In this document: in pieces, positions 1 to 64,000 of the stretch | Position numbering within the stretch: the first letter of the stretch is position 1 | Layout of the letters: each line of letters starts with the position of its first letter | Sequence record: NC_134263.1 | Length of the DNA: 64,000 bases | Direction: 5' to 3' (one strand) | Source: Escherichia phage T5_ev219 | Notes under the pieces: model-generated | Told to the model about the DNA's origin: nothing | The model's database searches: none | The model's input: only the letters and a program-made list of their open reading frames with translations | Position numbers and translations under genes: made by a program

Positions 1-190
1 TTCGCTTCGAGCGGAAGGAACTGCGTCATCTCGCAAACCCAATACACTATTCAGTTGCCGCTGAATCTAGTGGACTAATCTAGAACTTCTCCCAAATCGT
101 AGGAATCGTGCTTTTTGGCAGCCAGTCCTAGGTCGAGCTAATACCTTAGTGAACTATGATGAGGATTTCTCCCCATCAATTTATATAAAT

Positions 191-219
191 ATTATAACAA
201 GAAATTAAGCATTAAGCAA
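191..219 (-). promoter_or_regulatory. sigma70-type early promoter (-35 TTGCTT, 17-bp spacer, -10 TATAAT on minus strand)
   Basis: Plus strand shows ATTATA 191-196 and AAGCAA 214-219 with 17-bp spacing; AT-rich upstream tract; same architecture recurs about 17 times on the minus strand. Confidence 0.6.
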
Positions 220-238
220 CTGCGTTTTTTCTTGAAAT

Positions 239-317
239 TGGTAGATCGCCTGGGACTCGAACCCAGAACCTTCCGATTAAAAGTCGGATGCTACTAAACC
301 TATTGAGCTAGCGACCT
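239..317 (-). tRNA. tRNA-Lys (anticodon TTT)
   Basis: Reverse complement folds as cloverleaf: acceptor AGGTCGC/GCGATCT, anticodon stem TCCGA/TCGGA with loop CTTTTAA, T-arm CTGGG-TTCGAGT-CCCAG, encoded CCA. Confidence 0.75.
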
Positions 318-506
318 ATTAGTAACCATTATATACTTCTTTAATAGAGTGGACTTTTAAATAGGGATGATTAGTATTAAACTCTACCATTACTTCATCC
401 CAATTTTTACCATAATGGGCAAGTAAGGATTTTGATGTATTCTTACCTAAACGTTTGTCACTTACTACTAATCGAAATACTTTCATTTCGAAATCCTCTA
501 TTAAAA

Positions 507-584
507 TGGAAGCGGGTGCAGGAATCGAACCTACCTCTTTCTAGCTTATGAGACTAGTGATCTCTACCAGAGATCTAACCCGCA
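507..584 (-). tRNA. tRNA-Met or Ile2 (anticodon CAT)
   Basis: U8, D-arm GATC-TCTGGTAGA-GATC, anticodon stem CTAGT/GCTAG with loop CTCATAA, T-loop TTCGATT, encoded CCA; position 1-72 appears unpaired (T-T). Confidence 0.65.
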
Positions 585-590
585 ATTGTT

Positions 591-668
591 TGGTCTCCGT
601 GGGAGGATTTGAACCCCCGACCCTATCGCCCCAAACGAAACGCTCTGACCAAACTGAGCTACACGGAG
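591..668 (-). tRNA. tRNA-Pro (anticodon TGG)
   Basis: Perfect 7-bp acceptor CTCCGTG/CACGGAG, D-arm GCTC-AGTTTGGTCA-GAGC, anticodon loop TTTGGGG, T-arm GGGGG-TTCAAAT-CCTCC, encoded CCA; one mismatch in anticodon stem. Confidence 0.65.
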
Positions 669-863
669 AATATTATTTCTTCAACCACAACAAAGATAAG
701 CCCAGCATACTAAAGCCGCTAACTAATCCGATACCTTTTTCTTCTATAGTAAAAGTATCTAGATTAAATGCTGTTATAGCTATTGGCATACACCATAATG
801 CCATAAAAACTTGAGCTATCTTGTGTTTCATTTTGCTTTCCTTCCCTTCACTTTATAAGATAT

Positions 864-892
864 ATTATACAGAGAATTAAGCAGAATAGCAA
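864..892 (-). promoter_or_regulatory. sigma70-type early promoter driving the tRNA cluster at 239-668
   Basis: ATTATA 864-869 and TAGCAA 887-892 on plus strand (rc TTGCTA-17 bp-TATAAT); AT-rich UP-like tract at 893-905. Confidence 0.6.
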
Positions 893-918
893 ATGAATTT
901 TTAATAAATTTACTTATT

Positions 919-1019
919 GTGTAGGCCACCTGGAGGCTATGAACCCCACGGCTGACAAAGAAGTTTGCGAGACCTCTCTTAAATGCCAGAATAGACCCGC
1001 CGATCTATCGGAACCTACA
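919..1019 (-). ncRNA. structured RNA candidate (tRNA-like, non-canonical)
   Basis: Ends pair as a 7-bp stem (TGTAGGT / GCCTACA), internal hairpin GATAGA-cccgccga-TCTATC and a T-loop-like GGGGTTCATAGCC; no ORF; lies in a transcribed tRNA island, but a canonical cloverleaf could not be built. Confidence 0.25.
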
Positions 1020-1039
1020 TAATAAGTAAACTTTATAGT

Positions 1040-1170
1040 GTCATTCTAGACAGGATTCGAACCTGTTATCACTTGTGCGGACTTACGAGAACCATTCTTT
1101 CACTCGAATCGAACGAGCTTCTGCCCTCGCCAAGTTGGTTTCCCCATCAACCACGCTAGAATGTTTGATT
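1040..1170 (-). ncRNA. tRNA-like element(s), unresolved
   Basis: Canonical T-arm ACAGG-TTCGAAT-CCTGT (rc of 1050-1066) and a second T-arm-like CTCG-AATCGAA-CGAG, but acceptor pairing implies either a 67-nt or a 120-nt molecule; possible Ser-type anticodon loop TTCGATT; not resolved by eye. Confidence 0.25.
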
Positions 1171-1284
1171 GTTTTCAGTGCAAGAGTCCGAGTCTTGGAC
1201 ACGACCGCTTCGCAAGTACATAGGCAGCTTATCATGAGTCAGCACTTCCGAATTGCTAGCTCCGTGTTCTGCACTGAAATTTTA

Positions 1285-1641
1285 TTAGTTTAACCGTAAA
1301 GTATTATCTACTTCACCATTAATTGTTCGGCATTCCTCTGGGATTGCCGGGGTGGCCTTGTATTCCCACCACTCAGCACCATCATATTCCCCACGTTCTA
1401 GCCAAGTTCCATCGGCAAACCATACATTACCATAAAGTAATTGTCCACCGTATCCAGAATCATATTCAAAGTCTAGGTTATTAAGAAAATCCTCAATATC
1501 TTCTTCTGCATAACCTAAAGGTAATACCCAAACTTTTTTATCCCCATAATACCCGAATTCTATTTTAATACACTTAACTTCAGAATTAGTATTTTTTAAG
1601 GCAAGTAACAGCTCTTCTTTAGCATTACGCATATTACGCAT
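1285..1641 (-). CDS. hypothetical protein (start trimmed to MRNMRN... to clear tRNA-Asp)
   Basis: ORF track 1285..1728; the N-terminal 29 codons overlap tRNA-Asp, so internal ATG at 1639-1641 is preferred. Confidence 0.5.
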   Translation of the reverse strand: MRNMRNAKEELLLALKNTNSEVKCIKIEFGYYGDKKVWVLPLGYAEEDIEDFLNNLDFEYDSGYGGQLLYGNVWFADGTWLERGEYDGAEWWEYKATPAIPEECRTINGEVDNTLRLN

Positions 1642-1666
1642 AATATATTCCCATACTGGATTAATT

Positions 1667-1743
1667 TGGCGCGACCGATGGGATTTGAACCCACATTCTC
1701 TCCCGTGACAGGGGAGTACCATTACCAAGCCAGCCCCGGTCGC
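1667..1743 (-). tRNA. tRNA-Asp (anticodon GTC)
   Basis: Acceptor GCGACCG/CGGTCGC, anticodon stem CTCCC/GGGAG with loop CTGTCAC, T-arm GTGGG-TTCAAAT-CCCAT, discriminator G, encoded CCA. Confidence 0.8.
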
Positions 1744-1752
1744 ATAATTTAT

Positions 1753-1938
1753 TTACTCAGCTTTGAGTTTTTCAATAGCTGCATTAAGTTCTTTAAGAAA
1801 CTCTTTTCGTACATTAAGACGATTGAGACTTACTAGTATATCATGTTTAAGTTCTTCGATGTATTTCTTTTCAACTTCAATATTGTTGATAGTGCTATCA
1901 CGATGAACTTCTAACTGTGCAATTACATTCTTGGACAT
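1753..1938 (-). CDS. hypothetical small protein (61 aa)
   Basis: ORF between tRNAs on the transcribed strand; coiled-coil-like composition. Confidence 0.4.
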   Translation of the reverse strand: MSKNVIAQLEVHRDSTINNIEVEKKYIEELKHDILVSLNRLNVRKEFLKELNAAIEKLKAE

Positions 1939-2040
1939 GCTTGTTTCCTCAGTTATTAATGAAAATGGTATCTGTGGCTGAATTCGATGTCAGCAATGAT
2001 AGCTGGTTGGCTACCGGTTTACTTAACTCTACACAGAATT

Positions 2041-2118
2041 TGGCGGTTCCTGCTGGATTCGAACCAGCAACCCTCAACTTAACAAGATGCCGCTCTAACC
2101 AATTAGAGCTAAGGAACC
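2041..2118 (-). tRNA. tRNA-Asn (anticodon GTT), tentative
   Basis: Acceptor GGTTCCT/AGGAACC, T-arm GCTGG-TTCGAAT-CCAGC, encoded CCA, anticodon loop TTGTTAA; anticodon stem has two mismatches. Confidence 0.5.
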
Positions 2119-2613
2119 ATATAAGTCAGAACTAGAGTTAATACGTTCTAGATATTTACTAAGATCCCTAGAATTTATACTAAACCACTCATGTTCTTTT
2201 AAATCTTTGAAATACTGGTGAATTAGTTTTTCACCTTTTCGTTTGTCAAACCAAAAAGACCAATGCTCTAACTTATAATCCCTATAAGGGGAATAAGTCT
2301 GATATTGAGCTAATCTCTCTTTTGGATTTTGACTCATACCTATTTTATACTGATTTTTCCATGCAGGATTACTAATACAGTATACAAAACCTTCAGAAAT
2401 AGGAAGTTTATTTTCCTGCTTAAACTTTATAAAGGAAAGTGCAGCAAGTTTTCTCGAATACATAGTATTTGTATTCTTTTTGGTATTACCATTGGTTCCT
2501 GAAAGATTTATATATTCTTCCATAAATCTCTGGATTAGTTCTGCGGTTATATAGAAGGGCTCATTAGTAACAACGCCTTTCTTTACCAAACTATCAAAAA
2601 CTTTTGTATGCAC
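2095..2613 (-). CDS. T5orf172-domain (GIY-YIG-like) protein
   Basis: Motif GFVYCISNPAWKNQYKIGMSQNPKERLAQYQT matches the T5orf172/MUG113 signature (NP..YKIG....ERL..Y.T); 3-prime end overlaps tRNA by about 24 nt. Confidence 0.65.
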   Translation of the reverse strand: MHTKVFDSLVKKGVVTNEPFYITAELIQRFMEEYINLSGTNGNTKKNTNTMYSRKLAALSFIKFKQENKLPISEGFVYCISNPAWKNQYKIGMSQNPKERLAQYQTYSPYRDYKLEHWSFWFDKRKGEKLIHQYFKDLKEHEWFSINSRDLSKYLERINSSSDLYGSLALIG

Positions 2614-2634
2614 TACTTCTTTCCTTTAGTAATT

Positions 2635-2710
2635 TGGACGACCGCATGAGATTTGAACTCACATAAAAAGGATTTGCAATCCTTCGCCTAAGCCATTCAG
2701 CCAACGGTCG
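2635..2710 (-). tRNA. tRNA-Cys (anticodon GCA)
   Basis: Acceptor CGACCGT/GCGGTCG, anticodon stem AAGGA/TCCTT with loop TTGCAAA, T-arm GTGAG-TTCAAAT-CTCAT, encoded CCA. Confidence 0.75.
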
Positions 2711-2897
2711 ATTTATCTTGTTTTTCGAGATCTTCAAATTCTAAATCATTGAAGTTCCCTAGAGTACGGGAGTAGAACCCGTCTCCTGCGTCATAGCCTG
2801 ATTTGCCACAATCACACATTTTAAATTCACGAAGATGTGTGAAAATATGCTCAGAACCACAACACTTAAATCTAACTAATCGTTTCATTAGTTTCAT
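2697..2897 (-). CDS. small Cys-rich protein (zinc-ribbon-like, 66 aa)
   Basis: CCGSEH...CDCGKSG cysteine pairs; promoter at 2926-2954 immediately upstream. Confidence 0.5.
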   Translation of the reverse strand: MKLMKRLVRFKCCGSEHIFTHLREFKMCDCGKSGYDAGDGFYSRTLGNFNDLEFEDLEKQDKSTVG

Positions 2898-2925
2898 TAG
2901 CTTCTCCAGTTCAATTTATATAATT

Positions 2926-2954
2926 ATTATATAGAACTTTTGGAAACTAAGCAA
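2926..2954 (-). promoter_or_regulatory. sigma70-type early promoter
   Basis: ATTATA 2926-2931, AAGCAA 2949-2954, 17-bp spacer. Confidence 0.55.
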
Positions 2955-3231
2955 CTACATTTTTTAAGAATTTGATGTCTTTCTTCTTCTTATATTTCCA
3001 CGTTAATGGATTCTGTCGATTGTGAACGCTTGAGATCTTCGTCTCGTCAAAGTTCTTCAATATCATGTAATCACAAGATAATTGTTCTAATGGAATGTGA
3101 TCACCGTCAAAAGCATATACATAAGGCTGTTGACTAGCACGATAATGATAGACTTTGTTAATTCTACGTTTCAGCGACTTATCAGCGCAGTAAATAAAGA
3201 AGTTTTCAGGATGCATCAGCATCTCCTTCAA
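2947..3231 (-). CDS. hypothetical protein (94 aa)
   Basis: ORF on transcribed strand between tRNA and promoter. Confidence 0.45.
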   Translation of the reverse strand: MKEMLMHPENFFIYCADKSLKRRINKVYHYRASQQPYVYAFDGDHIPLEQLSCDYMILKNFDETKISSVHNRQNPLTWKYKKKKDIKFLKNVVA

Positions 3232-3233
3232 TT

Positions 3234-3308
3234 TGGTGCACCCTGTTCGTATCGAACGAACCTCTCAAGCTCTTCAGGCAAGCGCTAATCCATCTCAGCT
3301 AAAGGTGC
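3234..3308 (-). tRNA. tRNA-Phe (anticodon GAA), tentative
   Basis: Acceptor GCACCTT/AGGGTGC, T-arm GTTCG-TTCGATA-CGAAC, anticodon loop CTGAAGA, encoded CCA; anticodon stem has two T-T mismatches. Confidence 0.5.
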
Positions 3309-3399
3309 AAATTTTGGCAAACCTACTAGGACTCGAACCTAGACCGTACGGTTTTGGAGACCGACATGCTGTCCAGTAACACTCTAGGAATGCAGAAAT

Positions 3400-3476
3400 T
3401 GGCGTCCTGTGCGGGGATCGAACCCGCAAATCCTACCTTGAAAGGGTAGTGACTTTACCAGTTTGTCTAACAGGAC
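3400..3476 (-). tRNA. tRNA-Glu (anticodon TTC)
   Basis: Acceptor GTCCTGT/ACAGGAC, anticodon stem CTACC/GGTAG with loop CTTTCAA, T-arm GCGGG-TTCGATC-CCCGC, encoded CCA. Confidence 0.8.
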
Positions 3477-3483
3477 TTAAATT

Positions 3484-3574
3484 TGGTGTTGGATGATGGA
3501 GTCGAACCACCCGAGACCCTTCCGAGTCGGCAGATTTACAGTCTGCTTCGCTACCTCTACGATACTAATCCAAC
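3484..3574 (-). tRNA. tRNA-Tyr (anticodon GTA), long variable arm
   Basis: Acceptor GTTGGAT/ATCCAAC, anticodon stem GCAGA/TCTGC with loop CTGTAAA, long variable arm, T-arm GTGG-TTCGACT-CCAT, encoded CCA. Confidence 0.8.
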
Positions 3575-3637
3575 ATATTTAAAAGTATTCAAATACTAGT
3601 TTAAACACTTTTAAATATGTTTCCGAATTAGATAACT

Positions 3638-3666
3638 ATTATACCAAGTTTTAAGGCACTGAGCAA
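3638..3666 (-). promoter_or_regulatory. sigma70-type early promoter driving tRNA-Tyr/Glu cluster
   Basis: ATTATA 3638-3643, GAGCAA 3661-3666, 17-bp spacer; followed at 3655-3695 by a 13-bp perfect inverted repeat. Confidence 0.5.
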
Positions 3667-3702
3667 GTCAAATTTTAAAGAACTTGCTCAGTGCTGTATT
3701 AG

Positions 3703-3978
3703 TTAGTCGAACTTAGGAGTGACAGTTAAGGAGAACGGAAGTTCGAAAACTTCTTCGCCCTCATTACTAACGGTAACTACACGACCTTTAAGTTCAGACA
3801 TTAAAATATCAATATCAGCTTTTGCATCTGGAGCCATGCCAGCTTCAATACATTTAGCTTTAACTTCCGGTAAAAGCTCTACGTTATAGAGATAGAGCCA
3901 CTCAATCTCACCTTCCCAGTCTTCCCAGGATTTGCAGATTGCACTTTCAATACCAGTTGCTACAACACGATTTTGCAT
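3703..3978 (-). CDS. hypothetical protein (91 aa)
   Basis: ORF with promoter at 4009-4038 upstream. Confidence 0.5.
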   Translation of the reverse strand: MQNRVVATGIESAICKSWEDWEGEIEWLYLYNVELLPEVKAKCIEAGMAPDAKADIDILMSELKGRVVTVSNEGEEVFELPFSLTVTPKFD

Positions 3979-4008
3979 TAATTAACTCCTTCATCAATTT
4001 ATATAACT

Positions 4009-4038
4009 ATTATACCAGAAATTTAAAGTAAAAGGCAA
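4009..4038 (-). promoter_or_regulatory. sigma70-type early promoter
   Basis: ATTATA 4009-4014, -35-like AAGGCA 4032-4037. Confidence 0.45.
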
Positions 4039-4068
4039 GTACATTTTTAAAAATTCTGTTTGGAGGAG

Positions 4069-4275
4069 CTAAACTCCAGATTTTTCGGCCAAGTCTAGAC
4101 TAATAAGAGTTATAGCCATAATTGCTGCACCGTGTTCTTTTTCTCCGGTGTTTTTAGCAGAGTCTATAATATCCTTAATCTGTTCGTAATAACTTTTTAC
4201 TTCTTGTTCAATGCCTGCCTCGGCTATCATGCCTTTAGCCATGAATCGTTGCATGGTAATTTCAGGATTAGCCAT
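4069..4275 (-). CDS. hypothetical protein (68 aa)
   Basis: ORF; start ATG overlaps stop of an upstream 55-aa ORF (ATGGCTAA), suggesting translational coupling. Confidence 0.5.
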   Translation of the reverse strand: MANPEITMQRFMAKGMIAEAGIEQEVKSYYEQIKDIIDSAKNTGEKEHGAAIMAITLISLDLAEKSGV

Positions 4276-4437
4276 GTTGTTTCTCCAGTTTCATTTTTAA
4301 TAGTTTACAGATGAAATCAACGTCTTCATCTGTGCCTAAGTCTCTATCCTCAAGGGTCGCCTTGAAGTTTTTCGTCAATTCCATGAGGATGATTTCCCTA
4401 GAACGACGTGTTGGCGGAGGTGGATGTCTATACATCT
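4273..4437 (-). CDS. hypothetical small protein (about 55 aa, below ORF-track cutoff)
   Basis: Hand-translated MYRHPPPPTRRSREIILMELTKNF...; stop overlaps next start. Confidence 0.3.
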
Positions 4438-4450
4438 TATTTCCTTAATT

Positions 4451-4527
4451 TGGTAGGGGTGGTGGGATTCGAACCCACAAAACCTGAATTTTAAGTCCAG
4501 TACCTATGCCAATTCGATTACACCCCC
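4451..4527 (-). tRNA. tRNA with anticodon TAA (Leu-type anticodon, short variable arm), tentative
   Basis: Acceptor GGGGGTG/CACCCCT, anticodon stem CTGGA/TTCAG with loop CTTAAAA, T-arm GTGGG-TTCGAAT-CCCAC, encoded CCA; D-arm poorly paired. Confidence 0.5.
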
Positions 4528-4628
4528 GTGTAATCAGTTTATTAGTTGATACATATTATAGCCTAAAGAAAACCCTACTACTAATCCTACTAACCAACCA
4601 ATATAATAATCTTTTAATTTCACGGGTG

Positions 4629-4814
4629 TCAACCTCGTTCAATATCTAGAGAAATACCACAGGTAGGATTAATGCCTGTGCCTTTGCACGTCGGACAAAC
4701 CCAGATATTACAGAATGTATCCCCTGCTTCTGCATCAGAACTTTCTCCAACTCCTAGACAGTCAGGACAGGCACATTCTTCTAGCTCTTGCTTGAGTTCT
4801 TGAAACTTAGACAT
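4629..4814 (-). CDS. small Cys-rich protein (61 aa, CxxC pairs, zinc-finger-like)
   Basis: CACPDC...CPTCKGTG...C motif pattern. Confidence 0.5.
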   Translation of the reverse strand: MSKFQELKQELEECACPDCLGVGESSDAEAGDTFCNIWVCPTCKGTGINPTCGISLDIERG

Positions 4815-4823
4815 ATAGTTTCC

Positions 4824-5012
4824 TTATTCAATTACTTTTGAGGCTTCAAGGGAGTCGATATAGTGTACGTTTTCTACCATAATCATATAATCTGCCACTT
4901 TATCCATAGCCTGAGCTTCAGAGGTAGCCCTGGCTAACCTATATCCTTTTTTATATTCATCCGGGTATTCCCTATCTGGAATAAACACAACATAAACTAG
5001 GTATAGTTCCAC
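4824..5012 (-). CDS. hypothetical protein (62 aa)
   Basis: ORF directly downstream of tRNA-Met on the transcribed strand. Confidence 0.4.
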   Translation of the reverse strand: MELYLVYVVFIPDREYPDEYKKGYRLARATSEAQAMDKVADYMIMVENVHYIDSLEASKVIE

Positions 5013-5033
5013 TTGTAACCCCTCTAATTAAAC

Positions 5034-5111
5034 TGGTGGCTCCCCGAGGATTCGAACCTACGTACCTTCCGGTTATGAGCCGGGTGCTCATACCATATGA
5101 GCTTGAGAACC
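5034..5111 (-). tRNA. tRNA-Met (anticodon CAT), tentative
   Basis: Acceptor GGTTCTC/GGGAGCC with G-U pairs, anticodon loop CTCATAA flanked by CCGG stems, T-loop TTCGAAT, encoded CCA; T-stem imperfect. Confidence 0.55.
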
Positions 5112-5117
5112 AGAATT

Positions 5118-5207
5118 TGGCGGAAGAAGTGGGAATCGAACCCACAAGGCTATATTTCAAACCGACAGATTAGCAATCTGCTGCAATACCGTTATGCTAT
5201 TCTTCCG
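5118..5207 (-). tRNA. tRNA-Ser (anticodon GCT), long variable arm
   Basis: Acceptor GGAAGAA/TTCTTCC, anticodon stem CAGA/TCTG with loop TTGCTAA, long variable arm, T-arm GTGGG-TTCGATT-CCCAC, encoded CCA. Confidence 0.8.
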
Positions 5208-5221
5208 AATTTATAAGATAT

Positions 5222-5250
5222 ATTATATTAGAAATTTAGCTTCATAGCAA
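5222..5250 (-). promoter_or_regulatory. sigma70-type early promoter driving tRNA-Ser/Met cluster
   Basis: ATTATA 5222-5227, TAGCAA 5245-5250, 17-bp spacer. Confidence 0.55.
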
Positions 5251-5310
5251 GAAAATTTTTCAAGTTTTCGGTAGACATCTCATCCACATCTACAGGAGAA
5301 ACAAATCCAT

Positions 5311-5745
5311 TTAATTGTCTAGCAAATTTTCACCAGCAGGATCATTATCCCCAACAGCTACCAATTTAAAAGGTAATAATTTCAGTTGCTTTAATAACGC
5401 TTTTCCTGGAGAAGAACCCAACATTGCTAGGGCTGGATAACCAGCGTTATGTAACGCAACTGCCTTAAATACAGATTCAGCGATCAATACTACTTTTTCA
5501 TCTCCATTGAGAGTTTCTAGTCCCCATACACACTGGGTAGTAGAATAAGTAAAATATTTAGCTTCAAAGGGACACTTACCATGACCTTTTGGAGCAGAAG
5601 GATTATAAGTTTGATAGCCCCTCAACATCCCAGAGAAGTCATACAACGGGACTGTTAGCCATCCTTCCGGACTTAACCAGCAATGATATTTTTCTGTATC
5701 AAATCCTCTAGATAAGAGGTGCTGTGTTAGCTCATCAACATTCAT
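5311..5745 (-). CDS. stand-alone TOPRIM-domain protein
   Basis: IAESVF (Toprim Glu) and VAVGDNDPAG (DxD) motifs; start moved to MNVDELT because ORF-track start lies upstream of the promoter at 5776-5804; RBS GAGAGAGGAA. Confidence 0.5.
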   Translation of the reverse strand: MNVDELTQHLLSRGFDTEKYHCWLSPEGWLTVPLYDFSGMLRGYQTYNPSAPKGHGKCPFEAKYFTYSTTQCVWGLETLNGDEKVVLIAESVFKAVALHNAGYPALAMLGSSPGKALLKQLKLLPFKLVAVGDNDPAGENLLDN

Positions 5746-5775
5746 ATCTGGTTCCTCTCTCAAATTTATAGATAT

Positions 5776-5804
5776 ATTATACAGAGAATTTAGCATTCAA
5801 GCAA
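5776..5804 (-). promoter_or_regulatory. sigma70-type early promoter
   Basis: ATTATA 5776-5781, AAGCAA 5799-5804, 17-bp spacer, conserved downstream ATAAATTTGAGAGAGG leader. Confidence 0.6.
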
Positions 5805-5920
5805 TCAAATTTTTTAACTTTTTAGAGGAAAATCATAGGGCACTTAAGGGCAGCAGATAAGTGGTGAGGACCAAAATTTGTGACCCCACTAAAAATCCGG
5901 GGGCAATTTTTAAAGACCCT

Positions 5921-5949
5921 TTGACATTTTCGCCGGGGTAGTGTAAAGT
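5921..5949 (+). promoter_or_regulatory. plus-strand sigma70 promoter (TTGACATTTTCGCCG class)
   Basis: TTGACA 5921-5926, 17-bp spacer, TAAAGT -10; the 15-mer TTGACATTTTCGCCG recurs at 34561. Confidence 0.5.
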
Positions 5950-6011
5950 ATATGTTATGGATGAGTGATCAAAGAGACACACATTTTCTATATACTAGGA
6001 GGTGTCAAAAA

Positions 6012-6992
6012 ATGACAGAAGAAGTAGCTAAGAGTCCTGAGACCGTCGCTAGCGTAGCAGCAGAACTGCATCGTCACGAGGAATCAGATAAGAAAAAGTG
6101 GGAGAAGGTCAGAGCCTACGAAGAAGAACATCGTGAACACGATGATAAAGATGAAGAAGATGACGATGATGTACGTTGTCATAAATATGGAAAATATAAA
6201 ATGCAAGAACCAGTAAACGTATTTACTAACGGCTTCCCTGGCATGGGTGCATTCCCAGCTAACGCAAGTGCTTTCGGTGGAGAAGGTATGGGTCTATTCG
6301 GAGCTATCCTAATCGGTGCTCTATTAACCGGCGGATTTGGTGGTTTTGGTGGTTTTGGTCGTGGTGCTGGCGTTGCCGCTGAAGGAACCGCTGTGGACGC
6401 GATCCTTTCTAACCAGGATACTGCAAGTATTCTAGCTGCAATCAATACTACTCGTACAGAAGCTAACCAGGGCACTGGGGCTGTTCTAAGTGCAGTAAAC
6501 GGTGTGGGAGCTGCTCAAGCTGCTAGCACTCAGCAAGTTCTGACTACTATCTACGGTACAGGTGCTAATCTGTCAAACCAGATCTGTGCTGAAACTCGTA
6601 ACGTTATTCAGGGTCAGTTCGATCTTTCTCGTCAGATGGATCAATCTTTCGCTGCTAACCAGATAGCACGTGCTCAAGATAAGTTTGACTCTGCTCAGAT
6701 TGCTTTCCAGCAGTCTATTCAGACCAACAACCAGTTTGCCGCTGTTCAGGCTCAGATGTGCGCTAACCAGAACGCTATCGAACGTCAGCTTGCTGAATGT
6801 TGCTGTGAGCTTCAGACTGCGATCGCTGGTGTAACTACTGCACGTATCCAGGACGAACTGAATGAATGCCGTCTGCGCGAAGCAATCGCTGCAGGTAGCG
6901 GTGCAAATGGTCAGGTAATCAACCAAATCGCTGTAAGTCTTGGTGCTATCACTCAGACTCTGGCTGGTCTGCAGGCTAAACTGCCGGCTTAA
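6012..6992 (+). CDS. hypothetical protein: acidic N-terminus, Gly-rich hydrophobic segment, Q/A/N-rich C-terminal half
   Basis: AGGAGG RBS before ATG 6012; DDKDEEDDDD tract, GMGLFGAILIGALLTGGFGGFGGFG segment; host-like optimised codons (CGT, CTG, GGT). Confidence 0.6.
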   Translation: MTEEVAKSPETVASVAAELHRHEESDKKKWEKVRAYEEEHREHDDKDEEDDDDVRCHKYGKYKMQEPVNVFTNGFPGMGAFPANASAFGGEGMGLFGAILIGALLTGGFGGFGGFGRGAGVAAEGTAVDAILSNQDTASILAAINTTRTEANQGTGAVLSAVNGVGAAQAASTQQVLTTIYGTGANLSNQICAETRNVIQGQFDLSRQMDQSFAANQIARAQDKFDSAQIAFQQSIQTNNQFAAVQAQMCANQNAIERQLAECCCELQTAIAGVTTARIQDELNECRLREAIAAGSGANGQVINQIAVSLGAITQTLAGLQAKLPA

Positions 6993-7013
6993 AATTAAGG
7001 GGAGGAGCCCATT

Positions 7014-7430
7014 ATGAGTAAATATGGTTTTGTGAACAACGGATTTAATCAACCAATGGGCTCCCAGCAGCCCGTTCCGGGTCTGGATAATCCTTACCTA
7101 CAACAGTTGCAACAGCGTTTAGCAGAAGCGCAACAGATGCAGCAACAACTCCAGCAAAACCCTGGAAGTGTGAGTCCTATGCAAATGATGCAGCAAATGA
7201 GCGGGCAGTCGCAAATGCCTCAACAAATGCATCAACAGGTGACTCAGCAGCAAGTTCAGCAGCAAACCCAACAACCGCAGGTTTCTGCGGAAGGACAGGC
7301 AGTACTAGCCCTTTTCGAAGACTTCGCAAAGACAGAGGATGGGAAGCAGCTTGTATCACTTATGGGTAAGTTTAATAGCTTCTGCCAAAGCCAAATTGCA
7401 AAAGCTCAAAATAGCGGTAATAACTCCTAA
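7014..7430 (+). CDS. hypothetical Q-rich protein (138 aa)
   Basis: RBS GGGGAGGAG; extended polyglutamine-rich low-complexity region. Confidence 0.55.
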   Translation: MSKYGFVNNGFNQPMGSQQPVPGLDNPYLQQLQQRLAEAQQMQQQLQQNPGSVSPMQMMQQMSGQSQMPQQMHQQVTQQQVQQQTQQPQVSAEGQAVLALFEDFAKTEDGKQLVSLMGKFNSFCQSQIAKAQNSGNNS

Positions 7431-7439
7431 GGAGGAATT

Positions 7440-7634
7440 ATGTGTTGCAGAAAATCTGTTTCGTGCTGCCCAATGCCTGTAGCACGTTGTTGCTCTCCAG
7501 CAATGTTTACGCAAATACCGGCGTTCAATCCGTTTGCCTTTAAGCCTACTCTTATCCTGCCCCCTAGAGTAGATTTTCAGTCAAGATTGGCCTCCCGTAT
7601 GGGTGGTTGCTGTAACAAGAGTATATGGTTCTAA
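7440..7634 (+). CDS. hypothetical Cys-doublet peptide (64 aa, four CC pairs)
   Basis: RBS AAGGAGGA; MCCRKSVSCC...RCC...GGCC pattern. Confidence 0.5.
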   Translation: MCCRKSVSCCPMPVARCCSPAMFTQIPAFNPFAFKPTLILPPRVDFQSRLASRMGGCCNKSIWF

Positions 7635-7649
7635 GGAACCAAACAATAA

Positions 7650-7686
7650 AGCCCCTAGTCGAAAGACTTAGGGGCTTTTCTTTTAT
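7650..7686 (+). terminator. rho-independent terminator ending the plus-strand module
   Basis: Hairpin AGCCCCTA-gtcgaaagac-TTAGGGGCT followed by TTTTCTTTT. Confidence 0.7.
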
Positions 7687-7690
7687 CTTA

Positions 7691-7731
7691 AATACAGAAA
7701 AGCCCTGCGCTCTCCAGGGAACGCAGGGCTT
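7691..7731 (-). terminator. rho-independent terminator for minus-strand SPFH gene
   Basis: Hairpin AAGCCCTGCG...CGCAGGGCTT followed on minus strand by TTTTCTGTATTT. Confidence 0.65.
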
Positions 7732-15751: not shown

Positions 15752-16127
15752 CTAACCATCCTATGTCTATACTAAGTAATGCTTTTATTCCTGTAATACC
15801 TGTACCATAAGTATTATATCGAATAGCACTTCTGCTCTTTACTTCAAGTATATTTTCATGCTCTGTATTTTCTAGAATTTCTGTAGATATACCTAAATAT
15901 CCTAATTGATCTTCCTCGTCCCAACCCATATCTTCTAGAAGATTTAGACGTAACTCTACCTTCTCATCTCCATTGCCTACAGAGTAGTAGTCTTCTAAAG
16001 TCCTGAATTTAGAAGTGATAGAGTCTAGTATTAATAATACCTGTTCCTTAGTAACAGTTTCTTTATCACTCTGCAAGTAATTGGAGTAACTCAGAAGGGC
16101 TTGTTCTAATTCAATTTCTTTACTCAT
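15744..16127 (-). CDS. hypothetical protein (start trimmed to MSKEIELEQ)
   Basis: ORF-track start lies inside the promoter; internal ATG at 16125-16127 has RBS AAAGGA. Confidence 0.5.
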   Translation of the reverse strand: MSKEIELEQALLSYSNYLQSDKETVTKEQVLLILDSITSKFRTLEDYYSVGNGDEKVELRLNLLEDMGWDEEDQLGYLGISTEILENTEHENILEVKSRSAIRYNTYGTGITGIKALLSIDIGWLDE

Positions 16128-16157
16128 TTTATTATCCTTTTTGTACTTATTGAGTAT

Positions 16158-16187
16158 ATTATATTTGAAATTGTACTTAATAAGCAA
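16158..16187 (-). promoter_or_regulatory. sigma70-type early promoter
   Basis: ATTATA 16158-16163, AAGCAA 16182-16187. Confidence 0.5.
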
Positions 16188-16194
16188 ATACAAT

Positions 16195-16222
16195 TTCAAA
16201 TATAATAGCCCCGAAGGGCTAT
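16195..16222 (-). terminator. rho-independent terminator after thyA
   Basis: Hairpin TAGCCC-cgaa-GGGCTA with T-rich 3-prime tail on minus strand. Confidence 0.55.
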
Positions 16223-16227
16223 TTAAG

Positions 16228-17067
16228 TTAAGAGGACATTTTAGCTTTAAGAGCTGGGTGAGGATCGTACCCCTCTAAATGGAATGACCAAGCTGCCGTA
16301 TTATTTTCTAGTAAGTCGTAAAGATCTACAAACTCTGGCATTACTAGAGTTGGTAAAGCACGAGGTTTACGTTTTACCTGTTCTTCTACCTGTTCCATAT
16401 GGTCATTATAGATATGAGTATCACCACCACTAAAGATAAGATAACGAGGTTTTAATCCTGTCAGTTTTGCTAATATATGCGTTAATAAAGCATAACTAGC
16501 AATATTGAAAGGTAAACCGAGGAAACAATCTACAGAACGTTGTGTCCATTTAAGATCTAGGTATCCATCGTTACTTACATAACACTGGAAGCCGTAGTGA
16601 CAAGGTGGTAATGCCATTTTATCAAGTTCAGCTACGTTCCACGCAGAAACTAGATGTCTGCGGCCATGAGGATTATTCTTGAGTCCTTCAATAAGTTCTA
16701 GAATCTGATCTCGCCCACCAAAGTTACGCCACTGTTTACCATATACCGGTCCTAGATTACCCTTATCATACCCCATACTTATAGCTTGGTCTTCATAATT
16801 TGGAGTCCAGATGGTCCACTGTCCTTCGTCACGCCCAAATGTGAATACACGTAGATCATGAAGATTTGTGGAACCAGACAAGAACCATAAAAGTTCTCCT
16901 ACTACTGATTTCCAGGCCAGGCGTTTAGTAGTTACAGCCGGGAACCCTTCACGTAGATCGAACTTAGCATAGGAATCAAAAATTGAAACTGTGCCTGTTC
17001 CTGTACGGTCATTACGGGGTTCACCTAATAAAATTACATCTGTCAAAATTTTTAAGTATTGTTGCAT
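16228..17067 (-). CDS. thyA: thymidylate synthase
   Basis: Full-length ThyA signature including catalytic-Cys region ALPPCHYGFQCYV and DGYLDL, C-terminal HLEGYDPHPALKA. Confidence 0.9.
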   Translation of the reverse strand: MQQYLKILTDVILLGEPRNDRTGTGTVSIFDSYAKFDLREGFPAVTTKRLAWKSVVGELLWFLSGSTNLHDLRVFTFGRDEGQWTIWTPNYEDQAISMGYDKGNLGPVYGKQWRNFGGRDQILELIEGLKNNPHGRRHLVSAWNVAELDKMALPPCHYGFQCYVSNDGYLDLKWTQRSVDCFLGLPFNIASYALLTHILAKLTGLKPRYLIFSGGDTHIYNDHMEQVEEQVKRKPRALPTLVMPEFVDLYDLLENNTAAWSFHLEGYDPHPALKAKMSS

Positions 17068-17600
17068 TAATAAGTAACCAATTCCTGTACAAATCGCAGG
17101 CTGTTATCACTGTTTGCGCCAACTGCATAGACTAATCGAGTGGATTCATAGTTATAATCCAGTATCATACTATCTAGGTGTATATCTGCCTCTAGCTTCT
17201 GTTCGCTAAAGATTGTAGATACAAAAGCACTTTCTATATGCCCATGTTGGTACATTTCTAGAAGAAGATTAGCTCCACCTAGAACTACTGTTTGCTGATT
17301 TTTTAGAAAGGTAGGTAGTGTATCACCTATCATTGATATGGGAGTGTAAATATCATGTGTAATATCGTCTGGCAATGGACGATCAGCACGAATAAATAAG
17401 TCAGAAGCTCCAATCATACGTTCCCTAACGGCATATGGAAGAGCTAAATAAGTACCTGCCCCAATAATAATATTATCAGGATTTAGTACATCTAATTGTG
17501 AATAAAAAGCATCTAGTTCTTCTTTAAAAGAACCCCAGGGAAGCTTACCCTGGAGGCCGAACTCCCCATTCGGCCCAACTGCATACATTGCTGTAATCAT
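17067..17600 (-). CDS. frd: dihydrofolate reductase
   Basis: AVGPNGEFGLQGKLPW N-terminal DHFR motif, VVLGGANL; overlaps thyA by 1 nt as in T-even/T5-type thyA-frd pairs. Confidence 0.8.
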   Translation of the reverse strand: MITAMYAVGPNGEFGLQGKLPWGSFKEELDAFYSQLDVLNPDNIIIGAGTYLALPYAVRERMIGASDLFIRADRPLPDDITHDIYTPISMIGDTLPTFLKNQQTVVLGGANLLLEMYQHGHIESAFVSTIFSEQKLEADIHLDSMILDYNYESTRLVYAVGANSDNSLRFVQELVTY

Positions 17601-18742
17601 AGGAAATCTCCAAATTCATTGCCCAGATCTTTCAGAGTATCAGTAGAGGTCTCAGTTACCTGACCTACACGGTAGGCTGCACCAATCTGGATTTCTTGTG
17701 GAGCAGGCTGTAGAGAAGTAGTATCCAACCAGTTCATAATCCACGGAATAGGGTTTTTGGTGATTACTGGTAAATGACCAGGCCATTCTACACCGATGTG
17801 CATAAATGCATTACGCCCCACAAAGTATAGGTATTCTTCTAGAAGTTCTGCATTCAAGCCAATCAGACTACGACCTTTGAAAATGAAATGACCCCATTCA
17901 ATTTCAGTTTTCAGAGTTTTCAAGAGCTGTGCTGGTGCTTTAGCCACTGCTTCATCTACCAGATCTTTGTCAAACTGCTGGAACATGATCTGGATGATTG
18001 CTTTAGACATCTGGGTGTGTAGAGCTTCATCTTTAGCGATTAATTGCAGATTTTTAGCAATACCTTGCAGAATATCGTTCTCTGCTAATGCAAAGGTACA
18101 TGCAAAGGATGCGTAAAACTGCATTGCTTCCAGACCATAGATCGCAAAGTAAGCGTCTAATAGTTTAGCCTGAGTTTCACGTTTAACTTCAGGGAACTCA
18201 GTTTCTGGATATGTATTGTCGCCACGATGATCGCGTACTGCGATGAAATACTGACCTAACTGGTACAGTTCATCGAATAGTTCAACAGAATCAGCGATGC
18301 GCGCGAATGCTTCTTGGTTTTTGGTTACAGAATCAATAAATTCTGCTGGATCAGTCAGCACATTACGAATAATATTACTATATGCACGGCTATGCAGATC
18401 TTCGAAGTAGCTCCACTGCTTGAGCATACCTTCCAATTCTGGGCGACTTACAAGTGGCATAATAGCTGCTTCAGGAGCACGACTGATAAAGGAATCAGTT
18501 TGAGTTTGCCATGCTAAGTTCAGGAGTGTAATTTCCTGAATTTCTCGTGGGAGATTAGGCCATTGTTTCTTATCTGCTTCCAGACTGATTTCAGTTTCAG
18601 TCCAAAATTGAGAGCGTTGCAGAAGTGCCAGACGTTCTAGTTCTGGATGTGCTACACGTACATAATCTGCGATACCGAGAGAATCTCCCAGGAAAAGGTC
18701 AGCGTTAGTATGATCCCAATTCAGGTTTAATAAAGTAGTCAT
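17597..18742 (-). CDS. nrdB: ribonucleotide reductase class Ia small subunit
   Basis: Di-iron/tyrosyl radical motifs (KDEALHT region, FACTFALAEN). Confidence 0.85.
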   Translation of the reverse strand: MTTLLNLNWDHTNADLFLGDSLGIADYVRVAHPELERLALLQRSQFWTETEISLEADKKQWPNLPREIQEITLLNLAWQTQTDSFISRAPEAAIMPLVSRPELEGMLKQWSYFEDLHSRAYSNIIRNVLTDPAEFIDSVTKNQEAFARIADSVELFDELYQLGQYFIAVRDHRGDNTYPETEFPEVKRETQAKLLDAYFAIYGLEAMQFYASFACTFALAENDILQGIAKNLQLIAKDEALHTQMSKAIIQIMFQQFDKDLVDEAVAKAPAQLLKTLKTEIEWGHFIFKGRSLIGLNAELLEEYLYFVGRNAFMHIGVEWPGHLPVITKNPIPWIMNWLDTTSLQPAPQEIQIGAAYRVGQVTETSTDTLKDLGNEFGDFL

Positions 18743-18772
18743 TGATTTTCCTCTTTCTCACTATTTCAGGAA

Positions 18773-18801
18773 TATTATAGCAAATCTGGTAGTGATTAGC
18801 A
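18773..18801 (-). promoter_or_regulatory. sigma70-type early promoter for nrdB-frd-thyA
   Basis: ATTATA 18773-18778, TAGCAA 18796-18801, 17-bp spacer. Confidence 0.6.
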
Positions 18802-18811
18802 AGTAAAATTT

Positions 18812-18848
18812 CAAAGAAAAAGGAGACCCGAAGATCTCCTTGTTTTTA
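18812..18848 (-). terminator. rho-independent terminator after nrdA
   Basis: Hairpin AAGGAGATC-ttcg-GGTCTCCTT flanked by T runs on both strands. Confidence 0.55.
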
Positions 18849-21179
18849 TTATAACTGGCAACCACCAGAAGCACAACCCGCTGCTTCTTCACCAGCTCCT
18901 CCACCATTCGCAGTGTTAAAGTTAGCATAATACCAAGTTTTTATACCGTACTTAACAGCAGTCATGAAATCACGAACTACTACTGGGCCAGGGATGATTT
19001 CATTCTCGAATTTAGAGTAATCATAATACATCTGGAAACTTGATGACTGATTCAAGAATTTTTGGTAAACGGCGTTCCACTTGATCCACTCAGTGCGATC
19101 AATATCATAGGCCAGTTTATAGCTCATGAGAGTATCCCAATCAGTTGCACCTGGAGCAATTGCAATTACTTTATTCACTGCACTACCCTTGATAGATACA
19201 ATCTTACGAGGTGGTTCAATAGAGTTAGTAACCCCTAACAGAACGGAAGAACTTTCTCCTGGCATCTGCGCAGTCAGAACAGAGTTACGCATACCGTATT
19301 TCAGAATATCTGCACGCAGAGATTCCCAATCCATTTCTAGACCTACGGATACCAGCTCATCAACAGTTTTCTTATACGTGTCGATTACCAGAGTTCCTTT
19401 AGATGGTTTAGTACGATCGAACCATTCACATGCACCTTGCTCTTTGGCTAGACGTACAGAGGCTTTATGCAGGAAGTAAGACAGTTTTTCAGCTTCACGA
19501 TGGATCCAGTTACGTGCTTCAATACCTTCGTAAGCCAGACCTTCTGCTGCCATTGCACCTGCTGCGTTCATAAGGCCAATACCAACGTTACGACGTTTCT
19601 TAGCTGTGTATTCCATAGTTGGGAACGGATAGTCCTGAATTTCAATGATGGTATCAACGAATTTCAGAAGAATATAGCAAGTCTTTTCCCACTCAGCCAG
19701 AGATTCCATGCGTCCAAGTACAACACCACCTAAGTTACACAGAGATACTTCACCAATATCCTCCGGCTTCATTTGATCAAGTTGTTCTTTCGTTTTATAC
19801 AGTTCCGTGATATGATGGAACGGGCGTGTAGGCTGAGTAATTTCAACACAAAGGTTTGTCATACGGATCGGATCAAGGAAGTTACCGTGACGATTAGATT
19901 CCCCGATGTGGTGAGCATACATACGTCCTGTTTCCATTCGGATACGTAGCCAAGTATCTAGGATTTCTTTTGCAGAGACTTTAGGAGCTGCTGGAACTGT
20001 TTTTCCTTCGTGGTCGATCTTTGTAAGAGATGCCACACGTTTCTCCGCTGCCACATAGATTTCTTCAAATTTAGCCTCGTCATCACTATAAAACGCTTCA
20101 TGAACTTCTGGAGCATAGAAGTATGACATTAGCGTAATATCTTCATTTTTCAGATAACGTTTTAACAAAAGATTGTTGAAGCTCAGAGAATAATCCATCT
20201 TATCGATTTTATTCTCATCTGTAGCACGTTGCTGCTTAACCTGCATCAATTGAATGATTTCAGGGTCAAAGTATGGATAAGACACTGTAGCAGAACCACC
20301 ACGAGTTTGCTGAGTATTGGCCTTTACTGAGCGGTCAATGTGTCGATAATATGGCAGTTTTCCGGAATGCGGGAATGCCCCATTTCGCACCGGATCAGCA
20401 ATTGATCGGCTTTCAAGATGATACCCGATTCCCGCTCTGGCTGCGACCATTTTGAAGACGATGTGCTCGGCTGTGTCGATTGAATCCAATGTGTCAGTGG
20501 AATCCACGAGGCAACAACTAGCAAATCCACGATCACTAGAGCGCAAGCCAACCAATGGCGGCGTAGGAATGTTGATTTTGTGTAGCGACATTGCGTTGTA
20601 GAGGTCGATTGCATCTAGAATTGTCCAATTAGGTTGAGATAACATCGCCATTGCCATACCCATATAGGCGAATTGCGGGGTTTCGTAAATTTCGCCAGTT
20701 GCGATATTACGACGGGAATACTTATCAAAGAATTGTTTCAATCCTCCGCTAGTGAAAAGACGGTCGCGATCATGGTCGATAACCTGATTCAGAGCTTCAA
20801 ATTGCTCATCGGTAATCCATGCACTCATGTCTTCCCATGCACCTACACTAACCATATGATCGTGGAAGAAGCGTAGAGAAGGTGGTTCGAAGGAATCATA
20901 AAGGCGTTTACGCATTTGCGCAAGACGTAATTCCTTTGCTGGCACGTCGTATGCTGGATTATCTTTGATAAGACTTTCAGCAGCCTTAATTAAAGCATCC
21001 ATCAGAGTGTCGGAATCTACAACCCCTTTAGGCAGAGTTTTTTGAGCAGCCATAGTAATGGCAGACCAACTTACATCAACTGTTTTGCAACCATACTCTG
21101 CCCAACCATTGAGTTTTTCAGGAGCAAAGTCTTCTACAGTACCGTCACGTTTAATTACTTTTTCAATGCGATGGCTCAT
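18849..21179 (-). CDS. nrdA: ribonucleotide reductase class Ia large subunit
   Basis: ATP-cone N-terminus, catalytic CNLG and C-terminal CxxC tail; start trimmed to MSHRIEKV (RBS AAAAAGGAAAG) because the ORF-track start is upstream of promoter 21218-21246. Confidence 0.85.
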   Translation of the reverse strand: MSHRIEKVIKRDGTVEDFAPEKLNGWAEYGCKTVDVSWSAITMAAQKTLPKGVVDSDTLMDALIKAAESLIKDNPAYDVPAKELRLAQMRKRLYDSFEPPSLRFFHDHMVSVGAWEDMSAWITDEQFEALNQVIDHDRDRLFTSGGLKQFFDKYSRRNIATGEIYETPQFAYMGMAMAMLSQPNWTILDAIDLYNAMSLHKINIPTPPLVGLRSSDRGFASCCLVDSTDTLDSIDTAEHIVFKMVAARAGIGYHLESRSIADPVRNGAFPHSGKLPYYRHIDRSVKANTQQTRGGSATVSYPYFDPEIIQLMQVKQQRATDENKIDKMDYSLSFNNLLLKRYLKNEDITLMSYFYAPEVHEAFYSDDEAKFEEIYVAAEKRVASLTKIDHEGKTVPAAPKVSAKEILDTWLRIRMETGRMYAHHIGESNRHGNFLDPIRMTNLCVEITQPTRPFHHITELYKTKEQLDQMKPEDIGEVSLCNLGGVVLGRMESLAEWEKTCYILLKFVDTIIEIQDYPFPTMEYTAKKRRNVGIGLMNAAGAMAAEGLAYEGIEARNWIHREAEKLSYFLHKASVRLAKEQGACEWFDRTKPSKGTLVIDTYKKTVDELVSVGLEMDWESLRADILKYGMRNSVLTAQMPGESSSVLLGVTNSIEPPRKIVSIKGSAVNKVIAIAPGATDWDTLMSYKLAYDIDRTEWIKWNAVYQKFLNQSSSFQMYYDYSKFENEIIPGPVVVRDFMTAVKYGIKTWYYANFNTANGGGAGEEAAGCASGGCQL

Positions 21180-21217
21180 TTGGCTTTCCTTTTTATAGTT
21201 ATCAGGATTTAAGGAAT

Positions 21218-21246
21218 ATTCTACTTTATTATTGGTCATTAGGCAA
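21218..21246 (-). promoter_or_regulatory. sigma70-type promoter for nrdA
   Basis: -10 rc ATTCTA 21218-21223 (TAGAAT), -35 rc AGGCAA 21241-21246, 17-bp spacer. Confidence 0.5.
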
Positions 21247-21300
21247 ATAAAATTTTCTGATAGAAAAGGCCCGAGTATTTTCATACCCAGGCCTTATGTA

Positions 21301-21543
21301 TTACCAGTCTAGCTTTTTAGCTTGTTCAATTACTTTAGCTCTAGCTACTTCTTTTAATAGAATATCTATGGAAGTGCTTAACTCATTATAGTTGAACGGT
21401 TTATTTGGATTTGAGGTTATAATTTTCCACGCTAGGGTTGTCTTAGGACTTTCTTCCCCTTCCTTACGTGTAATCATATTAGCAGCACTCAGTGAAGTAC
21501 GATGTATTTTAGTTTTACGGTGTAGATGTACGACGTTTCCCAT
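21301..21543 (-). CDS. hypothetical protein (81 aa)
   Basis: Start ATG overlaps phoH stop (TAATATG). Confidence 0.45.
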   Translation of the reverse strand: MGNVVHLHRKTKIHRTSLSAANMITRKEGEESPKTTLAWKIITSNPNKPFNYNELSTSIDILLKEVARAKVIEQAKKLDW

Positions 21544-21544
21544 A

Positions 21545-22306
21545 TTACACCTTCCCCATGTCTTTAAAAATATCGTAGAATGCTTTAGACTCAACAGAAC
21601 GAACGTTATCAATTAATTCGATCATTGAGAACGGAGCATTTTCATATTTCTCATAGACTTCCATAAGGAGTGCTAGACCTGAGTCACCTTTAATGTCTTT
21701 CTGAGCTATATCTCCGCAGATAATTAAACGGCAGTCTTGTCCTACACGAGTTAGGAGACAAATCATTGCCTCAACGGAAATATTCTGAGCTTCATCGACA
21801 ATTACATAGGAGTTGTTGAAAGTTCTGCCACGAGCATGTTCTACAGCCAAAAATTTAATTTTCTGACGTTCGACATATCCCTTATAGGCATGATCACCGA
21901 TGGCCCATTTCATACCATCAGCTATTGGCTCTAACCAAGGCTCTAGCTTTTCCGCTAGATCACCAGGAAGCATACCAAGAGACTTACCTAGAGGTTCATT
22001 AGGACGTACGAGGATCACTTGCTCAATATCTGAGTGAATGTCTACGAGTTCCTGAGCTGCAAGAACAGACGGAATAAAGGTTTTACCTGTACCTGGCTCA
22101 CCAATACCCACAGTCACTGTGTTGTTCTTGATCATATTGATATATGATTTTTGCTCGCGGTTTTTACCTACTAGGGATTTAGCAACTGGGTTAGCGTAAT
22201 CATTAGAAAAATCAGCCTGAATTACGTTATTCTCATACTTGTTGCCACGCTTTCTTGAACCATTGCGGTTCTCTCTTTTTTGACGTGCTTTTCCCATAAA
22301 TAACAC
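21545..22306 (-). CDS. phoH: PhoH-like ATPase
   Basis: Walker A GEPGTGKT, Walker B VIVDEAQN. Confidence 0.85.
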   Translation of the reverse strand: MLFMGKARQKRENRNGSRKRGNKYENNVIQADFSNDYANPVAKSLVGKNREQKSYINMIKNNTVTVGIGEPGTGKTFIPSVLAAQELVDIHSDIEQVILVRPNEPLGKSLGMLPGDLAEKLEPWLEPIADGMKWAIGDHAYKGYVERQKIKFLAVEHARGRTFNNSYVIVDEAQNISVEAMICLLTRVGQDCRLIICGDIAQKDIKGDSGLALLMEVYEKYENAPFSMIELIDNVRSVESKAFYDIFKDMGKV

Positions 22307-22370
22307 TCCTATAGTGTACTTCGCTAACAGAGGATCAACAAAAAGATCTTGTTTATCAACTTACAAATAT

Positions 22371-22399
22371 ATTATACCAATATATACAGTAAAAAGCAA
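22371..22399 (-). promoter_or_regulatory. sigma70-type early promoter for phoH (divergent from nrdD promoters)
   Basis: ATTATA 22371-22376, AAGCAA 22394-22399, 17-bp spacer. Confidence 0.6.
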
Positions 22400-22591
22400 C
22401 TACAATTTTAAATAAGCCTATGATATTGCATTTAAATAAAAAATTTGCTTGCTTTTAACGTGAGATGTGTGATACTAGATAATCATTTTATATCGCGTGC
22501 ACGAGTGCGTGATTATACAATTTTTAATAGAGATTGGCAAATAAAATTTTTTGACTCAGATCATGTTACAGAACTTTATAGTAAAATATTG

Positions 22592-22620
22592 TTGACATCC
22601 GCCCTCGAATGAGTTATAAT
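22592..22620 (+). promoter_or_regulatory. consensus sigma70 promoter for nrdD operon
   Basis: Perfect TTGACA 22592-22597, 17-bp spacer, perfect TATAAT 22615-22620; further promoter-like sites at 22449-22476. Confidence 0.7.
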
Positions 22621-22649
22621 AGTAGTCTTAGTTAGAGAAGGAGAGTATA

Positions 22650-24524
22650 ATGAATCGCAATGAAGAACTAAAGTATAAAGAAATGCAGGCGTTAATTAGA
22701 AACTGCAAAGAGATTATCGAAGGGTCAGCAGATGAAGAGCTGCTGTTTAATAATGCCAATAAACCCTCAGAACGTTTCCCTACACAAAGGGATATGCTTG
22801 CAGGTGAATTGAGTAAGTATCTGATTCTAGAAGAAATGCCAATTCAGATTCGAAATGCTCATATGATTGGGGATATTCATTTCCATGATGCTGATTATGC
22901 TGCATTAGGTATGACTAACTGTTGTCTGGTAGCTTTGGAAGATATGTTGAAGAATGGTATGAAGGTTGGTAATGCTGAAATTAGCACTCCAAACTCTATC
23001 ACTACTGCGGCGGCTATTACTGCTCAGATTATCACTCAGGTTAGCTCCCACCAGTATGGTGGTACTTCTGTAGATCGTCTTGATGAAGTATTGGCTCCTT
23101 ATGTTCGTAAGTCTTATGATAAGAATCATGCGTTTGCAAAACGTTGGACTAAGGATGAAGCCAAAGCATCAGTAATGGCTACTGAGATGACTGAAAAAGA
23201 AGTCTATGATGCTTGTCAGGGTCTAGAGTATGAAATCAATACGATGTTCAACTCTAATGGTCAGAGTCCATTTATTACCTTTGGTTTTGGTCTAGGAACT
23301 TCTTGGGAAGCACGTCTAGTACAGAAAGCAATACTGAAAGTACGTATGGATGGTTTAGGTATCAATAAACGTACAGCTATCTTTCCGAAACTGGTGTTTG
23401 TTCTGCGTGATGGCGTAAATATGAAGCCAGGAGATGTTAATTATGACGTCAAGAAGTTAGCTATGAAATGTACTGCTGAACGTATGTATCCAGATTATAT
23501 CAGCTATGATAAGGTTGTGGAAGTTACTGGGGACTATAAAGTTTCTATGGGCTGCCGTTCATTCCTAGCTGCTACAGAAGATGGTGAAACTGCCGGTCGT
23601 AATAACTTAGGTGTTGTTTCTGTAAACTTGCCTAGAATTGCTATCGAAGCTGAAGGAAATATTGACCTATTCTTTGATTTGCTTGAGCTACGTGTAGATA
23701 CAGCATTAAAAGCGTTGGAGTGGAGAGTTGATCGCTTAAAATACATTCAAGCTAAAGCTGCACCCATCCTCTATATGTCAGGAGCCTTTGGGTTACGCTT
23801 GGAGCCTGATGAATATGTATTCGATCATTTCTATAACCGTGCTTCTGTATCTCTAGGGTATATTGGTTGCCATGAAATGCTACAGTTCATGTTTGGCAAA
23901 GATGTAGACACAATGTCCGAGACCTGCATCAAGTTTGTTCAGCGTGTATTGCAGTACATGCGGGATAGAGTCGATCAGAAGAAGGAAGAAACTAAGTTAG
24001 GTTATAGCCTGTATGCTACACCATCAGAATCCCTATGTGATCGTTTTTGTCGTCTAGACCGTGAATATTTCCCGGAGCATGAAGATATTCTGTCTAAAGG
24101 ATACTACACTAACTCGCACCACCTTGATGTAGAACGCAAAGTTGCTCCCAATGTGAAATTTGATTATGAATCTAATTTTACTCCGATTGCTTCTGGTGGG
24201 TGCATTTCCTATGTAGAACTACCAGATATGAAACGATTCCCAGATGCACTGGAATGGGTTATTAATTATGCTGCTAGTAAAGTTCATTACTTCGGTATTA
24301 ATACTCCAGTGGATTCTTGTAGTAAATGTGGATTCTTAGGTGAAACAATAGCATCCGAAGATGGATTTAAGTGCCCTATCTGTGGTAATCATGACCCCGA
24401 AACTCTTGAAGTAACTCGTCGAGTTTGTGGGTATCTTGGAAATCCGGGTGCTCGTCCATTTAACCCCGGCAAACAGCACGAGGTGATGGGCAGAGTGAAA
24501 CATCAGGATATTCGAGCTAAATAA
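22650..24524 (+). CDS. nrdD: anaerobic ribonucleoside-triphosphate reductase (class III)
   Basis: C-terminal Zn site CSKCG...CPICG and glycyl-radical motif RVCGYLG; RBS GAGAAGGAG. Confidence 0.9.
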   Translation: MNRNEELKYKEMQALIRNCKEIIEGSADEELLFNNANKPSERFPTQRDMLAGELSKYLILEEMPIQIRNAHMIGDIHFHDADYAALGMTNCCLVALEDMLKNGMKVGNAEISTPNSITTAAAITAQIITQVSSHQYGGTSVDRLDEVLAPYVRKSYDKNHAFAKRWTKDEAKASVMATEMTEKEVYDACQGLEYEINTMFNSNGQSPFITFGFGLGTSWEARLVQKAILKVRMDGLGINKRTAIFPKLVFVLRDGVNMKPGDVNYDVKKLAMKCTAERMYPDYISYDKVVEVTGDYKVSMGCRSFLAATEDGETAGRNNLGVVSVNLPRIAIEAEGNIDLFFDLLELRVDTALKALEWRVDRLKYIQAKAAPILYMSGAFGLRLEPDEYVFDHFYNRASVSLGYIGCHEMLQFMFGKDVDTMSETCIKFVQRVLQYMRDRVDQKKEETKLGYSLYATPSESLCDRFCRLDREYFPEHEDILSKGYYTNSHHLDVERKVAPNVKFDYESNFTPIASGGCISYVELPDMKRFPDALEWVINYAASKVHYFGINTPVDSCSKCGFLGETIASEDGFKCPICGNHDPETLEVTRRVCGYLGNPGARPFNPGKQHEVMGRVKHQDIRAK

Positions 24525-24566
24525 GCTAATCAGCCGGGTTGCTAGTCGACCTGGCTTTTATTTTAT

Positions 24567-24595
24567 TTGCTTTCAGCCAAAAATTTATATATAAT
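24567..24595 (+). promoter_or_regulatory. sigma70-type early promoter (plus strand class with ATAAATTTGAGAGGAG leader)
   Basis: TTGCTT 24567-24572, 17-bp spacer, TATAAT 24590-24595. Confidence 0.6.
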
Positions 24596-24623
24596 AGATT
24601 TATAAATTTGAGAGGAGAAAGCT

Positions 24624-24905
24624 ATGAGCGAGTTGCTTCCTAAAGTAGATGTCTCCCATCTTGGAGAGCCTAGTGAAGAACGTAAGGCTCTAGATTGGTT
24701 GGGTGGATTTGATTATCGTCGTGTTGTTGCAACATGGAATGTTAAGAAAGTTAAGAAGTTTCGGGTACATTATGTAGGTAAAGACAAGTGGCTCTGGATT
24801 GATTATGAAGAATCAAAGGGGTCTACTAAGGCTGTGAAAATTTATCGTATGTATGGGTATTATTATGCTCACTGTGACAAGAATGAATTTACAGTACAGA
24901 ACTAA
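24624..24905 (+). CDS. hypothetical protein (93 aa)
   Basis: ORF with RBS GAGAGGAGAAAG. Confidence 0.55.
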   Translation: MSELLPKVDVSHLGEPSEERKALDWLGGFDYRRVVATWNVKKVKKFRVHYVGKDKWLWIDYEESKGSTKAVKIYRMYGYYYAHCDKNEFTVQN

Positions 24906-24914
24906 GGAACAAGA

Positions 24915-25118
24915 ATGAAAAACGTAAAACATCTTAAATATCGCTTAATTTACAACGGACGTATGGAAACAGAAGACCTGGCCCAGTTAGCTATTAATTC
25001 TAATGAGGTTACAGTGCGTGCGCTGGCAATTGAAAAGTTGCGTGCTTCTTATGAAAATCGTGTTATGGAACTAGAGGAGAAACTTTATGGACTTCTTGAA
25101 TCAGAATCTAAAAAGTAA
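24915..25118 (+). CDS. hypothetical protein (67 aa)
   Basis: ORF, RBS AAGGAACAAG. Confidence 0.45.
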   Translation: MKNVKHLKYRLIYNGRMETEDLAQLAINSNEVTVRALAIEKLRASYENRVMELEEKLYGLLESESKK

Positions 25119-25281
25119 TCCAGAAAACATACTTATTGAGCAATGGAACTTTGGTTATAATGCTGGTGTAGCTACTTGTATTGCTAGATTGGATATGCTT
25201 ATTAAGCAAGAAAAGGTGCGTCCGGAGGAAGCAATTTTACTCCGAAATATTATCGAAGGATTTAAGCAAGGAATCGTATAG
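25087..25281 (+). CDS. hypothetical protein (64 aa)
   Basis: ORF overlapping neighbours at both ends. Confidence 0.4.
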   Translation: MDFLNQNLKSNPENILIEQWNFGYNAGVATCIARLDMLIKQEKVRPEEAILLRNIIEGFKQGIV

Positions 25282-26105
25282 TGCGTAGATTAATTATTAT
25301 TAGCGGTGCGGGTTTGAGTGTTGAAAGTGGTGTACGAGCTTTTCGTACTGATACTGCTAGTGGTAAAGCATTGTGGGATGATTATGATCTAGAAGAAGTA
25401 TGTAATATTCATGCCTTTCGTGGTAATTTTTACCATAAAACCCATATGTTTTACAACAAGCGACGTGAAGAGCTAGAAACTGTTGAACCTAACCTTGCGC
25501 ATCTTCGTATTGGTGAGTGGTATAAGAAATATCCGGGTCAAGTAGTAAATTTGACTACTAATGTTGATGACCTTATTGAGCGTGCTGGTGTTCCTCATAA
25601 TGATATTCTCCACATTCATGGATACTTAAAGGAGGTTGTTGTAGCTGATAGCTACAATAGTAGTAATAAACGAATTATTGATGTTGGGTATAACTCTATT
25701 GACCCAGATGATTATAAATGGGCTAAACCTAATGTAATCTTCTTTGGTGAGCATGCTCCAGCGTACGCAGAAATGTACAATATTTTTGATGGTATTACTA
25801 GTCAAGATATGATCGTTGTAGTTGGTTGCTCTAATCAAGTAATTAATTTCTACTGGGAATTATTTCCTGTTCTTAATTTGACTGCTGCTAAACTTATGGT
25901 TGTTAACTACTACGATAGTGCCCTAGCGGCAGAACCAGGCTATCAAGGTATGACTCGTAGTGATATGTACCAGTTGGAAGAACGGGGTATTCCTTACTGG
26001 AGTAAAGGTGCGGTAGATGCTTTCAGTGATCCTGGTTTTATCGCTCGTATAGAAGCTCATCTAGAGGGTAGACCTTATATGCAGGGGGAACAGACATGTC
26101 CATAG
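25281..26105 (+). CDS. Sir2 (sirtuin)-like NAD-binding protein, no zinc ribbon
   Basis: ISGAGLSVESGVRAFR (GAGxS.ESG), TTNVDDLIERAG...HIHGY (catalytic His), NVIFFGE, VVVGCSNQV; GTG start overlapping previous stop. Confidence 0.7.
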   Translation: MRRLIIISGAGLSVESGVRAFRTDTASGKALWDDYDLEEVCNIHAFRGNFYHKTHMFYNKRREELETVEPNLAHLRIGEWYKKYPGQVVNLTTNVDDLIERAGVPHNDILHIHGYLKEVVVADSYNSSNKRIIDVGYNSIDPDDYKWAKPNVIFFGEHAPAYAEMYNIFDGITSQDMIVVVGCSNQVINFYWELFPVLNLTAAKLMVVNYYDSALAAEPGYQGMTRSDMYQLEERGIPYWSKGAVDAFSDPGFIARIEAHLEGRPYMQGEQTCP

Positions 26106-26278
26106 TTAAATCTGTGTATACACATCCAGATGATATATTTGTATGGGCGGATGGTAGTTGGTGCTATCGATGTGAGTTATGGGAAATGGACTATAAATCT
26201 GAGGACTATGGTGTCATATATGTTGATACGGTTGAGTATGATACGTTCTTAGAAAGGGACAAAAATGGAAATAAGTAA
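26096..26278 (+). CDS. hypothetical protein (60 aa)
   Basis: ORF. Confidence 0.4.
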   Translation: MSIVKSVYTHPDDIFVWADGSWCYRCELWEMDYKSEDYGVIYVDTVEYDTFLERDKNGNK

Positions 26279-26771
26279 TACTCCAATTATTTTTCTAGAC
26301 ATTGATGGGGTGCTTAATTCTAGCATCTCCCACCATCATGCACCTGATGATGAAAAGATTTTCTTTGGAAGTGACTGGGTTTTTAAACCGCTTCTCAAGG
26401 CTTTTCAGGACTTTATTCGTCCTTCTCCAATAATGATTGTTGGGGTATCTTCATGGTTCTCTGTCAGGAATGAGATGGAGAACGTTCAGATTATGACCGG
26501 ATTAGATCTTATCGATCGTTTTCTTGGTACAACGGATTTTACTGGTGGTGGGCTATCTAGGGGTAATTCTGTTCTTCGCTTCGTTGAAAAGCATAAGCTC
26601 AAACATTGGTGTGTGCTGGATGATGCTGGTGCTATGATGTATCAGTATCCAACGGTTATAGTCAACGGTAGAACCGGAATAAATCTTCAAGATTTAAGAG
26701 CTGTTAGCTATATGTTAGAATTTAGTCCAGATCTTGAAATGTGTAAAGCCCTACAAAAATTTAAGGTGTAA
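26265..26771 (+). CDS. HAD-superfamily hydrolase (possible nucleotidase/phosphatase)
   Basis: N-terminal HAD motif I IIFLDIDGVLN; WCVLDDAG motif. Confidence 0.6.
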   Translation: MEISNTPIIFLDIDGVLNSSISHHHAPDDEKIFFGSDWVFKPLLKAFQDFIRPSPIMIVGVSSWFSVRNEMENVQIMTGLDLIDRFLGTTDFTGGGLSRGNSVLRFVEKHKLKHWCVLDDAGAMMYQYPTVIVNGRTGINLQDLRAVSYMLEFSPDLEMCKALQKFKV

Positions 26772-26773
26772 AT

Positions 26774-27202
26774 ATGTTCAATAATATACTCTCTAAAGAG
26801 GCTAACCCGATATTGGTTAATTTTTGGCGTACTCTTCCAGCCAACCTGTACAATGAGGCTATTAATGATCTGAAAATATGGTGTGAGAATAATGAAATCT
26901 CCTTTGCTTTTAAGGGTGAGATTGAAGAAGCTCCCTGTATTGGTTTAATTGTGCAGGTAGAGGATGGTCTGGAAGAGATTGTCGGCTGGAAAGAGTTGGA
27001 TGAAATGGGGTTGGTTTTTGCATTAAACTATAAGCTATTTATGCCCAATAAACACCGTATTGTTGTTAATTATAAAACCAGTGAATCTCCTGGTTTTCAA
27101 GTTAATGAACACTACGGTTGGTCTTACTCACCGGAAGAAGTAAATGATGGTATCCAAAAACTTCGTCGTTTTGGTTATCAAATTCCCGGTTTAACTGCCT
27201 AA
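26774..27202 (+). CDS. hypothetical protein, paralog A of tandem pair
   Basis: Shares F.F...PC.G...W.EL...GL..ALN..LF.P...Y.P...L.R.G..IPGL pattern with 27212..27604. Confidence 0.55.
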   Translation: MFNNILSKEANPILVNFWRTLPANLYNEAINDLKIWCENNEISFAFKGEIEEAPCIGLIVQVEDGLEEIVGWKELDEMGLVFALNYKLFMPNKHRIVVNYKTSESPGFQVNEHYGWSYSPEEVNDGIQKLRRFGYQIPGLTA

Positions 27203-27211
27203 GGGGGCACA

Positions 27212-27604
27212 ATGGAACAAGTATATTGGCGTCAGATTGATCCTAGTTTGGTGAAGCGTGCTGAGAAGCTGCTACAACGTTGGTTGGGGGTAAGACAAGC
27301 CTCCTTCACTTTTCCGGAGCAGCAAATAGACGATCCCTGTGTTGGTGTTTTTCTATCAGGCTACGCTGGGGAATGGGAATTGGATTGGAATGAATTGTCT
27401 GCTATAGGTCTAATTGTTGCCCTAAATTTCTCTTTGTTCCATCCACGTGGTTTGGCCATATGTCGTGTGCCTGATGACGGTTGTTCGCCCTATCTTTTAC
27501 AGGTGGAAGATGATATTTGGGAGTACACTCCAGATATTCTCAAAGAAGCCAAAGAACAATTAAACCGTGTTGGGATCTATGTTCCGGGGCTAAATGATAA
27601 ATGA
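27212..27604 (+). CDS. hypothetical protein, paralog B of tandem pair
   Basis: See paralog A; RBS AAGGGGG. Confidence 0.55.
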   Translation: MEQVYWRQIDPSLVKRAEKLLQRWLGVRQASFTFPEQQIDDPCVGVFLSGYAGEWELDWNELSAIGLIVALNFSLFHPRGLAICRVPDDGCSPYLLQVEDDIWEYTPDILKEAKEQLNRVGIYVPGLNDK

Positions 27605-27627
27605 TTTTTATTAGTTGACCTCTGATT

Positions 27628-27654
27628 ACCGAGTCATTTTGGCTCGGTTTTCTC
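27628..27654 (+). terminator. rho-independent terminator
   Basis: Hairpin ACCGAG-tcattttgg-CTCGGT followed by TTTTCTC. Confidence 0.65.
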
Positions 27655-27695
27655 TATGCTCAAAGACACTGATAGCACCATCCGGAAAATTTTAC

Positions 27696-27724
27696 TTGCA
27701 GGATGCCCAAAATCTTGATATAAT
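27696..27724 (+). promoter_or_regulatory. sigma70-type promoter preceding a 500-nt ORF-free leader
   Basis: TTGCAG 27696-27701, 17-bp spacer, TATAAT 27719-27724, conserved ATTTATATTGAATTGAGAGA leader. Confidence 0.5.
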
Positions 27725-28221
27725 ATTTATATTGAATTGAGAGACATTAGTAAAAATTGATTTTGCTAATTTTTCTTGTTTACAATCCGCGATACGGAAC
27801 AGTTAGGCTGCCCCATTAAGGGTTGTTTTAACTATTACTAGTGTTTATATTGCATTAGTTAATCTTCAATTAAGTGATCTGTGTACCCTGAATTCGGAAA
27901 GGTAAATCCAAACCGTGCATATTTAGCTCGTTATATAGGCAGAGTTTTATATGGGGGTGCGAACGAAAAGAGCAGCGAATGGCGGCACGTACAGTAGTCA
28001 CCTACCAATAGGATAGTGAGGACAAATAGAATCGGCTTAGCGGCCAATGACCTAGGTTCTATTCTGTATATGAGCGAAGAGAGCACAGCACTGAGATATG
28101 ATAACTTATTCATATTGTTTGATGATAATTGATGTTTACGTAAATAGTAGTAATAGTTGTTCTATTCTTTCTGAATAGTCCTAAAGAAAAGATTTCGATT
28201 AACCAACACAGGAGTATTGTT

Positions 28222-31011
28222 GTGTTTTCTATCCTCCAAGGTCACGCCGGATTTTCTCGTGATTTAGCAACAGGTATTTGGCGAGAAATCAAAGCGGAAG
28301 ATTATACCTTTGCCAAGCGATTCTCGAAAGAGCATCCAGAAGGTAAACCAGCTTCTATGCCCTTCAAATTTGATGTAATAGAAGAGCACGACCCACAAAG
28401 CCTTGCCGAAATGTTACCCCTTATGAGACGTTTAACGTCTGACCCTCATATCGTTGCGGTACGAGGTCGATGTCTTGCACCTAAAAATAATGTGCGACGT
28501 AAGAAAGGTAACTTTAATGTATCTAATCCTAGTAATATTATTGCTATGGACGTGGATGGTATCCTAGATACCGGTGGGTATGACAAATTTAATCTTGTTG
28601 GTATGGCCCGCCACATTATTAAGATGTTGAATAGTATTAGTGAGGACATGTTCCCTCTTGATGCAGGCTTTATAGCTCATGCATCGTCTTCGGCTGGGCT
28701 TAAACCAGGTATCCGAATGCACTTAATGCTAGAATCTAACGTCAAGGTAACTCAGGGTCAGCTAAAGTTCTTATTTACATCTATCAACGATAGTAGTAAG
28801 CAAAAATTTGGTTTTGATATTGCCGACCTAGCTTATTATTCATCTGTCCAGCTCCACTATTTTGCCGACCCCTTATTTAGCGATGGTATTGTTGATCCGT
28901 TTAAAGCGGAGAGTAAGCCACGTCTGGTGTATGTTAAAGGTTCGAAAGTAAATTTGCCCAATAATCTAGTTGACTATGAAACAACTAGAGGGGAGTTTAA
29001 GGAAGAGTTTTATTCTTTACTTGATCAAATTAAAGGCAAAAAGATTGCTTCTGATAAAGTAGAAGAAACCATCAGCGAGTTAGAAGAGGCTGATGATGGA
29101 GTGTATTTGCGTATTATCCCCAAACTATACCATAGAGCATTAGAGGATGGTGTTGATTTTGCATGGCTAGAACGTGAGATTAAACCAGCTTTATCCGAAT
29201 ATATTGCAACTAAAGATAACAGTCGTAATATTCAAGATTACTTTAATAACGGTCGTAAGCAGGCTCTCAAAGCGTTTGTTAATAATTCTAAACGTGAGAT
29301 TCCATTAAATCTGAAAGGTGTTCCACTTAAGAAATTAGAAGTGGATTCTCCACCAGAAGTTCCATACCTGAAGATTAACATTGTGCCCCCAAAAGGCCAT
29401 ATAACATTTGTTAAGGCAAGTCTTGGTACGGGTAAAACTACGGCAGTAACTAAATGGCTGGACGCAGGTGTTCTTCCGGGCAACTTTTTAGCAGTTACAA
29501 ATACTAGAGCACTGGTATCTTCAAATGCCAAGAAATTTAGTGCAGGACAATACGATAAGTCTGTAGATATGCTCAACTTTAAACGTGGGGCTATTGATCG
29601 TATGTCCACAACTATTCACTCTTTGCATAAGTTCAAAAGTTTTATTGGTCAAATAGACACCATTTTTATTGACGAATGTGACGCTGTAATGAATGACCTA
29701 TTATTCGCCCCTGTTGTTAAACAACGTCGCGAGTGTATTCAAGTTCTACGTGACATCCTCATGACAGCTAAAACTGTAATCTTATCCGATGGTGATATTA
29801 GTGCTGAGACTATTGAAGCATATGGTTCTCTAATTGATTTTGATAAACCGGTTGCATTTTATAATCATCATCGTAAGATGCTGTCAAAAGCTCATGCTTA
29901 TGAGTTCCCTGATGAGTCCAGTATTTGGGTTGCACTTCAAACATCTCTAGAGATGGGTGAAAAATCTATTCTAGTATCTGATTGTGGCCCTGATGAGCTG
30001 AATGAGAAGGGTATGGCACTACGTCGTAATACTGGTGCATTAGTTAAGGAAATCCATTCAAACTCCACATCTGATGTGGATATTAGACGTATTCTGGATT
30101 ACACAACTAATGAGCTAATTGATCAACAAATTGATTGCTTATTATGTAGTCCATCCGTAACGAGTGGAGTTGACTTCAACTACTTCGATAACGTATTTGT
30201 TATTACGAGAACTAGTAATCAAGCGCCAAACATGCGTTTTCAAGCAATCAGGCGCGACCGTGGTGCTCAGAATATCTATTATTTTATTGATAAATCCACT
30301 AGTGGGTTCTCCGCAGGTTCTGAACAATATAATATTGATGAAGGTTGGCTGGAGTTAGCACAGCAATTATACGCACGTCGCAGGGAGCTGGAATCTAGGA
30401 ACTATACTAGTACTTTACGTTATTACTTGCTTGATCAAGGTGCAACTATTGATATTTTCAGCGAAAGCTGGGGAACTATTGAAGGTGCTGGTAAAGAGTA
30501 CACAGAAGAGCGAATCAAAGCTATTCTACATTCAACTCCTGATTATTGTGCCCCACGTCATGCGGATGCGTATGAAGCTAAGCTACTTCTTGTTCGCTAT
30601 TATCATCTTGAGTCTATTAAAGATGTAACAGTTGAGCATGTTGAACAATATATCAAAGATAAGCCAAATGATCGAGCTGCATTCTTCCATAAGATGCACG
30701 AGATGTTCTGGGAGGATATTAAGAAGTGTTCAAATGTGACCATTAAACCATTCATAGAGGCTCTGAAAGGTAAGAAAAAGGACTTCTTCCTTAAAACAGG
30801 CCAGAGTGCGAACCCAAAATATGCAAGAATGTACCTCGGTATGATGGGTATTGGTAAGGATATGAACACTGAAAATATCGTAGACTGGTATAGAACCTAT
30901 TGTAAAATCGAGTGTATGCCAATTCCTTATAAGTTTATGACTGATGAGGAGAAACATATGCATGATGAAGCAATGTCAGAACTAGGTGCTAGAAATGACA
31001 GTGAAGAATAA
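28222..31011 (+). CDS. putative replication origin-binding protein / SF2-type helicase (929 aa)
   Basis: Walker A SLGTGKTT, Walker B IFIDECD, motif VI QAIRRDRG; N-terminal region with AMDVDG (DxD); GTG start with RBS ACAGGAG. Confidence 0.5.
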   Translation: MFSILQGHAGFSRDLATGIWREIKAEDYTFAKRFSKEHPEGKPASMPFKFDVIEEHDPQSLAEMLPLMRRLTSDPHIVAVRGRCLAPKNNVRRKKGNFNVSNPSNIIAMDVDGILDTGGYDKFNLVGMARHIIKMLNSISEDMFPLDAGFIAHASSSAGLKPGIRMHLMLESNVKVTQGQLKFLFTSINDSSKQKFGFDIADLAYYSSVQLHYFADPLFSDGIVDPFKAESKPRLVYVKGSKVNLPNNLVDYETTRGEFKEEFYSLLDQIKGKKIASDKVEETISELEEADDGVYLRIIPKLYHRALEDGVDFAWLEREIKPALSEYIATKDNSRNIQDYFNNGRKQALKAFVNNSKREIPLNLKGVPLKKLEVDSPPEVPYLKINIVPPKGHITFVKASLGTGKTTAVTKWLDAGVLPGNFLAVTNTRALVSSNAKKFSAGQYDKSVDMLNFKRGAIDRMSTTIHSLHKFKSFIGQIDTIFIDECDAVMNDLLFAPVVKQRRECIQVLRDILMTAKTVILSDGDISAETIEAYGSLIDFDKPVAFYNHHRKMLSKAHAYEFPDESSIWVALQTSLEMGEKSILVSDCGPDELNEKGMALRRNTGALVKEIHSNSTSDVDIRRILDYTTNELIDQQIDCLLCSPSVTSGVDFNYFDNVFVITRTSNQAPNMRFQAIRRDRGAQNIYYFIDKSTSGFSAGSEQYNIDEGWLELAQQLYARRRELESRNYTSTLRYYLLDQGATIDIFSESWGTIEGAGKEYTEERIKAILHSTPDYCAPRHADAYEAKLLLVRYYHLESIKDVTVEHVEQYIKDKPNDRAAFFHKMHEMFWEDIKKCSNVTIKPFIEALKGKKKDFFLKTGQSANPKYARMYLGMMGIGKDMNTENIVDWYRTYCKIECMPIPYKFMTDEEKHMHDEAMSELGARNDSEE

Positions 31012-31228
31012 AAAATGGGAAACAAGGAAGTTTCCAGTAAAAGAACGTAAAGTTCCTGTTTATGATACTTCGGAAAAGCTATGTAGGGTGGTTCCGCACA
31101 GATTAGCTGGCATCCCTAACATATCCGAGTGGTTACTTAAACAACGGAGGACTAACGTATCTCTTCGCATAGGGTTTGAGTTAGATAAAGTATATGCTGA
31201 ACTTTCTTCTTTGCTCAAGGAATCGTAA
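30995..31228 (+). CDS. hypothetical protein
   Basis: ORF overlapping end of previous gene; start at MTVKNKK. Confidence 0.4.
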   Translation: MTVKNKKWETRKFPVKERKVPVYDTSEKLCRVVPHRLAGIPNISEWLLKQRRTNVSLRIGFELDKVYAELSSLLKES

Positions 31229-31236
31229 AAATTTAT

Positions 31237-31265
31237 TTGCTTTCAGGAAAATTTTTCTGTATAAT
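31237..31265 (+). promoter_or_regulatory. strong sigma70 early promoter (sequence matches phage T5 PN25 from memory)
   Basis: TTGCTT 31237-31242, 17-bp spacer, TATAAT 31260-31265, AT-rich UP tract, leader ATAAATTTGAGAGAGGAG then ATG 31297. Confidence 0.75.
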
Positions 31266-31296
31266 AGATTCATAAATTTGAGAGAGGAGTTTAAAT

Positions 31297-32001
31297 ATGG
31301 CTGGTTCTCGCAGAAAGAAACATATCCATGAAATCCCTGATGAAGTCTTTAAAAAAGTTATAGAGCATCTGGAGAACGGTGGTACTAAGAAAGCAGCATG
31401 TGAGATGCTCGGCGTATCATCCAATCCGACTATGGAAAGGATGATAGAAGAGTGGCAAGATCGCCAAATTCAGGTTGCCGAGATGAAGAAAAAGAAACGT
31501 GGTACACTCATTGAAGGTATTGAGTTGGCCAACGTTATTGAACAGTATCTATCTGGTGATTCTTTTGAAGAGATTGCCGATCGTAACTACCGCTCTGTAG
31601 CAATGGTTAAATCTGTTCTAGAACGATATGGTGCTCTACTTCGTTTGAACGATATTGTAGACCCCTTGAATCCTCCAATTATTCCTGACGATGCTGTAGC
31701 AGAAGAATTTGAGGTTGGAGAACTTGTTTGGGTTCCTGGATACCAGTGTATCGGTGAAATCAAAAAAGCAATGGATAACCCTGTTGGTTGTTATCGAGTC
31801 TGGTTACTATCGGAAGGCAAACAACAGAACGTTCATTATATGAATTACGAGCTGGCTTCTGTTAAACATCTGGAAAAGTTAGGGGTTGACGTAAAATCTC
31901 TGGGGTACAAGTGGACTCGTGAAGAAGTTATTACGTTGATTAACGAAGCTGTTAAGGCTGCCTTGAAACTTGATAAAGAAAAAGGAAAACGCCGTGAGTA
32001 G
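31297..32001 (+). CDS. putative DNA-binding protein with helix-turn-helix motifs
   Basis: HTH-like GTKKAACEMLGVSSNPTMERM and SFEEIADRNYRSVAMVKSVLERYG. Confidence 0.5.
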   Translation: MAGSRRKKHIHEIPDEVFKKVIEHLENGGTKKAACEMLGVSSNPTMERMIEEWQDRQIQVAEMKKKKRGTLIEGIELANVIEQYLSGDSFEEIADRNYRSVAMVKSVLERYGALLRLNDIVDPLNPPIIPDDAVAEEFEVGELVWVPGYQCIGEIKKAMDNPVGCYRVWLLSEGKQQNVHYMNYELASVKHLEKLGVDVKSLGYKWTREEVITLINEAVKAALKLDKEKGKRRE

Positions 32002-32245
32002 ACTAACTGATTTACTTAAAGATGGGGAAGTAAAAACACTATATCGCAGAAGCTGGGATAACGATAATAACGGCTTAGTGTTACTAACTTTAGATGCTGA
32101 CTCGGATGTAGTTACTCAGCATACTTGGATAGCCGGTAACTATCCATATAGCGAGGTTGTTTCATTAACAGTATGCGAAGCTATTGCGGACGATTGGGAG
32201 GTTGCCAGCATTGATGATATGCTCGCTGTTGGCCTGGTGGAGTAA
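31994..32245 (+). CDS. hypothetical protein (GTG start)
   Basis: RBS AAGGAAA 8 nt before GTG 31994; ORF track gives upstream ATG 31970 inside previous gene. Confidence 0.4.
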   Translation: MSRLTDLLKDGEVKTLYRRSWDNDNNGLVLLTLDADSDVVTQHTWIAGNYPYSEVVSLTVCEAIADDWEVASIDDMLAVGLVE

Positions 32246-32262
32246 CTACTTAAAAATTTCAG

Positions 32263-32291
32263 TTGCTTAATCCTACAATTCTTGATATAAT
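32263..32291 (+). promoter_or_regulatory. sigma70-type early promoter
   Basis: TTGCTT 32263-32268, 17-bp spacer, TATAAT 32286-32291. Confidence 0.6.
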
Positions 32292-32348
32292 ATTCTCATA
32301 GTTTGAAAGAACTATTCTGTTTAATTCTTAATTAAGGAAATATAAAAT

Positions 32349-32759
32349 ATGACTACTCCAACTCAGTGGACTGATGAACTGTTCGAAAAAATGTCTTCCG
32401 AATACGTTGCTCGTATGGAGCAATTCCCAGAGGATGAACGTCCGGGTGTTAGCATGGAAATTGTTAGCGAAATTGCCCAGGAAAATGGTGTAACTCCGAA
32501 CGGTTTTCGTATGAAGCTGACTAAAGCAGGTGTGTATATCAAGAAAGCTGCTGGCTCTGCTTCTAAATCTAGCGCATCTACTGGAGAAAAAGCTTCCGGT
32601 GGTTCTCGTACCTCCAAAGCCCAGGCTCATGCTGACCTTCGTTCAGCGTTCTCTGATGCTGGCTTAGCACCAGATTTTCTGGATGATGCAATTATCGACA
32701 AACTGACCGGTAAAGCGGCTGCTCATCTGGCAGAAGCAATCCGAGCTATCACTAAGTAA
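32349..32759 (+). CDS. hypothetical protein (136 aa), highly optimised codons
   Basis: RBS AAGGAAA; host-like codon usage suggests high expression. Confidence 0.55.
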   Translation: MTTPTQWTDELFEKMSSEYVARMEQFPEDERPGVSMEIVSEIAQENGVTPNGFRMKLTKAGVYIKKAAGSASKSSASTGEKASGGSRTSKAQAHADLRSAFSDAGLAPDFLDDAIIDKLTGKAAAHLAEAIRAITK

Positions 32760-32795
32760 TTTTAGATAAATCCACCAACAAAAGGAACTATAGCT

Positions 32796-33092
32796 ATGAC
32801 TAAAGCTGAAATTATTGCACAGTGCGAAAAATTTGGTGAGTTTTATCTTCATTACGAGAAACTTCGTCAGAAAGGAACCACGTACCTTCAGGGTACAATG
32901 GAATTTGATCCGGCCCAAGATAAATATCTGGCTGAGCGTATTAAACGCGAACGTATTCGTAAAGCGAAAGATGATGAAATCCTTGTCTTCTCTCGTACTA
33001 ATGATAGCTTCCGTTTTATTCCTGTCGAGAAAGTTCGTCGTGTGACTAGCCTCCAATCAGAGTTAGATCGTGCTTCTCCAGTAGGCCGATAA
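32796..33092 (+). CDS. hypothetical protein (98 aa)
   Basis: RBS AAAGGAACTATAG...; followed by terminator. Confidence 0.55.
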   Translation: MTKAEIIAQCEKFGEFYLHYEKLRQKGTTYLQGTMEFDPAQDKYLAERIKRERIRKAKDDEILVFSRTNDSFRFIPVEKVRRVTSLQSELDRASPVGR

Positions 33093-33102
33093 GAAAACAA
33101 TT

Positions 33103-33126
33103 AGCCCCTATATGGGGCTTTTTGTG
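33103..33126 (+). terminator. rho-independent terminator
   Basis: Hairpin AGCCCC-tatat-GGGGCT followed by TTTTTGTG. Confidence 0.7.
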
Positions 33127-33142
33127 TATTTGGGATATGTAA

Positions 33143-33451
33143 ATGAGCGAACAGGTAAATCAAAACTATGAAGGACACGTTGATGATCAGTCCATCATAC
33201 TTTGGGAGAAGGAGGGGGAACAAGTAAGATTAACAGTATCTGAATTTCGTGGGAATCTATACATGGGTATTCGTTACTGGCTTCTTGATATTAATGATGA
33301 ATGGTTTCCAACGAAATCTGGCTTCTCTTTTCCTTACACCCTAGAAACAACATCACAGCTTTTCTATGCGTTTACACAGATTCTTAGCGAATCTGAGGTT
33401 TTACATGAAGTACAGAAACGAGCTGAAGAACTCAAAGCCAAGAATGCCTAG
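33143..33451 (+). CDS. hypothetical protein (102 aa)
   Basis: ORF ending inside terminator hairpin 33438-33468. Confidence 0.5.
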   Translation: MSEQVNQNYEGHVDDQSIILWEKEGEQVRLTVSEFRGNLYMGIRYWLLDINDEWFPTKSGFSFPYTLETTSQLFYAFTQILSESEVLHEVQKRAEELKAKNA

Positions 33452-33468
33452 TTCTTGGCTTTTTCTTT
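33438..33468 (+). terminator. rho-independent terminator
   Basis: Hairpin GCCAAGAA-tgcctag-TTCTTGGC followed by TTTTTCTTT. Confidence 0.65.
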
Positions 33469-33478
33469 ATAAATGTAT

Positions 33479-33507
33479 TTGCTTTCAACTCAGTTTTGTT
33501 ATATAAT
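33479..33507 (+). promoter_or_regulatory. sigma70-type early promoter for ligase A
   Basis: TTGCTT 33479-33484, 17-bp spacer, TATAAT 33502-33507. Confidence 0.6.
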
Positions 33508-33538
33508 ATTTATATAAATTAATGAGAGATATAAATAA

Positions 33539-34510
33539 ATGACTAATGTAAAAGAATTTATTAAACGCTGTCAAGAAGCATATTATCAGGGTATGTCTTT
33601 AATCTCTGATGAGGAGTATGATTGCCTGGTAAAACGCTTCCCGTTAGAAGAAGAGATCGGGCCTAGGGGTGATATTCCACATCTGTATCGTATGTATTCT
33701 TTACAGAAAGTTTACTATAACCGTGGAGATAAATCACCATTCAATCCTTTAGGTCAGGTGGAAACCGATAAGTTAGATGGTTGTGCAATTTCTCTGCTAT
33801 ATATTAATGGCGAATTTGTTCAAGCATTAACCCGTGGTAATGGTATTCTGGGGAATGATGTCACAAGCAACGTAAGATTGCTGAACATTCCTAAAAAGAT
33901 TTCCCAAAAAGTACCTACTCAAATCACTGGTGAAGTTCTAATTACAAAAGAAGTAGAAAATAAACGTAACTTTGCCTCTGGTGCTATTAACCTCAAAGAT
34001 AGTGATGCTTTCGTACAACGTATTGGAGAAGGTGGTTTAATCTTCGTTGCATACGGTATCCAGTGTTCTGCTGAATCTGTAGGTATTACAGAAGCATATT
34101 TAAAAGATATGCTTTGGCTGGAGAATGAGAACTTCTTAACAGTTGTTAATGTGCGTTCCTTCTTTAAATGGATTCCGACGGACGGTAAAGTTGTTCGTAT
34201 TAATGACAACAACAAATTCTTCCGTGAAGGCTGGACTAATAAATTCCCTCGTGGAGCATTCGCCATTAAAGAGGATGAAGAAGGCGAGATTACAACTCTT
34301 ACTAAAGTTGAATGGCAGGTAGGGGCTTCTGGTAAAGTAACTCCAGTCGGTTATTTTGAACCAGTAATTATTGATGATGCTACAATTGTTAAAGCGACTC
34401 TTAATAACGTTGATTATATTAACTCTCTTGATCTAGAGATCGGTTGCCAGATTCGAGTGATTCGTGCTGGTGGTGTAATCCCGTGCATAGTAGAGCGAGT
34501 ATACGATTAA
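33539..34510 (+). CDS. ligA: NAD-dependent DNA ligase, adenylation/OB part (subunit A of split ligase)
   Basis: LigA N-terminal Ia-like region and adenylation motif KLDG (ETDKLDGCAISLLY); no Zn-finger/HhH/BRCT, which are in the next ORF. Confidence 0.8.
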   Translation: MTNVKEFIKRCQEAYYQGMSLISDEEYDCLVKRFPLEEEIGPRGDIPHLYRMYSLQKVYYNRGDKSPFNPLGQVETDKLDGCAISLLYINGEFVQALTRGNGILGNDVTSNVRLLNIPKKISQKVPTQITGEVLITKEVENKRNFASGAINLKDSDAFVQRIGEGGLIFVAYGIQCSAESVGITEAYLKDMLWLENENFLTVVNVRSFFKWIPTDGKVVRINDNNKFFREGWTNKFPRGAFAIKEDEEGEITTLTKVEWQVGASGKVTPVGYFEPVIIDDATIVKATLNNVDYINSLDLEIGCQIRVIRAGGVIPCIVERVYD

Positions 34511-34560
34511 TACATAACCCTTTGCTACCCATCTACCATATCGGAATTATAAAGTGGTTA

Positions 34561-34589
34561 TTGACATTTTCGCCGCTTAGGTATATACT
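34561..34589 (+). promoter_or_regulatory. sigma70 promoter (TTGACATTTTCGCCG class) inside ligase spacer
   Basis: TTGACA 34561-34566, 17-bp spacer, TATACT 34584-34589; shares 15-mer with promoter at 5921. Confidence 0.5.
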
Positions 34590-34653
34590 ATTATCATTCA
34601 GTTGAGGGATAGAAAGTTATGGCGAGGGTAAGCAAAGTTAGTTAAAATTGTAG

Positions 34654-34682
34654 TTGCTAAATGCTTAAATACTTGCTATAAT
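34654..34682 (+). promoter_or_regulatory. sigma70-type early promoter for ligase B
   Basis: TTGCTA 34654-34659, 17-bp spacer, TATAAT 34677-34682, conserved leader. Confidence 0.6.
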
Positions 34683-34712
34683 ATTTATATAAATTGATAA
34701 GGAAGAAATTTG

Positions 34713-35492
34713 ATGAAAATCGAAATTCCAACACAATGTCCCTCTTGTGGTTCTAAGCTAGATCTTGTCAACGGACAATTATTCTGTCGTAATAAGTCCA
34801 ACTGTCCAGCGCAATCAAGTAAGTTAATTGAGAACTTCTGTTCAAAAATGAAGTTAAAGGGTTTTGGCCCAAAAACTATTGAGAAGCTGGAGCTGACGAA
34901 GATTTCAGAACTATTTTACCTAACCGAAGAAGATTTGGTTAGAGCCGTGGGTAGCAAGGTTGCCGCTAAGTTAATTAGCGAATTAAATACTAAAGTTCGC
35001 GGAGACATTGACTTTGGTTCAGTTCTCGGTTCTTTAGGAATCCCTCTAATCGGAGAGGTTGCAGCAAAGAAATTATCCCAAAATTGCACTAGCTTCCACG
35101 ATGTGAAGGCTGACGGCAAGGCTGGAGAAAACTATAAAGCCTGGCTAAATTCCCCACAGGGCAAGGATGTTATCGAATTACCGTGGAAATTCACAACTGG
35201 TATTAAAGGTGCTAAAGCTGAGGTCATCATCACTGATGGTCTAGTAGCCCAACCAAACGGAATAACGGTATGTATTACCGGATCTTTGCAAGATTTTGCA
35301 AATAGAACGGATGCAACAAACTATTTAGAAGGTCTAGGATATACGGTTAAGAAATCCGTTACCAAAGACGTCAAATACCTAATCTGTGAGGATGAATCTA
35401 AGCGTTCTTCCTCATCTTATAAGAAAGCCGAAACGAATGGGATAGAAATCCTGTCGATTAAAGAACTATTGGAGAAAAATAATAATGTCTAA
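34713..35492 (+). CDS. ligB: NAD-dependent DNA ligase C-terminal part (Zn finger, HhH, BRCT; subunit B)
   Basis: CPSCGSKL...C..C Zn finger, helix-hairpin-helix GFGPKTIEKL / LGIPLIGEVAAKKL, BRCT-like ITVCITGSL. Confidence 0.75.
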   Translation: MKIEIPTQCPSCGSKLDLVNGQLFCRNKSNCPAQSSKLIENFCSKMKLKGFGPKTIEKLELTKISELFYLTEEDLVRAVGSKVAAKLISELNTKVRGDIDFGSVLGSLGIPLIGEVAAKKLSQNCTSFHDVKADGKAGENYKAWLNSPQGKDVIELPWKFTTGIKGAKAEVIITDGLVAQPNGITVCITGSLQDFANRTDATNYLEGLGYTVKKSVTKDVKYLICEDESKRSSSSYKKAETNGIEILSIKELLEKNNNV

Positions 35493-36252
35493 ACTGAACT
35501 GGAACGTAGAAGGTGTAACCGAGTCTCTGAAAGCAAAAGCCACTGCTCTGGGTGTTGCTGTAATCTCTCAAGAACAAGTAGCGGCTATCGCTGCTGAACT
35601 GGCTGCTGAAACTGGCAAAGACGTTACCGCTCGCTCTGTTGGCTCTAAGCTGCGCAAAGAAGGTTTCGAAGTACAGAAAGCTAACGAAGTACAGAAATCC
35701 CCGTGGACTCCTGAGCAGGAAGCTGAACTGGTTGATTTCCTGAACGCTCATGCTGGTCAGTATACTTATGCTGAAATCGCTGCTGCTGTAGCTGGTGGTC
35801 AGTTTGGTGCTAAGCAGGTACAGGGTAAGATCCTGAGTCTGGAAATGACAGCATCTGTTAAGCCGACCGAAAAAGCTGCTGCTGTTCGTTCCTTCACTCC
35901 TGATGAAGAAACTGATTTTGTTAATCAGGTTGTTGCTGGTGCTACTATTGAAGCTATCGCTGCTCACTTCGGTCGTAATATCAAGCAGATCCGTGGTAAA
36001 GCTCTGAGTCTGCTTCGCGAAGGTCGTATCGCTGCTATGCCGGTACAGGAAACTTCAAGTGCTAAAACTCGTGAAGATCTGTTAGAAGGTCTGGATCTGG
36101 CTAACATGACTGTTGCTGAGATCGCTGAGAAAACTGGTAAGTCTGAGCGCGGTGTTAAATCTATGCTGTCTCGTCGTGGTCTGGTTGCTAAGGACTATGA
36201 TGGTGCCGCTAAGCGTGCTAAATTGGATGCAAAAGCTGCGGCTGCTGAATAA
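35485..36252 (+). CDS. putative DNA-binding protein with four internal repeats of about 35 aa
   Basis: Repeats ...AIAAELAAETGKDVTARSVGSKLRKEG / TYAEIAAAVAGGQFGAKQVQGKILSL / TIEAIAAHFGRNIKQIRGKALSL / TVAEIAEKTGKSERGVKSMLSRRG; strongly optimised codons. Confidence 0.55.
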   Translation: MSKLNWNVEGVTESLKAKATALGVAVISQEQVAAIAAELAAETGKDVTARSVGSKLRKEGFEVQKANEVQKSPWTPEQEAELVDFLNAHAGQYTYAEIAAAVAGGQFGAKQVQGKILSLEMTASVKPTEKAAAVRSFTPDEETDFVNQVVAGATIEAIAAHFGRNIKQIRGKALSLLREGRIAAMPVQETSSAKTREDLLEGLDLANMTVAEIAEKTGKSERGVKSMLSRRGLVAKDYDGAAKRAKLDAKAAAAE

Positions 36253-36269
36253 TCTGGTAAATTAAACCT

Positions 36270-36304
36270 AAGGGGAGGGGGCTATGCTCCTTCCCCTTTT
36301 TGCA
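36270..36304 (+). terminator. rho-independent terminator
   Basis: Hairpin AAGGGGAGG...CTCCTTCCCCTT followed by TTTTGCATTT. Confidence 0.65.
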
Positions 36305-36337
36305 TTTAGAAGGCACGAAAGCGTGCAAAGGAGAATG

Positions 36338-37807
36338 ACCTTGTTTAACGTGCAAGCTGTAGTGTTGAAGATGCTTCTAGCTTCAGAACAGAAGCAAATA
36401 GCATTGGAAACATTCTCAAAACTGCATAAAGATCATTTTAATGACGCTTTCTCCTCAATTTACCAAGCCGTCCAGAATTATTATAAAAAATATAACACAA
36501 TGCCGTCCATTGACGCACTGATGCTTGAGGCTAATAGGAACGCCCGCCTTTCTCAAGCTCTAGTCGTTTTAGCTAACACTCAAATTCCAGAAGTTAGCAT
36601 GGAACAGGCACTTGAAGTCCTAGAGGCCGAGTATACACAGGATTTATTCCTGAAGCTTCTAGAAACAGACGTGCTTCAAGATTTAACAATGCTGGATCAG
36701 GGAGAAATTCTTAACCGAGTTGCCTCCCTTCACTTAAAATTAGAAGAGAAAGTAACGAATACTGGAAAAGTATTCAACGCAGATAACATGCGTATTTTCC
36801 AGAGAGAAGAAGATACCAAACTGAACTTAATCGCTCTTGGTATTTGTAATGAGTTCGACGCTCAAATTGGTTTAGCTCGCACAGAAACGTTACTGCTTGG
36901 TGGTTGGCGTGGTACTGGTAAATCCATTATCTGTTCAAACATACAGGTTCAGCAATATTTGAATGGAGATATTGCTCCATACTTCTCAATTGAGATGAAA
37001 GAACATGAAGTATTTAGACGTAATCTAGCCATGTTAGCTGGTGTATCAGCACTAGCAATGCGTAATAATACTCTAGAAGGTGCAGCTCTGTTGAGATTAG
37101 CCAGAACTAGAGCTAGGATGTTTAACGGTGGTGAAGAGCTTTTCGATAACTTCGTTAAACAGTACACAATGGCTAAGATGAGTGATTTCTACGATATGGA
37201 AAGTAAGCTAATAGAAGGGTATGAACTACATACTCCTATGATTATTGTTTATGATCCTGAGCTGTCTATTACAACAGTTGACGTAGAATTAAATAAATTA
37301 GTTGCTAGATATGGTGATAAAGTTACAGTAGCTTTACTTGACTATATTAACCAAACCCGACTTCCAGATTCTAAAACCATTGATATGTATGACTGGAAAG
37401 AACAGATGGTTGTTAGCTCGTCTTTCAAATCTATCTGCCAGAAACATAACGTGGCTGGTGTAGCTCCTTACCAGATTGATCAAGATGGTAGAACACGTAT
37501 GTCAAAGGGGATTCTTGATTCCGCAGACATGGCTGCTAATCTTAATGCTGCAAAAGCTGATAATGGTCAAGGTGCTATTATGTTTGACTTCGTTAAGACT
37601 CGTTCTTCTGATAGTGTGAAGTTTATGCCTAAAATGAACTGGGAAACCCTACGGATGGATAACACTACCAACCTAGCAATGGAAGATATATCTCAAATGG
37701 AAGCTGAGTTCGTTATCCCTATTGAGAAGGATAAGCCGGCTCAATCTAAACGTGCTAAGAAAGACAAAGCTGAAAATTCAACAGGTGAACAGGCCAGCGA
37801 TATATGA
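36338..37807 (+). CDS. DnaB-like replicative helicase (RecA-fold ATPase)
   Basis: Walker A GGWRGTGKS, Walker B IIVYDPEL; start moved to MTLFNVQ (RBS AAAGGAGA) because the ORF-track start lies in the terminator. Confidence 0.65.
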   Translation, partial: TLFNVQAVVLKMLLASEQKQIALETFSKLHKDHFNDAFSSIYQAVQNYYKKYNTMPSIDALMLEANRNARLSQALVVLANTQIPEVSMEQALEVLEAEYTQDLFLKLLETDVLQDLTMLDQGEILNRVASLHLKLEEKVTNTGKVFNADNMRIFQREEDTKLNLIALGICNEFDAQIGLARTETLLLGGWRGTGKSIICSNIQVQQYLNGDIAPYFSIEMKEHEVFRRNLAMLAGVSALAMRNNTLEGAALLRLARTRARMFNGGEELFDNFVKQYTMAKMSDFYDMESKLIEGYELHTPMIIVYDPELSITTVDVELNKLVARYGDKVTVALLDYINQTRLPDSKTIDMYDWKEQMVVSSSFKSICQKHNVAGVAPYQIDQDGRTRMSKGILDSADMAANLNAAKADNGQGAIMFDFVKTRSSDSVKFMPKMNWETLRMDNTTNLAMEDISQMEAEFVIPIEKDKPAQSKRAKKDKAENSTGEQASDI

Positions 37808-38334
37808 TAACACAGGAACGACTAAAAGAACTGTTTGACTACTCCCCAGAGACTGGGGAGTTTACTAGAAAAGTATCTAGAGGCAATCAGAAAGCTGGTA
37901 GTATTGCGGGTACTCTAGATAGTGGATACATACGGATAAAGGTAGATAGAAAATTATACTTTGCACACCAACTAGCCTTCCTATATATGGAAGGATATAT
38001 GCCAGAGGAAGTAGACCATATTAATCGAATTACTTGGGATAATAGATGGATTAATATTAGGCCATCCACCCGGCAAGAAAATAGCAGAAATAAAACAGCT
38101 AGAAGTAAATCTGGATACTTGGGAGTTTTCTGGTTTAAGCGGGATCACAAATGGCATGTAAGAGTAGTAAATTCTATGGGAGAAAAAGTTCACGGTGGGC
38201 TCTTTAATTACGCAGATCTAAAGCTTGCAGTCACTAAAGCCAATGAACTACGTCTACAATTACATGGAGAAAATGCTGTTCAAGAGATCTTTGATCCAAC
38301 TAAGTATCCTTCACTGGAGGAGTTAAATTCATGA
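37804..38334 (+). CDS. HNH homing endonuclease, copy 2
   Basis: Paralog of 15203..15751 (LAFLYMEG...VDHINR...DNRWINIR...SGYLGVFW); overlaps helicase stop and primase start by 4 nt each. Confidence 0.75.
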   Translation: MITQERLKELFDYSPETGEFTRKVSRGNQKAGSIAGTLDSGYIRIKVDRKLYFAHQLAFLYMEGYMPEEVDHINRITWDNRWINIRPSTRQENSRNKTARSKSGYLGVFWFKRDHKWHVRVVNSMGEKVHGGLFNYADLKLAVTKANELRLQLHGENAVQEIFDPTKYPSLEELNS

Positions 38335-39221
38335 GTAGAATAACAGAATTACTTGATCTTAAGGGAATTGAGTATAAAGATACTGGTGGAGATATTTTAA
38401 TCTGTTGCTTAAATCCAGATCATGACGATAAACACCCAAGTTTGCGTATTGACCCTGAAACAGGTATTATGCACTGCTTGAGTTGTGGCTTCGGTAAAGG
38501 TATACCGAGCATTTACCATTATTTTAATGAGACTCAGTACCGACAGTCCCCAAGGCTATCGCAAGTACGTAAAAAGATTTCAGAGATTAGGAATGGATCA
38601 ACGAATCTTGCAATTCCTGAATCTGCTTGCCTTTTCGAAGGTGATTTCCGAGGTATAAGTTCTAAGACCTTGAAGAAATATTTTGCTTTCCAACACCAAG
38701 CAGACTGGGAAGGCAGAATTGTATTCCCAATCACAGATGCTGTTGGACGCAATATCCTATTTTTGGGTCGTTCTATAAACAGTTCTGCCCCTCCTAAATA
38801 CTTAGTAAAACCAAAACAAGTTTCACCGCCAATTTTTCCTGTACGATATAATACTCCAGTTCTTATTCTAGTTGAAGGCATCTTTGATATGCTGAACCTA
38901 GAGGATAATGGTATAGACTATACTTCTTGCTGCTTTGGTACACACCAGTTTACTTCGGATAACATTGCAGATAAGTTCAGTCCTTATATTATTGCCGGTG
39001 TAAAAGTTGTTGTTATCTTACTAGATAATGATGCTTCTGGTAATAAAGCTGCCCAGGCGCTAGCAAAATTAATTAGTACAAAAACGCGTTTAACACCTGT
39101 AGTTGCTAACTTTCTTCTGCCTGAAGGTAAAGACCCTGGTGACTTAAATAAAGAAGAGATTGATATGTTAGCAAAACGTATTGAAATTTTAGTTGCTGAA
39201 TCGCTTAAAGATTTGGTATAA
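38331..39221 (+). CDS. DNA primase (DnaG-like, Zn finger plus TOPRIM)
   Basis: Zn-binding CCLNPDHDDKHPS...HCLSCG, TOPRIM LVEGIFD and LLDNDASG. Confidence 0.8.
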   Translation: MSRITELLDLKGIEYKDTGGDILICCLNPDHDDKHPSLRIDPETGIMHCLSCGFGKGIPSIYHYFNETQYRQSPRLSQVRKKISEIRNGSTNLAIPESACLFEGDFRGISSKTLKKYFAFQHQADWEGRIVFPITDAVGRNILFLGRSINSSAPPKYLVKPKQVSPPIFPVRYNTPVLILVEGIFDMLNLEDNGIDYTSCCFGTHQFTSDNIADKFSPYIIAGVKVVVILLDNDASGNKAAQALAKLISTKTRLTPVVANFLLPEGKDPGDLNKEEIDMLAKRIEILVAESLKDLV

Positions 39222-39283
39222 TATATTGGTAAGTTAGAGAAGAAACACTGAAGTTATACTTACTTACCAAGAGGAGATTAAAT

Positions 39284-41851
39284 TTGAAAATCGCAGTAGT
39301 TGATAAAGCTCTAAATAACACTCGTTATGATAAACATTTCCAGCTATACGGCGAGGAAGTTGATGTATTCCATATGTGTAACGAGAAGTTATCCGGTCGT
39401 TTGCTCAAAAAGCATATTACTATCGGGACTCCGGAAAACCCATTTGACCCGAATGATTATGATTTTGTTATACTGGTAGGTGCCGAACCTTTTCTGTACT
39501 TCGCAGGTAAGAAAGGCATTGGTGACTATACTGGTAAACGCGTAGAGCATAATGGATATGCTAACTGGATTGCTAGTATCAGCCCAGCCCAGTTACACTT
39601 TAAGCCTGAAATGAAACCAGTTTTTGATGCAACAGTAGAGAGTATCCACGATATTATCAATGGTCGTGAGAAGGTTGCAAAAGCTGGTGATTACCGTCCT
39701 ATTACTGACCCTGACGAGGCGGAAGAATATATCAAGATGGTGTATAATATGGTTATCGGACCTGTCGCATTTGACTCCGAAACCTCAGCACTATACTGTC
39801 GAGATGGTTATCTGCTTGGTGTTTCTATGTCTCACCAAGAGTATCAGGGTGTATATATCGATTCTGATTGTCTCACAGAAGTTGCAGTATATTATCTCCA
39901 GAAAATTCTGGATAGTGAAAACCACACTATTGTTTTTCACAACTTGAAGTTTGATATGCACTTTTATAAGTACCATCTGGGACTTACTTTTGATAAAGCA
40001 CATAAAGAACGCAGGCTCCATGATACCATGTTGCAGCACTATGTTCTAGATGAACGTCGTGGTACTCATGGCTTGAAATCTCTAGCAATGAAGTATACCG
40101 ATATGGGTGACTATGACTTCGAACTAGATAAGTTCAAAGATGATTACTGCAAAGCACATAAAATCAAGAAAGAAGATTTCACCTATGATTTAATTCCGTT
40201 TGATATTATGTGGCCTTACGCTGCGAAAGATACAGATGCTACCATACGTTTACACAACTTCTTCTTACCAAAAATTGAGAAGAATGAAAAACTTTGTAGT
40301 CTGTACTATGATGTTTTGATGCCTGGTTGCGTATTCTTGCAACGTGTTGAGGATCGTGGAGTACCTATCTCTATTGATCGTTTGAAAGAAGCTCAGTATC
40401 AGTTAACTCATAACCTGAATAAAGCCCGTGAGAAACTGTATACTTATCCAGAAGTTAAACAGCTAGAACAAGATCAGAATGAAGCATTTAACCCGAACTC
40501 TGTTAAACAACTTCGTGTTCTTCTGTTCGATTATGTTGGTTTGACTCCAACTGGTAAGTTAACGGATACTGGTGCAGATTCTACAAACGCAGAAGCTCTG
40601 AATGAACTGGCTACGCAGCATCCAATTGCTAAAACTCTGCTAGAGATTCGTAAGCTGACTAAGCTAATCTCTACTTATGTTGAGAAGATTCTTCTGAGTA
40701 TTGATGCGGATGGTTGCATTCGTACTGGTTTTCATGAACATATGACTACTTCTGGTCGTCTGAGTTCTTCTGGTAAACTGAACCTGCAACAGTTACCTCG
40801 TGATGAATCTATCATTAAGGGTTGTGTAGTTGCACCACCTGGATACCGTGTAATCGCATGGGACTTAACAACTGCGGAAGTTTATTATGCTGCTGTTCTA
40901 TCTGGTGATAGAAATATGCAACAAGTATTTATCAACATGAGAAATGAACCTGATAAATACCCTGACTTCCACTCTAACATCGCCCACATGGTATTTAAAT
41001 TGCAATGTGAACCTCGTGATGTTAAGAAGCTGTTCCCAGCTCTACGTCAGGCAGCTAAGGCAATTACCTTTGGTATTTTGTATGGTTCTGGCCCGGCTAA
41101 AGTAGCACATTCTGTTAACGAAGCATTGCTCGAACAAGCATCCAAAACTGGTGAACCGTTTGTTGAATGTACTGTTGCAGATGCTAAAGAGTACATTGAG
41201 ACTTACTTTAGTCAATTCCCACAGCTTAAGCGTTGGATTGATAAGTGCCACGATCAGATCAAGAATCATGGATTTATCTATAGTCACTTTGGTCGCAAAC
41301 GTCGTCTACATAATATCCACTCCGAGGACCGTGGCGTTCAGGGTGAAGAAATTCGTTCTGGATTTAACGCAATCATTCAGTCTGCTTCTTCTGATAGTCT
41401 CCTTTTAGGTGCTGTAGATGCAGATAATGAGATCATTTCTCTTGGCCTAGAACAAGAGATGAAGATTGTTATGCTGGTTCATGACTCCGTAGTTGCTATT
41501 GTTCGTGAGGATTTGATCGACCAATACAATGAAATTCTGATTCGTAATATTCAGAAAGACCGTGGTATCAGTATTCCTGGCTGTCCAATTGGTATTGATT
41601 CAGATTCTGAAGCTGGAGGTTCTCGTGACTATTCTTGTGGTAAGATGAAGAAACAGCACCCATCAATCGCTTGTATTGATGATGACGAATATACTCGTTA
41701 CGTTAAAGAAATGCTACTTGACGCAGAGTTCGAGTATAAGAAACTAGCTGCAATGGATAAAGAGCATCCAGATCATAGCAAATACAAGGATGATAAGTTT
41801 ATTGCTGTATGCAAAGATCTGGATAACGTGAAAAGGATTCTCGGTGCTTAA
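39284..41851 (+). CDS. DNA polymerase, family A, with 3-prime to 5-prime exonuclease domain
   Basis: Exo I FDSETSALY, motif B KAITFGILYGSG, motif C LVHDSVV; TTG start with RBS GAGGAGA. Confidence 0.9.
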   Translation: MKIAVVDKALNNTRYDKHFQLYGEEVDVFHMCNEKLSGRLLKKHITIGTPENPFDPNDYDFVILVGAEPFLYFAGKKGIGDYTGKRVEHNGYANWIASISPAQLHFKPEMKPVFDATVESIHDIINGREKVAKAGDYRPITDPDEAEEYIKMVYNMVIGPVAFDSETSALYCRDGYLLGVSMSHQEYQGVYIDSDCLTEVAVYYLQKILDSENHTIVFHNLKFDMHFYKYHLGLTFDKAHKERRLHDTMLQHYVLDERRGTHGLKSLAMKYTDMGDYDFELDKFKDDYCKAHKIKKEDFTYDLIPFDIMWPYAAKDTDATIRLHNFFLPKIEKNEKLCSLYYDVLMPGCVFLQRVEDRGVPISIDRLKEAQYQLTHNLNKAREKLYTYPEVKQLEQDQNEAFNPNSVKQLRVLLFDYVGLTPTGKLTDTGADSTNAEALNELATQHPIAKTLLEIRKLTKLISTYVEKILLSIDADGCIRTGFHEHMTTSGRLSSSGKLNLQQLPRDESIIKGCVVAPPGYRVIAWDLTTAEVYYAAVLSGDRNMQQVFINMRNEPDKYPDFHSNIAHMVFKLQCEPRDVKKLFPALRQAAKAITFGILYGSGPAKVAHSVNEALLEQASKTGEPFVECTVADAKEYIETYFSQFPQLKRWIDKCHDQIKNHGFIYSHFGRKRRLHNIHSEDRGVQGEEIRSGFNAIIQSASSDSLLLGAVDADNEIISLGLEQEMKIVMLVHDSVVAIVREDLIDQYNEILIRNIQKDRGISIPGCPIGIDSDSEAGGSRDYSCGKMKKQHPSIACIDDDEYTRYVKEMLLDAEFEYKKLAAMDKEHPDHSKYKDDKFIAVCKDLDNVKRILGA

Positions 41852-42341
41852 TTTCAAATTGCCCGTCTATGCGTTACGGGCGTTTGTATCAATTGAGCAA
41901 GAAGGTGATTATTCCGTAATTACAACAAGATATAATAAATATGTGCTAGATAACAGGAAGTTGCCTGGCACGTTTTCTCAACGTAGGCTTATTCTATTTG
42001 AGAAACGGAAAGAATTACCATACAAGCTTTATCCTATTAGGGGTAGAATATCAATGTTGTCTCAATTAGTTGGGTCAAAGCGTAACCAATTTATAGATTC
42101 TGATGGAAATCTTATTAATTGGAAGAAAACTACGTTCTATGATGTTGTCACCTCTAAAGTTTTGCATTCAGCTAGAATTTATAATGGAAAATACCAATGC
42201 TATGTGGCTAAAGTTCCTTATCCATTTGTATTATCCTATGTTCCAGCTTATATAAGCTATATTCTGGTAAATAATAGCCCTGTTATTTATCAAGTCCATC
42301 AAGAGGAGCCTGAAATTCCTAGACTTAGAATAAAATTATGA
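41844..42341 (+). CDS. hypothetical protein (165 aa)
   Basis: ORF overlapping polymerase stop and helicase start. Confidence 0.5.
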   Translation: MLNFKLPVYALRAFVSIEQEGDYSVITTRYNKYVLDNRKLPGTFSQRRLILFEKRKELPYKLYPIRGRISMLSQLVGSKRNQFIDSDGNLINWKKTTFYDVVTSKVLHSARIYNGKYQCYVAKVPYPFVLSYVPAYISYILVNNSPVIYQVHQEEPEIPRLRIKL

Positions 42342-43690
42342 AGGTTGTTATATCTAATAAAGCCTATTTCAAGCCAGATGATGAACTTTGGGATTATTGT
42401 AGTAAGCAAACCACTTATCACATAGAGACAATGACTAGTAAATACCCTATTATGTATAAGAATAGTGGTGTTGTTGCCAAAGAGATTAAGTGGATTCCTA
42501 TTACGCGTCTGGACTTACTAGATGCTAAAGGAGTAAAATACGAATTAGTCGATAAACGCACATTAGCACCGGTAGATATACCAAAACCGTCGTTTAAACT
42601 GCGTGAAGAAGATCAGCTTCCAATATATGAAGAATGCGATGATACCTGTATTATTAATGGTAAGCCTGGGTTTGGTAAAACTATCCTAGCACTTGCACTT
42701 GCGTATAAATTTGGTCAGAAAACTTTGGTAATCTGTACGAATACATCCATTCGTGAAATGTGGGCGGCAGAAGTTCGTAAATGGTTTGGGTTTGAACCAG
42801 GCATCATAGGTTCTGGGAAATACAATATTGATCCACCAATTGTAGTCAGTAATATTCAAACAGTGAATAAACATGCGAATAATCTTTCTAAAGTATTCGG
42901 TACTGTTATAGTTGATGAAGTTCACCATTGTGTGGCTACAACTTTCACTAACTTCCTAGAAATATCATGTGCTCGCTATAAAATTGGACTATCTGGTACA
43001 CTAAAACGAAAAGATGGTTTACAAGTTATGTTCAAAGATTTCTTTGGATATAAGATATTTAGCCCACCGGTTAATAATACTGTTGCACCTACAATCCATA
43101 GGTACTCCGTGCCTGTTGAGCTATCAGGAAACCAAAACGTACCGTGGGCATTACGTGCTAATGATGTGTATAACCATCCTGAATATCGAGAGACTATTAT
43201 AAACCTAGCACATTTATATGTGAATATGGGACATAAGGTAATCATTGTAAGTGATAGAACAGAGTTAATCCAAACAGTACTAGAAGCTCTTACACAGCGT
43301 GGTGTTACAACCTATGAAATTATAGGAGCAACCCACTTAGATGACCGATTAAAAATTCAGGAAGATATAGCAAAAGGTGGACCTTGTGTACTTGCAGCAG
43401 CTCAAAGTATCTTCTCTGAAGGTATTTCCCTTAATGAGCTGTCTTGTTTAATAATGGGAAGCCTCATTAATAATGAATCTCTCATTGAACAGCTTGCAGG
43501 CCGTGTTCAACGTATTGTCGAGGGCAAACTCGACCCTATTGTTGTAGATCTAATCATGAAAGGTGGCACTGGACTAAGACAGGCTTCTGGACGTATGGCA
43601 GTATATCGTAACAACGGGTGGAAAACTATTACTATGACTCCGGAGAAAGCAGTTCAATTAGCTAAAATTGCATTTGGCAACAGCTCATAA
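42338..43690 (+). CDS. SF2 DNA helicase (DEAH-type)
   Basis: Walker A GKPGFGKT, Walker B DEVHH, motif VI QLAGRVQR. Confidence 0.8.
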   Translation: MKVVISNKAYFKPDDELWDYCSKQTTYHIETMTSKYPIMYKNSGVVAKEIKWIPITRLDLLDAKGVKYELVDKRTLAPVDIPKPSFKLREEDQLPIYEECDDTCIINGKPGFGKTILALALAYKFGQKTLVICTNTSIREMWAAEVRKWFGFEPGIIGSGKYNIDPPIVVSNIQTVNKHANNLSKVFGTVIVDEVHHCVATTFTNFLEISCARYKIGLSGTLKRKDGLQVMFKDFFGYKIFSPPVNNTVAPTIHRYSVPVELSGNQNVPWALRANDVYNHPEYRETIINLAHLYVNMGHKVIIVSDRTELIQTVLEALTQRGVTTYEIIGATHLDDRLKIQEDIAKGGPCVLAAAQSIFSEGISLNELSCLIMGSLINNESLIEQLAGRVQRIVEGKLDPIVVDLIMKGGTGLRQASGRMAVYRNNGWKTITMTPEKAVQLAKIAFGNSS

Positions 43691-43702
43691 ATGATGTATA
43701 AT
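43674..43702 (+). promoter_or_regulatory. sigma70-type promoter inside helicase 3-prime end
   Basis: TTGGCA 43674-43679, 17-bp spacer, TATAAT 43697-43702, conserved leader ATAAATTTGAGAGAG. Confidence 0.5.
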
Positions 43703-43773
43703 ATATACATAAATTTGAGAGAGAAAGTTTCGGATTGATAAGAAAGTCCGAAGCAGAAAAATAAAAATTTTAG

Positions 43774-43803
43774 TTGCTAAATTCTCTCGAAATCTAGTAT
43801 AAT
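43774..43803 (+). promoter_or_regulatory. sigma70-type early promoter
   Basis: TTGCTA 43774-43779, 18-bp spacer, TATAAT 43798-43803. Confidence 0.55.
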
Positions 43804-43910
43804 ATATACATAAATTCGAGGAGAAAACAAAAATTAAATTCTTCGATTATGAAAAGCTATACTTACTAGCTAGAGGAAATTCCGACCTAATTATTAAGCT
43901 ATTCAAAAGA

Positions 43911-44195
43911 ATGCTTACAGAGCCTGATGCTCACCAATTATTGGTCGGTTCCTCATTCATTTTGAATGAATCAACAATAGTTGATAATCCAAATAAATTG
44001 TCTAATAGACAACTGGCAGAATATCTAGGAATTTTAAGTCTACGAAATTATGCCGAATACAAGTTTACAAACGATCCTAGTTTGGACATACAATATGTTC
44101 CAGTATGGATACCACGTTTAGTAATCGACACTAACCCACTAATCGCAATTAACAAATCGAAATTAATCTTTAAAGAGGAAATAAAATATGGCTAA
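43911..44195 (+). CDS. hypothetical protein (94 aa)
   Basis: ORF; weak RBS. Confidence 0.4.
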   Translation: MLTEPDAHQLLVGSSFILNESTIVDNPNKLSNRQLAEYLGILSLRNYAEYKFTNDPSLDIQYVPVWIPRLVIDTNPLIAINKSKLIFKEEIKYG

Positions 44196-44961
44196 GTCTT
44201 GGGGCGAAACTACTGGCGGTTCTAACGATAAAATCGAATTCCTGAAGTTCAACAACGGTATCACTCGTGTTCGTATCGTTTCTGGTGTTCTTCCACGTTA
44301 TGTCTATTGGCTGACTAATAAAGAGGGTAGCGTAGCTCCTTTCGAATGTCTCCGTTTTAACCGCGACAAAGAGAGCTTTGTTCGTGGTAAAGCTGACCCG
44401 GTTCATGAGATGGGCTTCTTTGAGAAAGAGCTGGATAAAGATGGCAATCGTGTTCCGCTGAAACCGAAGAAAAACTATATCGCTTTTGTTATCGACCGTT
44501 CTGATAACAAACTGAAAGTAATGGAAGTCAAAGCTACTATTCTGAAAGGCATCCAGTCTATCATGAAGCAGTTGAATCTGGCAACTCCGTTTGATATTGA
44601 TATTTCTATCGAGAAAAAAGGCAAAGGTTTCGATACTGAGTATGATGTACAGCAGATTGCTGCTATGCAGTTCCAGATTAAGCTGCAAGATCCTAACAGT
44701 GCGGAATCTAAGCAATATGCTGCGGATGTAGATCTGATTGGTGAAGCTATGTGTGACGAAGATGGCGACATCATTAAGTTCGAGAAAGTTCCTTCTCTGG
44801 AACAAACCTATCCAGTTCCTACCTATGAAGAGCAGAAAGAAGCAATTCAAGCCTTCATGGAAGGTCGTGAGAATAAAGATGATGATGCCAAATCTGGTAA
44901 CAGCAATGCTGGTTCCCAGAAAGGTATTGACTCAGAAGCTGCAAGCGATCTGGACGACTAA
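44188..44961 (+). CDS. putative single-stranded DNA-binding protein (acidic C-terminal tail)
   Basis: Position within replication module, highly optimised codons, C-terminal DSEAASDLDD tail typical of phage SSBs; no motif-level proof. Confidence 0.4.
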   Translation: MAKSWGETTGGSNDKIEFLKFNNGITRVRIVSGVLPRYVYWLTNKEGSVAPFECLRFNRDKESFVRGKADPVHEMGFFEKELDKDGNRVPLKPKKNYIAFVIDRSDNKLKVMEVKATILKGIQSIMKQLNLATPFDIDISIEKKGKGFDTEYDVQQIAAMQFQIKLQDPNSAESKQYAADVDLIGEAMCDEDGDIIKFEKVPSLEQTYPVPTYEEQKEAIQAFMEGRENKDDDAKSGNSNAGSQKGIDSEAASDLDD

Positions 44962-44967
44962 TAAATA

Positions 44968-44992
44968 GAGGGGCTTCGGCCCCTTTCTTTTT
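44968..44992 (+). terminator. rho-independent terminator
   Basis: Hairpin GAGGGGC-ttcg-GCCCCT followed by TTCTTTTT. Confidence 0.7.
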
Positions 44993-44997
44993 AACCA

Positions 44998-45974
44998 ATG
45001 AGAATATTATTTAGTGCTGATCATCATATCAAACTAGGACAAGATAAAGTTCCAAAGGAATGGCAGAAGCGTCGTTTCCTGATGCTAGGAGAACGGTTAA
45101 ATGATATATTCCATAATCATAACTGTGATCTTCATATTGCTGGTGGTGATATTCTTGATGTTGCCGACCCGTCGTCAGAAGAAATAGAACTGCTTGAACA
45201 GTTCATGTCAAGACTTGACCACCCAGGTAAAATCTTTACTGGAAATCATGAAATGTTAACTAAAACGATTTCATGTCTATATCATTATGCAGGAGTTATA
45301 ATAAGGTAACGAGTGGTAAGTGGGAAGTAATTACCAAACCATATCGTTCCCCTGAATTTGATATTGTTCCGTATGATGAGATCCATAAATCCAAATGGAA
45401 ACCGTCTGAATCAAAACTATGTTTCACGCATGTTCGTGGTGAAATCCCTCCACATGTAAAACCAGAAATTGATCTAACTAAGTATAACTGTTATGATACT
45501 GTAATTGCTGGCGATTTACATTCTTATACTAATAGCCAGACTATCGGATCTACTAGACTTCTCTACCCAGGGTCTCCATTAACTACAACGTTCCATAGAG
45601 AACGCACAAAAGGTACAAATGGTTGCTTTATCGTTGATACCGACACATTAAAAGTAGAATGGATTGAACTAGGTGATTTACCACAACTGATTCGTAAAAC
45701 AATCGGAGCCGGTGAAGAGATGGAACCTAGTGATTATGATCGTGTAGTCTATGAAGTTACTGGTGACGTTGTTCAATTAAAGTCTATCAAAGACTCTGAT
45801 TTATTAGATAAGAAGATTAACCATCGAGTTACTAAAGACGCTAAGTTAAATCTTGTTGATCTTGATATGTTAGGTGAACTTGAACTTTACTTCCGTGAAG
45901 TCGAGAAGCTATCTCAAGGCGACATTGATAGAATCTTGGCTAGAGCTGCGAAATATGTCAAAGATTACAATTAA
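44998..45974 (+). pseudogene. SbcD/Mre11-like nuclease split across two frames (possible frameshift)
   Basis: Frame 1 (44998..45309) carries phosphoesterase motifs I-III (DHH, GGDILD, GNHE); frame 0 (45273..45974) carries downstream HVRGE and GDLH motifs; frames switch near 45260-45310. Confidence 0.55.
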
Positions 45975-47793
45975 GACACTAAAATTTAGTAACGTTATGT
46001 CTTACGGTAAGGACATCGTAATTCATTTCGATAAGAATCCAGTTACTCAACTAATTGGTGGCAATGGGCTGGGGAAATCCACCATCGCTACGGTTATCGA
46101 GGAATTGTTTTATAACAAGAACTCACGTGGTATTAAGAAGGATGCTCTGTTCTCCTGGTCTACTCCGAAAAAAGAGTATGATATGCACGCTTACTTCTCA
46201 AAAGATGAAGATGAGTATGAATTGCATAAAGTAGTTAAATCCACTGCTAAAGTAACCCTTATTAAGAATGGAGAGGATATTAGTGGACACACGGCAACCC
46301 AAACATACAAGATGATTGAAGAGATTATGGGTGGTGACTTCCAAACATTCACCAAACTGATTTATCAATCGGTGGGTTCCAATCTAGATTTTCTAAAGGC
46401 AACGGATGCAACACGTAAGGCTTTTCTTGTTAACTTGTTCAATCAAGAACAGTACAAAGAAATGTCAGAAACTATTAAGGCTGATCGTAAAGAAATAGCA
46501 AATACCTTAAATAATTTGCAGGGCCAAATGGCTGTAATTACGAAAATCCTTAATGGAAAGAATAATCTGGGAACTTTGCAGGAACCTGTAGAAGTACCGG
46601 AGTTTGATGAAGAGCCATTAGCACAAGAACTTACTGAATCGAAAATTAAGGCGGCATTAGCCAAGTCTCAAGAGGCTAATATTACTAAATTGCGTAATTT
46701 GGACAAAGCTGTACAAGTTGCCGAACAATCTTTCGAACCTTTCAAAAATTTACCCGCGCCCACCGACCAAAATGAAGAGATCTCGAGTGTTACGCGTGAC
46801 CTAACGATTGTGACCTCACGTGCGGGCGAAGTTAAGAAACGTTATCAGAAGTTCAAGCAAGAGGCTTCAAATACTGAATGCCCTACTTGTGGTACTCATC
46901 TAGATACAACTGCTGCTCAAAAAGCAATGGATATGGCTAGAATAGAATATGATCCTTTGTTCAACGAGAAGCAATCTCTTGAAGCTAAGCTAGAACAGTT
47001 GAAGAAAGAACAACTTGAGTACGTTGCGTATACTAGAGCAAAGGATGCTTTGGATAAAGCAGTGGTAGCTAGAGACGAGTTCAAAAATTCAATGAGTGAT
47101 GCTTCTTTTGAAGAACTCAATGTGCAAATCCTACAGGTGCAAATCCGACAATTAGAACAGGAAATCGCTGATGGCCGCTCTAAGGTTGCAATTGCTAAAG
47201 AGCATAATGCAAATGTCGAATTAGCCAATGCAAAATATAAAGCGAAACTAGAACAGATTGAGAAAGCTGAGGCAGAAATGTCTGAGATTACTTCCAAACT
47301 GGATGAGGTATCAGAAGCTGTTGCTGATCTCGATATTCTGATTGCTGCTTTGAAAAATCTGGTGGGATATAAACTAGAGCATAGTGTGAAAGTATTTGAA
47401 GAACTAATTAATAAATACCTTTCTATTATGACTGGTGGTAAATTTGCACTTGGATTTGAACTTGATGAAACAAAATTACAAGTAGTAATCTTCAATGATG
47501 GAAACCGTACCAGTATGGAGAATTGCTCTACTGGTCAGCAAAGTCGAATCAACCTAGCAACTCTGTTAGCTATTCGAATGCTACTAACATCTATTAGTAA
47601 AGTTAATATTAATCTTCTATTCCTTGATGAAGTAATTAGCTTTATTGATACAAAAGGACTTGATACTCTAGTTGAATTATTAAATGAGGAAGAAAGCCTA
47701 AATTCTATCATTGTTTCTCACGGGCATACGCATCCATTAGCCCATAAGATTACTGTTAAAAAAGATGCAGAAGGATTTTCCTACTTAGAATAA
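45955..47793 (+). CDS. SbcC/Rad50-like ATPase
   Basis: Walker A GGNGLGKST, long coiled coil, zinc hook CPTCG, Walker B LLFLDEV; start at MSKITIKT. Confidence 0.8.
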   Translation: MSKITIKTLKFSNVMSYGKDIVIHFDKNPVTQLIGGNGLGKSTIATVIEELFYNKNSRGIKKDALFSWSTPKKEYDMHAYFSKDEDEYELHKVVKSTAKVTLIKNGEDISGHTATQTYKMIEEIMGGDFQTFTKLIYQSVGSNLDFLKATDATRKAFLVNLFNQEQYKEMSETIKADRKEIANTLNNLQGQMAVITKILNGKNNLGTLQEPVEVPEFDEEPLAQELTESKIKAALAKSQEANITKLRNLDKAVQVAEQSFEPFKNLPAPTDQNEEISSVTRDLTIVTSRAGEVKKRYQKFKQEASNTECPTCGTHLDTTAAQKAMDMARIEYDPLFNEKQSLEAKLEQLKKEQLEYVAYTRAKDALDKAVVARDEFKNSMSDASFEELNVQILQVQIRQLEQEIADGRSKVAIAKEHNANVELANAKYKAKLEQIEKAEAEMSEITSKLDEVSEAVADLDILIAALKNLVGYKLEHSVKVFEELINKYLSIMTGGKFALGFELDETKLQVVIFNDGNRTSMENCSTGQQSRINLATLLAIRMLLTSISKVNINLLFLDEVISFIDTKGLDTLVELLNEEESLNSIIVSHGHTHPLAHKITVKKDAEGFSYLE

Positions 47794-47796
47794 AAC

Positions 47797-48279
47797 ATGG
47801 CTGTAGATAGTAGAGAGAAAGGTAAACGTGGTGAATATCAGGTAAGAGATATTCTACGTGAGCGCACAGGTCTTGAGTGGGAACGTGTTCCTGGCTCTGG
47901 TGCTTTTGGCCAGAGCCATGGACTAAAGGGTGACATTTACCTTCCCCCACAAAGTGGACATATTAGTAAATACTGCTTCGAAGTTAAGTGGTATAAAGAT
48001 GATAATATATCAAGTAATTTATTTAATGTTGGTGAATCCACTCTAGAGAAATGGTGGCAGCAGTGCTCACGTGAAGGTGAGCAGATGAACTCCAAACCTG
48101 CATTAATATTCAAAAAAGACAGAGGACAGTGGTTAATAGCTTTGGATAGCTCAGACCCGATGGTTGACAACTTAATGAGTCGTACCCATATGGTGTTAAA
48201 TAAGAAAGGCATGGAAATCGTAATCGGTTTATTTGAGCCGTGGCTACATAATGCATCTGTTGAGGACTTAATTAAATAA
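47797..48279 (+). CDS. putative PD-(D/E)xK-type nuclease (resolvase-like)
   Basis: KGKRGEYQVRDIL...GDIY...FEVK pattern resembles Hjc/RecU-type active site (G..E...D...E.K). Confidence 0.4.
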   Translation: MAVDSREKGKRGEYQVRDILRERTGLEWERVPGSGAFGQSHGLKGDIYLPPQSGHISKYCFEVKWYKDDNISSNLFNVGESTLEKWWQQCSREGEQMNSKPALIFKKDRGQWLIALDSSDPMVDNLMSRTHMVLNKKGMEIVIGLFEPWLHNASVEDLIK

Positions 48280-49154
48280 TGAGTAAATCCTGGGGAAAAT
48301 TTATTGAAGAAGAGGAAGCTGAAATGGCTTCCCGTCGTAACCTAATGATTGTTGATGGAACTAACTTAGGTTTTCGATTTAAGCATAACAACAGTAAAAA
48401 ACCATTTGCCTCAAGTTATGTTTCAACTATTCAATCTCTGGCAAAATCCTACTCTGCAAGAACTACGATTGTTCTAGGTGATAAGGGGAAATCTGTATTT
48501 CGCCTAGAACATCTACCAGAGTATAAAGGCAATCGTGATGAAAAGTATGCACAACGTACAGAAGAAGAGAAAGCACTGGACGAACAGTTCTTTGAGTATT
48601 TGAAAGATGCTTTCGAGTTGTGTGAAACTACATTCCCAACTTTTACCATTCGTGGCGTAGAAGCAGATGATATGGCGGCTTATATTGTTAAACTCATTGG
48701 GCATCTATATGATCATGTTTGGTTGATTTCTACCGATGGTGACTGGGATACGTTATTAACGGATAAAGTTTCTAGATTTTCTTTTACTACACGTCGTGAG
48801 TATCATCTTCGTGATATGTATGAACATCATAATGTTGATGATGTTGAGCAGTTTATCTCCCTGAAAGCAATTATGGGTGATCTAGGGGATAATATTCGTG
48901 GCGTTGAAGGTATTGGGGCAAAACGCGGATATAATATTATTCGTGAGTTTGGTAACGTACTAGATATTATTGATCAGCTTCCACTGCCTGGAAAACAGAA
49001 ATATATACAGAATCTGAATGCATCGGAAGAACTGCTTTTCCGAAACTTGATTCTGGTTGACTTACCGACGTATTGTGTAGATGCTATTGCTGCCGCAGGG
49101 CAAGATGTATTAGATAAATTTACAAAAGATATTTTGGAGATTGCAGGACAATGA
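48279..49154 (+). CDS. flap endonuclease / 5-prime to 3-prime exonuclease
   Basis: N-terminal LMIVDGTNLGFR, central acidic cluster GVEADD, H3TH region GIGAKRG. Confidence 0.85.
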   Translation: MSKSWGKFIEEEEAEMASRRNLMIVDGTNLGFRFKHNNSKKPFASSYVSTIQSLAKSYSARTTIVLGDKGKSVFRLEHLPEYKGNRDEKYAQRTEEEKALDEQFFEYLKDAFELCETTFPTFTIRGVEADDMAAYIVKLIGHLYDHVWLISTDGDWDTLLTDKVSRFSFTTRREYHLRDMYEHHNVDDVEQFISLKAIMGDLGDNIRGVEGIGAKRGYNIIREFGNVLDIIDQLPLPGKQKYIQNLNASEELLFRNLILVDLPTYCVDAIAAAGQDVLDKFTKDILEIAGQ

Positions 49155-49597
49155 TTAAAATTAAATTAACTCACCCAGATTGTATGCCTAAGATTGGTTC
49201 CGAAGATGCCGCAGGTATGGATCTGCGAGCATTCTTTGGTACGAACCCTGCCGCAGATTTACGTGCTATTGCACCGGGCAAATCCTTAATGATTGACACC
49301 GGTGTCGCGGTGGAAATTCCGCGAGGTTGGTTCGGTTTGGTAGTTCCGCGTAGTTCTTTAGGAAAGCGCCATTTGATGATTGCAAACACCGCAGGTGTGA
49401 TCGACTCAGATTATCGTGGGACTATTAAGATGAACCTGTTTAACTACGGTTCTGAAATTCAAACATTAGAAAATTTCGAGAGACTTTGTCAGCTAGTGGT
49501 ACTACCACACTATTCAACTCGTAATTTTGAAATAGTTGACGAACTAGAGGAGACTATTCGTGGAGAAGGTGGATTTGGAAGCTCAGGAAGCAAGTAA
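49151..49597 (+). CDS. dut: dUTP diphosphatase
   Basis: dUTPase motifs AAGMDLRA, RSS, GVIDSDYRG, C-terminal RGEGGFGSSG. Confidence 0.85.
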   Translation: MIKIKLTHPDCMPKIGSEDAAGMDLRAFFGTNPAADLRAIAPGKSLMIDTGVAVEIPRGWFGLVVPRSSLGKRHLMIANTAGVIDSDYRGTIKMNLFNYGSEIQTLENFERLCQLVVLPHYSTRNFEIVDELEETIRGEGGFGSSGSK

Positions 49598-49606
49598 TCT
49601 ACATAT

Positions 49607-49656
49607 AAAATAAATAATAAACCCCAGTGGATTTTGTCCACTGGGGTTTTCTTTTA
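49607..49656. terminator. bidirectional rho-independent terminator between convergent early and late blocks
   Basis: Hairpin ACCCCAGTGG-attttgt-CCACTGGGGT flanked by A-run upstream and T-run downstream. Confidence 0.7.
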
Positions 49657-51375
49657 TTGTGATACTAATTGTACCTTTAATTGCTCAAGCTCTTTCTCTA
49701 GATCTTCAATCCGTTTAATAAGATCTTGCACAACATGCATAGTGTCAAGAAGCATTGGAGTTGTATCTAATTCCTTTTGCTCCTGCTCTATTCCGTCATC
49801 ATTATAAAATTTTCTAGTTTTTACATAAAGTGGTTCTATAGTCTCTACTTGCTGAGCAATAACCCCACGTCGAACACGAGATTTTTCATCGTTATTATAT
49901 ACAAAGGATTGGAATTCTAATCCTTTTAATACCTCGATGGACTTAGTTGCGTCTATAGCCTTAATATCATGCTTTAAGCGAGAATCAGATACAGCATTTA
50001 ATTGCAAAGTATAGGTTGCTGAAGCACCAGGCCACCAAGAATAAAAATAAATACTATTATTATTCGGCTGAATTTTTAAACGCACACCAAATTTATTATC
50101 ATCATCTCCCGCTACCTGCCAACAAGAATCTGCAAATGAGCCTAAGTCATTATGAATTAATCCAAAATGTGCAGATGTCTTATACCCTGCGGAAGAAGAC
50201 TGGGAACCGCTCAATATACTATTAAAGTTAAATGTACTACCTATATTGACCTCGTTCTGAGAAAGAGTACCTTGTACACAGCCAGTCTGAGACCACGCCA
50301 TGCCAGTAACTAATCTAGCTTTAAAACGATCCGTTACAAAATCCCCATTATCTACAAGCTGGGCGGAATTCGATTTACCGGTAGATTTATTGTCTATTAG
50401 TAGTTCAGTAGAGTAGGTGCCACCAATAGTAGCTTTAGCTCGTAGTGTACTTACAGCCTCACTACTAGTACCTACTTTATACTCAGATAGTACACTCCCG
50501 CCATAAACAGTAGTACCAGTATTAGGTTTGACAGCATCACCACTAATAACACTCCACGATGTATTCGCAGCAACGAACCCGCCTGATGCGCGGATTACCC
50601 AGACGCCGACGAAGTTGCGCCCCATAATTTCATCAGCGCATCTTCCGTATACCGCACTACTTCCCGCAGCATTTAACGAAAGGCGTTGCGTACCTAAGTT
50701 TGTGCCAGGCTGCGCACCCACAACGGCATCTCCTTGACTCGAATAGCTAAATGCGCCATTAGCGCCGTAAGCTATAATGCCACCTGCATCACCCGTGATG
50801 TTGGGAGCGCCTGAATCGAACACTAGACCATCAGCATTTGAGTTTGCCGTGCCACTTCCTGCACCGTCGCCACGCCCATAAAGAGCGGCTAATGAACCGA
50901 CTTGAACGCCGTTACGGTCTGGAACGCGGAATGTAGTTGATCCGTCACCCTTAGAATACTTGCCGCGCTGAAATTTATCAGCCAGCCATTTAGAATCATC
51001 TATAGCACCCACCATTTGAGCGTAAGCCCAAAGCTCCGGCCAGTCAGCCCTGTTAAGAAGCTGCCCATCAGAAACTACCTCATAAGGTTGAATATACGCA
51101 CGGCTATCGCGAAGGTGGAAATCACCTACACCGTAATTCATAACACCATTCATAGTGGGACCGACTGTACCGGTGTTAATCTTATTCTCTACCCAACGTT
51201 TAGTTGCGGCATCATAGTCCCCAACAGGATCTCCCGCAAGAGGGGTGGACCCAATAGGACGCACATTTAACCATGCTGCTGCACGGTCTGCTAAGTCACT
51301 TAAATTATTATTCTTGTTAAGTGACTCATTTTTAAGTTTTGTAATATCCGTAGGAATTACTGTTTTAGTTACCAT
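49654..51375 (-). CDS. distal tail fibre protein with phage tail-collar domain and C-terminal S74-type intramolecular chaperone
   Basis: Tail-collar-like WPELWAYAQMVGAIDD...GSTTFRVPDRNG; C-terminal SDSRLKHDIKAIDATKSIEVLKGLEFQSFVYNND...GVIAQQV chaperone signature. Confidence 0.7.
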   Translation of the reverse strand: MVTKTVIPTDITKLKNESLNKNNNLSDLADRAAAWLNVRPIGSTPLAGDPVGDYDAATKRWVENKINTGTVGPTMNGVMNYGVGDFHLRDSRAYIQPYEVVSDGQLLNRADWPELWAYAQMVGAIDDSKWLADKFQRGKYSKGDGSTTFRVPDRNGVQVGSLAALYGRGDGAGSGTANSNADGLVFDSGAPNITGDAGGIIAYGANGAFSYSSQGDAVVGAQPGTNLGTQRLSLNAAGSSAVYGRCADEIMGRNFVGVWVIRASGGFVAANTSWSVISGDAVKPNTGTTVYGGSVLSEYKVGTSSEAVSTLRAKATIGGTYSTELLIDNKSTGKSNSAQLVDNGDFVTDRFKARLVTGMAWSQTGCVQGTLSQNEVNIGSTFNFNSILSGSQSSSAGYKTSAHFGLIHNDLGSFADSCWQVAGDDDNKFGVRLKIQPNNNSIYFYSWWPGASATYTLQLNAVSDSRLKHDIKAIDATKSIEVLKGLEFQSFVYNNDEKSRVRRGVIAQQVETIEPLYVKTRKFYNDDGIEQEQKELDTTPMLLDTMHVVQDLIKRIEDLEKELEQLKVQLVSQ

Positions 51376-51384
51376 TATAAAACC

Positions 51385-51663
51385 TTACGCCCACTCTCTA
51401 AGAGGCTGTTCCAACTGAACTATAAAAGGCTCAAAGTATTCATAAGTAAAGGATTCACCAAGAATCCTTACATTAACATAGTATCCTTCATTACGGGTGT
51501 ATCTAGGTTCCTCATCGCCTGGTGCGGAGATTTCAGTATAAGTATAGCCAATCTCGTCCAGGATAAACATATCTCGTAACTCTTCATTTTCTTGCCAGTT
51601 TATTCCAACTAAGAAATTTTTATATTCGTTCTTGTCTTTAAATTTTAATATTATATCTTTCAT
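51385..51663 (-). CDS. hypothetical protein (92 aa) inside fibre locus
   Basis: ORF between the two fibre genes. Confidence 0.45.
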   Translation of the reverse strand: MKDIILKFKDKNEYKNFLVGINWQENEELRDMFILDEIGYTYTEISAPGDEEPRYTRNEGYYVNVRILGESFTYEYFEPFIVQLEQPLREWA

Positions 51664-54086
51664 ACAGACTCCCTCATTTGACGATCCGTTAATTCTTTAT
51701 GCCAGATTCTAAAATTTCTGACATGCCCGAAAAGATGTTTCCCACCATCTGCACTTATGCCGCCGATACGAAGATTTTTAGAAAAACCAGCTTTCCATGT
51801 TGTTTTCACAGGCGTACCGAACACAGCGTTTGTTACGCATCTTAATTCTGAGCTTTTGTTGCAAACAAAACCCGTCACCATTTTCCCGCTTGTTTTTGTT
51901 GATACTGGCGTAAATGACTGACTGACCCCCAACTGAGAATAAGGCAGCGGCTCTACTGTATCGCTTGATGGAACCCTGAAAGCAACTAATAACTGGTCTT
52001 CTGGTGCATTTGCTACATGTACTATCCTTGGTGCTGAGTTTGGGGCTATATCCCAATTTCTATTTACCTCAACAAGTAGACTTAACGGTATAGAGGATGG
52101 TTGATTGCAATCAGTTGGTATTAGGACCATGTCACTAGCTCTTGTGGCGGGCGTACTGCTTGTAATTATGAACGATGAAGCGCATGACCCTTTTTCAATT
52201 TGCGGAGTAGTCACCTCAACAAAACTAGAATCATCATAAGTGGCATCGGCTTTTTGCACAATCTGAATTCCACCGTTAATATATGCTGAGTTATCTGTAA
52301 CTTTATAAACAACCTCTATAGCAACCCATTCACCATCCTGAACAACATTTTTCACAGTGATGTTAGACGCATCCTGCCCGGACGTGAATGTAGCTAGCGT
52401 GTCGCTGTCAATAAAAAGAACAGCAACAGTAGCAGGTGTTTCTCCTTTGCTAAATCTAGCAACAAATCTTAGATTATGTCCTCTTGCCCTAAACGATAGT
52501 GTAACTGCGTCATCTTTAACTACAGATATATTGTTTTGCGAGTTACCTGATATAATCCCATATGTACCAGTAGAGCCAGAGTAAACACCAGGGCCGAACG
52601 TTGCATATTTAAAACCACGATCATCGGTTTTTGTTTCACTTTTGCTTAGCCCTGAATTCGAGTTCCATAATTCTGGCGCGTTTGAATTCGCAAAATAGTT
52701 AGTTCTCTGACCTTCAATAAGCAGACCTTCTTTTTCAAAACGTGGCTCATTAATTTCTGCAATGGTAAGAGCGCCGGACTTATTGATATAGGTCGCAGTT
52801 GATGCACGAGTAAAGCTAACAATCTTGTCGCTAGGCAGTGTTATTTCCTCATCACCAACTGTTATTTTTTTATAGCCTGGTGCAAAGCCGGTGATCATAT
52901 CTAGAGAATCGTTAAACGGTATCCATACATCTGGAAGAGGTTGAATGTCGGGGGTAGAATTAGCAGCAGCTTCTGATCTATCAGCCTCAGTTTTTGAACG
53001 ATCGGCTTCAGTTTTAGCAGTATTAGCACTATTAGCAGCAGCAGTAGCCTGTTCCCCCGCTTCTGCTGCAGAATTAGCAGCATTAGTTGCAGAAGTTGCA
53101 GCTTGGTTTTTTAAAGTTGTTGTCTCAGATACCGCGCTATTCTTAATACCTTGTGTATCTGTTTTTAGTTGCTCAACATCCGCTTTTAAAGCTGTTGTCT
53201 CTGTTACAGCACTATTTTTAATGGCCTGGGTATCAGATTTTAACTGTTCTACATCCGCTTTTAAAGCTGTTGTCTCTGTTACAGCACTATTTTTAATGGC
53301 TTGGGTATCAGATTTTAACTGTTCAACATCTGATTTAAGTACTTGAATAGCAGCTACAGATTGGCTGGCAGAAGTTGCAGATCCCGCAGCATTAGTTTCA
53401 CTAGCCTTAGCTTTTGTTTCCGAGGTTTTTGCATTGGTTTCAGAGATTTTTGCCGCAGATGCCGATGCAGCAGCTTGCTCAGAGAATATTTCCGCCTCAT
53501 TCCTAAAACCGTTAGAAGCAGCAGCTGATTGAGCTGCATTAGTCTCACTGACCTTTGCATTATCCTCACTAAGTTTTGCCGCTGCAGTCGAAGCAGCAGC
53601 ATTAGTTTCACTAGCCTTTGCCTTATCCTCACTAGCTTTTGCATTAGTTTCGCTAGTTTTAGCTTTTGTTTCACTAGCTTTTGCATTAGTTTCGCTAGTT
53701 TTAGCTTTTGTTTCACTAGACTTAGCATTAGTTTCAGAGGTTTTTGCAGCTGCAGCTGATTCTGCAGATTTAGTAGCAGAAGTGGCAGACTGAGTAGCAG
53801 AGGTAGCAGATTGAGTAGCAGAAGCTTCAGAAGCTCCAGCAGAAATAGCAGCTTCCTGTTCAGAGTTCTTAGCATTAAGCTCTGAAGTCTTAGCTGCTAT
53901 TTCAGAATCTTTTGCAGCCGCAGCAGATTTAGCAGCAGCCTCTATAGAAGATACTAACTCATTAGCAGTAATAGAGCTAATAGAATTTCCAAAAGTTACT
54001 GTGTATCTAGGAAATTTACTAGCAGTAGCTTTAGTATCATCAATATTTAATATTTGTTGTACAATAATCTTAGTAGTTATTGCCAT
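51660..54086 (-). CDS. L-shaped tail fibre protein, proximal part (808 aa, A/S/T/E-rich repeats)
   Basis: Long low-complexity repeat region (SETNAKASETKAK..., ALKADVEQLKSDTQAIKNSAVTETT x3), position next to pb4/pb3-like genes. Confidence 0.65.
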   Translation of the reverse strand: MAITTKIIVQQILNIDDTKATASKFPRYTVTFGNSISSITANELVSSIEAAAKSAAAAKDSEIAAKTSELNAKNSEQEAAISAGASEASATQSATSATQSATSATKSAESAAAAKTSETNAKSSETKAKTSETNAKASETKAKTSETNAKASEDKAKASETNAAASTAAAKLSEDNAKVSETNAAQSAAASNGFRNEAEIFSEQAAASASAAKISETNAKTSETKAKASETNAAGSATSASQSVAAIQVLKSDVEQLKSDTQAIKNSAVTETTALKADVEQLKSDTQAIKNSAVTETTALKADVEQLKTDTQGIKNSAVSETTTLKNQAATSATNAANSAAEAGEQATAAANSANTAKTEADRSKTEADRSEAAANSTPDIQPLPDVWIPFNDSLDMITGFAPGYKKITVGDEEITLPSDKIVSFTRASTATYINKSGALTIAEINEPRFEKEGLLIEGQRTNYFANSNAPELWNSNSGLSKSETKTDDRGFKYATFGPGVYSGSTGTYGIISGNSQNNISVVKDDAVTLSFRARGHNLRFVARFSKGETPATVAVLFIDSDTLATFTSGQDASNITVKNVVQDGEWVAIEVVYKVTDNSAYINGGIQIVQKADATYDDSSFVEVTTPQIEKGSCASSFIITSSTPATRASDMVLIPTDCNQPSSIPLSLLVEVNRNWDIAPNSAPRIVHVANAPEDQLLVAFRVPSSDTVEPLPYSQLGVSQSFTPVSTKTSGKMVTGFVCNKSSELRCVTNAVFGTPVKTTWKAGFSKNLRIGGISADGGKHLFGHVRNFRIWHKELTDRQMRESV
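53110..53330. repeat. in-frame tandem repeat, period 69 bp, about 3 copies
   Basis: Unit CATCCGCTTTTAAAGCTGTTGTCTCTGTTACAGCACTATTTTTAATGGC(C/T)TGGGTATCAGATTTTAACTGTT repeated at 53183, 53252 with a diverged copy upstream. Confidence 0.8.
53590..53750. repeat. in-frame tandem repeat, period 42 bp (21-bp sub-unit)
   Basis: GCATTAGTTTCGCTAGTTTTAGCTTTTGTTTCACTAGCTTTT repeated at 53641 and 53683 with degenerate flanking copies. Confidence 0.75.
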
Positions 54087-54508
54087 TATCTAGTTACCCC
54101 ATCACTGATAAATACTTTACCCTCCATTATACGAAAAGAGCTAATAGCGGATCCTATGACATCTCGTGTCATAATTATATCATAATATCCTGCAAAACGT
54201 TGGCGAGGATTATATTTATCTCTCTCTTTGGTAGCTTTTTCACCAATATTATCTACCGCCTCTACAGGTAAACTTATAGCTATAGCACCTTGAGCAGCAT
54301 CAATAATTTTAGTAGTAAAAGATGCCAAAGTTTCCGCGTTCTCATCAAGCCCGGCCTTTATAGTACCCCTTAGGGAATACCCTGTTAAGTTAACAGGGGT
54401 ATTTGTAGGTGGGTAAGTACTATCATCAACATCTAAGAATTGCATCATTAGACCATAAGGTACTTTCTCATCTATCACTAGGTCTATAACTCTATTTTCA
54501 GTACTCAT
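54086..54508 (-). CDS. tail/collar protein (T5 p132-like by size and position)
   Basis: 140-aa ORF between fibre and pb4-like gene; assignment by synteny and length only. Confidence 0.45.
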
Positions 54509-54514
54509 TATTTA

Positions 54515-56587
54515 TTACCTTATATGGATATACCCACTATTTAGGTCTATCTTCATCTTGTAGTATGCCTCAGGGTTTCCTGATAACGCAGCGTTCCTAT
54601 CATAAATGATGTTAACACCGATCTGAGATAAGAAAGCATTTCCTGCTACAATTTTATCTGCCGTCACCGTTCCGTTAACAATCATGTTTCCGTGGAGAAC
54701 CATTGCAGGGTTAACCCAACCAGACCCATTCCATTGCCTTGTAAATGCTGATTGTGGGGCATTACTATTAAATTCAGTTAATACATCATATTTAACTGGA
54801 GGAGAACCGAAGTTACTTTGAAAGAAGGAATTAGCTTGTCCATCGTCCCAACCACCTAAACCTGCTATACCTACAGAGTACATCCCAGGACCACGTTGTC
54901 CATCATGCCCTATAGTACCTTCAGTACCACTCCACTGAACCACATCTGACCAACTAGTACCCTCTAATAACCTATTAGTAACTGGATCAAGCGTACCCGT
55001 AGTCGCATAGATATTTTGTGTCATATCTGTACGGTTAGGTGGAGTTTTTGACCAACCAGGAGGTGGATAATCTTGTTCTAGTGGTTTAGCAGGTAGAGAT
55101 GTTGCTAACTTATAAACAAATACTGTCTGTTTACCTTGTAAACCAGTCTCAATATCTACGTCACCATTTGGTGTCCCAATTACTACACCACTAGAGATGC
55201 GCAAGGTAGTACCATCATAACGTATCCATTGTGTAGCGTTACCAATGTCTAATTTAGCTTTGGCAGAGGTATTATCCATACCCATCCAAATACCAGAGTT
55301 ATTATCCCCCCAAGATTTACCTTGAGTGTAAATTGCTGGATTATCCTTACCAGATAAGTTAGTCATGATAAAGTTCGCAGCATTAATATCTCTAGTAATT
55401 ACTTTACCGTCAACGTTAACAACACGGTTTATAGGGTCAAAAGAAATAGGTGCTTTTCCTTCTTCATCTAGCAGACCAATGTTAATAGCACCAGTAGCTG
55501 CGTCGATTAAGAATGTCTGTCTCCAGATTTCTCCATCTTTCATGCTGCCCTTAATAAAGGCATAATTAACATCAATACCCGTCTCATTGACAAAGCTGTT
55601 GTCTAGAGGAGTATCTTCATTAAGTATAAACGTTACAGGAGCTGATTCTGTTATATCTTGCTTATTTGGTCCCCAGGCAATTGATGATACCTTAAAAGTA
55701 TGCTCAACTTTCCATGGGAATGATATAATCGTTGCAGCTCTAGCAGCTCCAACGTTTATCTTTTGAGCTTTAGCCCAGCCAGTCTTGGCATATTCTTCAG
55801 AGTTTATATAAGTAACCAGAAATTCACGGACATTAGCACCAGCACCACGTTCCCAGTCCCATTCTACTCTAACATCATATCGTTCCTTACCATCTGCAAT
55901 TCGTGCAGCTTTAAAGGCAATGTTAGTAGGTGCAGTAGGAGGTACGAAATTATAAGCTACAGTGAAAACGCTAGGATACTCATAATAACCAGATGAGTCA
56001 ACTGTAACACCATCTGGCATCGTAACTTGACCAGATATTCTGATCTTATAGTCGCCAACAGGAACACCACCAAATTTGATAGTAGGTCCCAGCGCGCCTA
56101 TATAATATTTAACCCATTCACTATCTTCTGATATAGCACTTTTTAATTCAATAGTGCAGTAACTAGCTTCACCAGCAGTCTCTACAACAACTATTGGAGC
56201 ACCAACACCAACGTCAACGGGTTCTGATTCAGATCTTGCTGCAGTAATTATTGGCTTTTCCTTTGTTCTAAAGTTAGTTTCATTAGAGAGGTTGATACCA
56301 ATCTTAGCTTCTAGTAACTCTGAGTCAATAATTGAGTCATAGAAAGCCCCCTGAATCTCATAGGAGGTAGAGGGGGTTAAATTATTAATCATTACGAAGA
56401 AAGTATCTATACCGGTGTAATCACGTCTATCTATACTTTCTCCTATTTTTAACCAAAAAGATCTACCAATAACATCATAATCAGTATAAATGGAGTGCTG
56501 GACATAAGCCAAAGTATATCCAGTCATTATACTATTTAAGACCATTTTGGCTGGTGCATTATTTGAAATCATTAAATGGATGCCCAC
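54515..56587 (-). CDS. baseplate/tail tip protein (T5 pb4-like by size and synteny)
   Basis: 690 aa, beta-rich; position between collar and hub genes. Confidence 0.5.
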   Translation of the reverse strand: MGIHLMISNNAPAKMVLNSIMTGYTLAYVQHSIYTDYDVIGRSFWLKIGESIDRRDYTGIDTFFVMINNLTPSTSYEIQGAFYDSIIDSELLEAKIGINLSNETNFRTKEKPIITAARSESEPVDVGVGAPIVVVETAGEASYCTIELKSAISEDSEWVKYYIGALGPTIKFGGVPVGDYKIRISGQVTMPDGVTVDSSGYYEYPSVFTVAYNFVPPTAPTNIAFKAARIADGKERYDVRVEWDWERGAGANVREFLVTYINSEEYAKTGWAKAQKINVGAARAATIISFPWKVEHTFKVSSIAWGPNKQDITESAPVTFILNEDTPLDNSFVNETGIDVNYAFIKGSMKDGEIWRQTFLIDAATGAINIGLLDEEGKAPISFDPINRVVNVDGKVITRDINAANFIMTNLSGKDNPAIYTQGKSWGDNNSGIWMGMDNTSAKAKLDIGNATQWIRYDGTTLRISSGVVIGTPNGDVDIETGLQGKQTVFVYKLATSLPAKPLEQDYPPPGWSKTPPNRTDMTQNIYATTGTLDPVTNRLLEGTSWSDVVQWSGTEGTIGHDGQRGPGMYSVGIAGLGGWDDGQANSFFQSNFGSPPVKYDVLTEFNSNAPQSAFTRQWNGSGWVNPAMVLHGNMIVNGTVTADKIVAGNAFLSQIGVNIIYDRNAALSGNPEAYYKMKIDLNSGYIHIR

Positions 56588-59421
56588 TCCACAGACTGTT
56601 CTCCATCATCCCCTTCAGCCCTAATACGAAAATACAATTTTCTATTTATACCTAGAGCACCGCTGTTCTGGAGAGCAAAGTCTGCCTTATTATATGTTAA
56701 TAAATAGTCATAAGTATACTGATTTTCAATACGTACACTTCTTAACATCCTATTTTGCGAATCGTGTATTTCAAGTGTATAAAATATACTCTCTATTATA
56801 TCTTCTTCAGGTATTCTATCCCAAGCTAGTTTTACATCTGGGCCAACAAACTCAGTTACATCTCCAGAAGCAGTATTAGTTACCCTAAAATTAGATACTA
56901 CACTAAGGTTTTTAGCAGAGTTAAGTTCTATAGACAGAGTCACCGGGGAACTTCTTCTACCATTAATATCTACTGCTCTTATCTCAAATATAGCCAGACC
57001 TGCTGGTTCCCCAATTATTTCTTGGATCATACGTTCGTTAGGATTGGTCTCTAACTGTTGTACTATGTAAGGTTCGGCATGGCCTGAGTGCACAATAGAG
57101 TAATAAACTACATTATTGGTTAGACTCGGAAGCCAGGATAACTCACCATTTTTACCTATAGAGCCTACTAAACCGCCAGGAGTAGGGGTATACTTAAAGT
57201 CCCTAGGAGGAAGGACATTATTACTAATATCGGGAATATCATTACCGCTATTATCAACCTGCTCAGAGTTGATGAATACATCTTCTCCATACTCCTGTAA
57301 GGTAACATTTATCTTACCCTCTCTAGAGTTTTCAACCTCATCAACTAGGAAATACTTTTTGTTCCACCCGTAACGGTCATACGTGAATGCAATAGCATCA
57401 TTGGGTTCAATCCCTATGAACTGGTATGGTAATGAGAATGAAAGTGTTCTTGAGTATCTGGATTTCTTAAGTTCTCTATCCGCAAAACTTCTTGCAGTAT
57501 AGTAGTTAGTAATATTAGCAAAAGATAGTTGTAATTTTTTATCTAGGTTCTTGTCCTGTTCCTTATACTTGGAATTATAGAATGTAATAGAATTAGTTTT
57601 CCAGCTAAGGGCGGGATCTACGATAGATGCTTGAACTGAGTTGAATTTATTTCTACCAGTAGTATCTGATAGCTCCAAATCACCGTAAGTATCTAGAAAA
57701 TTAATCTCTAATGGAGTATTAGAGTATTTTTCTACAGTAACCCTATACTGGCCAGATAAATTGTTAATAGCCCCACCATAGGACTCTAACAAACCTTGCA
57801 CATTTTTAAATACTGATTCAGATGTATCCAGAATAGTATTCATTTGTACTATTTGTCTATTTTCTGCTAGTGGATCAGTCCACCCAACGTATCTCCAGTA
57901 TGGCTGCCAAGATACTTGGTAGGATTCATCTATAATATCTAAGATAGCTGCTTCTTGTATCAGTTGCTGAAGCGGGAACTGATCAATAGTAATGTTAGCG
58001 CCGTATCTATCTGAAGTTAGATAATCAAGCGTTTGCCAGATACCATTTAAACTAGTACTATCAGCAGTTACTCTACCATCAGAATGATAGACTTTTACTT
58101 TTTTACCTTGAATTTCAGCACTAACTTCAGGAATCTCAGTCCTATTTTCATTAATAGTGAAGCGCACCACTGCGTACGCAGTATCTAGTAGTTTATACCT
58201 AGCATCCCAGTACTCCGGCCCATTGCCATTCATATTCTGAAGGTAAAACCCACGTTCTTTAGCTATATCTACTAGTACTTCAGAAGCCGTTTGGTCAGGT
58301 TTTCCATGATACGTCCAAATCCTTATATCACCATTACCATCATTATACTTATATTCCTGACCATGCACAGAAGGACTACTAGAAGATATTCCTGATGCTA
58401 TTCTTTGCATGGTGTCTCCGGCTACTTTTTTAACACCGAAACAGGTTCTAGCAGAGCTATCATTAGAGTCCATACAAATCATAGGGTTATCCCCAAAGGA
58501 AAAGTCAAGAAAACCGTCTATCTCTCCTTCAGCAAAAGCATATACTACGTAAACTATATTAGGATTGTGTAATTCCGTATCCGCAAAAATAGGTATTCCC
58601 GGTATTTTCTGTACACCATAAACTACTGGTATATACTTAGCAGCAAGGTTAAAATCTATATCTACTTCTTTAGTAACAGTCTCATAATACTTTTTAAGAC
58701 TATAACTTCTAGATAGTCCAAATAGCTTTTTCTTAGACTTTAGCTTGTATCTTTCTTCCTGTACCTGATACTTTGCTAGAATAGAGATACTTTTATTGGC
58801 ATGAAAGAAACCGTAGTCTTCTTGGTACTCAAGTCTTTTAGCCCCGTTAGATGGAACTAACTGCCCTGCTACAACCTCAAGCCCTCTATGAGAAGCATCA
58901 TCAGTAAATCTACCATTAACCCTATCAAAATCATAGAATTGATTAGAACAATTCCAAGTAATTGTGGAGGTTCCAACCCCAGAAGTACTAATGTTGTCCT
59001 TAATACCCCCGCCGGTAATTCTCCCTCTAAAGTATAATAAAGGCCCGTTTGTGTCTGGGTCTACAGGTAAAATAGAACCATCCTCTGTAATAATTGCTTG
59101 GTGGATTGATACTATTCTATCTAAAAAGGACACACCATTCTGCACTAATTTCAGTACTTCATCCTGCGCTGTACCTGTAATAGTAAAAGATAGACTGCCA
59201 ATAGATAAATCTCTATTTTGTTTATGTGTGCTAATAGATTTAACTTTACCGGCCTGGTACAAAATACCATTATATAGTACATCTCTAAAATAATCAGTTA
59301 AATAGATAAAAGCAGTACTAGTACCAGTAGAGCCAGGTAATTCTAGGGAAATTAGACTAGCAGTTTTTATTCTGCTATTATTTTTTAAGTAGTTTCTAGC
59401 ACTATCTAGTATTTTCTTCAT
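56572..59421 (-). CDS. baseplate hub protein (T5 pb3-like by size and synteny)
   Basis: 949 aa ORF following Dit-like gene; overlap of 4 nt with upstream gene. Confidence 0.55.
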   Translation of the reverse strand: MKKILDSARNYLKNNSRIKTASLISLELPGSTGTSTAFIYLTDYFRDVLYNGILYQAGKVKSISTHKQNRDLSIGSLSFTITGTAQDEVLKLVQNGVSFLDRIVSIHQAIITEDGSILPVDPDTNGPLLYFRGRITGGGIKDNISTSGVGTSTITWNCSNQFYDFDRVNGRFTDDASHRGLEVVAGQLVPSNGAKRLEYQEDYGFFHANKSISILAKYQVQEERYKLKSKKKLFGLSRSYSLKKYYETVTKEVDIDFNLAAKYIPVVYGVQKIPGIPIFADTELHNPNIVYVVYAFAEGEIDGFLDFSFGDNPMICMDSNDSSARTCFGVKKVAGDTMQRIASGISSSSPSVHGQEYKYNDGNGDIRIWTYHGKPDQTASEVLVDIAKERGFYLQNMNGNGPEYWDARYKLLDTAYAVVRFTINENRTEIPEVSAEIQGKKVKVYHSDGRVTADSTSLNGIWQTLDYLTSDRYGANITIDQFPLQQLIQEAAILDIIDESYQVSWQPYWRYVGWTDPLAENRQIVQMNTILDTSESVFKNVQGLLESYGGAINNLSGQYRVTVEKYSNTPLEINFLDTYGDLELSDTTGRNKFNSVQASIVDPALSWKTNSITFYNSKYKEQDKNLDKKLQLSFANITNYYTARSFADRELKKSRYSRTLSFSLPYQFIGIEPNDAIAFTYDRYGWNKKYFLVDEVENSREGKINVTLQEYGEDVFINSEQVDNSGNDIPDISNNVLPPRDFKYTPTPGGLVGSIGKNGELSWLPSLTNNVVYYSIVHSGHAEPYIVQQLETNPNERMIQEIIGEPAGLAIFEIRAVDINGRRSSPVTLSIELNSAKNLSVVSNFRVTNTASGDVTEFVGPDVKLAWDRIPEEDIIESIFYTLEIHDSQNRMLRSVRIENQYTYDYLLTYNKADFALQNSGALGINRKLYFRIRAEGDDGEQSVEWASI

Positions 59422-60032
59422 AAACTTTCCCGTAAATTTAATGAGATGCCGGAATATGTTCCGTTATTATTTAGTGTAGATCCGAAAGCATCACCATTCA
59501 TGAGTTTTGTTCTAAATAGTATTCCGTTAAACACTGGTTTCTCAGCCCCAGTAGTAGTTATAAATAAATCAGGATATAAGTTTATAGACCACGTATTGCC
59601 TGATTTATTGAATGATGTTATTTTATATACTTTTGGGTGGTTAGATAGCTTAAATAGATCCCCAGGTTTTGGAGTACCTGTTAGGAGCCCTTTTGTATCC
59701 ATAGTTATAGTAGAACCCTTCTGCCCCGCAGGTATGTTTACTAGACTAGTATTACCTCTAACCCTGAAGGCCTCATATTGTGGTAGTATAACATCTATAT
59801 AACCACCGGTCCTTTTGTACTCTAGAATAAAAGCATCTAGAACACTATATTCATCTGGAAATAATTCTGGGTAGGAAATATTTATACCCCAGTATTGAGC
59901 AGATACCTTAACTTCGTTAACTTTACCATTAGGTAACTCATCACGAATTACTGGGTCATTATCAATCAGGTTAACACTTTCGAATCCTAATCCTGAAAGT
60001 TCTGGATTCGTGTATGGGTCTGGTAGTCTCAT
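59418..60032 (-). CDS. distal tail protein Dit (T5 pb9-like by size and synteny)
   Basis: 204 aa ORF immediately after tape measure gene. Confidence 0.55.
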   Translation of the reverse strand: MRLPDPYTNPELSGLGFESVNLIDNDPVIRDELPNGKVNEVKVSAQYWGINISYPELFPDEYSVLDAFILEYKRTGGYIDVILPQYEAFRVRGNTSLVNIPAGQKGSTITMDTKGLLTGTPKPGDLFKLSNHPKVYKITSFNKSGNTWSINLYPDLFITTTGAEKPVFNGILFRTKLMNGDAFGSTLNNNGTYSGISLNLRESL

Positions 60033-60141
60033 AGTTAATTTCTCCTCTTAGATACAATTATTATAATAGTATTAGAAAATTTTATCAAGAAATTTTTATT
60101 TTTCCATAAAGAAAAGGAGGACTCAAAGTCCTCCTCCAGTT

Positions 60142-63100
60142 TTAAGAATTTCCTAGTGTTTTTAGGCTAGCACCATTCTCATTCAGAGCTAATTCTACTG
60201 CATCCCTCAGAGCACCGCTATTACTAGAGGCGAATTCCCTAAAACTAGCAGCATCCATAGCACTAATATTCAGGATGATAGGCCTTCCTGAGGTTGAGTT
60301 AGATGAGGTTTTTAGCTCATCATTAGGCGTAGCTTTCATAGGAACCATAGGGGTAACTACTTCTGTACCATGCTCACCCATTTGATAGCTAACCCCAGGG
60401 TACATATTACCACCCTCAGCACGAGGAACGAAAGAGTTAGCACCGCCTATGCCTTTATCGCCACGGATATAAGATAATTCACCAGCATTAGCAGACATAG
60501 ACACATCTATATTCTTCTGACGCTCTCCAAGAGTTAAATAACTAGTAGTATCCGCTCCAGAATCTGCAATACTTGACATACTAGAGGCAGAGGATGCCTG
60601 TGCTAATGCCAGAGCACCTGCTAATCCTGCCGCTACCATCAGAGGGATAGAGAACGGGTATGGTACAGCTGTTGCTGCCTGCATAACTGCTACTGCAGTT
60701 TGGATGATAATCTGCTTCTTAGCTGCATCTTGTTGAATCTTCAGCTTTTCAGCTTCTAGCTTCTTCAATTTAGCTTTAGATGCTTCTGATTTACCATCAC
60801 GTTTCTGCTCCGCTGCGATAGCTGCATCAATAGCACTAACCTGTTGACTAGTACTATACTGAATCATAGAAGATACAGTTTGCATGCCAGAAGCAATCAA
60901 GGAGGTAGTATCTAGGGATCCCTGAGAGAACTGAATCATGGCGTTAGTTAAGTTACCCATACTTTGAGCCACAGCGGTTGCTTCAGAATTTAATTCAGAT
61001 AGCTTAGAGATTGCCTGATCATAAGAAGCCATTCTATTTTGCATATCTGCAAAATCTTTGTCTTCCCCAGATAGTCCAGTTGTAGGAGTGTATACAGCAC
61101 CCACAGAAGATCCTACCTGTTGCTGCATTTGGCCTTCTCTCTGCTTTCTAAGTTGCTCTAGAGTAGCAGCAGTTTTATAGATCTCATTACGATATTTGAT
61201 CTCTTCTTCGGTATTGCCCTTAGATAGTTCTAGCTGTTCTTGCAAAACAGATAATCTTTCTGTAAGAATCTGGGCTTGGCCAGTAACATTTCTTTGTGTT
61301 TGGCTGACTTCTAGTGCATCCATAAGAGATGATACATGTGATGCAGTTGCCTGCTTCTCAGCCTCCCATAACTCCCGGCTTATTTGTGCTTGCGCACGTC
61401 TAGACTGTTCCGCCTCTTTCTGTTTGTCCGCTTGTTTTGTATACCATTCGTACTTCTCTTTCTCTACAGTTAGTTCTAGTTTTAGCTGAGCTAATCTATA
61501 TTGAGTAGTAGTCATAGTACGGTCATTCAGAAGAGCTATCTCACGATCTACACCAAGAATTTTATCTGTGTAATCCTTGACCTTCTTCTGAGCTTCCATA
61601 CCCTGATTGGTAAGTTTAAGTTTCTCCAGCTGAATTTTTTCAATTTCTTTCTCAACAGCTTTATTCCCCTGGTTTGTTTGAAGAACACGGCGTAAAGCAG
61701 CTTCTTGCTCTTCTAACTGTTGCAACTCTAAACGTCTACCAGCTTCCTGAGCCTTTTCCTTATCCTTAGTTTGATTATACACATCAGCTATTTTCTGTTG
61801 AACTGCTAATTGATTTTTAGTTTCATTACCAGTTAGTTTAACATACTCAGATAGAGCCTGAGATGCAGTTTTCATTTCAGACAGGGTGTTATAGCCCAGG
61901 TTAAGGTTTTTAACATACTCATCTGCACTCTTACCAGTGCCTAAGGATAGAGATTCTATGTTTTTTATAGCATCTGCTAAAGTAGCACTAGTTTTAGCAG
62001 CAGTATCTGTATTCTGAGCAACGTTCTGTATGTCATTAGCTAAGTCACTAGCAGTTTTCTTAGTTTGATTATATGCTTTCTGTTGTTCAGTTAGTCCTTT
62101 TAATACTGTGGAGTTAAAGTCATATACAGCACCAGGATCAGTAGTATCCCTCTGTAGATTAATCTGTTTTTGGAATTCTGGATTAGCTTTTGCAGCAGCA
62201 GCACCCGCAGCTTGATAGGCTGACTTCCAAGCATTAAGGTTTTCAGTAGAATCTTCTACTTCCTTACCTAGTCTGGTTACTTGTAGACCCATAGCCGCAG
62301 TTTCTTCTACGAACTTTTTATTAGCTTCGGAAGCACCAGCAGCAGCAAGACCAACAGGAATACCTTCACCAACTTGACGTATGGCTAATCTTGTATAGAA
62401 ATCCGCTTGCTCCATTCGTTTATCGAATTCTGATTTTAGCTTATTACGCTTATCAAGAGATTCCTTATACATATCTAGAGCTTTATTATAGCCTTCTTCA
62501 GAAGCTGCCAAACTTAAAGCAACAGCACCAACGTTGGTAGGATCTATCTGTCTATTAGTTTTTTCTTGAGCTCTAGCTGCTTCAGCAGATACAGAAGCCT
62601 GAGAAGTATAAAATACTGTGTTGATAGCATCAATTACCGGCCCTAAATACTTAGCAGCAGCCTGCTGAATCTTTCTCAGCGCGGCATCAGCATTAGCGGC
62701 AAATTGCTCCCATGGAGTAGCACGTAAAACTTCATCTAAGTAACCAAAACGTTTAGTAGACTCTGCTATAACAGCATTAGCATACGCTTGCTGTTTCTGG
62801 AAGGTAGTAAGGCTATTAATATTATATGTTATACCTGTGTTTGCAGCATTTAACTGTTTAACGTAATCAGCATAAGCATCATTAAGACGAATAGTAACAC
62901 CAAGTTCATCCAGAAGTTCGATTTCCTGTTTAGATACACCCTTAATTACACGGTTAAGTGCATCAGTCATATCAACGCCAAGAACAGCAGCAGCACGACG
63001 AGCTACTAGACCAAATTTATTAAGTTGTTCAGCATCAAAACCGTATGCAGAAGCAGAGGATGCTTGTCTCATAGCTTCTTCAAAGGAAATAGCGTACCCG

Positions 63101-63822
63101 GCTGCTTCTTGTAGGGATCTAGCAAGGGACTGAACAGGAGTACCTGTCTGAGTACCTACTATAACACCAAATTTTTCTAGACGATTTAGCTGATCACCTA
63201 ACTTAAGTTGTTCGAATGCAGATTGCAAAACGAAGATGTTGGAAGCAAGAGCTGCATACATAATAGGTAAACTACCACCTATCTTAGCCATTGCCGCAAA
63301 ATCACGAGTTGCACCACGTGCTGAACCAGAAGTATTACCAATAGCTCTAGAAGCTCTACCAGCAGCACCAGTAGTATCATTAAAGCCCTTAGTTGTACCA
63401 CCTAAAGCTCTATTAGTATCGTATAACCTATCTTGAACTTTCTCTGTTGCAGCTGCAACATCATTGCCCATTGTTTTAACAGATCTAGAAACTCCATCAA
63501 ATCCAACTTCTAGTTTATCTGCTACTTCAATCATTGTAATAGCTAGGTCATCCAGCTTAGTCCCTATATCATTAATAGATTTAGTAATACCAAGCATGCC
63601 CCTACTAGCCTGCATTTTAGTAAGACTTTTTGCTGCTCTATCTGCTGCCCTCTCAATGGAGTATAGAGTTTTGGGCATTTTACCTAACTGCTCATTCGTT
63701 AGCTCAGAAGCCGCAGCAGCATTCTCTAATGCATCAGATACGTTTTCAATAGACTTTGCAGTACGAGTTGCCCCCTTCTGTTTAACGTCTATCAGTAATT
63801 CTCGTATTAGCTTATCAGTCAT
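60142..63822 (-). CDS. tail tape measure protein (T5 pb2-like)
   Basis: 1226 aa, long alpha-helical/coiled-coil body, hydrophobic AGLAGALALAQ segment, C-terminal region with YIRGDKG...peptidase-like tail. Confidence 0.75.
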   Translation of the reverse strand: MTDKLIRELLIDVKQKGATRTAKSIENVSDALENAAAASELTNEQLGKMPKTLYSIERAADRAAKSLTKMQASRGMLGITKSINDIGTKLDDLAITMIEVADKLEVGFDGVSRSVKTMGNDVAAATEKVQDRLYDTNRALGGTTKGFNDTTGAAGRASRAIGNTSGSARGATRDFAAMAKIGGSLPIMYAALASNIFVLQSAFEQLKLGDQLNRLEKFGVIVGTQTGTPVQSLARSLQEAAGYAISFEEAMRQASSASAYGFDAEQLNKFGLVARRAAAVLGVDMTDALNRVIKGVSKQEIELLDELGVTIRLNDAYADYVKQLNAANTGITYNINSLTTFQKQQAYANAVIAESTKRFGYLDEVLRATPWEQFAANADAALRKIQQAAAKYLGPVIDAINTVFYTSQASVSAEAARAQEKTNRQIDPTNVGAVALSLAASEEGYNKALDMYKESLDKRNKLKSEFDKRMEQADFYTRLAIRQVGEGIPVGLAAAGASEANKKFVEETAAMGLQVTRLGKEVEDSTENLNAWKSAYQAAGAAAAKANPEFQKQINLQRDTTDPGAVYDFNSTVLKGLTEQQKAYNQTKKTASDLANDIQNVAQNTDTAAKTSATLADAIKNIESLSLGTGKSADEYVKNLNLGYNTLSEMKTASQALSEYVKLTGNETKNQLAVQQKIADVYNQTKDKEKAQEAGRRLELQQLEEQEAALRRVLQTNQGNKAVEKEIEKIQLEKLKLTNQGMEAQKKVKDYTDKILGVDREIALLNDRTMTTTQYRLAQLKLELTVEKEKYEWYTKQADKQKEAEQSRRAQAQISRELWEAEKQATASHVSSLMDALEVSQTQRNVTGQAQILTERLSVLQEQLELSKGNTEEEIKYRNEIYKTAATLEQLRKQREGQMQQQVGSSVGAVYTPTTGLSGEDKDFADMQNRMASYDQAISKLSELNSEATAVAQSMGNLTNAMIQFSQGSLDTTSLIASGMQTVSSMIQYSTSQQVSAIDAAIAAEQKRDGKSEASKAKLKKLEAEKLKIQQDAAKKQIIIQTAVAVMQAATAVPYPFSIPLMVAAGLAGALALAQASSASSMSSIADSGADTTSYLTLGERQKNIDVSMSANAGELSYIRGDKGIGGANSFVPRAEGGNMYPGVSYQMGEHGTEVVTPMVPMKATPNDELKTSSNSTSGRPIILNISAMDAASFREFASSNSGALRDAVELALNENGASLKTLGNS

Positions 63823-63835
63823 ATTTTATTTTTCC

Positions 63836-63871
63836 CAATAAAAAAGGCTCTGGGCAAATCACCCAGAGCCA
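63836..63871 (-). terminator. rho-independent terminator upstream of tape measure gene
   Basis: Hairpin GGCTCTGGG-tgatttg-CCCAGAGCC followed on minus strand by TTTTTTATT. Confidence 0.65.
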
Positions 63872-63905
63872 AGCCTCATCGTGGAACGCCCATTGGAGGA
63901 AACTT

Positions 63906-64000
63906 TTATCGCGCCCGAGATCTAGCATGTGGCTTAACGTTAGGTATTCTTCCGTTTTGCGGTTTATGCTTCTCGGCGCGTTTACGTGCAGCATCTACAG
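63906..64000 (-). CDS. partial CDS (C-terminus only; gene continues beyond window)
   Basis: Open frame to window edge ending ...KRAEKHKPQNGRIPNVKPHARSRAR, stop at 63906-63908. Confidence 0.3.
   Translation of the reverse strand, partial: VDAARKRAEKHKPQNGRIPNVKPHARSRAR

Follow-up and report, generated by a model that had tools for sequence, protein, structure and literature searches.

The repeated promoter units of Escherichia phage T5_ev219 (NC_134263.1) are ordinary T5 early promoters, a family that is already known and annotated. We put at about 0.93 the probability that they represent a T5-like phage's early (class II) promoters, read by unmodified host RNA polymerase (RNAP) with σ70. The window, that is, the whole 64-kb stretch of DNA analysed here (64,000 nt), is 95-97% identical to T5 and Bf23, which bears out the T5-like identity (Tequintavirus) proposed for the phage; it comprises the early region and the beginning of the late region. 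What we observe directly is the motif, its orientation and its excess over chance, along with one-to-one orthologues among the T5 promoters and conservation that extends to other genera.

All 29 sites map one-to-one onto annotated 'promoter' features of T5 (AY543070, AY692264), and alignment to known T5 promoters, proposed as a check in the sequence-only reading, gave each of them an annotated counterpart in AY543070 (29/29). These counterparts bear the historical names P13a/b, P14a/b, P15a/b/c, P12, P16-17, P-D/E33 and P-H207, together with P-N25, P-N26, P-K28a/b and P31A/B; the remaining features are unnamed. Most sites are 92-100% identical to the 75-nt T5 features (nine of them 75/75), and consensus, orientation and downstream genes are shared between the two phages. 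The site at 22486..22552, which has an atypical transcript start, was paired with its T5 feature by position and by eye, as it gave no BLAST hit at E <1e-8. The cargo differs: the window has a 150-bp insertion after P16-17 and, after the 16132..16199 promoter, two inserted ORFs before rnh, one of which is an HNH endonuclease, whereas T5 carries hegH and hegI, which the window lacks.

Cloning and sequencing of the T5 early promoters, on which the Bujard and Ksenzenko laboratories worked, date from the 1980s. In T5, host σ70 RNAP transcribes every gene class (PMC7472727). The same paper describes the early promoters as sharing −10, −35, an ATATT discriminator and a UP element, and relates that in vitro transcription had served to identify T5 promoters (Gentz and Bujard 1985). 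Primer extension in T5 revealed early activity in vivo for P15A and Ppol, with products for only 11 of the 19 promoters tested (PMC7472727); some annotated sites may therefore be weak or inactive in infection. The σ70 dependence, strength and early timing that we ascribe to the sites in the window would follow from this literature on their T5 orthologues.

The expectation of more than 25 copies proved correct. TTGCTW-N17-TATAAT has 18 exact matches in the 64-kb window, against 0.03 expected from shuffles, with 13 on the minus strand (191-22399) and 5 on the plus strand (24567-34682). A weight matrix built from these 18 sites recovers 23 sites in the window at 21.7-68 bits; the top score in 20 shuffles was 9.2 bits. 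Under relaxed criteria (spacer of 16-18 bp, one hexamer mismatch permitted), followed by curation of the list, the set grew to 26 TTGCTW-type sites (the 18 exact ones plus 8 that deviate by one −35 mismatch, an 18-bp spacer or both) and 3 TTGACA-type sites, spanning 165-43829 (Table 1). The family was also recovered independently by a repeat finder (for example, D1, whose 12 copies are 62 nt long and 61-81% identical). It is the T5-specific consensus that carries the statistical support, because a generic TTGACA/TATAAT scan of the A+T-rich window showed no enrichment (52 sites versus 58.3 expected). That generic σ70 scan misses most family members, since TTGCTT scores poorly against TTGACA, and was used solely for its terminator list. 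The copies had been called near-identical, a description that does not hold at the level of the family: the 77-nt units have a mean pairwise identity of 54% (range 35-75%), compared with 26% for random 77-mers. The longest exact run common to two units is 27 nt (median 9 nt), and only a few pairs reach 85-87% identity, over 53-60 nt.

Table 1 Early promoter sites in the window, with one late promoter for contrast
Promoter	Position (strand)	Elements	Relation to T5	Surroundings and remarks
P13b orthologue	165..231 (-)	TTGCTT-17-TATAAT; predicted +1 at 184	98.5% to P13b	
P13a orthologue	838..904 (-)	TTGCTA-17-TATAAT	92%	
P14b orthologue	2900..2966 (-)		98.7%	
P14a orthologue	3612..3678 (-)	TTGCTC −35		57 nt upstream of tRNA-Tyr
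P15c orthologue	3983..4050 (-)	TTGCCT, 18-bp spacer		
P15b orthologue	5196..5262 (-)	predicted +1 at 5215		+1 9 nt before tRNA-Ser (5118-5206)
P15a orthologue	5750..5816 (-)	leader ATAAATTTGAGAGAGGAA		leader 1 nt off PN25 leader
P12 orthologue, second class	5909..5975 (+)	TTGACATTTTCGCCG..., −10 TAAAGT		
P16-17 orthologue	9583..9649 (-)			drives RNAX and tRNA-Arg
P-D/E33 orthologue	10265..10331 (-)		75/75	
Early promoter	11105..11171 (-)		unnamed in AY543070 (43067-43141)	
Early promoter	12432..12498 (-)		unnamed in AY543070 (44393-44467)	
P-H207 orthologue	14304..14370 (-)		75/75	
Early promoter	14655..14721 (-)		unnamed	upstream of RNase H region
Early promoter	16132..16199 (-)	18-bp spacer		terminator-like hairpin just upstream
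Early promoter	18748..18814 (-)			upstream of nrdB; terminator-like hairpin upstream
Early promoter	22345..22411 (-)		75/75	upstream of phoH
Tandem upstream promoter	22486..22552 (-)	TTGCCA-17-TATAAT	positional orthologue of 53776-53850	
nrdD promoter	22580..22646 (+)	TTGACA-17-TATAAT, perfect consensus		
Early promoter	24555..24621 (+)			terminator-like hairpin before it (24532-24556); 87% to PN25 over 53 nt
Early promoter	27684..27750 (+)	TTGCAG −35	75/75	
P-N25	31225..31291 (+)		identical to PN25 from −45 to +20	start codon at 31297
P-N26	32251..32317 (+)		75/75	
Early promoter	33467..33533 (+)			upstream of ligA; terminator-like hairpin before it (33434-33462)
P-K28b, second class	34549..34615 (+)	TTGACATTTTCGCCG, −10 TATACT		93 bp upstream of P-K28a
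P-K28a	34642..34708 (+)			directly upstream of ligB
DNA polymerase promoter (Ppol)	39181..39248 (+)	TTGCTG, 18-bp spacer		
P31A	43662..43728 (+)	TTGGCA −35	75/75	no ORF directly downstream
P31B	43762..43829 (+)	TTGCTA, 18-bp spacer	75/75	
P-G25, late (contrast)	60034..60100 (-)	TTGATA-17-TATAAT; no TTGCTW, no ATAAATT		

Every site agrees in orientation with the direction of its downstream genes or tRNAs. The nrdD promoter is the point at which leftward and rightward early transcription diverge; transcription would run leftward up to ~22.5 kb and rightward beyond. At about one promoter per 1.5 kb, the family would break up the early region into numerous transcription units, each of them short and strongly expressed. 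Scattered among the TTGCTW early promoters are three with a −35 of the TTGACA type (P12, nrdD and P-K28b), a minority class. The second promoter class suggested from two sequence copies is real: TTGACATTTTCGCCG occurs exactly at 5921 and 34561 only, and these are the annotated P12 and P-K28b. P12, TTGACA-type and on the strand opposite to its neighbours, drives a plus-strand module of three ORFs that ends at a terminator at ~7650-7686 (hairpin and T-run), annotated as bidirectional in T5. The block of this operon (5855-7699) is entirely absent from DT57C. With its own promoter, ORFs, terminator and variable presence, the P12 operon is a moron-like module; its proteins had no match in Pfam or PADLOC. 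On the late side, the repeat D14 (60082-60117 versus 63812-63847) was considered as a second promoter of the P-G25 type and rejected, as it consists of a terminator T-run and the A-rich ribosome-binding site (RBS) of the pb2 gene.

The copy at 31231-31300 had been recognized as PN25, correctly: 31227-31291 matches P-N25 of AY543070 at 65 of 65 positions. Compared with T5, the PN25 A-tract of the window is shorter by one A, and an additional T precedes the start codon. The commercial or synthetic 'T5 promoter' (pQE-type vectors, lac operators) derives from the sequence at 31225-31291. In the vector version, lac operators stand in for both the spacer and the start of the transcript, whereas the natural copy has no such replacement. 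From the A-tract through GGAGTT, PN25 of the window matches the primer sequence in PMC4447248, where PN25 is termed a 'strong coliphage promoter', and the natural PN25 serves as a constitutive promoter (PMC11498084, PMC4447248).

Each early promoter would be a signal of ~65-75 bp, described here with predicted +1 positions, all set 7 nt downstream of the −10 and falling, for example, at 31272 for P-N25, 5769 for P15a and 39229 for Ppol. Bases conserved outside the hexamers amount to ~40 bits over the 26 TTGCTW-type sites, which cannot be an artefact of site selection. The upstream A-tract has A at −45 to −42 in 22-26 of the 26 sites (AAAA in 22/26), followed by T at −40 (25/26) and A at −37 (23/26); the tract and the T-rich bases after it would form a UP-element-like contact for the α subunits. 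TTGCTW takes the place of TTGACA as the −35 hexamer, with an A+T-rich spacer of 17 bp, sometimes 18 bp, leading to a perfect TATAAT −10. The canonical TGn of an extended −10 (TG at −15/−14) is found in only 9 of the 26 sites, and G at −13 is commoner (16/26). The discriminator is A/T-rich and roughly ATATT: 25/26 sites have A at −6, 19/26 have T at −5, 25/26 have A/T at −4 and 20/26 have T at −3. Just five of the 26 show ATATT exactly, so the feature is a consensus tendency and no strict rule. At +1 to +7, ATAAATT is exact in 15/26 and within one mismatch in 17/26, followed by a purine-rich run; together they would make up an initial transcribed sequence (ATAAATT, then a GAGAGGAG-like run). 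Strong σ70 promoters of the rrnB P1 type, with a UP element, have in common with the family the A/T-rich tract upstream of −35, the σ70 hexamers and the 17-bp spacing. The T5 family differs in its non-consensus −35 (TTGCTW) combined with a perfect −10, in a discriminator that is A/T-rich instead of G+C-rich and in a transcript start conserved family-wide.

Of the conserved transcribed leader that had been proposed, the core is general, namely ATAAATT and then a purine run, whereas the exact 18-nt ATAAATTTGAGAGAGGAG occurs once only, at PN25. Allowing up to three mismatches gives five matches, one of which (37417-37434, minus) is not at a promoter. A search of the whole window with Rfam found tRNAs only, and no known RNA family overlapping the leaders. 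The transcribed part may have two roles: it would carry the Shine-Dalgarno sequence for genes whose start lies 21-26 nt beyond +1, and in all copies it would act as a promoter component affecting promoter escape; class-specific regulation may be added to these. In N25, the initial transcribed sequence controls abortive initiation and escape (PMC4005639).

The same architecture is found at orthologous positions in Klebsiella phage KPN4 (10 orthologue pairs). The −10 (100% identical) and −35 (90%) of these pairs are largely fixed by ascertainment, as the KPN4 sites were located by a TTG...TATAAT scan that presets 6/6 −10 bases and 3/6 −35 bases. Identity is 62-63% in the UP region, the discriminator and the initial transcribed sequence, and only 41-53% in the spacer and flanks. 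Pattern search combined with DNA alignment found the architecture in Proteus, Vibrio and Aeromonas phages of the family as well, with pattern counts that are lower bounds. The tandem promoters between ligA and ligB, TTGAC-type upstream and TTGCT-type downstream, are present in six Demerecviridae genera.

It is possible, although doubtful, that A−6/T−3 of the discriminator, ATAAATT and perhaps TTGCT versus TTGAC form a class code on top of the σ70 promoter, read by phage-encoded factors. Just as tentatively, RNAP- or DNA-binding proteins (gpT5.026, D5, others) could switch early promoters off and late ones on. The mechanism of early-to-late switching has been described as unknown and the discriminator as the main difference between early and late promoters; gpT5.026 weakens the RNAP-discriminator interaction, although its effects in vitro are weak (PMC7472727). 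TTGCTW and ATAAATT are both missing from late P-G25 in the window and from pre-early P-H22 in T5, orthologues in the promoter pair between ligA and ligB retain their −35 type across the six genera, and the transcript start is better conserved than the spacer; the TTGCT and TTGAC types may have a regulatory meaning. However, the transcribed sequence has an intrinsic role in escape (PMC4005639) and contains a Shine-Dalgarno sequence, and either property could account for its conservation with no factor involved; the contrast of early with late draws on very few sequences, with one late promoter in the window.

Conservation of the leader solely for translation, as a Shine-Dalgarno sequence plus an A/U-rich enhancer with no role in transcription, is unlikely. 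About 15 sites do have a start codon 27-32 nt after the −10, and a GAGG or GGAG motif lies 5-10 nt before the start codon at ~15 sites. The suggestion that the leader supplies the RBS thus stands only where the start codon falls 21-26 nt after +1. ATAAATT and the purine run are also kept at promoters of tRNA or stable-RNA genes, among them P13b (stable RNA, RNA2H in T5, and tRNAs, with no CDS), P15b (ATAAATT with a 9-nt leader and no CDS downstream) and P16-17, and where no ORF follows within ~100 nt (P31A, P31B and P-K28b); the leader motif is therefore more than an RBS. Moreover, the N25anti variant, in which the N25 transcribed region is replaced, is a strongly abortive promoter (PMC4005639).

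Nothing we found supports the proposed use of the copies as recombination sites, and we consider it very unlikely that the repeated units are mobile regulatory cassettes or sites at which gene modules are shuffled, in the manner of the promoter-stem-loop (PeSL) cassettes of T4-type phages. Many collinearity breaks against T5 and DT57C do have one edge that coincides exactly with the 3′ end of a promoter unit (2900, 3615, 3989, 9591, 16155, 18772 and 24612), with one more just upstream of P13b (235-244), and the few pairs with 85-87% identity noted above would suit exchange between copies. However, none of the ~20 indels relative to these two genomes has promoter copies on both sides. The segments inserted or lost are whole genes, often HNH homing endonucleases (hegH and hegI in T5), whose ends necessarily adjoin a promoter because genes begin ~25 nt after it, and the exact runs shared between units are as short as given above. 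The annotated T5 st0 deletion involves a 10-bp repeat, with its junction between tRNA-Asp and a disrupted ORF and no promoter feature annotated. In PeSL cassettes, a promoter is coupled to a stem-loop and repeated copies flank variable modules on both sides. The T5 family resembles them in its many early-promoter units amid small ORFs and tRNAs of variable gene content, with adjoining indel edges, but a terminator-like hairpin lies upstream of only 5 of the 29 promoters and is missing from the other 24, and promoters flank none of the indels relative to T5 or DT57C on both sides. We therefore rejected the terminator-promoter cassette model, which holds at only those five sites, and recombination between copies; indels of whole genes and homing endonucleases explain the pattern.

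Middle promoters of T4 that depend on MotA have a box centred near −30, ~12 bp from the −10, and require the phage activator. That the TTGCTT box serves as such an activator site (sigma appropriation) and not as a true −35 has next to no probability: (A/T)TTTGCTT(A/T)A does resemble the MotA box, and both systems have a phage-specific variant of the −35 region, but TTGCTT stands at the canonical 17 bp of a σ70 −35 from TATAAT, ~3 bp further out than the MotA box, PN25 is expressed constitutively in uninfected E. coli with no phage activator (PMC11498084, PMC4447248) and T5 promoters were found by in vitro transcription, according to PMC7472727.

As early promoters of the T5 type, the family confirms a T5-like phage and provides a ready map of the transcription units of its early region, with nothing new in kind. 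One of its members, PN25, underlies widely used expression vectors. Candidate handles on the early-to-late switch of T5 are the class-specific conserved bases around +1 and the two −35 types whose conserved pairing precedes ligB.

The promoter-like sites of the window are members of the T5 early promoter family, orthologous to named promoters that earlier work has annotated and studied in depth. The T5 records AY692264 and AY543070 hold 'regulatory/promoter' features, and BLAST of the 75-nt AY543070 features against the window pairs its sites with P13b, P13a, P14b, P14a, P15c, P15b, P15a, P12, P16-17, P-D/E33, P-H207, P-N25, P-N26, P-K28b, P-K28a, P31A, P31B and unnamed features. Identity is 92–100% for most and 75/75 at nine; the site at 22540, which gave no BLAST match at the threshold used, was paired by position and by eye with T5 feature 53776–53850. 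The copy near 31231–31300, which the sequence-only reading had matched to PN25, is indeed that promoter: window 31227–31291 is identical to annotated P-N25 (65/65), and the copy departs from T5 only in an upstream A-tract that is shorter by one A and in an additional T immediately 5′ of the start codon. Primers in PMC4447248 print the same sequence as 'the strong coliphage promoter PN25'.

The T5-like identity proposed for the window is likewise confirmed. Megablast of window 30000–36000 and 1–15000 against a phage collection returns hundreds of matches to T5-like phages (Tequintavirus), headed by Bf23 (97.6%), chee24 (~97%) and T5 (94.7–96.9%). Gene order runs from a tRNA cluster (14 tRNAs by ARAGORN, 15 by Rfam) through nucleotide-metabolism and replication genes to the first tail genes, so that the window takes in the larger part of the early region and the beginning of the late one. 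One tRNA (5037–5111, minus strand) has an Rfam match of 40.3 bits and no ARAGORN call; its positional counterpart is T5 tRNA-Ile2 (CAU). In the late region, tandem repeats (periods 21 nt and 75 nt) lie densely packed at 53003–53862 within a large ORF (51660–54086, minus strand) that presumably encodes a tail fibre built of heptad-like or 25-residue repeats.

Exact TTGCTW-N17-TATAAT occurs 18 times, 13 on the minus strand (191–22399) and 5 on the plus strand (24567–34682), against 0.03 expected from dinucleotide-preserving shuffles. A weight matrix trained on these 18 matches finds 23 sites at 21.7–68 bits, the top score over 20 shuffled windows being 9.2 bits, and a relaxed search (16–18 bp spacer, one hexamer mismatch) gains P15c, the promoters at 16187 and 22540, and P31B. 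The curated set, spanning 165–43829, holds 26 TTGCTW-type and 3 TTGACA-type sites, in line with the more than 25 copies first proposed. A repeat finder used with no prior knowledge recovers the family as its repeats D1, D3, D5, D6, D8, D9, D12 and D13 and most inverted pairs. The copies are not, as had been claimed, near-identical: 77-nt promoter units share 54% mean identity (range 35–75%; random 77-mers, 26%), the longest exact run common to any two is 27 nt (median 9 nt), and only a few pairs reach 85–87% over 53–60 nt. The 18-nt leader ATAAATTTGAGAGAGGAG is exact at PN25 alone; allowing ≤3 mismatches gives five matches, of which one has no connection with a promoter.

The late part of the window yields a sole comparable site, P-G25 at 60088. 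This late promoter (60034–60100, minus strand; TTGATA-17-TATAAT) is without the early-family −35 and transcript start. Its RBS is AAGAGGAGAAATTAACTATGAG, which resembles the 'RBSII' of pQE-type expression vectors.

Across the 26 TTGCTW-type sites, conservation extends well beyond the hexamers (table below), and the information outside both, ~40 bits, cannot stem from site selection.

Anatomy of the 26 TTGCTW-type sites, with positions relative to a +1 assumed at the seventh base after the −10
Element	Position	Conservation
Upstream A-tract	−45, −44, −43, −42	A in 22/26, 24/26, 25/26, 26/26
Upstream single positions	−40; −37	T 25/26; A 23/26
−35 hexamer		T, T, G 26/26; C 25/26; T 22/26; then A or T
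Spacer	−25/−24; −17 to −15	A+T-rich; weak C/Y preference; T-rich
Directly 5′ of −10	−13	G 16/26; canonical TGn extended −10 in just 9/26
−10 hexamer		TATAAT 26/26
Discriminator	−6; −5; −3	A 25/26; T 19/26; T 20/26
Transcript start	+1 to +7 (predicted)	A-T-A-A-A-T-T, 17–22/26 per position; then purine run to ~+16

That the transcribed leader supplies the RBS holds in part: at ~15 sites a start codon preceded by GAGG or GGAG lies 27–32 nt after the −10. ATAAATT and the purine run are conserved as well ahead of tRNA or stable RNA at P13b, P15b (predicted +1 9 nt before tRNA-Ser) and P16-17, and at P31A, P31B and P-K28b, where no ORF follows for ~100 nt. The motif thus belongs to the promoter or the transcript 5′ end, and not to translation alone. 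PN25 is a classic case of promoter escape determined by the initial transcribed sequence, whose replacement in N25anti gives a strongly abortive promoter (PMC4005639).

The proposed second class, TTGACATTTTCGCCG at 5921 and 34561, exists and coincides, in annotated P12 and P-K28b, with the −35 plus the first part of the spacer. Both have a non-consensus −10 (TAAAGT and TATACT, respectively), and ATAAATT is missing from both. TTGAMATTTTC occurs four times in the 96.5 kb of T5 examined, three of these at the −35 of annotated promoters, namely P12, P-K28b and the holin/lysozyme promoter, which lies outside the window. The nrdD promoter (22592) joins P12 and P-K28b as the third site of TTGACA type, with a perfect TTGACA-17-TATAAT. 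In 1985, Gentz and Bujard reportedly held that the two consensus hexamers never occur together in strong T5 promoters. The nrdD promoter faces tandem leftward promoters at 22399 and 22540, a divergence point of early transcription (22345–22646).

In the ligA–ligB intergenic region (34511–34715), a TTGAC-type promoter lies ~90 bp upstream of a TTGCT-type one in six Demerecviridae genera. Since this tandem order is kept, the two −35 types are under selection and are not a product of drift. The upstream promoter retains the TTGACA(A)TTTTC box in the window, T5, KPN4 (TTGACATTTTC...TATACT) and VPT02 (TTGACAATTTTC...TATACT); its −10 is TATACT in these four and in AhSzw-1, and TATAAT in Stubb.

The family itself extends to these relatives. 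Klebsiella phage KPN4 (Sugarlandvirus; helicase 70% identical) has 12 TTGNNN-N16-18-TATAAT sites in 41.5 kb against 1.4 expected, at positions orthologous to the window promoters and with the same flanks. Among ten ortholog pairs, the −10 is 100% and the −35 90% identical, both figures being inflated by ascertainment; the UP region, discriminator and transcript start are 62–63% identical, the spacer halves and flanks only 41–53%. Similar sites occur in Proteus phage Stubb, Vibrio phage VPT02 and Aeromonas phage AhSzw-1 (helicase 33–41% identical).

The suggestion that promoter copies serve as recombination sites is unsupported: comparison with T5 and DT57C, two genomes and hence not a strong negative, reveals no indel with promoter copies on both flanks. 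Many collinearity breaks do coincide at one end with the exact 3′ boundary of a promoter unit (2900, 3615, 3989, 9591, 16155, 18772 and 24612). A further break is found just upstream of P13b (235–244), where T5 tRNA-Val is missing from the window, a 73-bp difference ending at the upstream edge of the unit. What varies is entire genes, among them several for HNH homing endonucleases (hegH and hegI in T5), and a terminator-like hairpin lies upstream of just 5 of the 29 promoters. Because of these three observations, recombination between copies is disfavoured; the simplest reading is that promoters stay while the cargo behind them is swapped.

Several variable segments were observed. Relative to T5 and DT57C, two extra ORFs lie between promoter 16187 and rnh (15200–16155), probably a homing-endonuclease insertion since ORF 15203–15748 encodes an HNH endonuclease (Pfam HNH_3, E = 8e-14). 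Both genomes also lack 150 bp that the window carries as an insertion directly downstream of P16-17 (9441–9591), in the region of the T5-annotated stable RNA 'RNAX'; an odd ARAGORN call of tRNA-Ser(ACT) lies nearby (9313–9386). The P12 module (5855–7699), wholly missing from DT57C, is a moron-like accessory block. It comprises a TTGACA-type promoter, three ORFs (~326, 138 and 64 aa) on the strand opposite to their neighbours and a 3′ hairpin plus T-run terminator (~7650–7686); its proteins have no match in Pfam or PADLOC.

In vitro transcription gave the first identification of T5 promoters (Gentz and Bujard 1985, as told in PMC7472727), and the host sigma70 RNA polymerase reads the genes of all three T5 classes (Klimuk et al. 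2020, PMC7472727). That paper ascribes to early promoters a common −35, −10, UP element and ATATT discriminator. In vivo, P15A and Ppol show early-promoter behaviour (PMC7472727), and in uninfected E. coli PN25 is constitutively active (PMC11498084, PMC4447248). The contact of RNA polymerase with the discriminator is weakened by the phage protein gpT5.026 (PMC7472727). The best-supported reading is that the early sites are strong, factor-independent sigma70 promoters. In each of them a UP-like A-tract is joined to a −35 short of consensus, a perfect −10 and a transcript start that favours escape, and at a spacing of about 1.5 kb they would drive short early transcription units. The A-tract may function as a UP element, and early promoters may be shut off in a factor-dependent manner.

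Klimuk et al. (2020, PMC7472727) describe the way in which T5 switches between classes as unknown. More tentatively, with a probability of roughly 0.3, the bases conserved near +1, together with the maintained division into two −35 types, could be a code through which phage factors regulate temporal classes; if true, this would bear on the T5 early-to-late switch.

Follow-up and report, generated by a model that had tools for sequence, protein, structure and literature searches.

The open reading frame at 5311-5745 on the minus strand of the window, as we call the whole 64,000-nt stretch of DNA analysed here, is a copy of an already known gene, the anti-retron gene rad, and it is interrupted by a frameshift. 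The window derives from a T5-like phage (Tequintavirus); its bases 4000-9000 are ~97% identical to Salmonella phage VSe12 and to the Escherichia phages OSYSP and chee24. The frame spans 435 nt (144 codons and a stop), begins with MNVDEL and comprises residues 1-139 of Rad, followed by five out-of-frame residues, NLLDN, and a TAA at 5311-5313. In VEc33, T5, SP15 and most relatives the gene codes for 172 aa. The initial annotation had reported a 145-aa ORF in the tRNA island, of which the ORF and the tRNA setting stand; the product, however, has 144 aa and stems from a truncated allele of the 172-aa protein, a frameshift in a conserved gene that this first reading had missed.

Sequence and position both identify the window gene and SP15 ORF75 as one gene. 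The window ORF is 97% identical to SP15 E0157_075 over 158 aa, a 17-residue upstream extension included, and 95% identical to the T5 copy. As in SP15, T5 and VEc33, rad belongs to the tRNA-rich early region, and tRNA-Ser(GCU) follows immediately 3' of it at 5118-5206 on the minus strand. In the T5 record AY587007, rad is the 'DNA primase' CDS without a number that lies between ORF070 and ORF072 (37201-37719, 172 aa), and the T5 ORF071 'DNA primase' protein is AAX12008.1. Homologues of the window ORF are present in 477 phage records, and Proteus phage Privateer is among the tblastn matches to rad.

Whereas the initial annotation gave the function as unknown, the gene is the orthologue of a published anti-retron factor, SP15 Rad/ORF75 and T5 ORF071. 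The T5 protein, formerly called a primase for its TOPRIM domain, has been established as Rad, an inhibitor of retron immunity (PMC10644984), and ORF75 of phage SP15 was named rad, for retron anti-defense, in a preprint (10.1101/2023.03.15.532788). According to the preprint, Rad neutralises the retrons Ec67, Ec78 and Ec83, plus Ec48 and Se72; msDNA and msr-msd RNA go down in its presence, and the transcripts of the reverse transcriptase (RT) and the effector are unchanged. The substitutions R13E, P33T, I88T, D135H and E156H weaken Rad, and the homologue of Proteus phage Privateer is active too (10.1101/2023.03.15.532788). Peer-reviewed work describes ORF75 as the determinant of the escape of T5n and SP15m from the retrons Eco2 and Eco7; its mechanism could not be determined there, the function was deferred to later work and the degradation claim was dropped (PMC11555353). 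[quoted passage not shown]

The mutant positions of the preprint, R13, P33, I88, D135 and E156, coincide with those residues in the numbering of the 172-aa protein. The window copy resembles SP15 ORF75 and T5 ORF071 in sequence, in its neighbours and in keeping R13, P33, I88 and D135. It differs from both in ending at 144 instead of 172 aa and hence in lacking D155, E156 and the family-conserved D153, all of which lie beyond the frameshift.

The gene probably starts at MNVDEL. A Shine-Dalgarno-like GAGG at 5754-5757 (minus strand), read from the sequence, lies 8 nt 5' of the ATG at 5745. A promoter-like element, TTGCTT-17 nt-TATAAT, was read by eye 5' of rad at 5776-5804 (minus strand); it is absent from the consensus scan because its -35 hexamer has only 3/6 matches, and it overlaps the position of the T5 'repeat c copy 2' (T5 37729-37757, equal to window 5755-5783 by the offset from the CDS start). 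The ORF can be extended in frame on its 5' side (5746-5796, minus strand) from an ATG at 5794-5796, which yields a 161-aa ORF in the window and is the start that underlies the 189-aa SP15 annotation. This upstream ATG is probably untranslated, since it falls between the two hexamers of the promoter-like element, in the spacer, and is not preceded by a ribosome binding site. Distant Rad homologues likewise begin at the MNVDEL position, and the mutant numbering of the preprint agrees with the shorter, 172-aa form (10.1101/2023.03.15.532788).

The frameshift arises at an A-run at 5327-5330 (minus strand), which has four A in the window, five in the relatives and six in VSe12, and reads AAAAG in T5. 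In the DNA alignment the relatives show GGTGAAAAATTTGC and the window GGTGAAAATTTGC, so that one A is missing at 5327-5330. The frame is lost after residue 139 (…GDNDPAGE), with residue 140, a Lys in the intact protein, already substituted, and about 31-33 C-terminal residues of Rad are cut off. The 3' remnant of rad persists out of frame at 5228-5326 (minus strand) as 32 intact codons, FARQLNGFVSPVDVDEMSTENLKNFLAMKLNF, followed by the original TAA at 5228-5230. It codes for Toprim motif VI (D153, D155, E156) and the C-terminal helix, and tblastn finds a second segment in the shifted frame (5329-5231) that matches residues 157-189 of SP15 Rad, 33 residues, at 97% identity. Mapped onto an AF2 model, the parts lost are the end of helix 136-144, the last strand beta-4, motif VI and the terminal helix 159-170.

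Provided that the base call is right, the truncated product without D153 and E156 is probably inactive or severely weakened. The deletion also makes the heptamer A_AAT_TTG (5324-5330), at which, more speculatively, a rare -1 slip might give a full-length product with only KF changed to NL; the allele would then be leaky. Programmed frameshifting as the normal way of expressing rad was considered as well and is ruled out by the single open frame in 24 of 26 relatives.

The copy of rad in the window is thus either broken or mis-sequenced. That the frameshift is a homopolymer sequencing or assembly error, and that the phage truly codes for an intact 172-aa Rad, comes close to an even chance but falls somewhat short of it. 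The 32 codons downstream and the original stop show no decay, rad is under strong purifying selection among the relatives, and VSe12, the nearest genome, carries one A too many in the same run. Moreover, no record in the phage collection carries a match through the frameshifted tail; among the T5-like high-identity matches listed, all end at query residue 141. On the other hand, the rad deletion is the sole non-triplet coding indel against all five relatives compared over the surrounding 5.4 kb, and the long essential ORFs elsewhere in the window are unbroken, hence the window sequence is not generally error-ridden. Natural loss of rad does happen, as in phage NBEco002 with its nonsense codon at position 83, and the laboratory phages T5n, SP15m and BF23 are without the region (PMC10644984; 10.1101/2023.03.15.532788).

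Among T5-like copies taken from IMG/VR, rad is intact in 24 of 26. The disrupted ones are that of Salmonella phage VSe12 (2501-3017), with the additional A, and that of NBEco002, in which codon 83 has changed from GAA to TAA; rad has been repeatedly lost or miscalled among T5-like genomes. In AKFV33 the gene codes for GNND where others have GDND. The intact T5-like copies have a pairwise dN/dS of ~0.05, with 0.08 for the N-terminal part, 0.03 for the Toprim part and 0.09 for the C-terminal tail. Such values mean strong purifying selection across the family, and the tail that is lost here matters. Synonymous divergence is lower in the tail (pS 0.14 vs 0.22), which may be because the promoter of tRNA-Ser lies in the last codons: a sigma-70-like TTGCTA-17-TATAAT is found at 5222-5250 (minus strand), within the 3' end of the intact rad frame.

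An exhaustive HMMER search yielded 430 cluster representatives of the Rad family, whereas a word-indexed protein search gave only 9 relatives. Among the cluster representatives listed, most are stand-alone proteins of 160-190 aa. Genomic settings differ among Rad-family homologues: in Kagunavirus XY1 (42205-42720) the gene for a 171-aa homologue belongs to the replication module and overlaps the stop of the helicase gene there, Vibrio phage F98 (2893-3429) has the homologue beside a tRNA nucleotidyltransferase, and the jumbo phages of Erwinia and Dickeya carry it split in two frames (Dickeya phage AD1, 3001-3421).

The tRNA island around rad contains further counter-defence genes. ARAGORN finds 14 tRNAs in the window. 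An extra one at 5037-5111 (minus strand) is absent from its output and was detected with Rfam (40.3 bits); as VEc33, SP15 and T5 annotate a tRNA-Met at this position, the island holds at least 15 tRNAs. Past tRNA-Ser lie, as in SP15, the homologues of SP15 ORF71-74 and a tRNA-Tyr. The latter (3484-3574, minus strand) is identical to the SP15 tRNA-Tyr over its 75 annotated nt, and the homologues of ORF71, ORF72 and ORF73 (3706-3978, 4072-4275 and 4271-4384, all minus strand) have 96%, 91% and 97% identity. According to the literature, tRNA-Tyr counters retron Eco7, and two of SP15 ORF71-73 together counter retron Ec83. With the intact tRNA-Tyr and the ORF71-73 homologues, the window thus holds the rest of the published anti-retron set.

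Several other genes of this region deserve mention in their own right. A tRNA-like gene at 9313-9386 (minus strand) is assigned the anticodon ACT ('Ser') by ARAGORN, and its VEc33 equivalent is a tRNA-OTHER pseudogene in RefSeq. Beside rad and divergent from it are two plus-strand ORFs without Pfam match: 5952-6992 codes for 346 aa, among them an acidic stretch and the Gly-rich segment GFGGFGGFG, and 7014-7430 for a very Gln-rich product of 138 aa, the T5 counterpart of which is called 'cAMP-dependent protein kinase catalytic subunit', a name unsupported by Pfam. On the minus strand the island furthermore encodes a cREC_REC receiver (cyclic-phosphate processing, 55 bits) at 10783-11100, a Band 7/SPFH protein at 7755-8702, a T5orf172/MUG113 protein at 2095-2613 and a CxxC-rich ORF of 61 aa at 4629-4814. 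The last has a sub-threshold Anti-TRAP match and is missing at this spot in SP15 and VEc33.

To describe the fold, we used an AF2 model of the 172-aa orthologue, calculated from a six-sequence alignment (mean pLDDT 89, pTM 0.85). According to the model, Rad is a minimal primase catalytic core of the DnaG/T7-gp4 type, composed of a short N-terminal subdomain and a Toprim domain. Foldseek matches in the PDB extend over about 170-190 columns and include the E. coli DnaG catalytic core (3b39, 1dde, 1eqn) and the T7 gp4 primase fragment 1nui, with a TM-score normalised to the query (TMq) of 0.68; further matches are other DnaG RNA-polymerase domains and the primase-like domain of Twinkle. The predicted fold and the Foldseek matches are Toprim and not of another fold, in support of the original domain call. 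Profile comparison with hhalign points in the same direction: the family profile, built from 121 stand-alone representatives, aligns with E. coli DnaG residues 176-364 at 96.7% probability and, at 94.7%, with the canonical primase of the window (residues 127-284). In these alignments the EG motif falls on E90, DxD on D133 and D135, and KDPGD on D153. When the family profile is compared with T7 gp4 as a single sequence, the match is weak (18.8% probability, Toprim part only), and the relationship to T7 gp4 therefore rests on Foldseek and an added-sequence alignment; the latter cannot be relied on midway through the N-subdomain, and it distorts the T7 numbering after residue 157.

For the Pfam Toprim domain (PF13155/PF01751), the Toprim_2 score of the truncated ORF itself, 19.4 bits, is below the cut-off of 22.1, which the intact 172-aa orthologue clears with 25.2 bits, and a sequence search of the PDB returned only chance matches (xylanases, E > 0.2). 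In PHROG, phrog_849 'DNA primase' is hit with E=9e-55 over profile positions 146-303 of 435; together with the 477 records that have a homologue, this puts the Toprim signal beyond chance. The Toprim motifs of the window ORF read IAE90SVF and GD133ND135PAG; the Toprim Glu and DxD of the initial annotation are thus present as E90, D133 and D135. The statement that it has no zinc finger or helicase-interaction domain also agrees with what we see: the translation shows neither a Cys/His zinc-finger motif nor a helicase-binding region at the C-terminus, and the Pfam search found no zinc-ribbon match. Intact Rad ends just past the Toprim domain and likewise has no helicase-interaction domain or fused helicase.

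Across the 121 representatives the Toprim residues are highly conserved (E90 99%, D133 88%, D135 95%, G138 95%, D153 92%), as are residues of the N-subdomain (R13 98%, G43 100%, Y47 98%, Y64 100%, G75 100%). The family has all three acidic motifs, IV (E), V (DxD) and VI (D), of which the window ORF retains IV and V and loses VI.

The canonical DnaG-type primase of the phage is encoded 32.6 kb away at 38331-39221 (plus strand), which confirms that the Toprim protein stands alone, apart from the DnaG-like primase. This 296-aa protein contains a CHC2 zinc ribbon, DNAG_N and Toprim, scores above the Pfam thresholds of DNAG_N, several Toprim models and Zn_ribbon_DnaG (28.3 bits, cut-off 24.9), and adjoins a DnaB-like helicase at 36284-37807. 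An HNH_3 homing-endonuclease ORF (37804-38334, plus strand, 176 aa, 46 bits) is wedged between helicase and primase and overlaps both. Only profile methods connect Rad with this primase. In line with the missing zinc-binding domain, a sequence alignment of the two begins at about residue 100 of the primase. A recent paralogue of the primase, which was also considered, can be ruled out for Rad, as BLASTP aligns the DxD region only (E=0.026).

Compared with the RNA-polymerase domains of DnaG and T7 gp4, Rad has the same two-subdomain fold over its full length (TMq 0.60-0.68), and motifs IV, V (DxDxxG) and VI align. It differs in the absence of the zinc-binding, C-terminal helical and helicase-binding parts and in a sequence identity of 15-20%; where DnaG has the arginine of GFGGR (R221), the profile alignment shows a Tyr in Rad. 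The roles differ too, counter-defence for Rad and replication for DnaG and T7 gp4. MG010-type truncated DnaG paralogues (NCBIfam TIGR00646) are, like Rad, DnaG-like, zinc-finger-less and small (~200 aa), but the match is faint, with 19 bits against a cut-off of 260, and is a lead, not a relationship.

RNase M5, a small Toprim enzyme that matures 5S rRNA and cuts structured RNA with two metal ions, offers a different comparison. Its Toprim domain (6z2b, 6tpq) superposes on that of Rad with an rmsd of 2.1-2.9 Å over 95-105 columns. Similarity is confined to the Toprim part (TMq 0.42-0.46, E from about 4e-3 to 2e-2); RNase M5 has its own C-terminal domain, whereas Rad has a primase-type N-terminal subdomain.

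Overall, we consider it likely that the gene is a Rad orthologue with a primase core, that Rad attacks retron ncRNA or msDNA, probably by metal-dependent cleavage, and that the copy in the window is inactive or weakened if the base call is right. As the affected retrons differ in their effectors, Rad probably targets the ncRNA/msDNA/RT module that they share, and what it attacks would be present in every retron, either the msr-msd ncRNA or the msDNA hybrid. By analogy with the Toprim enzyme RNase M5, the most likely activity would be metal-dependent cleavage of the structured ncRNA or of an RNA-DNA hybrid. Rad would use its primase-type nucleic-acid groove together with the two-metal site of the Toprim domain, and cleavage would keep msDNA from accumulating, so that the retron effector would not be armed. 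Residues in both subdomains are needed, mutations in each weakening the activity (10.1101/2023.03.15.532788). Some observations fit cleavage less well. Its basis is the lower RNA and DNA levels in vivo in the preprint, a claim dropped in PMC11555353; a simple Toprim nuclease could do with much less of the primase active site than Rad retains; and the closest structural relatives of Rad in Foldseek are polymerases, not nucleases.

These points lead to a second, rather unlikely reading, in which Rad is not a nuclease but a primase-like binder or polymerase acting on single-stranded msDNA or an ncRNA template. It would block reverse transcription or effector sensing, or make a short RNA on msDNA, and the fall in ncRNA and msDNA would be secondary. 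The similarity to primase RNA-polymerase domains in structure and profile is full-length and includes the ssDNA-bound 3b39, and the nearly invariant residues R13, G43, Y47, Y64 and G75 of the N-subdomain lie outside the Toprim domain. R13 aligns with R84 of T7 gp4 in the added-sequence alignment, R13E and P33T weaken activity (10.1101/2023.03.15.532788), and the authors of the later study left the mechanism open (PMC11555353). The Tyr in place of the GFGGR arginine speaks against primase-like chemistry. As far as is known, T7 and bacterial primases need a zinc-binding domain for template-directed synthesis, and Rad has none. The loss of ncRNA in the preprint data is likewise difficult to reconcile with it (10.1101/2023.03.15.532788). 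A bolder form, to which we give a low probability, sees in Rad a 'mini-primase' that is catalytically competent and acts on the msDNA/ncRNA hybrid by primase-type chemistry or binding, disarming retrons in this way and not as a simple RNase.

An auxiliary or alternative primase in replication, as many GenBank records have it, is very improbable. PHROG and RefSeq apply the label 'DNA primase', and the Kagunavirus homologue sits in the replication module, where it overlaps with the stop of a helicase gene. The Kagunavirus helicase, however, showed no similarity to the T5 D10-like helicase of the window, so that this neighbour provides no functional link for Rad. Rad itself lacks zinc-binding and helicase-binding domains and is placed among tRNAs and counter-defence genes, outside the replication module. 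Since a complete primase is encoded beside the DnaB-like helicase of the phage and the region can be deleted, phages without it being viable (PMC10644984; 10.1101/2023.03.15.532788; PMC11555353), a role in replication is unlikely.

The initial annotation had also pointed to OLD-family and anti-phage contexts. P2 OLD, GajA and the PARIS protein AriB share with Rad a Toprim catalytic domain and a part in phage-host conflict, but they are ATPase-linked defence effectors, whereas Rad has no ATPase and acts against defence; as a whole, the protein is of the DnaG/T7-gp4 type and its role is counter-defence. PADLOC found nothing for OLD, Gabija/GajA or PARIS/AriB with Rad and reported only a weak match, to the model of a DnaG-like protein that accompanies defence reverse transcriptases. 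That Rad is a Toprim nuclease of the OLD, Gabija or PARIS type, serving phage defence or superinfection exclusion, can practically be dismissed: the family does have a Toprim domain with an intact acidic triad, but Rad has no ATPase domain and no adjacent ATPase gene, and there is no OLD-family protein among the Foldseek matches listed.

On the mechanism of Rad the window adds only a truncation, natural or artefactual. The conserved set R13, G43, Y47, Y64, G75, E90, D133, D135, G138 and D153 provides candidates to separate nuclease from primase-like mechanisms; if Rad did act as a mini-primase, it would be a new way of making the core of a replication enzyme into a broad counter-defence. Hundreds of phage records label rad 'DNA primase' or 'hypothetical protein' though it is a counter-defence gene against retrons. 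With an interrupted copy of this gene, the phage described here may be sensitive to retrons if the base call is right.

Follow-up and report, generated by a model that had tools for sequence, protein, structure and literature searches.

What does a sirtuin that has lost its zinc ligands do for a bacteriophage? The question arises from an early operon in Escherichia phage T5_ev219, a T5-like member of the Demerecviridae, of which we analysed a stretch of 64,000 nucleotides (record NC_134263.1; hereafter the window). Within positions 24560-27604, an earlier note made from the sequence alone had placed a Sir2-like protein without a zinc ribbon beside a HAD hydrolase downstream of nrdD, and had proposed that the two manipulate NAD or ADP-ribose metabolism. 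The ORF layout bears out the position: nrdD is followed by eight plus-strand ORFs that form a single early operon, the counterpart of T5.100-T5.107, with a promoter and a terminator of its own (Table 1). The promoter was overlooked by a consensus scan because its −35 hexamer fits at only three of six positions. DNA of the operon region is matched by 442 phage records.

Table 1. Features of the operon, its flanks and a distant cREC gene (positions in the window).
Feature	Position	Strand	Basis or remark
cREC protein (cyclic-phosphate-processing receiver domain), T5.084 ortholog	10783-11100	-	Pfam PF20274, E 1.4e-14, 54.9 bits vs cut-off 27
nrdD	22650-24524		directly precedes the operon
Intrinsic terminator ending the nrdD transcript	24532-24556	+	stem-loop then T-run; terminator annotated at the equivalent site in T5 and BF23
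Early operon promoter, TTGCTT / 17-nt spacer / TATAAT	24567-24595	+	read from sequence; T5 and BF23 annotations show a promoter at the corresponding position
93-aa ORF, phrog_7953	24624-24905	+	ORF list; no Pfam match
67-aa ORF, phrog_5236	24915-25118	+	
64-aa ORF, phrog_5827	25087-25281	+	stop codon overlaps Sir2 start codon
Zinc-free sirtuin, 274 aa, GTG start, T5.102 ortholog	25281-26105	+	Pfam SIR2, AF2 model, fold match
60-aa ORF, phrog_5116	26096-26278	+	overlaps both the Sir2 and the HAD gene
Capless HAD phosphatase (predicted), HAD_SAK_2, 168 aa, T5.105 ortholog	26265-26771	+	
DUF7415 protein, two repeats, T5.106 ortholog	26774-27202	+	Pfam PF24187, E 5.6e-33
Second DUF7415 protein, T5.107 ortholog	27212-27604	+	Pfam PF24187, E 1.3e-30
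Intrinsic terminator closing the operon	27628-27648	+	T5 and BF23 annotations also show a terminator here

The earlier note had suggested a profile search, and in that search the Sir2 ORF matched the classical Pfam SIR2 family (PF02146) with an E-value of 9e-24 and 84.8 bits against a cut-off of 24, over profile positions 1-178 of 180; no other Pfam family matched at E 1. The ORF is 94.5% identical to the T5 protein, and 976 phage records encode a relative. E. coli CobB was the best sequence match (E 2.4e-17), SIRT5 came next, and Sir2-Af1 was also among the best. CobB (1S5P) was likewise the top Foldseek match of the AF2 model (pLDDT 89.2), with an E-value of 5.7e-18 and a TM-score of 0.85 on the target. 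The alignment with CobB does not extend to the C-terminal 90 residues. The motifs that had been claimed could be read from the translation (G9-A-G-L-S-V-E-S-G17, H113-G114 and F155-G-E157), and the alignment agrees with the claimed loss of the zinc module, since the segment from H113 to E157, which in CobB supplies the Cys ligands, contains no Cys here and the Cys count is 0-2 in all 120 close homologs. Only C41, C183 and C273 are present in the whole ORF. The three-stranded module of the small domain is nevertheless still predicted without zinc ligands (pLDDT 89-97).

Conservation in this clade is selective. GAGS (G9-A-G-x-S13), F21-R22, N94, D96, H113-G114, FGE and S184 are invariant in 120/120 close homolog clusters. 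So are Y58 and R61 of the class III Y-x-x-R motif, which align with FYNARR of CobB; the role of this motif in recognition of acidic acyl groups is established for SIRT5 and CobB. The Gln of the TQN(I/V)D motif is replaced, the sequence being TTND in 117 of the 120 close homologs and STND in three, and the VYP peptide-binding loop, which reads VIN(F) in the ORF, is replaced throughout the clade. In a set of 150 representative sequences, the change from TQND to TTND was associated with absence of the zinc ligands, with an odds ratio of 18.9, a value uncorrected for phylogeny. The phage protein thus shares GAGxS, Y-x-x-R, N/D, HG and FGE with CobB and SIRT5 but differs from them in its missing zinc ligands, in TTND for TQND and in VIN for VYP. 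It scored 87-97 bits against the NCBIfam CobB equivalog models, well short of their cut-offs of 243-320. Fusions that might reveal a substrate were sought among ten longer relatives (297-528 aa), but these contained SIR2 only, in one case with WG repeats. We rejected the reading of the protein as a decaying relic because its catalytic residues are invariant over the 120 clusters. The ORF thus encodes a zinc-free member, with intact catalytic residues, of a phage-borne sirtuin clade, the closest characterised relatives of which are the CobB/SIRT5-type (class III) sirtuins. It likely has an NAD-consuming function that would yield ADP-ribose derivatives, and zinc loss alone is no sign of NADase function.

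The HAD ORF matched Pfam HAD_SAK_2 (PF18143) with an E-value of 1.8e-20 and 74.2 bits against a cut-off of 27.5, and 470 phage records encode a relative. All four HAD catalytic motifs are invariant, and the ORF is predicted to be an intact capless Mg-phosphatase of this family, which takes its name from its occurrence in RNA repair proteins (Pfam). The top fold matches were MDP-1 and CTD phosphatases (MDP-1, SCP1, UBLCP1, Fcp1), not PNKP; KdsC/YrbI and GmhB were also matched. The substrates of capless HADs such as KdsC and GmhB are sugar phosphates. The invariant Sir2 active-site residues and HAD motifs make both enzymes look active. Both are also small and soluble-looking. The phosphatase assignment of the earlier note stands, but strict adjacency does not, because the 60-aa ORF intervenes between the two genes.

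In a sample of 60 Sir2 loci from IMG/VR, 31 had the nrdD/DUF7415 (T5-like) context, and in 28 of these HAD lies at most 512 bp downstream of Sir2. Three T5-like loci (L063, L066 and L067) carry Sir2 without HAD, and about 13/60 loci have no recognisable partner; in two of the latter, L059 and L048, the only neighbours are an AAA_28 kinase (L059) and a C5 DNA methylase. Erwinia phage KEY retains Sir2 and HAD in inverted order and has neither nrdD nor DUF7415. In DT57C, deletions destroy both Sir2 and HAD, and nrdD and DUF7415 remain, making this phage a natural double knockout; its close relative DT571/2 carries the HAD gene. When the second DUF7415 protein was used as the query, its homologs were found to adjoin nrdD in T4-like Klebsiella phages. 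We considered the DUF7415 proteins as members of the module and excluded them because their occurrence follows that of nrdD rather than that of Sir2/HAD. These data show that Sir2 and HAD constitute a dispensable accessory module that is retained or lost jointly and is distinct from the flanking nrdD/DUF7415 genes.

Resemblance to the Sir2 NADases of bacterial defence had been proposed, and with it a defence-like NADase or ADP-ribosyltransferase that would manipulate the NAD+ pool, modify host proteins or counter NAD-depleting defences. An intact NAD-binding catalytic core is consistent with this proposal, as are the kinase beside Sir2 in L059 and the location of Sir2 relatives in ~140-kb phages, 1.7-6.6 kb from an Adps/Namat-like pair (Pribosyl_synth and NAPRTase) and near NADAR. 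The likeness itself, however, did not hold. ThsA, DSR1/2, SIR2-HerA and SIR2-pAgo have the superfamily and NAD+ binding in common with the phage protein, but the latter matches classical SIR2 and not SIR2_2, keeps the substrate-binding features of deacylases (Y-x-x-R and FGE), and has CobB, SIRT5 and Sir2-Af1 as its best relatives; defence SIR2 proteins were absent from its best 50 Foldseek matches. It is a standalone protein of 274 aa with no fused or adjacent defence sensor or partner (SLOG, HerA, pAgo or a large C-terminal domain), its neighbours being small ORFs, HAD and DUF7415. PADLOC models gave no match to Sir2, HAD or either DUF7415 protein (E 0.01), and kinship with defence systems was rejected for that reason. 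The idea that NAD depletion is countered fared no better, since tblastn of the window and of BF23 positions 1-74.9 kb detected neither NADAR nor an Adps-like gene, and consuming NAD+ does not counter its depletion. Of the NARP1/NARP2 genes, this search covered Adps; the BF23 annotation names no Namat-like (NAPRTase-family) gene, and none lies within 10 kb of Sir2 in the T5-like IMG/VR loci. The NAD-dependent ligase noted elsewhere in the window is real (adenylation and OB domains at 33539-34510, HhH and BRCT at 34710-35492), but it adds nothing to the argument because it is the ordinary split ligase of T5-like phages, annotated ligA/ligB in BF23; depletion of NAD+ would bring no obvious gain to a phage relying on such an enzyme. 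What survives of the proposal is an NAD-binding, zinc-free Sir2 coupled to a HAD phosphatase in an early operon, and we regard a defence-like NADase or ADP-ribosyltransferase with any of the proposed uses as improbable.

Gene context points elsewhere. In Raoultella phage Ro1 and Erwinia phage pEa_SNUABM_55, as well as in a Logan contig and in 11-13 of the 60 IMG/VR loci, Sir2 orthologs of ~60% identity lie within same-strand arrays of Metallophos, RNA_lig_T4_1, cREC, AAA_33 kinase, SIR2 and ATP ligase genes. The phages with such arrays are ~140-kb relatives, and in them Sir2 adjoins a cREC gene of the same family as the one in our window, which also encodes 14 tRNA genes. In the window and BF23 positions 1-74.9 kb, tblastn gave a weak cREC match, confirmed by Pfam for the window, and none for Rnl1, a PNK-like kinase or ATP ligase; a repair pathway here would therefore depend on a ligase of the host. 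Iyer, Burroughs, Anantharaman and Aravind described three types of phage-sirtuin RNA-repair neighbourhood in 2022 (PMC9503650, section 3.7.3). Type 3, a sirtuin with a Swiss-army-knife HAD typified by Tequintavirus SP15, is the Sir2-HAD locus studied here, and type 2 (Rnl1, cREC, kinase and Sir2) was independently reproduced in our analysis. The proposal of KptA-like, NAD-dependent RNA repair for the Sir2-HAD neighbourhood dates to the same study, according to which the module would heal RNA, probably tRNA, cut by host nucleases to 2',3'-cyclic phosphate ends (PMC9503650). The cyclic phosphate would be opened by a cyclic-phosphate esterase, for which the cREC protein is a candidate. The sirtuin would then move ADP-ribose from NAD+ onto the leftover 2'-phosphate, giving ADP-ribose cyclic phosphate and nicotinamide by Tpt1/KptA chemistry on a different fold, and HAD would either strip the remaining terminal phosphate or dephosphorylate the ADP-ribose-phosphate by-product. 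In the proposed parallel with Tpt1/KptA, an oxygen nucleophile would accept the ADP-ribosyl group of NAD+ and the ribose 2''-OH would then attack; both enzymes are also associated with genes for RNA ligase and kinase. The analogy is functional only, Tpt1/KptA having the ART fold and the phage Sir2 the unrelated Rossmann sirtuin fold (AF2/Foldseek).

We weakly favour RNA repair as the function of the Sir2-HAD module, at somewhat less than an even chance, with gene context as its support throughout and with cREC as a possible distant partner of the pair; lysine deacylation is the main rival. Several points count against repair. We know of no sirtuin that acts on RNA or on a phosphate nucleophile, and of none with demonstrated Tpt1/KptA activity; the literature searched yielded no experimental work on phage sirtuins. 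The retained Y58-x-x-R61 and FGE are typical of acyl-lysine recognition, the HAD fold resembles MDP-1/CTD phosphatases rather than PNKP, and Sir2 occurs in loci without HAD or without any partner. Some of these features are what an ordinary NAD+-dependent lysine deacylase of the CobB/SIRT5 type would display, probably one preferring acidic acyl groups (succinyl, malonyl), and we consider such an enzyme a credible but rather doubtful alternative. It might, with similar reserve, deacylate proteins of the host or the phage early in infection; one could speculate that it targets the active-site lysine of ligases and other adenylate-forming enzymes, and HAD would be a second eraser, for phosphoproteins. 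The sequence and fold matches, the complete set of NAD-contact residues, the phosphoprotein phosphatases nearest to HAD, and an ATP-dependent ligase gene 0-6 bp from Sir2 in 8/60 IMG/VR loci (~140-kb phages) all fit deacylation, and the characterised PF02146 enzymes known to us are nearly all deacylases. On the other hand, no CobB equivalog cut-off was reached, the whole clade has other residues in place of VYP and of the Gln in TQND, the zinc ligands are gone, and deacylation does not account for the recurrent association with genes for RNA ligase, kinase, cREC and HAD_SAK_2.

The pair might instead process soluble NAD-derived or ADP-ribose-phosphate compounds rather than a macromolecule, which strikes us as quite unlikely; examples of substrates, with equally slim prospects, would be ADPR-1''-phosphate or ADPR cyclic phosphate produced by the host in RES-type or tRNA-splicing-type reactions, and also immune signals. 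We know of no sirtuin chemistry that fits such a route, and HAD_SAK_2 is named after its occurrence in RNA repair proteins. In Serratia phage ChuuTotoro, an Adps/Namat-like pair is directly preceded by a HAD_SAK_2 homolog that has no Sir2 beside it, which suggests that HAD could act on a soluble ADP-ribose phosphate, a point against RNA repair; this is, however, a single example of context. KdsC/YrbI and GmhB among the HAD fold matches agree with a small substrate, as does the existence of phage phosphatases that supply ADPR to NARP1, the known example being a Macro domain (bioRxiv 10.64898/2026.01.28.702374). NARP1 was not found in T5-like phages by tblastn of the window and BF23 1-74.9 kb with Adps as the query.

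The Sir2-HAD feature is already known. T5.102 ('putative Sir2-like protein') and T5.105 have the same order in the T5 operon and have been annotated since the T5 genome was sequenced, orthologs occur throughout the T5-like Demerecviridae, and T5_ev219 is another isolate with no difference of substance from the T5 gene set. Zinc loss and the HAD partner are likewise in the literature; the loss of the zinc ligand was reported for the Sir2/CobB of Vibrio schizoT4-like phages and KVP40, with mention of the T5 copy (PMC5107563). Those Vibrio phage proteins (~40% identity over 76% of the query) belong to a different sub-clade, which keeps the Pro of the I-N-P loop, and their genes lie next to topoisomerase II. 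Beyond PMC9503650, our analysis adds the clade signature of Q to T and VYP to VIN, the naturally occurring loss of both genes in DT57C, the exclusion of DUF7415 from the pair, the cREC gene elsewhere in a T5-like genome, and HAD beside the Adps/Namat-like pair in ChuuTotoro.

Sirtuins are known to deacylate proteins and, in bacterial immunity, to destroy NAD+. The phage clade, with nearly a thousand sequenced copies, has kept the active site intact, lost zinc and altered the substrate loop, and it lies beside genes for RNA-end processing. A substrate other than protein would make this a third kind of sirtuin chemistry. The zinc-free TTND sirtuin might even be the first nucleic-acid sirtuin, an NAD+-dependent remover of RNA 2'-phosphates that, with cREC and HAD, restores tRNAs cut by host anticodon nucleases, although we hold this more specific proposal to be doubtful. 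Should the RNA-repair reading be true, T5-like phages would possess an experimentally unrecognised RNA-healing pathway of three enzymes that borrows its ligase.

The 3-kb region singled out in the earlier note is one complete early operon, as judged by the layout of phages BF23 and T5 together with the promoter and terminators of the window (see table). In both annotations nrdD is followed by a terminator, a promoter, the eight plus-strand genes T5.100-T5.107, another terminator and the gene for the origin-binding protein. The Sir2 and HAD genes (T5.102 and T5.105 orthologs) are expressed from this single operon. The DNA of the region was matched in 442 phage records, among them T5, BF23 and many Salmonella and Escherichia T5-like phages, with Salmonella phage GEC_vB_N3 at the top (95% identical). 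A HAD gene had been described as adjacent to Sir2; the family assignment stood, but the two genes are separated by a 60-aa ORF overlapping each of them.

Positions of the operon and of other features discussed
Feature	Position in window	Strand	Length	Remarks
14 tRNA genes	239-9386	-		
Ser(ACU) tRNA call	9313-9386			unusual
GC-rich region	5952-8702			GC 0.47 at 6001-8000, ~0.39 elsewhere
Two ORFs in GC-rich region	5952-6992, 7014-7430	+		no Pfam match
SPFH/Band_7 gene	7755-8702	-		in GC-rich region
YqeY/GatB-like ORF	9646-10089	-	147 aa	below Pfam cut-off (25.4 vs 27 bits)
cREC protein	10783-11100	-	105 aa	cREC_REC, PF20274, E 1.4e-14
nrdD terminator	24532-24556			
Promoter TTGCTT-17-TATAAT	24567-24595			read from sequence
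Sir2 ORF	25281-26105		274 aa	GTG start overlaps stop codon of upstream ORF
HAD ORF	26265-26771			
Tandem DUF7415 genes	26774-27604			
Operon-closing terminator	27628-27648			
Split NAD-dependent DNA ligase	33539-34510, 34710-35492	+		adenylation + OB; HhH + BRCT; 200-bp gap

The Sir2 ORF matched the SIR2 profile of Pfam (PF02146, E 9e-24) over nearly its full length, with no second family. The motifs that had been read by eye are at residues 9-17 (GAGLSVESG), 113-114 (HG) and 155-157 (FGE). The protein has an intact sirtuin core that is predicted to use NAD, and its sequence sets it apart from typical CobB: the models for CobB in NCBIfam gave 87-97 bits against cut-offs of 243-320. Among sequences of solved structure, E. 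coli CobB (1S5P, E 2.4e-17) is the closest, ahead of Sir2-Af1/Af2 and SIRT5. An AlphaFold model made from 57 homologs (pLDDT 89.2) returned CobB as its top Foldseek match (E 5.7e-18, TM 0.85 on the target), along with SIRT5 and Sir2-Af1. No defence-system SIR2 was present among the top 50 Foldseek matches, and the PADLOC defence models gave no match. Since the protein is closest to CobB and SIRT5 and neither Foldseek, PADLOC nor Pfam pointed to defence, the resemblance to defence NADases proposed in the earlier note is unsupported, whereas its observation of a zinc-free Sir2 holds.

The stretch from H113 to E157, which in E. coli CobB holds the zinc ligands, contains no cysteine. Relatives were found by tblastn in 976 phage records, covering T5-like phages, ~140-kb Escherichia, Klebsiella and Erwinia myoviruses and, more distantly, Vibrio schizoT4-like and jumbo phages. 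Conservation was scored over the 120 closest clusters at 90% identity. The GAGS, FR and HG motifs, N94/D96 and the class III motif Y-x-x-R (Y58, R61) were invariant in all 120. The Gln of the TQND motif was replaced by Thr in 117 and by Ser in three, and the zinc module held zero to two Cys. The VYP loop, which in CobB contributes to binding of the peptide substrate, is VIN(F) in the Sir2 of the window. Among 150 representatives at 50% identity, zinc loss tracked the Gln-to-Thr change: sequences with fewer than three Cys had Thr in 33 cases and Gln in 14, and those with at least three had Thr in 10 and Gln in 80. Because the statistic (odds ratio 18.9, p 2.7e-12) ignores shared ancestry, we treat the association as a clade marker and not as proof of co-adaptation. 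The small module looks like a zinc ribbon turned zinc-free, since three strands are still predicted there with high confidence in the model; G136, Y137, W147, K149 and P150 are conserved where the cysteine ligands would be. The homologs fall into a shorter and a longer form, the longer one carrying ~25 inserted residues after residue 50, within the helical small domain (columns 52-77 of the homolog alignment; P0005, P0006, P0081, P0100, P0115 and others). Compared with the window, Salmonella phage STG2 has a Sir2 that is ~50% identical and a HAD that is ~90% identical. This contrast suggests that Sir2 alleles have been exchanged mosaically.

The HAD ORF matched HAD_SAK_2 (PF18143, E 1.8e-20). 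Residues D12-x-D14-G-V, S62-S63, R99 and D119-D120 did not vary among 17 homologs, the most distant of them 37% identical, and the model (pLDDT 94.4) lacks a cap domain. These data confirm the prediction of an active capless HAD phosphatase, the fold of which does not give the substrate. The family PHROG 18062, labelled 'Sir2', covers the C-terminal half of HAD (residues 77-168, E 1.2e-57) and Sir2 only weakly; this may be why several phage records call the HAD protein 'Sir2 (NAD-dependent deacetylase)'.

The two genes frequently occur together. In 28 of 60 IMG/VR loci gathered with the Sir2 alignment, HAD lay at most 512 bp downstream of Sir2, and HAD was missing from three T5-like loci that have Sir2, so the coupling is not obligatory. 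The T5-like Erwinia phage KEY carries SIR2 downstream of HAD_SAK_2 and a 118-aa gene, and has neither nrdD nor DUF7415. Phage DT57C retains nrdD and both DUF7415 genes, and two deletions have left a 90-aa remnant in which Sir2 ~170-213 is fused to HAD ~134-168. The remnant is in frame and annotated 'Sir2 (defective)' (2980-3252 of the DT57C locus L007). Growth therefore requires neither gene, and the two were lost jointly; they are coupled in gain as in loss. DUF7415 homologs adjoin nrdD or nrdG in T4-like Klebsiella phages. KEY, DT57C and the Klebsiella phages separate a Sir2-HAD module from an nrdD/DUF7415 module, and the tandem DUF7415 proteins may be tied to the anaerobic ribonucleotide reductase and not to NAD.

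Sir2 orthologs of ~60% identity in Raoultella phage Ro1, Erwinia phage pEa_SNUABM_55 and a 133-kb Logan contig are surrounded by a different array: metallophosphoesterase, T4-type RNA ligase 1, cREC (a cyclic-phosphate-processing receiver domain protein), AAA_33 kinase, SIR2 and ATP-dependent ligase. The array recurred in 11-13 of the 60 IMG/VR loci. An Adps/Namat-like pair of NAD+ reconstitution genes (Pribosyl_synth and NAPRTase) was found 1.7-6.6 kb away on the opposite strand in nine, and ~13 had no recognisable partner; two of these were inspected and gave no clue. The cREC family that adjoins Sir2 in the ~140-kb phages is also encoded in the window, by a T5.084 homolog that is called hypothetical in T5-like records and is present in DT57C too. 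Searches by tblastn for RNA ligase, polynucleotide kinase, Adps-like and NADAR genes, the families queried, found none in the window or in positions 1-74.9 kb of BF23. The NAD-dependent ligase to which the earlier note drew attention is present as two ORFs and is the usual T5-like enzyme, annotated as ligA and ligB in BF23.

Other genes of the window were also recorded. Among its tRNAs are Lys(UUU), Asn, Asp, Tyr, Glu and Arg(UCU), all of them targets of known anticodon nucleases. The Ro1 and pEa_SNUABM_55 loci have Band_7 genes as well, within ~5 kb of their Sir2. The DT57C homolog (T5.081) of the YqeY/GatB-like ORF is annotated 'tRNA amidotransferase', and the ORF may encode a tRNA-binding protein.

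Phage sirtuins have been described as a separate clade whose gene neighbourhoods are of three types (Iyer et al., 2022; PMC9503650, section 3.7.3); one type, a sirtuin beside a Swiss-army-knife HAD, is exemplified there by the Tequintavirus SP15 and corresponds to the Sir2-HAD locus of the window. These authors proposed that the sirtuin strips 2'-phosphates from RNA in the manner of KptA, and that partner phosphoesterases either open a cyclic phosphate or act on the ADP-ribose phosphate that is formed. We tentatively prefer such a model, at somewhat less than even confidence: the sirtuin and its partners would heal RNA ends, with an RNA 2'-phosphate as the substrate that we infer for Sir2. We prefer it because RNA-terminus enzymes are the only thing common to the two independent contexts of the Sir2 orthologs (HAD_SAK_2 in T5-like phages; Rnl1, kinase, cREC and phosphoesterase in ~140-kb phages), because the T5-like genome also has cREC, and because the clade has altered exactly those parts of a sirtuin that hold the peptide substrate. 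By analogy, a mechanistic parallel is plausible, in that sirtuins and Tpt1 both couple C1'' of NAD+ to an oxygen nucleophile before the ribose 2''-OH is brought into play. The model is weakened by the lack of an RNA ligase or kinase in the phage, and we know of no precedent for a sirtuin that removes RNA 2'-phosphates. It is also weakened by the retention of the acyl-lysine-type Y-x-x-R and FGE motifs. Ordinary lysine deacylation, with HAD possibly a phosphoprotein phosphatase, is the main rival, to which we give slightly less weight.

A route through soluble ADP-ribose phosphates appears improbable. NARP1 is supplied with ADPR by a Macro-domain phosphatase that acts on ADPR-1''-phosphate (Osterman et al., 2026; bioRxiv 10.64898/2026.01.28.702374). 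That enzyme and the HAD protein are both phage phosphatases but belong to different families; the Macro-domain case is a precedent for phage phosphatases working on ADP-ribose phosphates. In Serratia phage vB_SmaM-ChuuTotoro, a HAD_SAK_2 homolog with no Sir2 alongside immediately precedes an Adps/Namat-like pair, overlapping the start of Pribosyl_synth with NAPRTase next (7001-10217 of locus L006), and could be the HAD-type counterpart of the NARP1-AP Macro-domain phosphatase. The NADase or counter-defence function put forward in the earlier note seems equally improbable.

The feature is real yet already known, since the gene and the hypothesis have each been published. The genome record of T5 labels T5.102 'putative Sir2-like protein', and Sir2/CobB proteins without a zinc ligand were reported for Vibrio phages and KVP40, with mention of T5 (Skliros et al., 2016; PMC5107563). 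The literature searched yielded no experimental work on any phage sirtuin. Were the RNA-end-healing model true, the function of the Sir2-HAD pair would be notable.

Follow-up and report, generated by a model that had tools for sequence, protein, structure and literature searches.

Paralogous DUF7415 genes of T5-like phages as a tandem pair of predicted two-unit proteins

The window analyzed here is the whole stretch of 64,000 nucleotides from Escherichia phage T5_ev219 (sequence record NC_134263.1), read on one strand from 5' to 3'. Two adjacent open reading frames, encoding proteins of 142 and 130 aa, were found on the same strand exactly where an earlier note, made from the sequence alone, had placed them (Table 1). 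The two are separated by 9 nt, and Shine-Dalgarno-like sequences lie upstream of both, AAGGTG at 26763-26768 for the 142-aa ORF and GGGGG at 27203-27207 for the 130-aa ORF. Both predicted proteins are acidic, with pI values of 4.7 and 4.5, respectively, and a net charge of about -8 in each case. The window derives from a T5-like phage; the region is about 97-98% identical in DNA sequence to T5 and to Escherichia phage EC100, is matched by 524 phage records, and encodes a pair of proteins 90-100% identical to those of T5-like relatives. The corresponding genes of the T5 reference genome, T5.106 and T5.107, are both annotated as hypothetical.

Table 1. Positions in the window of the gene pair, its DUF7415 units, and the surrounding putative transcription unit
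Feature	Position	Strand	Evidence or remark
Terminator-like hairpin after nrdD	24532-24556		Precedes the eight-gene unit
Unit upstream of the pair, six genes	24560-26771	+	ORFs, Pfam, terminators; T5 promoter and terminator annotation
Small ORF	24624-24905	+	
Small ORF	24915-25118	+	
Small ORF	25087-25281	+	
Sir2-like gene	25281-26105	+	Pfam SIR2, E=9e-24
60-aa ORF	26096-26278	+	
HAD_SAK_2 phosphatase-like gene, 168 aa, T5.105 ortholog	26265-26771	+	Pfam, E=1.8e-20
Upstream paralog, 142 aa	26774-27202	+	ORF; ortholog of T5.106 (YP_006934)
N-terminal DUF7415 unit of 142-aa protein	26807-26968, about residues 12-65	+	N-half 64.4 bits on PF24187
C-terminal DUF7415 unit of 142-aa protein	26975-27148, about residues 68-125	+	C-half 53.0 bits on PF24187
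Downstream paralog, 130 aa	27212-27604	+	ORF; ortholog of T5.107 (YP_006935)
N-terminal DUF7415 unit of 130-aa protein	27218-27373, residues 3-54	+	N-half 59.8 bits on PF24187
Canonical C-terminal DUF7415 unit of 130-aa protein	27377-27568, residues 56-119	+	C-half 50.2 bits on PF24187
Terminator-like hairpin, 9-bp stem and T-run	27628-27658	+	Ends the unit; hairpin at 27628-27648; matches annotated terminators in T5 records

The pair forms the last two genes of a putative eight-gene unit with terminator-like hairpins at both borders. The small ORFs of this unit (93, 67, 64, and 60 aa) had no match in Pfam or NCBIfam. The 60-aa ORF is nonetheless probably a real gene, since its pN/pS of 0.07 over 17 sequences is that of a gene under purifying selection. 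RefSeq NC_005859 calls T5.105 "Sir2 (NAD-dependent deacetylase)" although the protein is a member of HAD_SAK_2, and the name looks like one carried over from the true Sir2-like gene two ORFs upstream. The nrdD ORF that precedes the unit (22650-24524) is listed in the window with 624 aa versus the 574 aa annotated for T5.099, a difference probably due to start-codon choice. On the other side of the pair, an unusually long AT-rich non-coding gap of 617 bp (27605-28221) precedes the gene for the origin-binding protein. Within it lie several imperfect direct repeats and an 18-nt inverted repeat (27830-27847 and 28141-28158), the arms of which are 89% complementary and separated by 293 nt.

The 142-aa and 130-aa proteins were aligned collinearly over nearly their full length by BLASTP; of 124 aligned residues, 31% were identical and 48% positive (E=5e-19). 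The Smith-Waterman score of the pair was 155, compared to 28.1 +/- 4.7 in 1000 shuffles with a maximum of 50 (z=27), and the tandem paralogy proposed in the earlier note is thus borne out by an alignment far above random. A third copy was not found anywhere within the 64-kb window. The motif pattern said to be shared by the two proteins held in part. The elements F.F, PC.G, W.EL...GL..ALN..LF.P, and PGL are present in both and in the same order, but the pattern read as a literal regular expression matches neither, as its D is confined to the 130-aa protein and its IPGL to the 142-aa protein, with VPGL standing at this point in the 130-aa protein.

Both proteins could be assigned to an existing family. 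Searched as whole proteins against Pfam DUF7415 (PF24187, gathering cut-off 27 bits), the 142-aa protein scored 113.4 bits and the 130-aa protein 105.7 bits, each with two stretches matched to a profile 53 positions in length. Each also matched phrog_2502, a profile of 134 positions representing the two-unit type of the Demerecviridae, over its full length (E=7.9e-62 for residues 11-142 of the 142-aa protein, E=3.3e-60 for residues 1-129 of the 130-aa protein). The standalone type, phrog_3954, matched residues 56-119 of the 130-aa protein with E=4e-18 and the 142-aa protein with E=8e-4. NCBIfam and PADLOC returned no assignment for the pair. Pfam and PHROGs therefore already list the genes and their family, which do not represent a new system; T5.106 and T5.107 are direct orthologs of the window genes, DUF7415 and PHROG 2502 are their families, and there is no functional difference to be drawn between them. 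A literature search that included the HIDEN-SEQ preprint revealed nothing relevant to DUF7415, T5.106/T5.107, or orf91. As far as we found, neither the presence of two units in each protein nor the asymmetric decay of the upstream copy, both set out below, has an earlier description.

Although the majority of ortholog records are labeled hypothetical, some in GenBank and UniRef carry the names "Phage exonuclease (ACLAME 70)", "exonuclease", or "tail tube protein". Were these names correct, a nuclease or tail family might be expected among the assignments of the pair, yet searches of Pfam, NCBIfam, and PHROGs gave none, and neither nucleases nor tail tube proteins gave a structural match to models of the pair. 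The genes also sit in an early region of replication and nucleotide metabolism, between nrdD/Sir2 and the gene for the origin-binding protein. The names are without support and effectively refuted, and we give almost no credence to either. Two other labels were encountered in public records: the 52-aa T5.097 is entered as "tail length tape measure protein", and the DUF7415 position in Klebsiella phage Roth22, a T4-like homolog record, is labeled "anti-CBASS protein acb1".

When the halves of the two proteins were scored separately on PF24187, each exceeded the cut-off by itself (Table 1), the N-half of the 130-aa protein spanning profile positions 1-53 of 53. An HMM of the N-unit built here gave 72.9 bits over residues 12-65 of the 142-aa protein, from whose N-unit the canonical polar motif is absent. 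The C-unit of the 130-aa protein reads DWNELS..GL..ALN..LFHPRGLA...DDGCSP...W.Y, followed by a C-terminal helix, and carries the canonical signature DWN..S.GL...N...HPxG....P.TG.S...W.Y. The C-unit of the 142-aa protein carries the signature only partly and is degenerate, in that W, N, S, and W.Y are kept while FMPNKH replaces the family [IVLF][LMF]HPxG, with loss of the H and G. An HMM of the standalone unit accordingly distinguished the two, at 65.3 bits for the 130-aa C-unit versus 26.8 bits for the 142-aa C-unit.

AF2 models of both proteins were confident (pLDDT 94.9 and pTM 0.88 for the 130-aa protein, pLDDT 88.5 and pTM 0.83 for the 142-aa protein). Both run through the order strand-helix-strand-strand twice and then end in a C-terminal helix; in the 130-aa model the elements of the N-unit are E2-4, H11-25, E29-33, and E45-49. 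The models had no relative among solved structures and no match to known nucleotide-binding or enzyme folds, and their BFVD matches were exclusively to members of the DUF7415 family. In profile comparisons with hhalign, the C-unit aligned to the standalone unit with E=2e-27. The N-unit was collinear with the standalone-unit profile over 47 columns, a weak match (E=5e-4, probability 32%), and a first comparison of N-halves with C-halves, using small alignments made here, found no repeat. The pair locus thus consists of four DUF7415 units, two per protein, with the homology of the N-units likely. We consider it probable that the N-unit and C-unit arose by internal duplication, mainly on the strength of the Pfam scores of the separate halves and the repeated topology in the models.

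Comparison with other Demerecviridae revealed both paired and single forms of the two-unit gene. The Klebsiella phages of the genus Sugarlandvirus have the same tandem pair, with an upstream copy too divergent for detection by tblastn; this copy is a DUF7415 gene and not a HAD gene, and the locus is accordingly not a single-copy one. One two-unit gene, whose C-unit is canonical, is present in each of Serratia phage Slocum and Pectobacterium phage DU_PP_V. The order Sir2-like gene, one or two DUF7415 genes, terminator, and origin-binding protein gene is kept in four genera of the Demerecviridae, and the Sir2-like gene is found immediately upstream of DUF7415 in T5-like phages, Sugarlandvirus, Slocum, and Hongcheonvirus. 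The nrdD and HAD genes are variable at this location; Slocum lacks nrdD in the region, and the HAD gene is found in the T5-likes only.

In a crude NJ tree, the upstream genes grouped together, as did the downstream genes. The upstream copies have lost HPxG, having FMPNKH in the window and LLRESY in Sugarlandvirus, and on the standalone-unit HMM they scored 26.8 bits or nothing, versus 65.3 and 50.5 bits in the downstream copies. These sequence comparisons show an asymmetric decay, in which the downstream copy keeps the canonical C-unit and that of the upstream copy has decayed. The duplication is old and followed by divergence, as the earlier note had said, the pair being common to the T5-likes and Sugarlandvirus. 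Judging from the crude tree and the shared gene order, the duplication would have taken place before Tequintavirus and Sugarlandvirus diverged.

Selection on the pair was examined at the whole-gene level over 24 T5-like loci and the window. Pooled pN/pS was 0.099 (142-aa gene) and 0.109 (130-aa gene), with a maximum pairwise value of 0.34. The comparators gave 0.099 (Sir2), 0.062 (HAD), and 0.113 (origin-binding protein). These values indicate strong purifying selection on both copies, with no sign of diversifying selection at the whole-gene level. The earlier note had likened the pair to anti-defence or host-interaction genes under diversifying selection, an expectation that finds no support in ratios like those of the neighbor genes, and the variation in copy number it had raised was absent among the 24 close relatives, every locus of which has both genes. 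An anti-defence or host-takeover role could still be conceived in a form that does without diversifying selection, the proteins being small acidic inhibitors of host immunity or of a housekeeping protein, with a second copy making the inhibition broader or stronger. We regard this role as rather unlikely. Among the closest known systems are counted small acidic inhibitors made by phages, such as the anti-CRISPR AcrIC4 (PDB 8dfo_M).

The wider family was collected with HMMER from 1.84 billion representatives, searched exhaustively; 193 clusters were returned at E<=1e-3. The majority of these representatives are single-unit proteins of 60-110 aa with the signature K.IDWN..S.LGLI..IN.E[IV]LHPLGLA..RDPETG.S...W.Y, in which N, G, and S are invariant and H-P nearly so. 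Acidity is family-wide, the two-unit representatives having a pI of 4.2-4.9 and 84% of the short members a pI <6. A scan of 185,579 species genomes located 22 DUF7415 loci, all but one of them in P2-like prophages of Gammaproteobacteria; since the BFVD matches were also family members throughout, DUF7415 is shown to be phage-restricted. The standalone proteins of T4-like and P2-like phages (phrog_3954; for example JD18 gp054, RB16p170, and PX29 gp182) share the canonical unit with the C-unit of the 130-aa protein and are likewise acidic and phage-restricted. They differ from the T5 proteins in having one unit instead of two, in some cases fused to other domains, and their genes have neighborhoods unlike that of the T5 pair, namely nrdD/nrdG, nudE, rnlA, P2 gpA, and P2 gpL.

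Among the T4-like phages, the 72-aa DUF7415 gene of Klebsiella phage JD18 (Jiaodavirus; locus L003, 3995-4213) shares 14 nt with the end of nrdD and 29 nt with the start of nrdG, and translation of nrdD, DUF7415, and nrdG may therefore be coupled. A functional link to anaerobic ribonucleotide reductase, to which this arrangement might point, was weakened by the finding that the nrdD-nrdG slot of T4 (within locus L136, T4 42446-46385) is occupied by the homing endonuclease gene mobC; in T4-like phages the slot is variable and recurrently receives accessory genes. No DUF7415 homolog was found in the 140 kb of the 169-kb T4 genome that were scanned. The gene lies two genes after nudE in RB16 (Pseudotevenvirus), and in Aeromonas phage PX29 it follows rnlA and has td, HAD_SAK_2, and DUF4326 nearby. 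The HAD_SAK_2 homolog of PX29 is four genes upstream of the DUF7415 gene (locus L005, 1661-2164). The context in Vibrio phage nt-1 was uninformative.

In 80 IMG/VR loci, the commonest neighbor was the P2 replication initiator gpA, within two genes of DUF7415 in 39 of the 80, directly upstream in 14, and directly downstream in another 14, although these adjacencies come largely from one phage lineage and represent few independent events. At other loci, including Pseudomonas P2-like prophages, the DUF7415 gene is located in the late region, between the head-completion gene gpL and the lysis genes. Upstream of gpA in P2-like prophages, DUF5405, DUF7415, and a C-terminal domain Y are encoded as three genes in one locus (L070, 3693-4704), as a DUF5405-DUF7415 fusion in a second (L030, 3701-4174), and as a DUF7415-Y fusion in a third (L018, 4001-4399), in the manner of Rosetta-stone-like shuffling; the DUF7415 protein of L070 carries a Lar-like zinc ribbon as well. 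What seemed to be three tandem DUF7415 genes in the P2-like loci L067, L069, and L070, and two in L040, proved to be artefacts of single-linkage clustering, caused by fusion proteins, together with one spurious high-GC ORF.

DUF7415 is also found fused to enzymes of nucleotide metabolism, to dTMP kinase in P0090 and to the dATP/dGTP pyrophosphohydrolase PF04447 in P0166 and P0169. In P0167 it is fused to DUF3850/ASCH, which is in addition encoded as a separate neighbor gene in five loci. Further partners are a Lar-type zinc ribbon (at threshold), HTH_37, a coiled coil, and DUF5405, which P2 encodes directly ahead of its gene A. A "MazG-like" N-terminus noted by eye in the 185-aa P2-like form was not retained, as it was unconfirmed by Pfam, NCBIfam, a PDB sequence search, or BLASTP against a PF04447 protein. 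Several fusions with differing N-terminal domains have a near-identical junction, IGGC.WLDWN, which indicates module shuffling. Such promiscuous fusion is typical of an adaptor or oligomerisation module.

The same contexts can be read in favor of a domain that binds a small molecule (nucleotide, NAD, or ADP-ribose) or has a regulatory role, in which case the T5 pair would sense or sequester a nucleotide in early infection. The dTMP kinase and PF04447 fusions, the ASCH/DUF3850 domain as both partner and neighbor, and the genes adjoining DUF7415 in JD18 (nrdD, nrdG), RB16 (nudE), and PX29 (td, HAD_SAK_2, DUF4326, rnlA) would all suit such a domain, as would the Sir2-like gene that always precedes DUF7415 in the Demerecviridae. 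So would the invariant N and S and near-invariant H of the canonical unit, which the non-canonical N-unit is without. On the other hand, a net charge of about -8 is unfavorable for binding an anionic nucleotide, and in fold the models resembled none of the known nucleotide-binding domains. The neighborhoods are moreover heterogeneous, the T4 slot between nrdD and nrdG is a hot spot for insertion, and many fusion partners (HTH_37, Lar-like, DUF5405, coiled coil) are unrelated to nucleotides. We think it improbable, at about the level of the inhibitor role considered above, that DUF7415 acts in this way.

The polar residues of the canonical unit could equally mark a ligand-binding or a catalytic site. 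An enzyme with a catalytic N/H/S/D constellation at a dimer interface would account for the invariant N and S, the near-invariant H-P-x-G, and the acidic DPxTG loop, and the loss of H and G from the upstream paralog follows the pattern of active/inactive enzyme pairs. A unit of 55 residues is very small for an enzyme, however, the models match no enzyme fold, no metal- or cofactor-binding signature is present, and G, P, N, and S/T are just as typical of structural turns and helix caps. We hold catalysis to be quite improbable.

The account that we prefer starts from a basic unit of about 55 residues with the order strand-helix-strand-strand, which forms the standalone acidic proteins of 60-110 aa in T4-like and P2-like phages. 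In the Demerecviridae two units are fused in a single chain, and the N-unit, a likely homolog, has lost the conserved polar motif. The two-unit gene would then have been duplicated in tandem; the canonical unit of the upstream copy has decayed, and both copies are under strong purifying selection. The standalone unit would work as a homodimer, and the T5 proteins would be single-chain pseudo-dimers that may act together as a heteromer of canonical and degenerate partners. The module itself would be a small acidic protein-binding adaptor or inhibitor, neither an enzyme nor a nucleic-acid binder, and its conserved face (N, HPxG, DPxTGxS, WxY) would contact a protein, of phage or host, with a part in replication or in the handling of nucleotides. 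Expression of the T5 pair would come from the early Sir2-containing operon that directly precedes the gene for the origin-binding protein.

Two general patterns offer parallels for this proposal. Single-chain pseudo-dimers arise where a dimer-forming unit is fused and one half decays, and canonical/degenerate paralog pairs arise where a gene is duplicated and the canonical site decays in one copy with both remaining under purifying selection; for the window genes we infer the dimerization in the first case and the heteromer in the second. We counted in favor of the adaptor or inhibitor module its recurrent placement beside replication genes, these being P2 gpA and the gene for the origin-binding protein. 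The mechanistic part, a dimer-forming acidic protein-binding adaptor or inhibitor present in T5 as pseudo-dimers and perhaps as a canonical-degenerate heteromer, is offered tentatively and is by itself doubtful. The explanation as a whole, which joins the T5.106/T5.107 DUF7415 pair, the fused units, the old tandem duplication, and the adaptor or inhibitor module, seems to us about evenly poised between right and wrong. The most far-reaching version of it, which we consider a long shot, is that a phage-specific, dimer-forming module with a new fold is directed against a conserved protein of replication or nucleotide handling or against a nucleotide-based immune component, that T5 employs it as an obligate heteromer of canonical and degenerate proteins, and that such early proteins form a new class, active in host takeover or counter-defence and common to T5-like, T4-like, and P2-like phages.

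The pair belongs to a conserved "dark matter" family and not to a fast-evolving one. DUF7415 spans three major groups of enterobacterial phages and includes fusions to enzymes of nucleotide metabolism. The T5 proteins make a reasonable small experimental target, as they have confident models without solved relatives and a clean history that leads from a unit to a fused pseudo-dimer and on to a tandem pair with one copy decayed. A binding partner, if found, would in a single step suggest what several hundred phage genes do, by assigning them a function.

Follow-up and report, generated by a model that had tools for sequence, protein, structure and literature searches.

A conserved multi-helix RNA fold between an early promoter and the D2 helicase gene of T5-like phages, a candidate structured 5' leader

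The window analyzed here is a stretch of 64,000 nucleotides from Escherichia phage T5_ev219 (NC_134263.1), a T5-like phage with 99.9% identity to phage EC100 and 98.6% identity to T5. The region of interest (27605-28221) lies between an operon of T5.105-107 homologs and the gene T5.108, also named D2, and all features described below are located on the plus strand. The upstream operon is closed by an intrinsic terminator (27628-27654), for which the terminator scan found a 9-bp stem (27628-27648, five G-C pairs) followed by TTTTCTCT as far as 27654, and which is annotated in T5 and BF23. The next feature is a promoter of the T5 early type (27696-27724), which was read from the sequence and is annotated as a promoter in T5. 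It consists of the -35 element TTGCAG (27696-27701), a 17-nt spacer, and the -10 element TATAAT (27719-27724), with ...TTGAGAGA downstream, and a transcription start near 27731 is predicted from these elements. A generic sigma-70 scan overlooked this promoter because its -35 element agrees with TTGACA at just three of six positions. By its features, the promoter belongs to the T5 early promoters as a family (TTGC-N17-TATAATA...TTGAGAG). When the window was searched for the family pattern, eight further copies were returned, compared to 0.13 expected, and the leader promoter is absent from this output because its own spacing between the -10 element and TTGAGAG differs. All enterobacterial Demerecviridae relatives keep the arrangement TTGC-N17-TATAAT at a distance of 500-650 nt before the helicase gene.

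The promoter and the GTG start codon of D2 are separated by ~490 nt without a conserved ORF. All ORFs listed between 27605 and 28221 have at most 60 aa, and with a threshold of 70 aa no ORF-free stretch of the window outside the tRNA cluster is larger than this one of 617 nt. In some phage records, ORFs of 38-41 aa are annotated within the leader. The 38-60-aa leader ORFs of the window lack ribosome-binding sites, and in the leader types A', B, C, D, and My1 they are missing or differ. No plus-strand terminator was found by the scan between 27655 and 28221, and none parts the promoter from the start codon. A gap of 560-900 nt is retained in 32 of 32 IMG/VR relatives with protein identities down to 55%, and Pectobacterium, Vibrio, and Aeromonas relatives likewise have a gene-poor stretch of 590-1600 nt in front of the gene. 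In T5 itself, the locus is situated at 59.0-59.5 kb of the 121.75-kb genome, which corresponds to 48.7% of its length. A sequence-only reading of the window had described a terminator at 27628-27654, a promoter behind it, and about 500 nt without plausible ORFs before a GTG start at 28222. This description holds in all its parts: the terminator is confirmed by stem and T-run in the scan and by the T5 record, the promoter by its elements at this site, by the T5 annotation, and by conservation in enterobacterial relatives, and the ORF-free stretch by the presence of ORFs of at most 60 aa only, none of which is conserved between leader types; the GTG opens an ORF of 929 aa.

This ORF is T5.108/D2 (28222-31011, GTG start), which is annotated as 'replication origin binding protein'. 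D2 combines an SF2 UL9-like helicase with a probably primase-like N-terminal domain. The Pfam model Herpes_ori_bp matches D2 at residues 389-533 only. The designation as origin-binding derives only from similarity of the helicase domain to UL9. The T5 homolog of D2 has been characterized as a bipolar helicase (PMC3632103). The N-terminal domain has no match in Pfam or among PDB sequences, a word-indexed protein search with this domain returned only two close relatives, and a single-sequence AlphaFold model of it had a pLDDT of 40, which is too low for use. In distant homologs, this domain is fused with PriCT_2, VapE, and D5 helicase modules, which are typical partners of primase domains. The D2 gene heads a replication module, in which it is followed by genes for a ligase, a DnaB-like helicase, a DnaG-like primase, Pol A, and others.

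The stretch upstream of D2 is conserved among relatives. Leaders of types A and A' are ~93% identical, compared to 61-72% at third codon positions of the adjacent gene; judged by this comparison, the leader evolves under purifying selection and is more conserved than the synonymous sites of its gene. Between types A and B the flanks are 93-97% identical and the cores 43%; in spite of this low identity, helix order, length, and the CUUAGCGG motif are common to both cores. The leader RNA is located directly upstream of the helicase gene in all 40+ loci, and a metagenome scan yielded 10 more loci, mostly of type B. Insertions in relatives are confined to positions upstream of the promoter or between the first two hairpins, H1 and H2 (see below), and in some relatives ORFs of the size of homing endonucleases are inserted nearby. 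In Vibrio relatives, the long gap is kept and homology to the leader RNA is not detectable. The RNA is restricted to Demerecviridae and is fixed as the leader of one gene.

Based on covariation, the sense strand forms a conserved multi-helix leader fold. At the 5' end, RNAalifold predicts the 16-bp hairpin H1 (27739-27777) in types A and B; a hairpin of different sequence is present at this position in types C and D. H2 (27782-27826) is a hairpin with internal loops (AUAC, a GAA bulge, and CAGU-NNN-GCUG), whose 33-nt core has 20 invariant positions across T5, Klebsiella-type, and My1-type leaders. The distance between H2 and CUUAGCGG is constant at 238-248 nt. Downstream of H2 follows a multi-helix domain of ~330 nt, which is closed by the long-range stems P1 and P2. 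The 5' strand of P1 (27829-27848), identified as inverted repeat I1, pairs with 28140-28159; 10 of 10 in-register pairs are 100% paired, including a double change from A-U to G-C, and My1 and L050 have a stem of 15-21 bp at the homologous place. P2, predicted by RNAalifold within types A and B, prolongs P1 into a near-continuous duplex of ~35 bp by pairing of 27852-27869 with 28119-28135, so that the 3' strands of both stems, assigned on the same basis as the 5' strands, occupy 28119-28159. In type A, the four variable pairs of P2 comprise three compatible ones and one broken one. The stems P1 and P2 measure 19 bp and 16 bp, respectively, in T5 and 31 bp together in type B, and the closing stem has 21 bp in L050 and type D.

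The interior of the domain begins with P3 (27873-27884, partner 28083-28092), in which nine pairs are 100% paired and four of them have double changes, with swaps across types from CUGUGU/GCACAG to CUGCGU/GCGCAG and CUACAU/GUGUAG. The P4 sub-domain (27885-27958), predicted by RNAalifold for type A, consists of two hairpins closed by ACCCU/GGGGU, and its equivalent in type B is closed by CCCAU/AUGGG; the duplex energy at the P4 position in type A is better than that of every random window pair. The adjacent purine-rich segment (27959-27988, GCGAACGAAAAGAGCAGCGAAUGGCGGCAC) has a GC skew of +0.47 and an AT skew of +0.2 to +0.47 and is predicted to be mostly unpaired, with helices of 2 bp only. 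In the P5 sub-domain (27989-28069, GUACAG/CUGUAU), predicted by RNAalifold and containing the hairpins P5a (27997-28023) and P5b (28025-28063), compensatory changes are found inside type A as well as inside type B. The covarying stem of P5b has 8+4 pairs, which are 100% paired and four of which have double changes. It bears an invariant mini-hairpin, GGCU-UAGC-GGCC (28034-28045), with a UAGC tetraloop and a U-G closing pair. All enterobacterial leader types contain the motif CUUAGCGG between -170 and -285 relative to the start codon, Aeromonas phage TS3 has it as well, and UAGC is looped in local folds of seven of 10 types. The last hairpin of the domain, P6 (28095-28116, GAUAUGA/UCAUAUU), has AAGUGG/CCACUU and AAGGGG/CCCCUU at its position in type B.

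Two hairpins are located 3' of the domain. The small invariant hairpin CUAUUC-UUUCU-GAAUAG (28162-28178) has six invariant pairs and a counterpart in type C, CUAUC-CUU-GAUAG. It is not a terminator, as a U-tract is absent. The second one is a translation-initiation hairpin (28205-28226, AACACAG:UUGUGUU) predicted by RNAalifold, with the Shine-Dalgarno sequence AGGAG (28210-28214) at the edge of the loop and the GUG start codon (28222-28224) within the 3' strand. Where the first base of the start codon differs between leaders, the base opposite differs with it, giving CAC/GUG in T5, CAU/AUG in type C, and CAA/UUG in L050. With 5-7 bp, this hairpin is short.

In 25 sequences from three leader types, 46 in-register pairs, which represent the helices held in register by plain MAFFT out of ~150 predicted pairs, were paired in 99.8% of cells, compared to 32-42% with the partners slid. 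Double compensatory changes occurred in 15 of the 46 pairs, compared to 0-2 when slid. At some helices (P5, P6) the alignment of type A with type B is out of register. The covariation score of 0.344, versus 0.03-0.07, was reached by 0 of 500 shuffles, a statistic that overstates independence because the related sequences represent only ~3-6 independent lineages; in addition, the fold was partly derived from the same sequences that were used in the covariation test. For H2, nine of nine pairs were 100% paired in T5, Klebsiella-type, and My1-type leaders, compared to 21-51% when slid, with five pair types at one pair. Within type A, seven compensatory, 11 one-sided compatible, and two broken pairs were counted, and within type B the respective numbers were seven, 11, and seven. 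G-U pairs account for 190 of 1150 cells (16.5%), and several of them are invariant. The conserved structure fits the plus strand only, because a G-U pair would become an A-C mismatch on the opposite strand. In principle, displaced single-stranded DNA could adopt such a plus-strand structure too. Folding energies were dropped as evidence because MFE z-scores do not discriminate: the leader has -2.8 on the plus strand and -1.3 on the minus strand, values between -0.6 and -3.2 were obtained for the other types, and a 500-nt coding control, with -3.1, equals the leader.

The fold was also compared with known RNA families. In a search of the whole window against Rfam 15, tRNAs alone reached the gathering score. 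Between 27500 and 28350 the best matches at E <= 10 had 14-16 bits, which is noise, and the ROOL and GOLLD models were unmatched. For types B, C, D, My1, and the Aeromonas/Vibrio leaders, one sub-threshold match was obtained (28.7 bits versus a cutoff of 100), which lies in the terminator region. The covariance-model scan proposed in the sequence-only reading has assigned the leader to no described family, be it riboswitches, ribozymes, group I/II introns, ROOL/GOLLD/HEARO, 6S, tmRNA, or others, at gathering or permissive thresholds. ARAGORN found neither a tRNA nor a tmRNA at the leader. Within the window, CUUAGCGG and its complement are no more frequent than expected by chance, and an extended match to other transcripts was not found. 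The idea that H2 and P5b are duplicate binding sites was rejected, as their local alignment did not exceed that of random segment pairs in six of seven types. A lead to the anti-retron 'Rad' was rejected as well, since it concerns an unrelated protein of the tRNA region. In literature searches, a description of the leader RNA or a mapped coordinate for a T5 origin was nowhere found.

From the arrangement of these features we infer a single leader transcript with a regulatory role, a ligand, and processing by RNase III. The gap would be the template of a ~490-nt structured 5' leader RNA of the helicase and replication operon, probably with a regulatory function, an interpretation that we hold with moderate confidence. 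On the sense strand, promoter and start codon bracket the leader, which is the position of a cis-acting leader; compensatory substitutions and the constant link to the same downstream gene agree with such a leader as well. Host RNA polymerase would start at the T5 early promoter near 27731, and one transcript would run from the leader into the D2 mRNA and the replication gene cluster. This RNA would fold into H1, H2, the ~330-nt domain, the small 3' hairpin, and the start-codon hairpin, and the domain closed by the ~35 bp of P1/P2 would display the hairpin P5b with its U-G-closed UAGC tetraloop. The invariant elements H2 and UAGC may be recognized by a conserved factor, which could be a protein of phage or host or else an RNA contact. 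In this way, the leader would act in cis and set or regulate how strongly the helicase gene, and perhaps the whole operon, is expressed, and the start-codon hairpin together with a probable RNase III cut in P1/P2 would fix the amount of translatable mRNA. A ligand, an attenuator, or a convincing switch sequestering the Shine-Dalgarno sequence was not identified in leader sequence and fold.

Several known systems resemble such a leader in part. The 5' UTR of E. coli rne (~360 nt), the operators of T4 genes 32 and 43, and the leader of lambda N, which carries an RNase III site, are likewise RNAs between a promoter and a start codon. Conserved hairpins, a paired initiation region, a duplex suited for RNase III, and a replication or regulatory gene downstream are common to the T5 leader and these autoregulatory leaders. 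However, no kinship in sequence or Rfam was found for the T5 leader, and its domain, with ~330 nt and ~15 helices, is larger than phage operators. Compared to the known phage translational operators this domain is far larger, which is an observation against the reading as a leader. Processing of the leader by RNase III is possible: E. coli RNase III cuts duplexes of about two helical turns, and P1/P2, with 19-31 bp, is a near-continuous duplex in the range of ~20 bp or more. The long-range pairing of flanks into a duplex of at least about two helical turns resembles the RNase III stems of rRNA operons and T7 early mRNAs. Unlike in rRNA operons, the RNA enclosed by P1/P2 is no known stable RNA, and the cleavage site is putative.

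The sequence-only reading had presented the region as a candidate replication origin and/or a long structured leader. The structured leader is supported by compensatory helices, sequence constraint, and a transcript path free of terminators, whereas the origin found no positive support in the sequence; we consider it rather unlikely that the region is an origin, be it primed by the promoter transcript or based on DNA elements. In the transcript version, the early transcript would form a persistent RNA-DNA hybrid priming the leading strand, for which the fold would be needed; in the other version, the helicase/primase-like protein would recognize DNA elements, for example the CTTAGCGG hairpin once the DNA is unwound. 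Origins of T5 have been reported near the center of the genome (10.1101/866236), where this locus is found (48.7%), and multiple internal origins have been reported as well (PMC3632103). The region immediately precedes the gene of a putative initiator and its replication module, it has a strong promoter, and the relatives of the N-terminal domain of D2 are fused to primase-associated modules. AT-rich stretches with 18-27% GC lie on either side of the purine-rich core, namely 18% at 27720-27779, where promoter and H1 are also located, and 23-27% at 28110-28199, which also contains strands of P1/P2. Size and layout are akin to those of the ColE1 pre-primer, which has ~550 nt. With ColE1 RNA II, for which the RNA fold is essential, and with T4 ori(uvsY)/ori(34) and the T7 primary origins, the region shares a strong promoter, a predicted folded non-coding transcript of several hundred nucleotides at a replication locus, and AT-rich DNA nearby. 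However, no antisense promoter was found by the promoter scan on the minus strand between 27000 and 28800, so that a counterpart of the promoter of the antisense RNA I of ColE1 is missing, and the predicted transcript continues into a gene of 929 codons. Similarly, the neighboring gene shares helicase motifs with UL9 of HSV, whose origins oriS and oriL also form hairpins, but UL9-type box repeats around an AT spacer are not present and the UL9 DNA-binding domain is unmatched in D2. Origin binding by D2 is putative; the label goes back to similarity of helicase motifs. Iterons, which the sequence-only reading had suggested to look for, and tandem repeats are missing from every leader type; the repeats that do occur in the leader measure 8-25 nt, have two copies each, do not exceed chance level, and are not conserved between types, and the search for inverted repeats led to I1, which is the P1 stem. 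Strand-specific helices with many G-U pairs over ~300 nt are unlike an origin in duplex DNA, the region passes directly into a ribosome-binding site and a gene, and GC skew has no inflection at the locus. A strand bias reported in a recombitron study points to dominant unidirectional replication of T5 from one end (PMC10055335). It is still more doubtful that the folded leader is the primary origin of T5, with a structured transcript that initiates a hybrid or is passed to the D2 protein. If this were true, D2 would recognize the invariant hairpins H2 and UAGC, the transcript would perhaps be trimmed by RNase III, and the two core 'alleles' would be origin-specificity types. The T5 origin would then be ColE1-RNA-II-like and dependent on RNA structure, and to our knowledge no such origin is known in virulent tailed phages.

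The core of ~290-330 nt might also be a separate stable non-coding RNA that is excised by RNase III at P1/P2, in the manner of rRNA precursors, and acts in trans, with host or phage machinery as possible targets or as a counter-defense decoy, while its position in the leader would merely lend it a promoter. The domain is self-contained and closed by a duplex of 19-31 bp, and its size is typical for large structured non-coding RNAs and not for protein operators. Furthermore, two deeply diverged core 'alleles' (43% identity) with shared architecture and loop are found in flanks of 93-97% identity, a pattern that fits a module under diversifying or exchange pressure. ROOL and GOLLD are likewise large, phage-borne, and rich in helices, but their Rfam models are unmatched even at E <= 10 and the T5 RNA is fixed before one gene. 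The domain was never met apart from the D2 gene, and the invariant loop is not complementary to other sites of the window beyond chance. H2 and the start-codon hairpin, which lie outside the domain, are equally conserved, which argues for a function of the whole leader. We regard a trans-acting RNA as a rather unlikely explanation. That the gap is without function, as a spacer, a decayed gene, or a remnant of a homing endonuclease, or that it encodes unannotated small proteins, is highly improbable. Such explanations could refer to the 38-41-aa ORFs annotated in some records, to the insertions of homing-endonuclease size near the locus in some relatives, and to MFE z-scores that are no better than those of coding sequence. 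However, these ORFs are not conserved between types and ribosome-binding sites are missing, the leader is more conserved than the synonymous sites of the gene and its helices are kept by compensatory changes, and the gap lasts across the whole family despite compact genomes.

A structured leader at this place concerns a classical model phage and its relatives; phages of the T5 type are in wide use for therapy and biocontrol work. In ~440 deposited genomes, the leader stretch is blank or filled with spurious ORFs; for annotators, small ORF calls in this stretch are unwise, and the name 'origin binding protein' is no proof of an adjacent origin. Public RNA-seq and long-read DNA data are available for the Tequintavirus Bas33 (PRJEB101990, cited in PMC13250531). 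If the interpretation as a structured 5' leader is correct, the RNA would represent a new family which, with ~490 nt, is large for bacteria and has clear invariant recognition elements. The leader would thus provide a handle on the control of the onset of replication gene expression in T5 and on the question of where and how T5 replication starts.

The region upstream of the helicase gene (T5.108/D2 homologue) shares 99.9% identity with Escherichia phage EC100 and 98.6% with T5, where it lies at 58.9-59.5 kb of 121.75 kb between T5.107 and T5.108, the latter annotated as a 'putative replication origin binding protein'; judged by its sequence, the window comes from a T5-like phage (Tequintavirus). 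On the + strand, an intrinsic terminator at 27628-27654 (terminator scan and T5 annotation) is followed by a promoter with its -35 TTGCAG at 27696 and its -10 TATAAT at 27719 (sequence and T5 annotation), then by the leader start TTGAGAGA and a stretch, reaching to the GTG start at 28222, in which no ORF is longer than 60 aa. Terminator, promoter with leader, ORF-free stretch and GTG start, all proposed in the sequence-only reading, were thereby confirmed. With ORFs counted from 70 aa, no other ORF-free stretch of the window is as large, the tRNA cluster aside. Elsewhere, a stretch of ~400 nt (11101-11500) holds no ORF of at least 50 aa on either strand, and at 9313-9386 on the - strand ARAGORN reports a tRNA-Ser whose anticodon, ACT, is unusual (Rfam tRNA score 37.9 bits). 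The promoter shows T5 early-family features; a pattern search for this family returned eight other copies in the window (0.13 expected), among them the PN25 homologue at 31237, and did not return the leader promoter because its spacing to TTGAGAG differs. The leader has ~490 nt at this promoter, in contrast to ~25 nt at the other early-family promoters.

An ORF-free gap of 560-900 nt upstream of the helicase gene is found in all 32 IMG/VR relatives, down to 55% protein identity, and the same gap is kept in 10 metagenomic loci. It measures ~590 nt in Pectobacterium phage My1, 637 nt in Vibrio PG07 and 1590 nt in Aeromonas TS3, and in Vibrio Quinn and D145 the equivalent stretch holds only tiny, doubtful ORFs. 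Every enterobacterial member has a TTGC-N17-TATAAT promoter 500-650 nt upstream of the start codon. The leader is matched by 440 phage records, nearly all of them without annotation at this place, and a search of E. coli genomes returned no match. No small ORF in the leader was found to be conserved between leader types.

These sequence types comprise type A (T5 and the window), the commonest type A' (~93% identical to A), type C of the Klebsiella Sugarland-like phages, and types B, D, My1-like and L050. Between A and A', the whole leader is ~93% identical, whereas third codon positions are only 61-72% identical; because leader identity exceeds that of third codon positions, the comparison indicates that the leader is under purifying selection. 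Between A and B, the flanks are 93-97% identical, but the central 318 alignment columns only 43%, with 58-69% identity at third codon positions of the adjacent gene. The core, i.e. the domain closed by helices P1 and P2, thus occurs in deeply diverged versions of equal length. The two versions (A/A' versus B) lie within near-identical flanks at 27839-28140, a cassette-like pattern that suggests exchange or diversifying pressure. A recombination junction is located near 28190-28250 in one relative (L015). In three others (L013, L020 and L034), an insertion of ~97 nt (AGTGAAGCTGACAAGGGATTTACGG...CTTTACGAAAAAGTTTTTTCTTG) with a TTTTTCTT duplication on its flanks and its own 8-bp hairpin lies between helices H1 and H2, equivalent to window ~27778; it may be a small mobile insert and is evidently tolerated there. 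Six loci (L004, L014, L015, L027, L047 and L051) carry a 168-aa ORF, the size of a homing endonuclease, between the T5.107 homologue and the leader (~27605-27690 equivalent), and this insert brings a second promoter copy and the start of H1. The folded domain and the helicase gene are never separated by insertions.

RNAalifold predicted the same helix order at nearly the same positions for A and B separately. On the + strand, H1 (27739-27777) and H2 (27782-27826) precede a domain closed by P1 (27829-27848 with 28140-28159) and P2 (27852-27869 with 28119-28135), whose interior consists of P3, a P4 sub-domain, a purine-rich unpaired stretch, a P5 sub-domain (P5a, P5b) and P6. A small hairpin (28162-28178) and a start-codon hairpin (28205-28226) follow; in the latter, the Shine-Dalgarno sequence lies at the edge of the loop and the GUG start is part of the 3' strand. 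In My1 and L050, the P1-homologous position is taken by a closing stem of 15-21 bp.

To assess this fold, 25 distinct sequences of types A, A' and B were aligned with plain MAFFT, which kept 46 pairs in register. Paired cells amounted to 99.8%, versus 32-42% with partners slid by 1-3 columns; 15 pairs were changed on both sides (versus 0-2), and the covariation score was 0.344 (versus 0.03-0.07). None of 500 shuffles reached the observed percentage of paired cells, the count of cells changed on both sides or the covariation score. Compensatory changes occur in P3 (CUGUGU/GCACAG to CUGCGU/GCGCAG and CUACAU/GUGUAG), P1 (AACUAUUAC/GUAAUAGUU to AACUGUUAC/GUAACAGUU) and P6 (GAUAUGA/UCAUAUU to AAGUGG/CCACUU and AAGGGG/CCCCUU), and within types, 18/20 variable pairs in A and 18/25 in B are compensatory or wobble-compatible. 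MFE z-scores carry no weight either way, since a coding control reaches an equal score. G-U pairs account for 190 of 1150 tested cells (16.5%) and several are invariant; many substitutions follow the order G-C, G-U, A-U. Because G-U pairs would be A-C mismatches on the complementary strand, the selected structure is assigned to the + strand, which is read from the conserved promoter and is the sense strand of the helicase gene. RNA is the simplest carrier of this structure, displaced + strand DNA being a formal alternative.

Conservation is also found at single elements. In the 33-nt core of H2, 20 positions do not vary among T5, type C and My1-like phages, a group in which the helicase proteins share only 67-74% identity, and all nine H2 pairs are intact there, one of them in five forms. 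P5b holds the invariant GGCUUAGCGGCC, a mini-hairpin in which a U-G pair closes a UAGC tetraloop, and its mini-stem covaries (GGCU/GGCC to GACU/GGUC in My1). All enterobacterial types contain CUUAGCGG; it lies 170-285 nt upstream of the start codon, and its distance downstream of H2 is constant at 238-248 nt. A capped hairpin with the same tetraloop also occurs in the Aeromonas phage gap. In this phage (vB_AdhS_TS3, locus L041, 18-1609), ~1.6 kb upstream of the helicase gene contain no ORF of at least 56 aa and three UUAGCGG motifs, one of them capping a 15-bp hairpin with the U-G-closed UAGC tetraloop. At the start codon, the first base and its pairing partner covary (CAC/GUG in T5, CAU/AUG in type C, CAA/UUG in L050).

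The 929-aa protein encoded downstream has a T5 homologue that was characterised as a bipolar helicase, D2 (PMC3632103). The protein matches Pfam Herpes_ori_bp over the helicase core only (residues 389-533), and its N-terminal 390 residues (window 28222-29391) have no match in Pfam or PDB sequence searches. Invariant DxD, SSSAG..H and D motifs are present in this domain, and its distant homologues occur in fusions with PriCT_2, VapE-like and D5-type helicase modules; a single-sequence AlphaFold model, at pLDDT 40, could not be used. This N-terminal part is probably primase-like, in a divergent form, and the protein may therefore join a primase to a helicase instead of being an origin binder of the UL9 type. 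Immediately upstream, three genes (26265-27604) encode a HAD_SAK_2 protein, whose HAD domain belongs to the 'Swiss Army Knife RNA repair' type, and two DUF7415 paralogues; T5 has a Sir2-like gene further upstream. The downstream replication module comprises a split NAD-ligase, a DnaB-like helicase, a DnaG-like primase, Pol A, a D10-type helicase, an SbcCD-like nuclease and a flap nuclease.

Taken as a whole, the region very probably acts as a functional, structured sense-strand RNA. Conservation and covariation contradict the notion that it has no function or encodes small proteins, which is highly improbable. The sequence-only reading had proposed a replication origin and/or a structured leader, of which the leader is supported and the origin gained no support. 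An origin is unlikely, even though the locus, at 48.7% of the genome, fits reported central origins (10.1101/866236), adjoins a putative initiator gene and has AT-rich DNA flanking its purine-rich core. The layout also resembles that of ColE1 RNA II, but no antisense promoter was found at the leader. The suggested iteron search revealed no repeated binding sites in the leader, there is no skew inflection, origin binding by the 929-aa protein has never been shown, and a recombitron study infers dominant unidirectional T5 replication from one genome end (PMC10055335). A trans-acting RNA excised from the leader would be in keeping with the self-contained domain and the two deep core 'alleles'; it is equally doubtful, however, as the domain is never found away from the helicase gene and elements outside it are just as conserved.

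The preferred reading is a cis-acting structured, regulatory leader of the helicase gene, for which the chances are about even. In this function, the early promoter would fire and the leader would fold, the fold setting the amount of translatable helicase mRNA. Contributions would come from the start-codon hairpin, from a factor that binds the invariant H2 and UAGC elements, and from RNase III, which probably cleaves the P1/P2 duplex. Substrates of E. coli RNase III include duplexes of two helical turns, and the P1/P2 duplex can be compared with the lambda N leader, T7 early RNAs and rRNA stems. Such a cut would release the core, and the remaining mRNA would begin ~65-80 nt before the start codon. 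The Rfam covariance-model scan matched no family to any of the leader types tested, and no description of this RNA was found in Rfam or the searchable literature. The leader is best placed among the structured 5' leader RNAs as a new family. For a phage leader it is unusually large and elaborate, and it belongs to a textbook phage.
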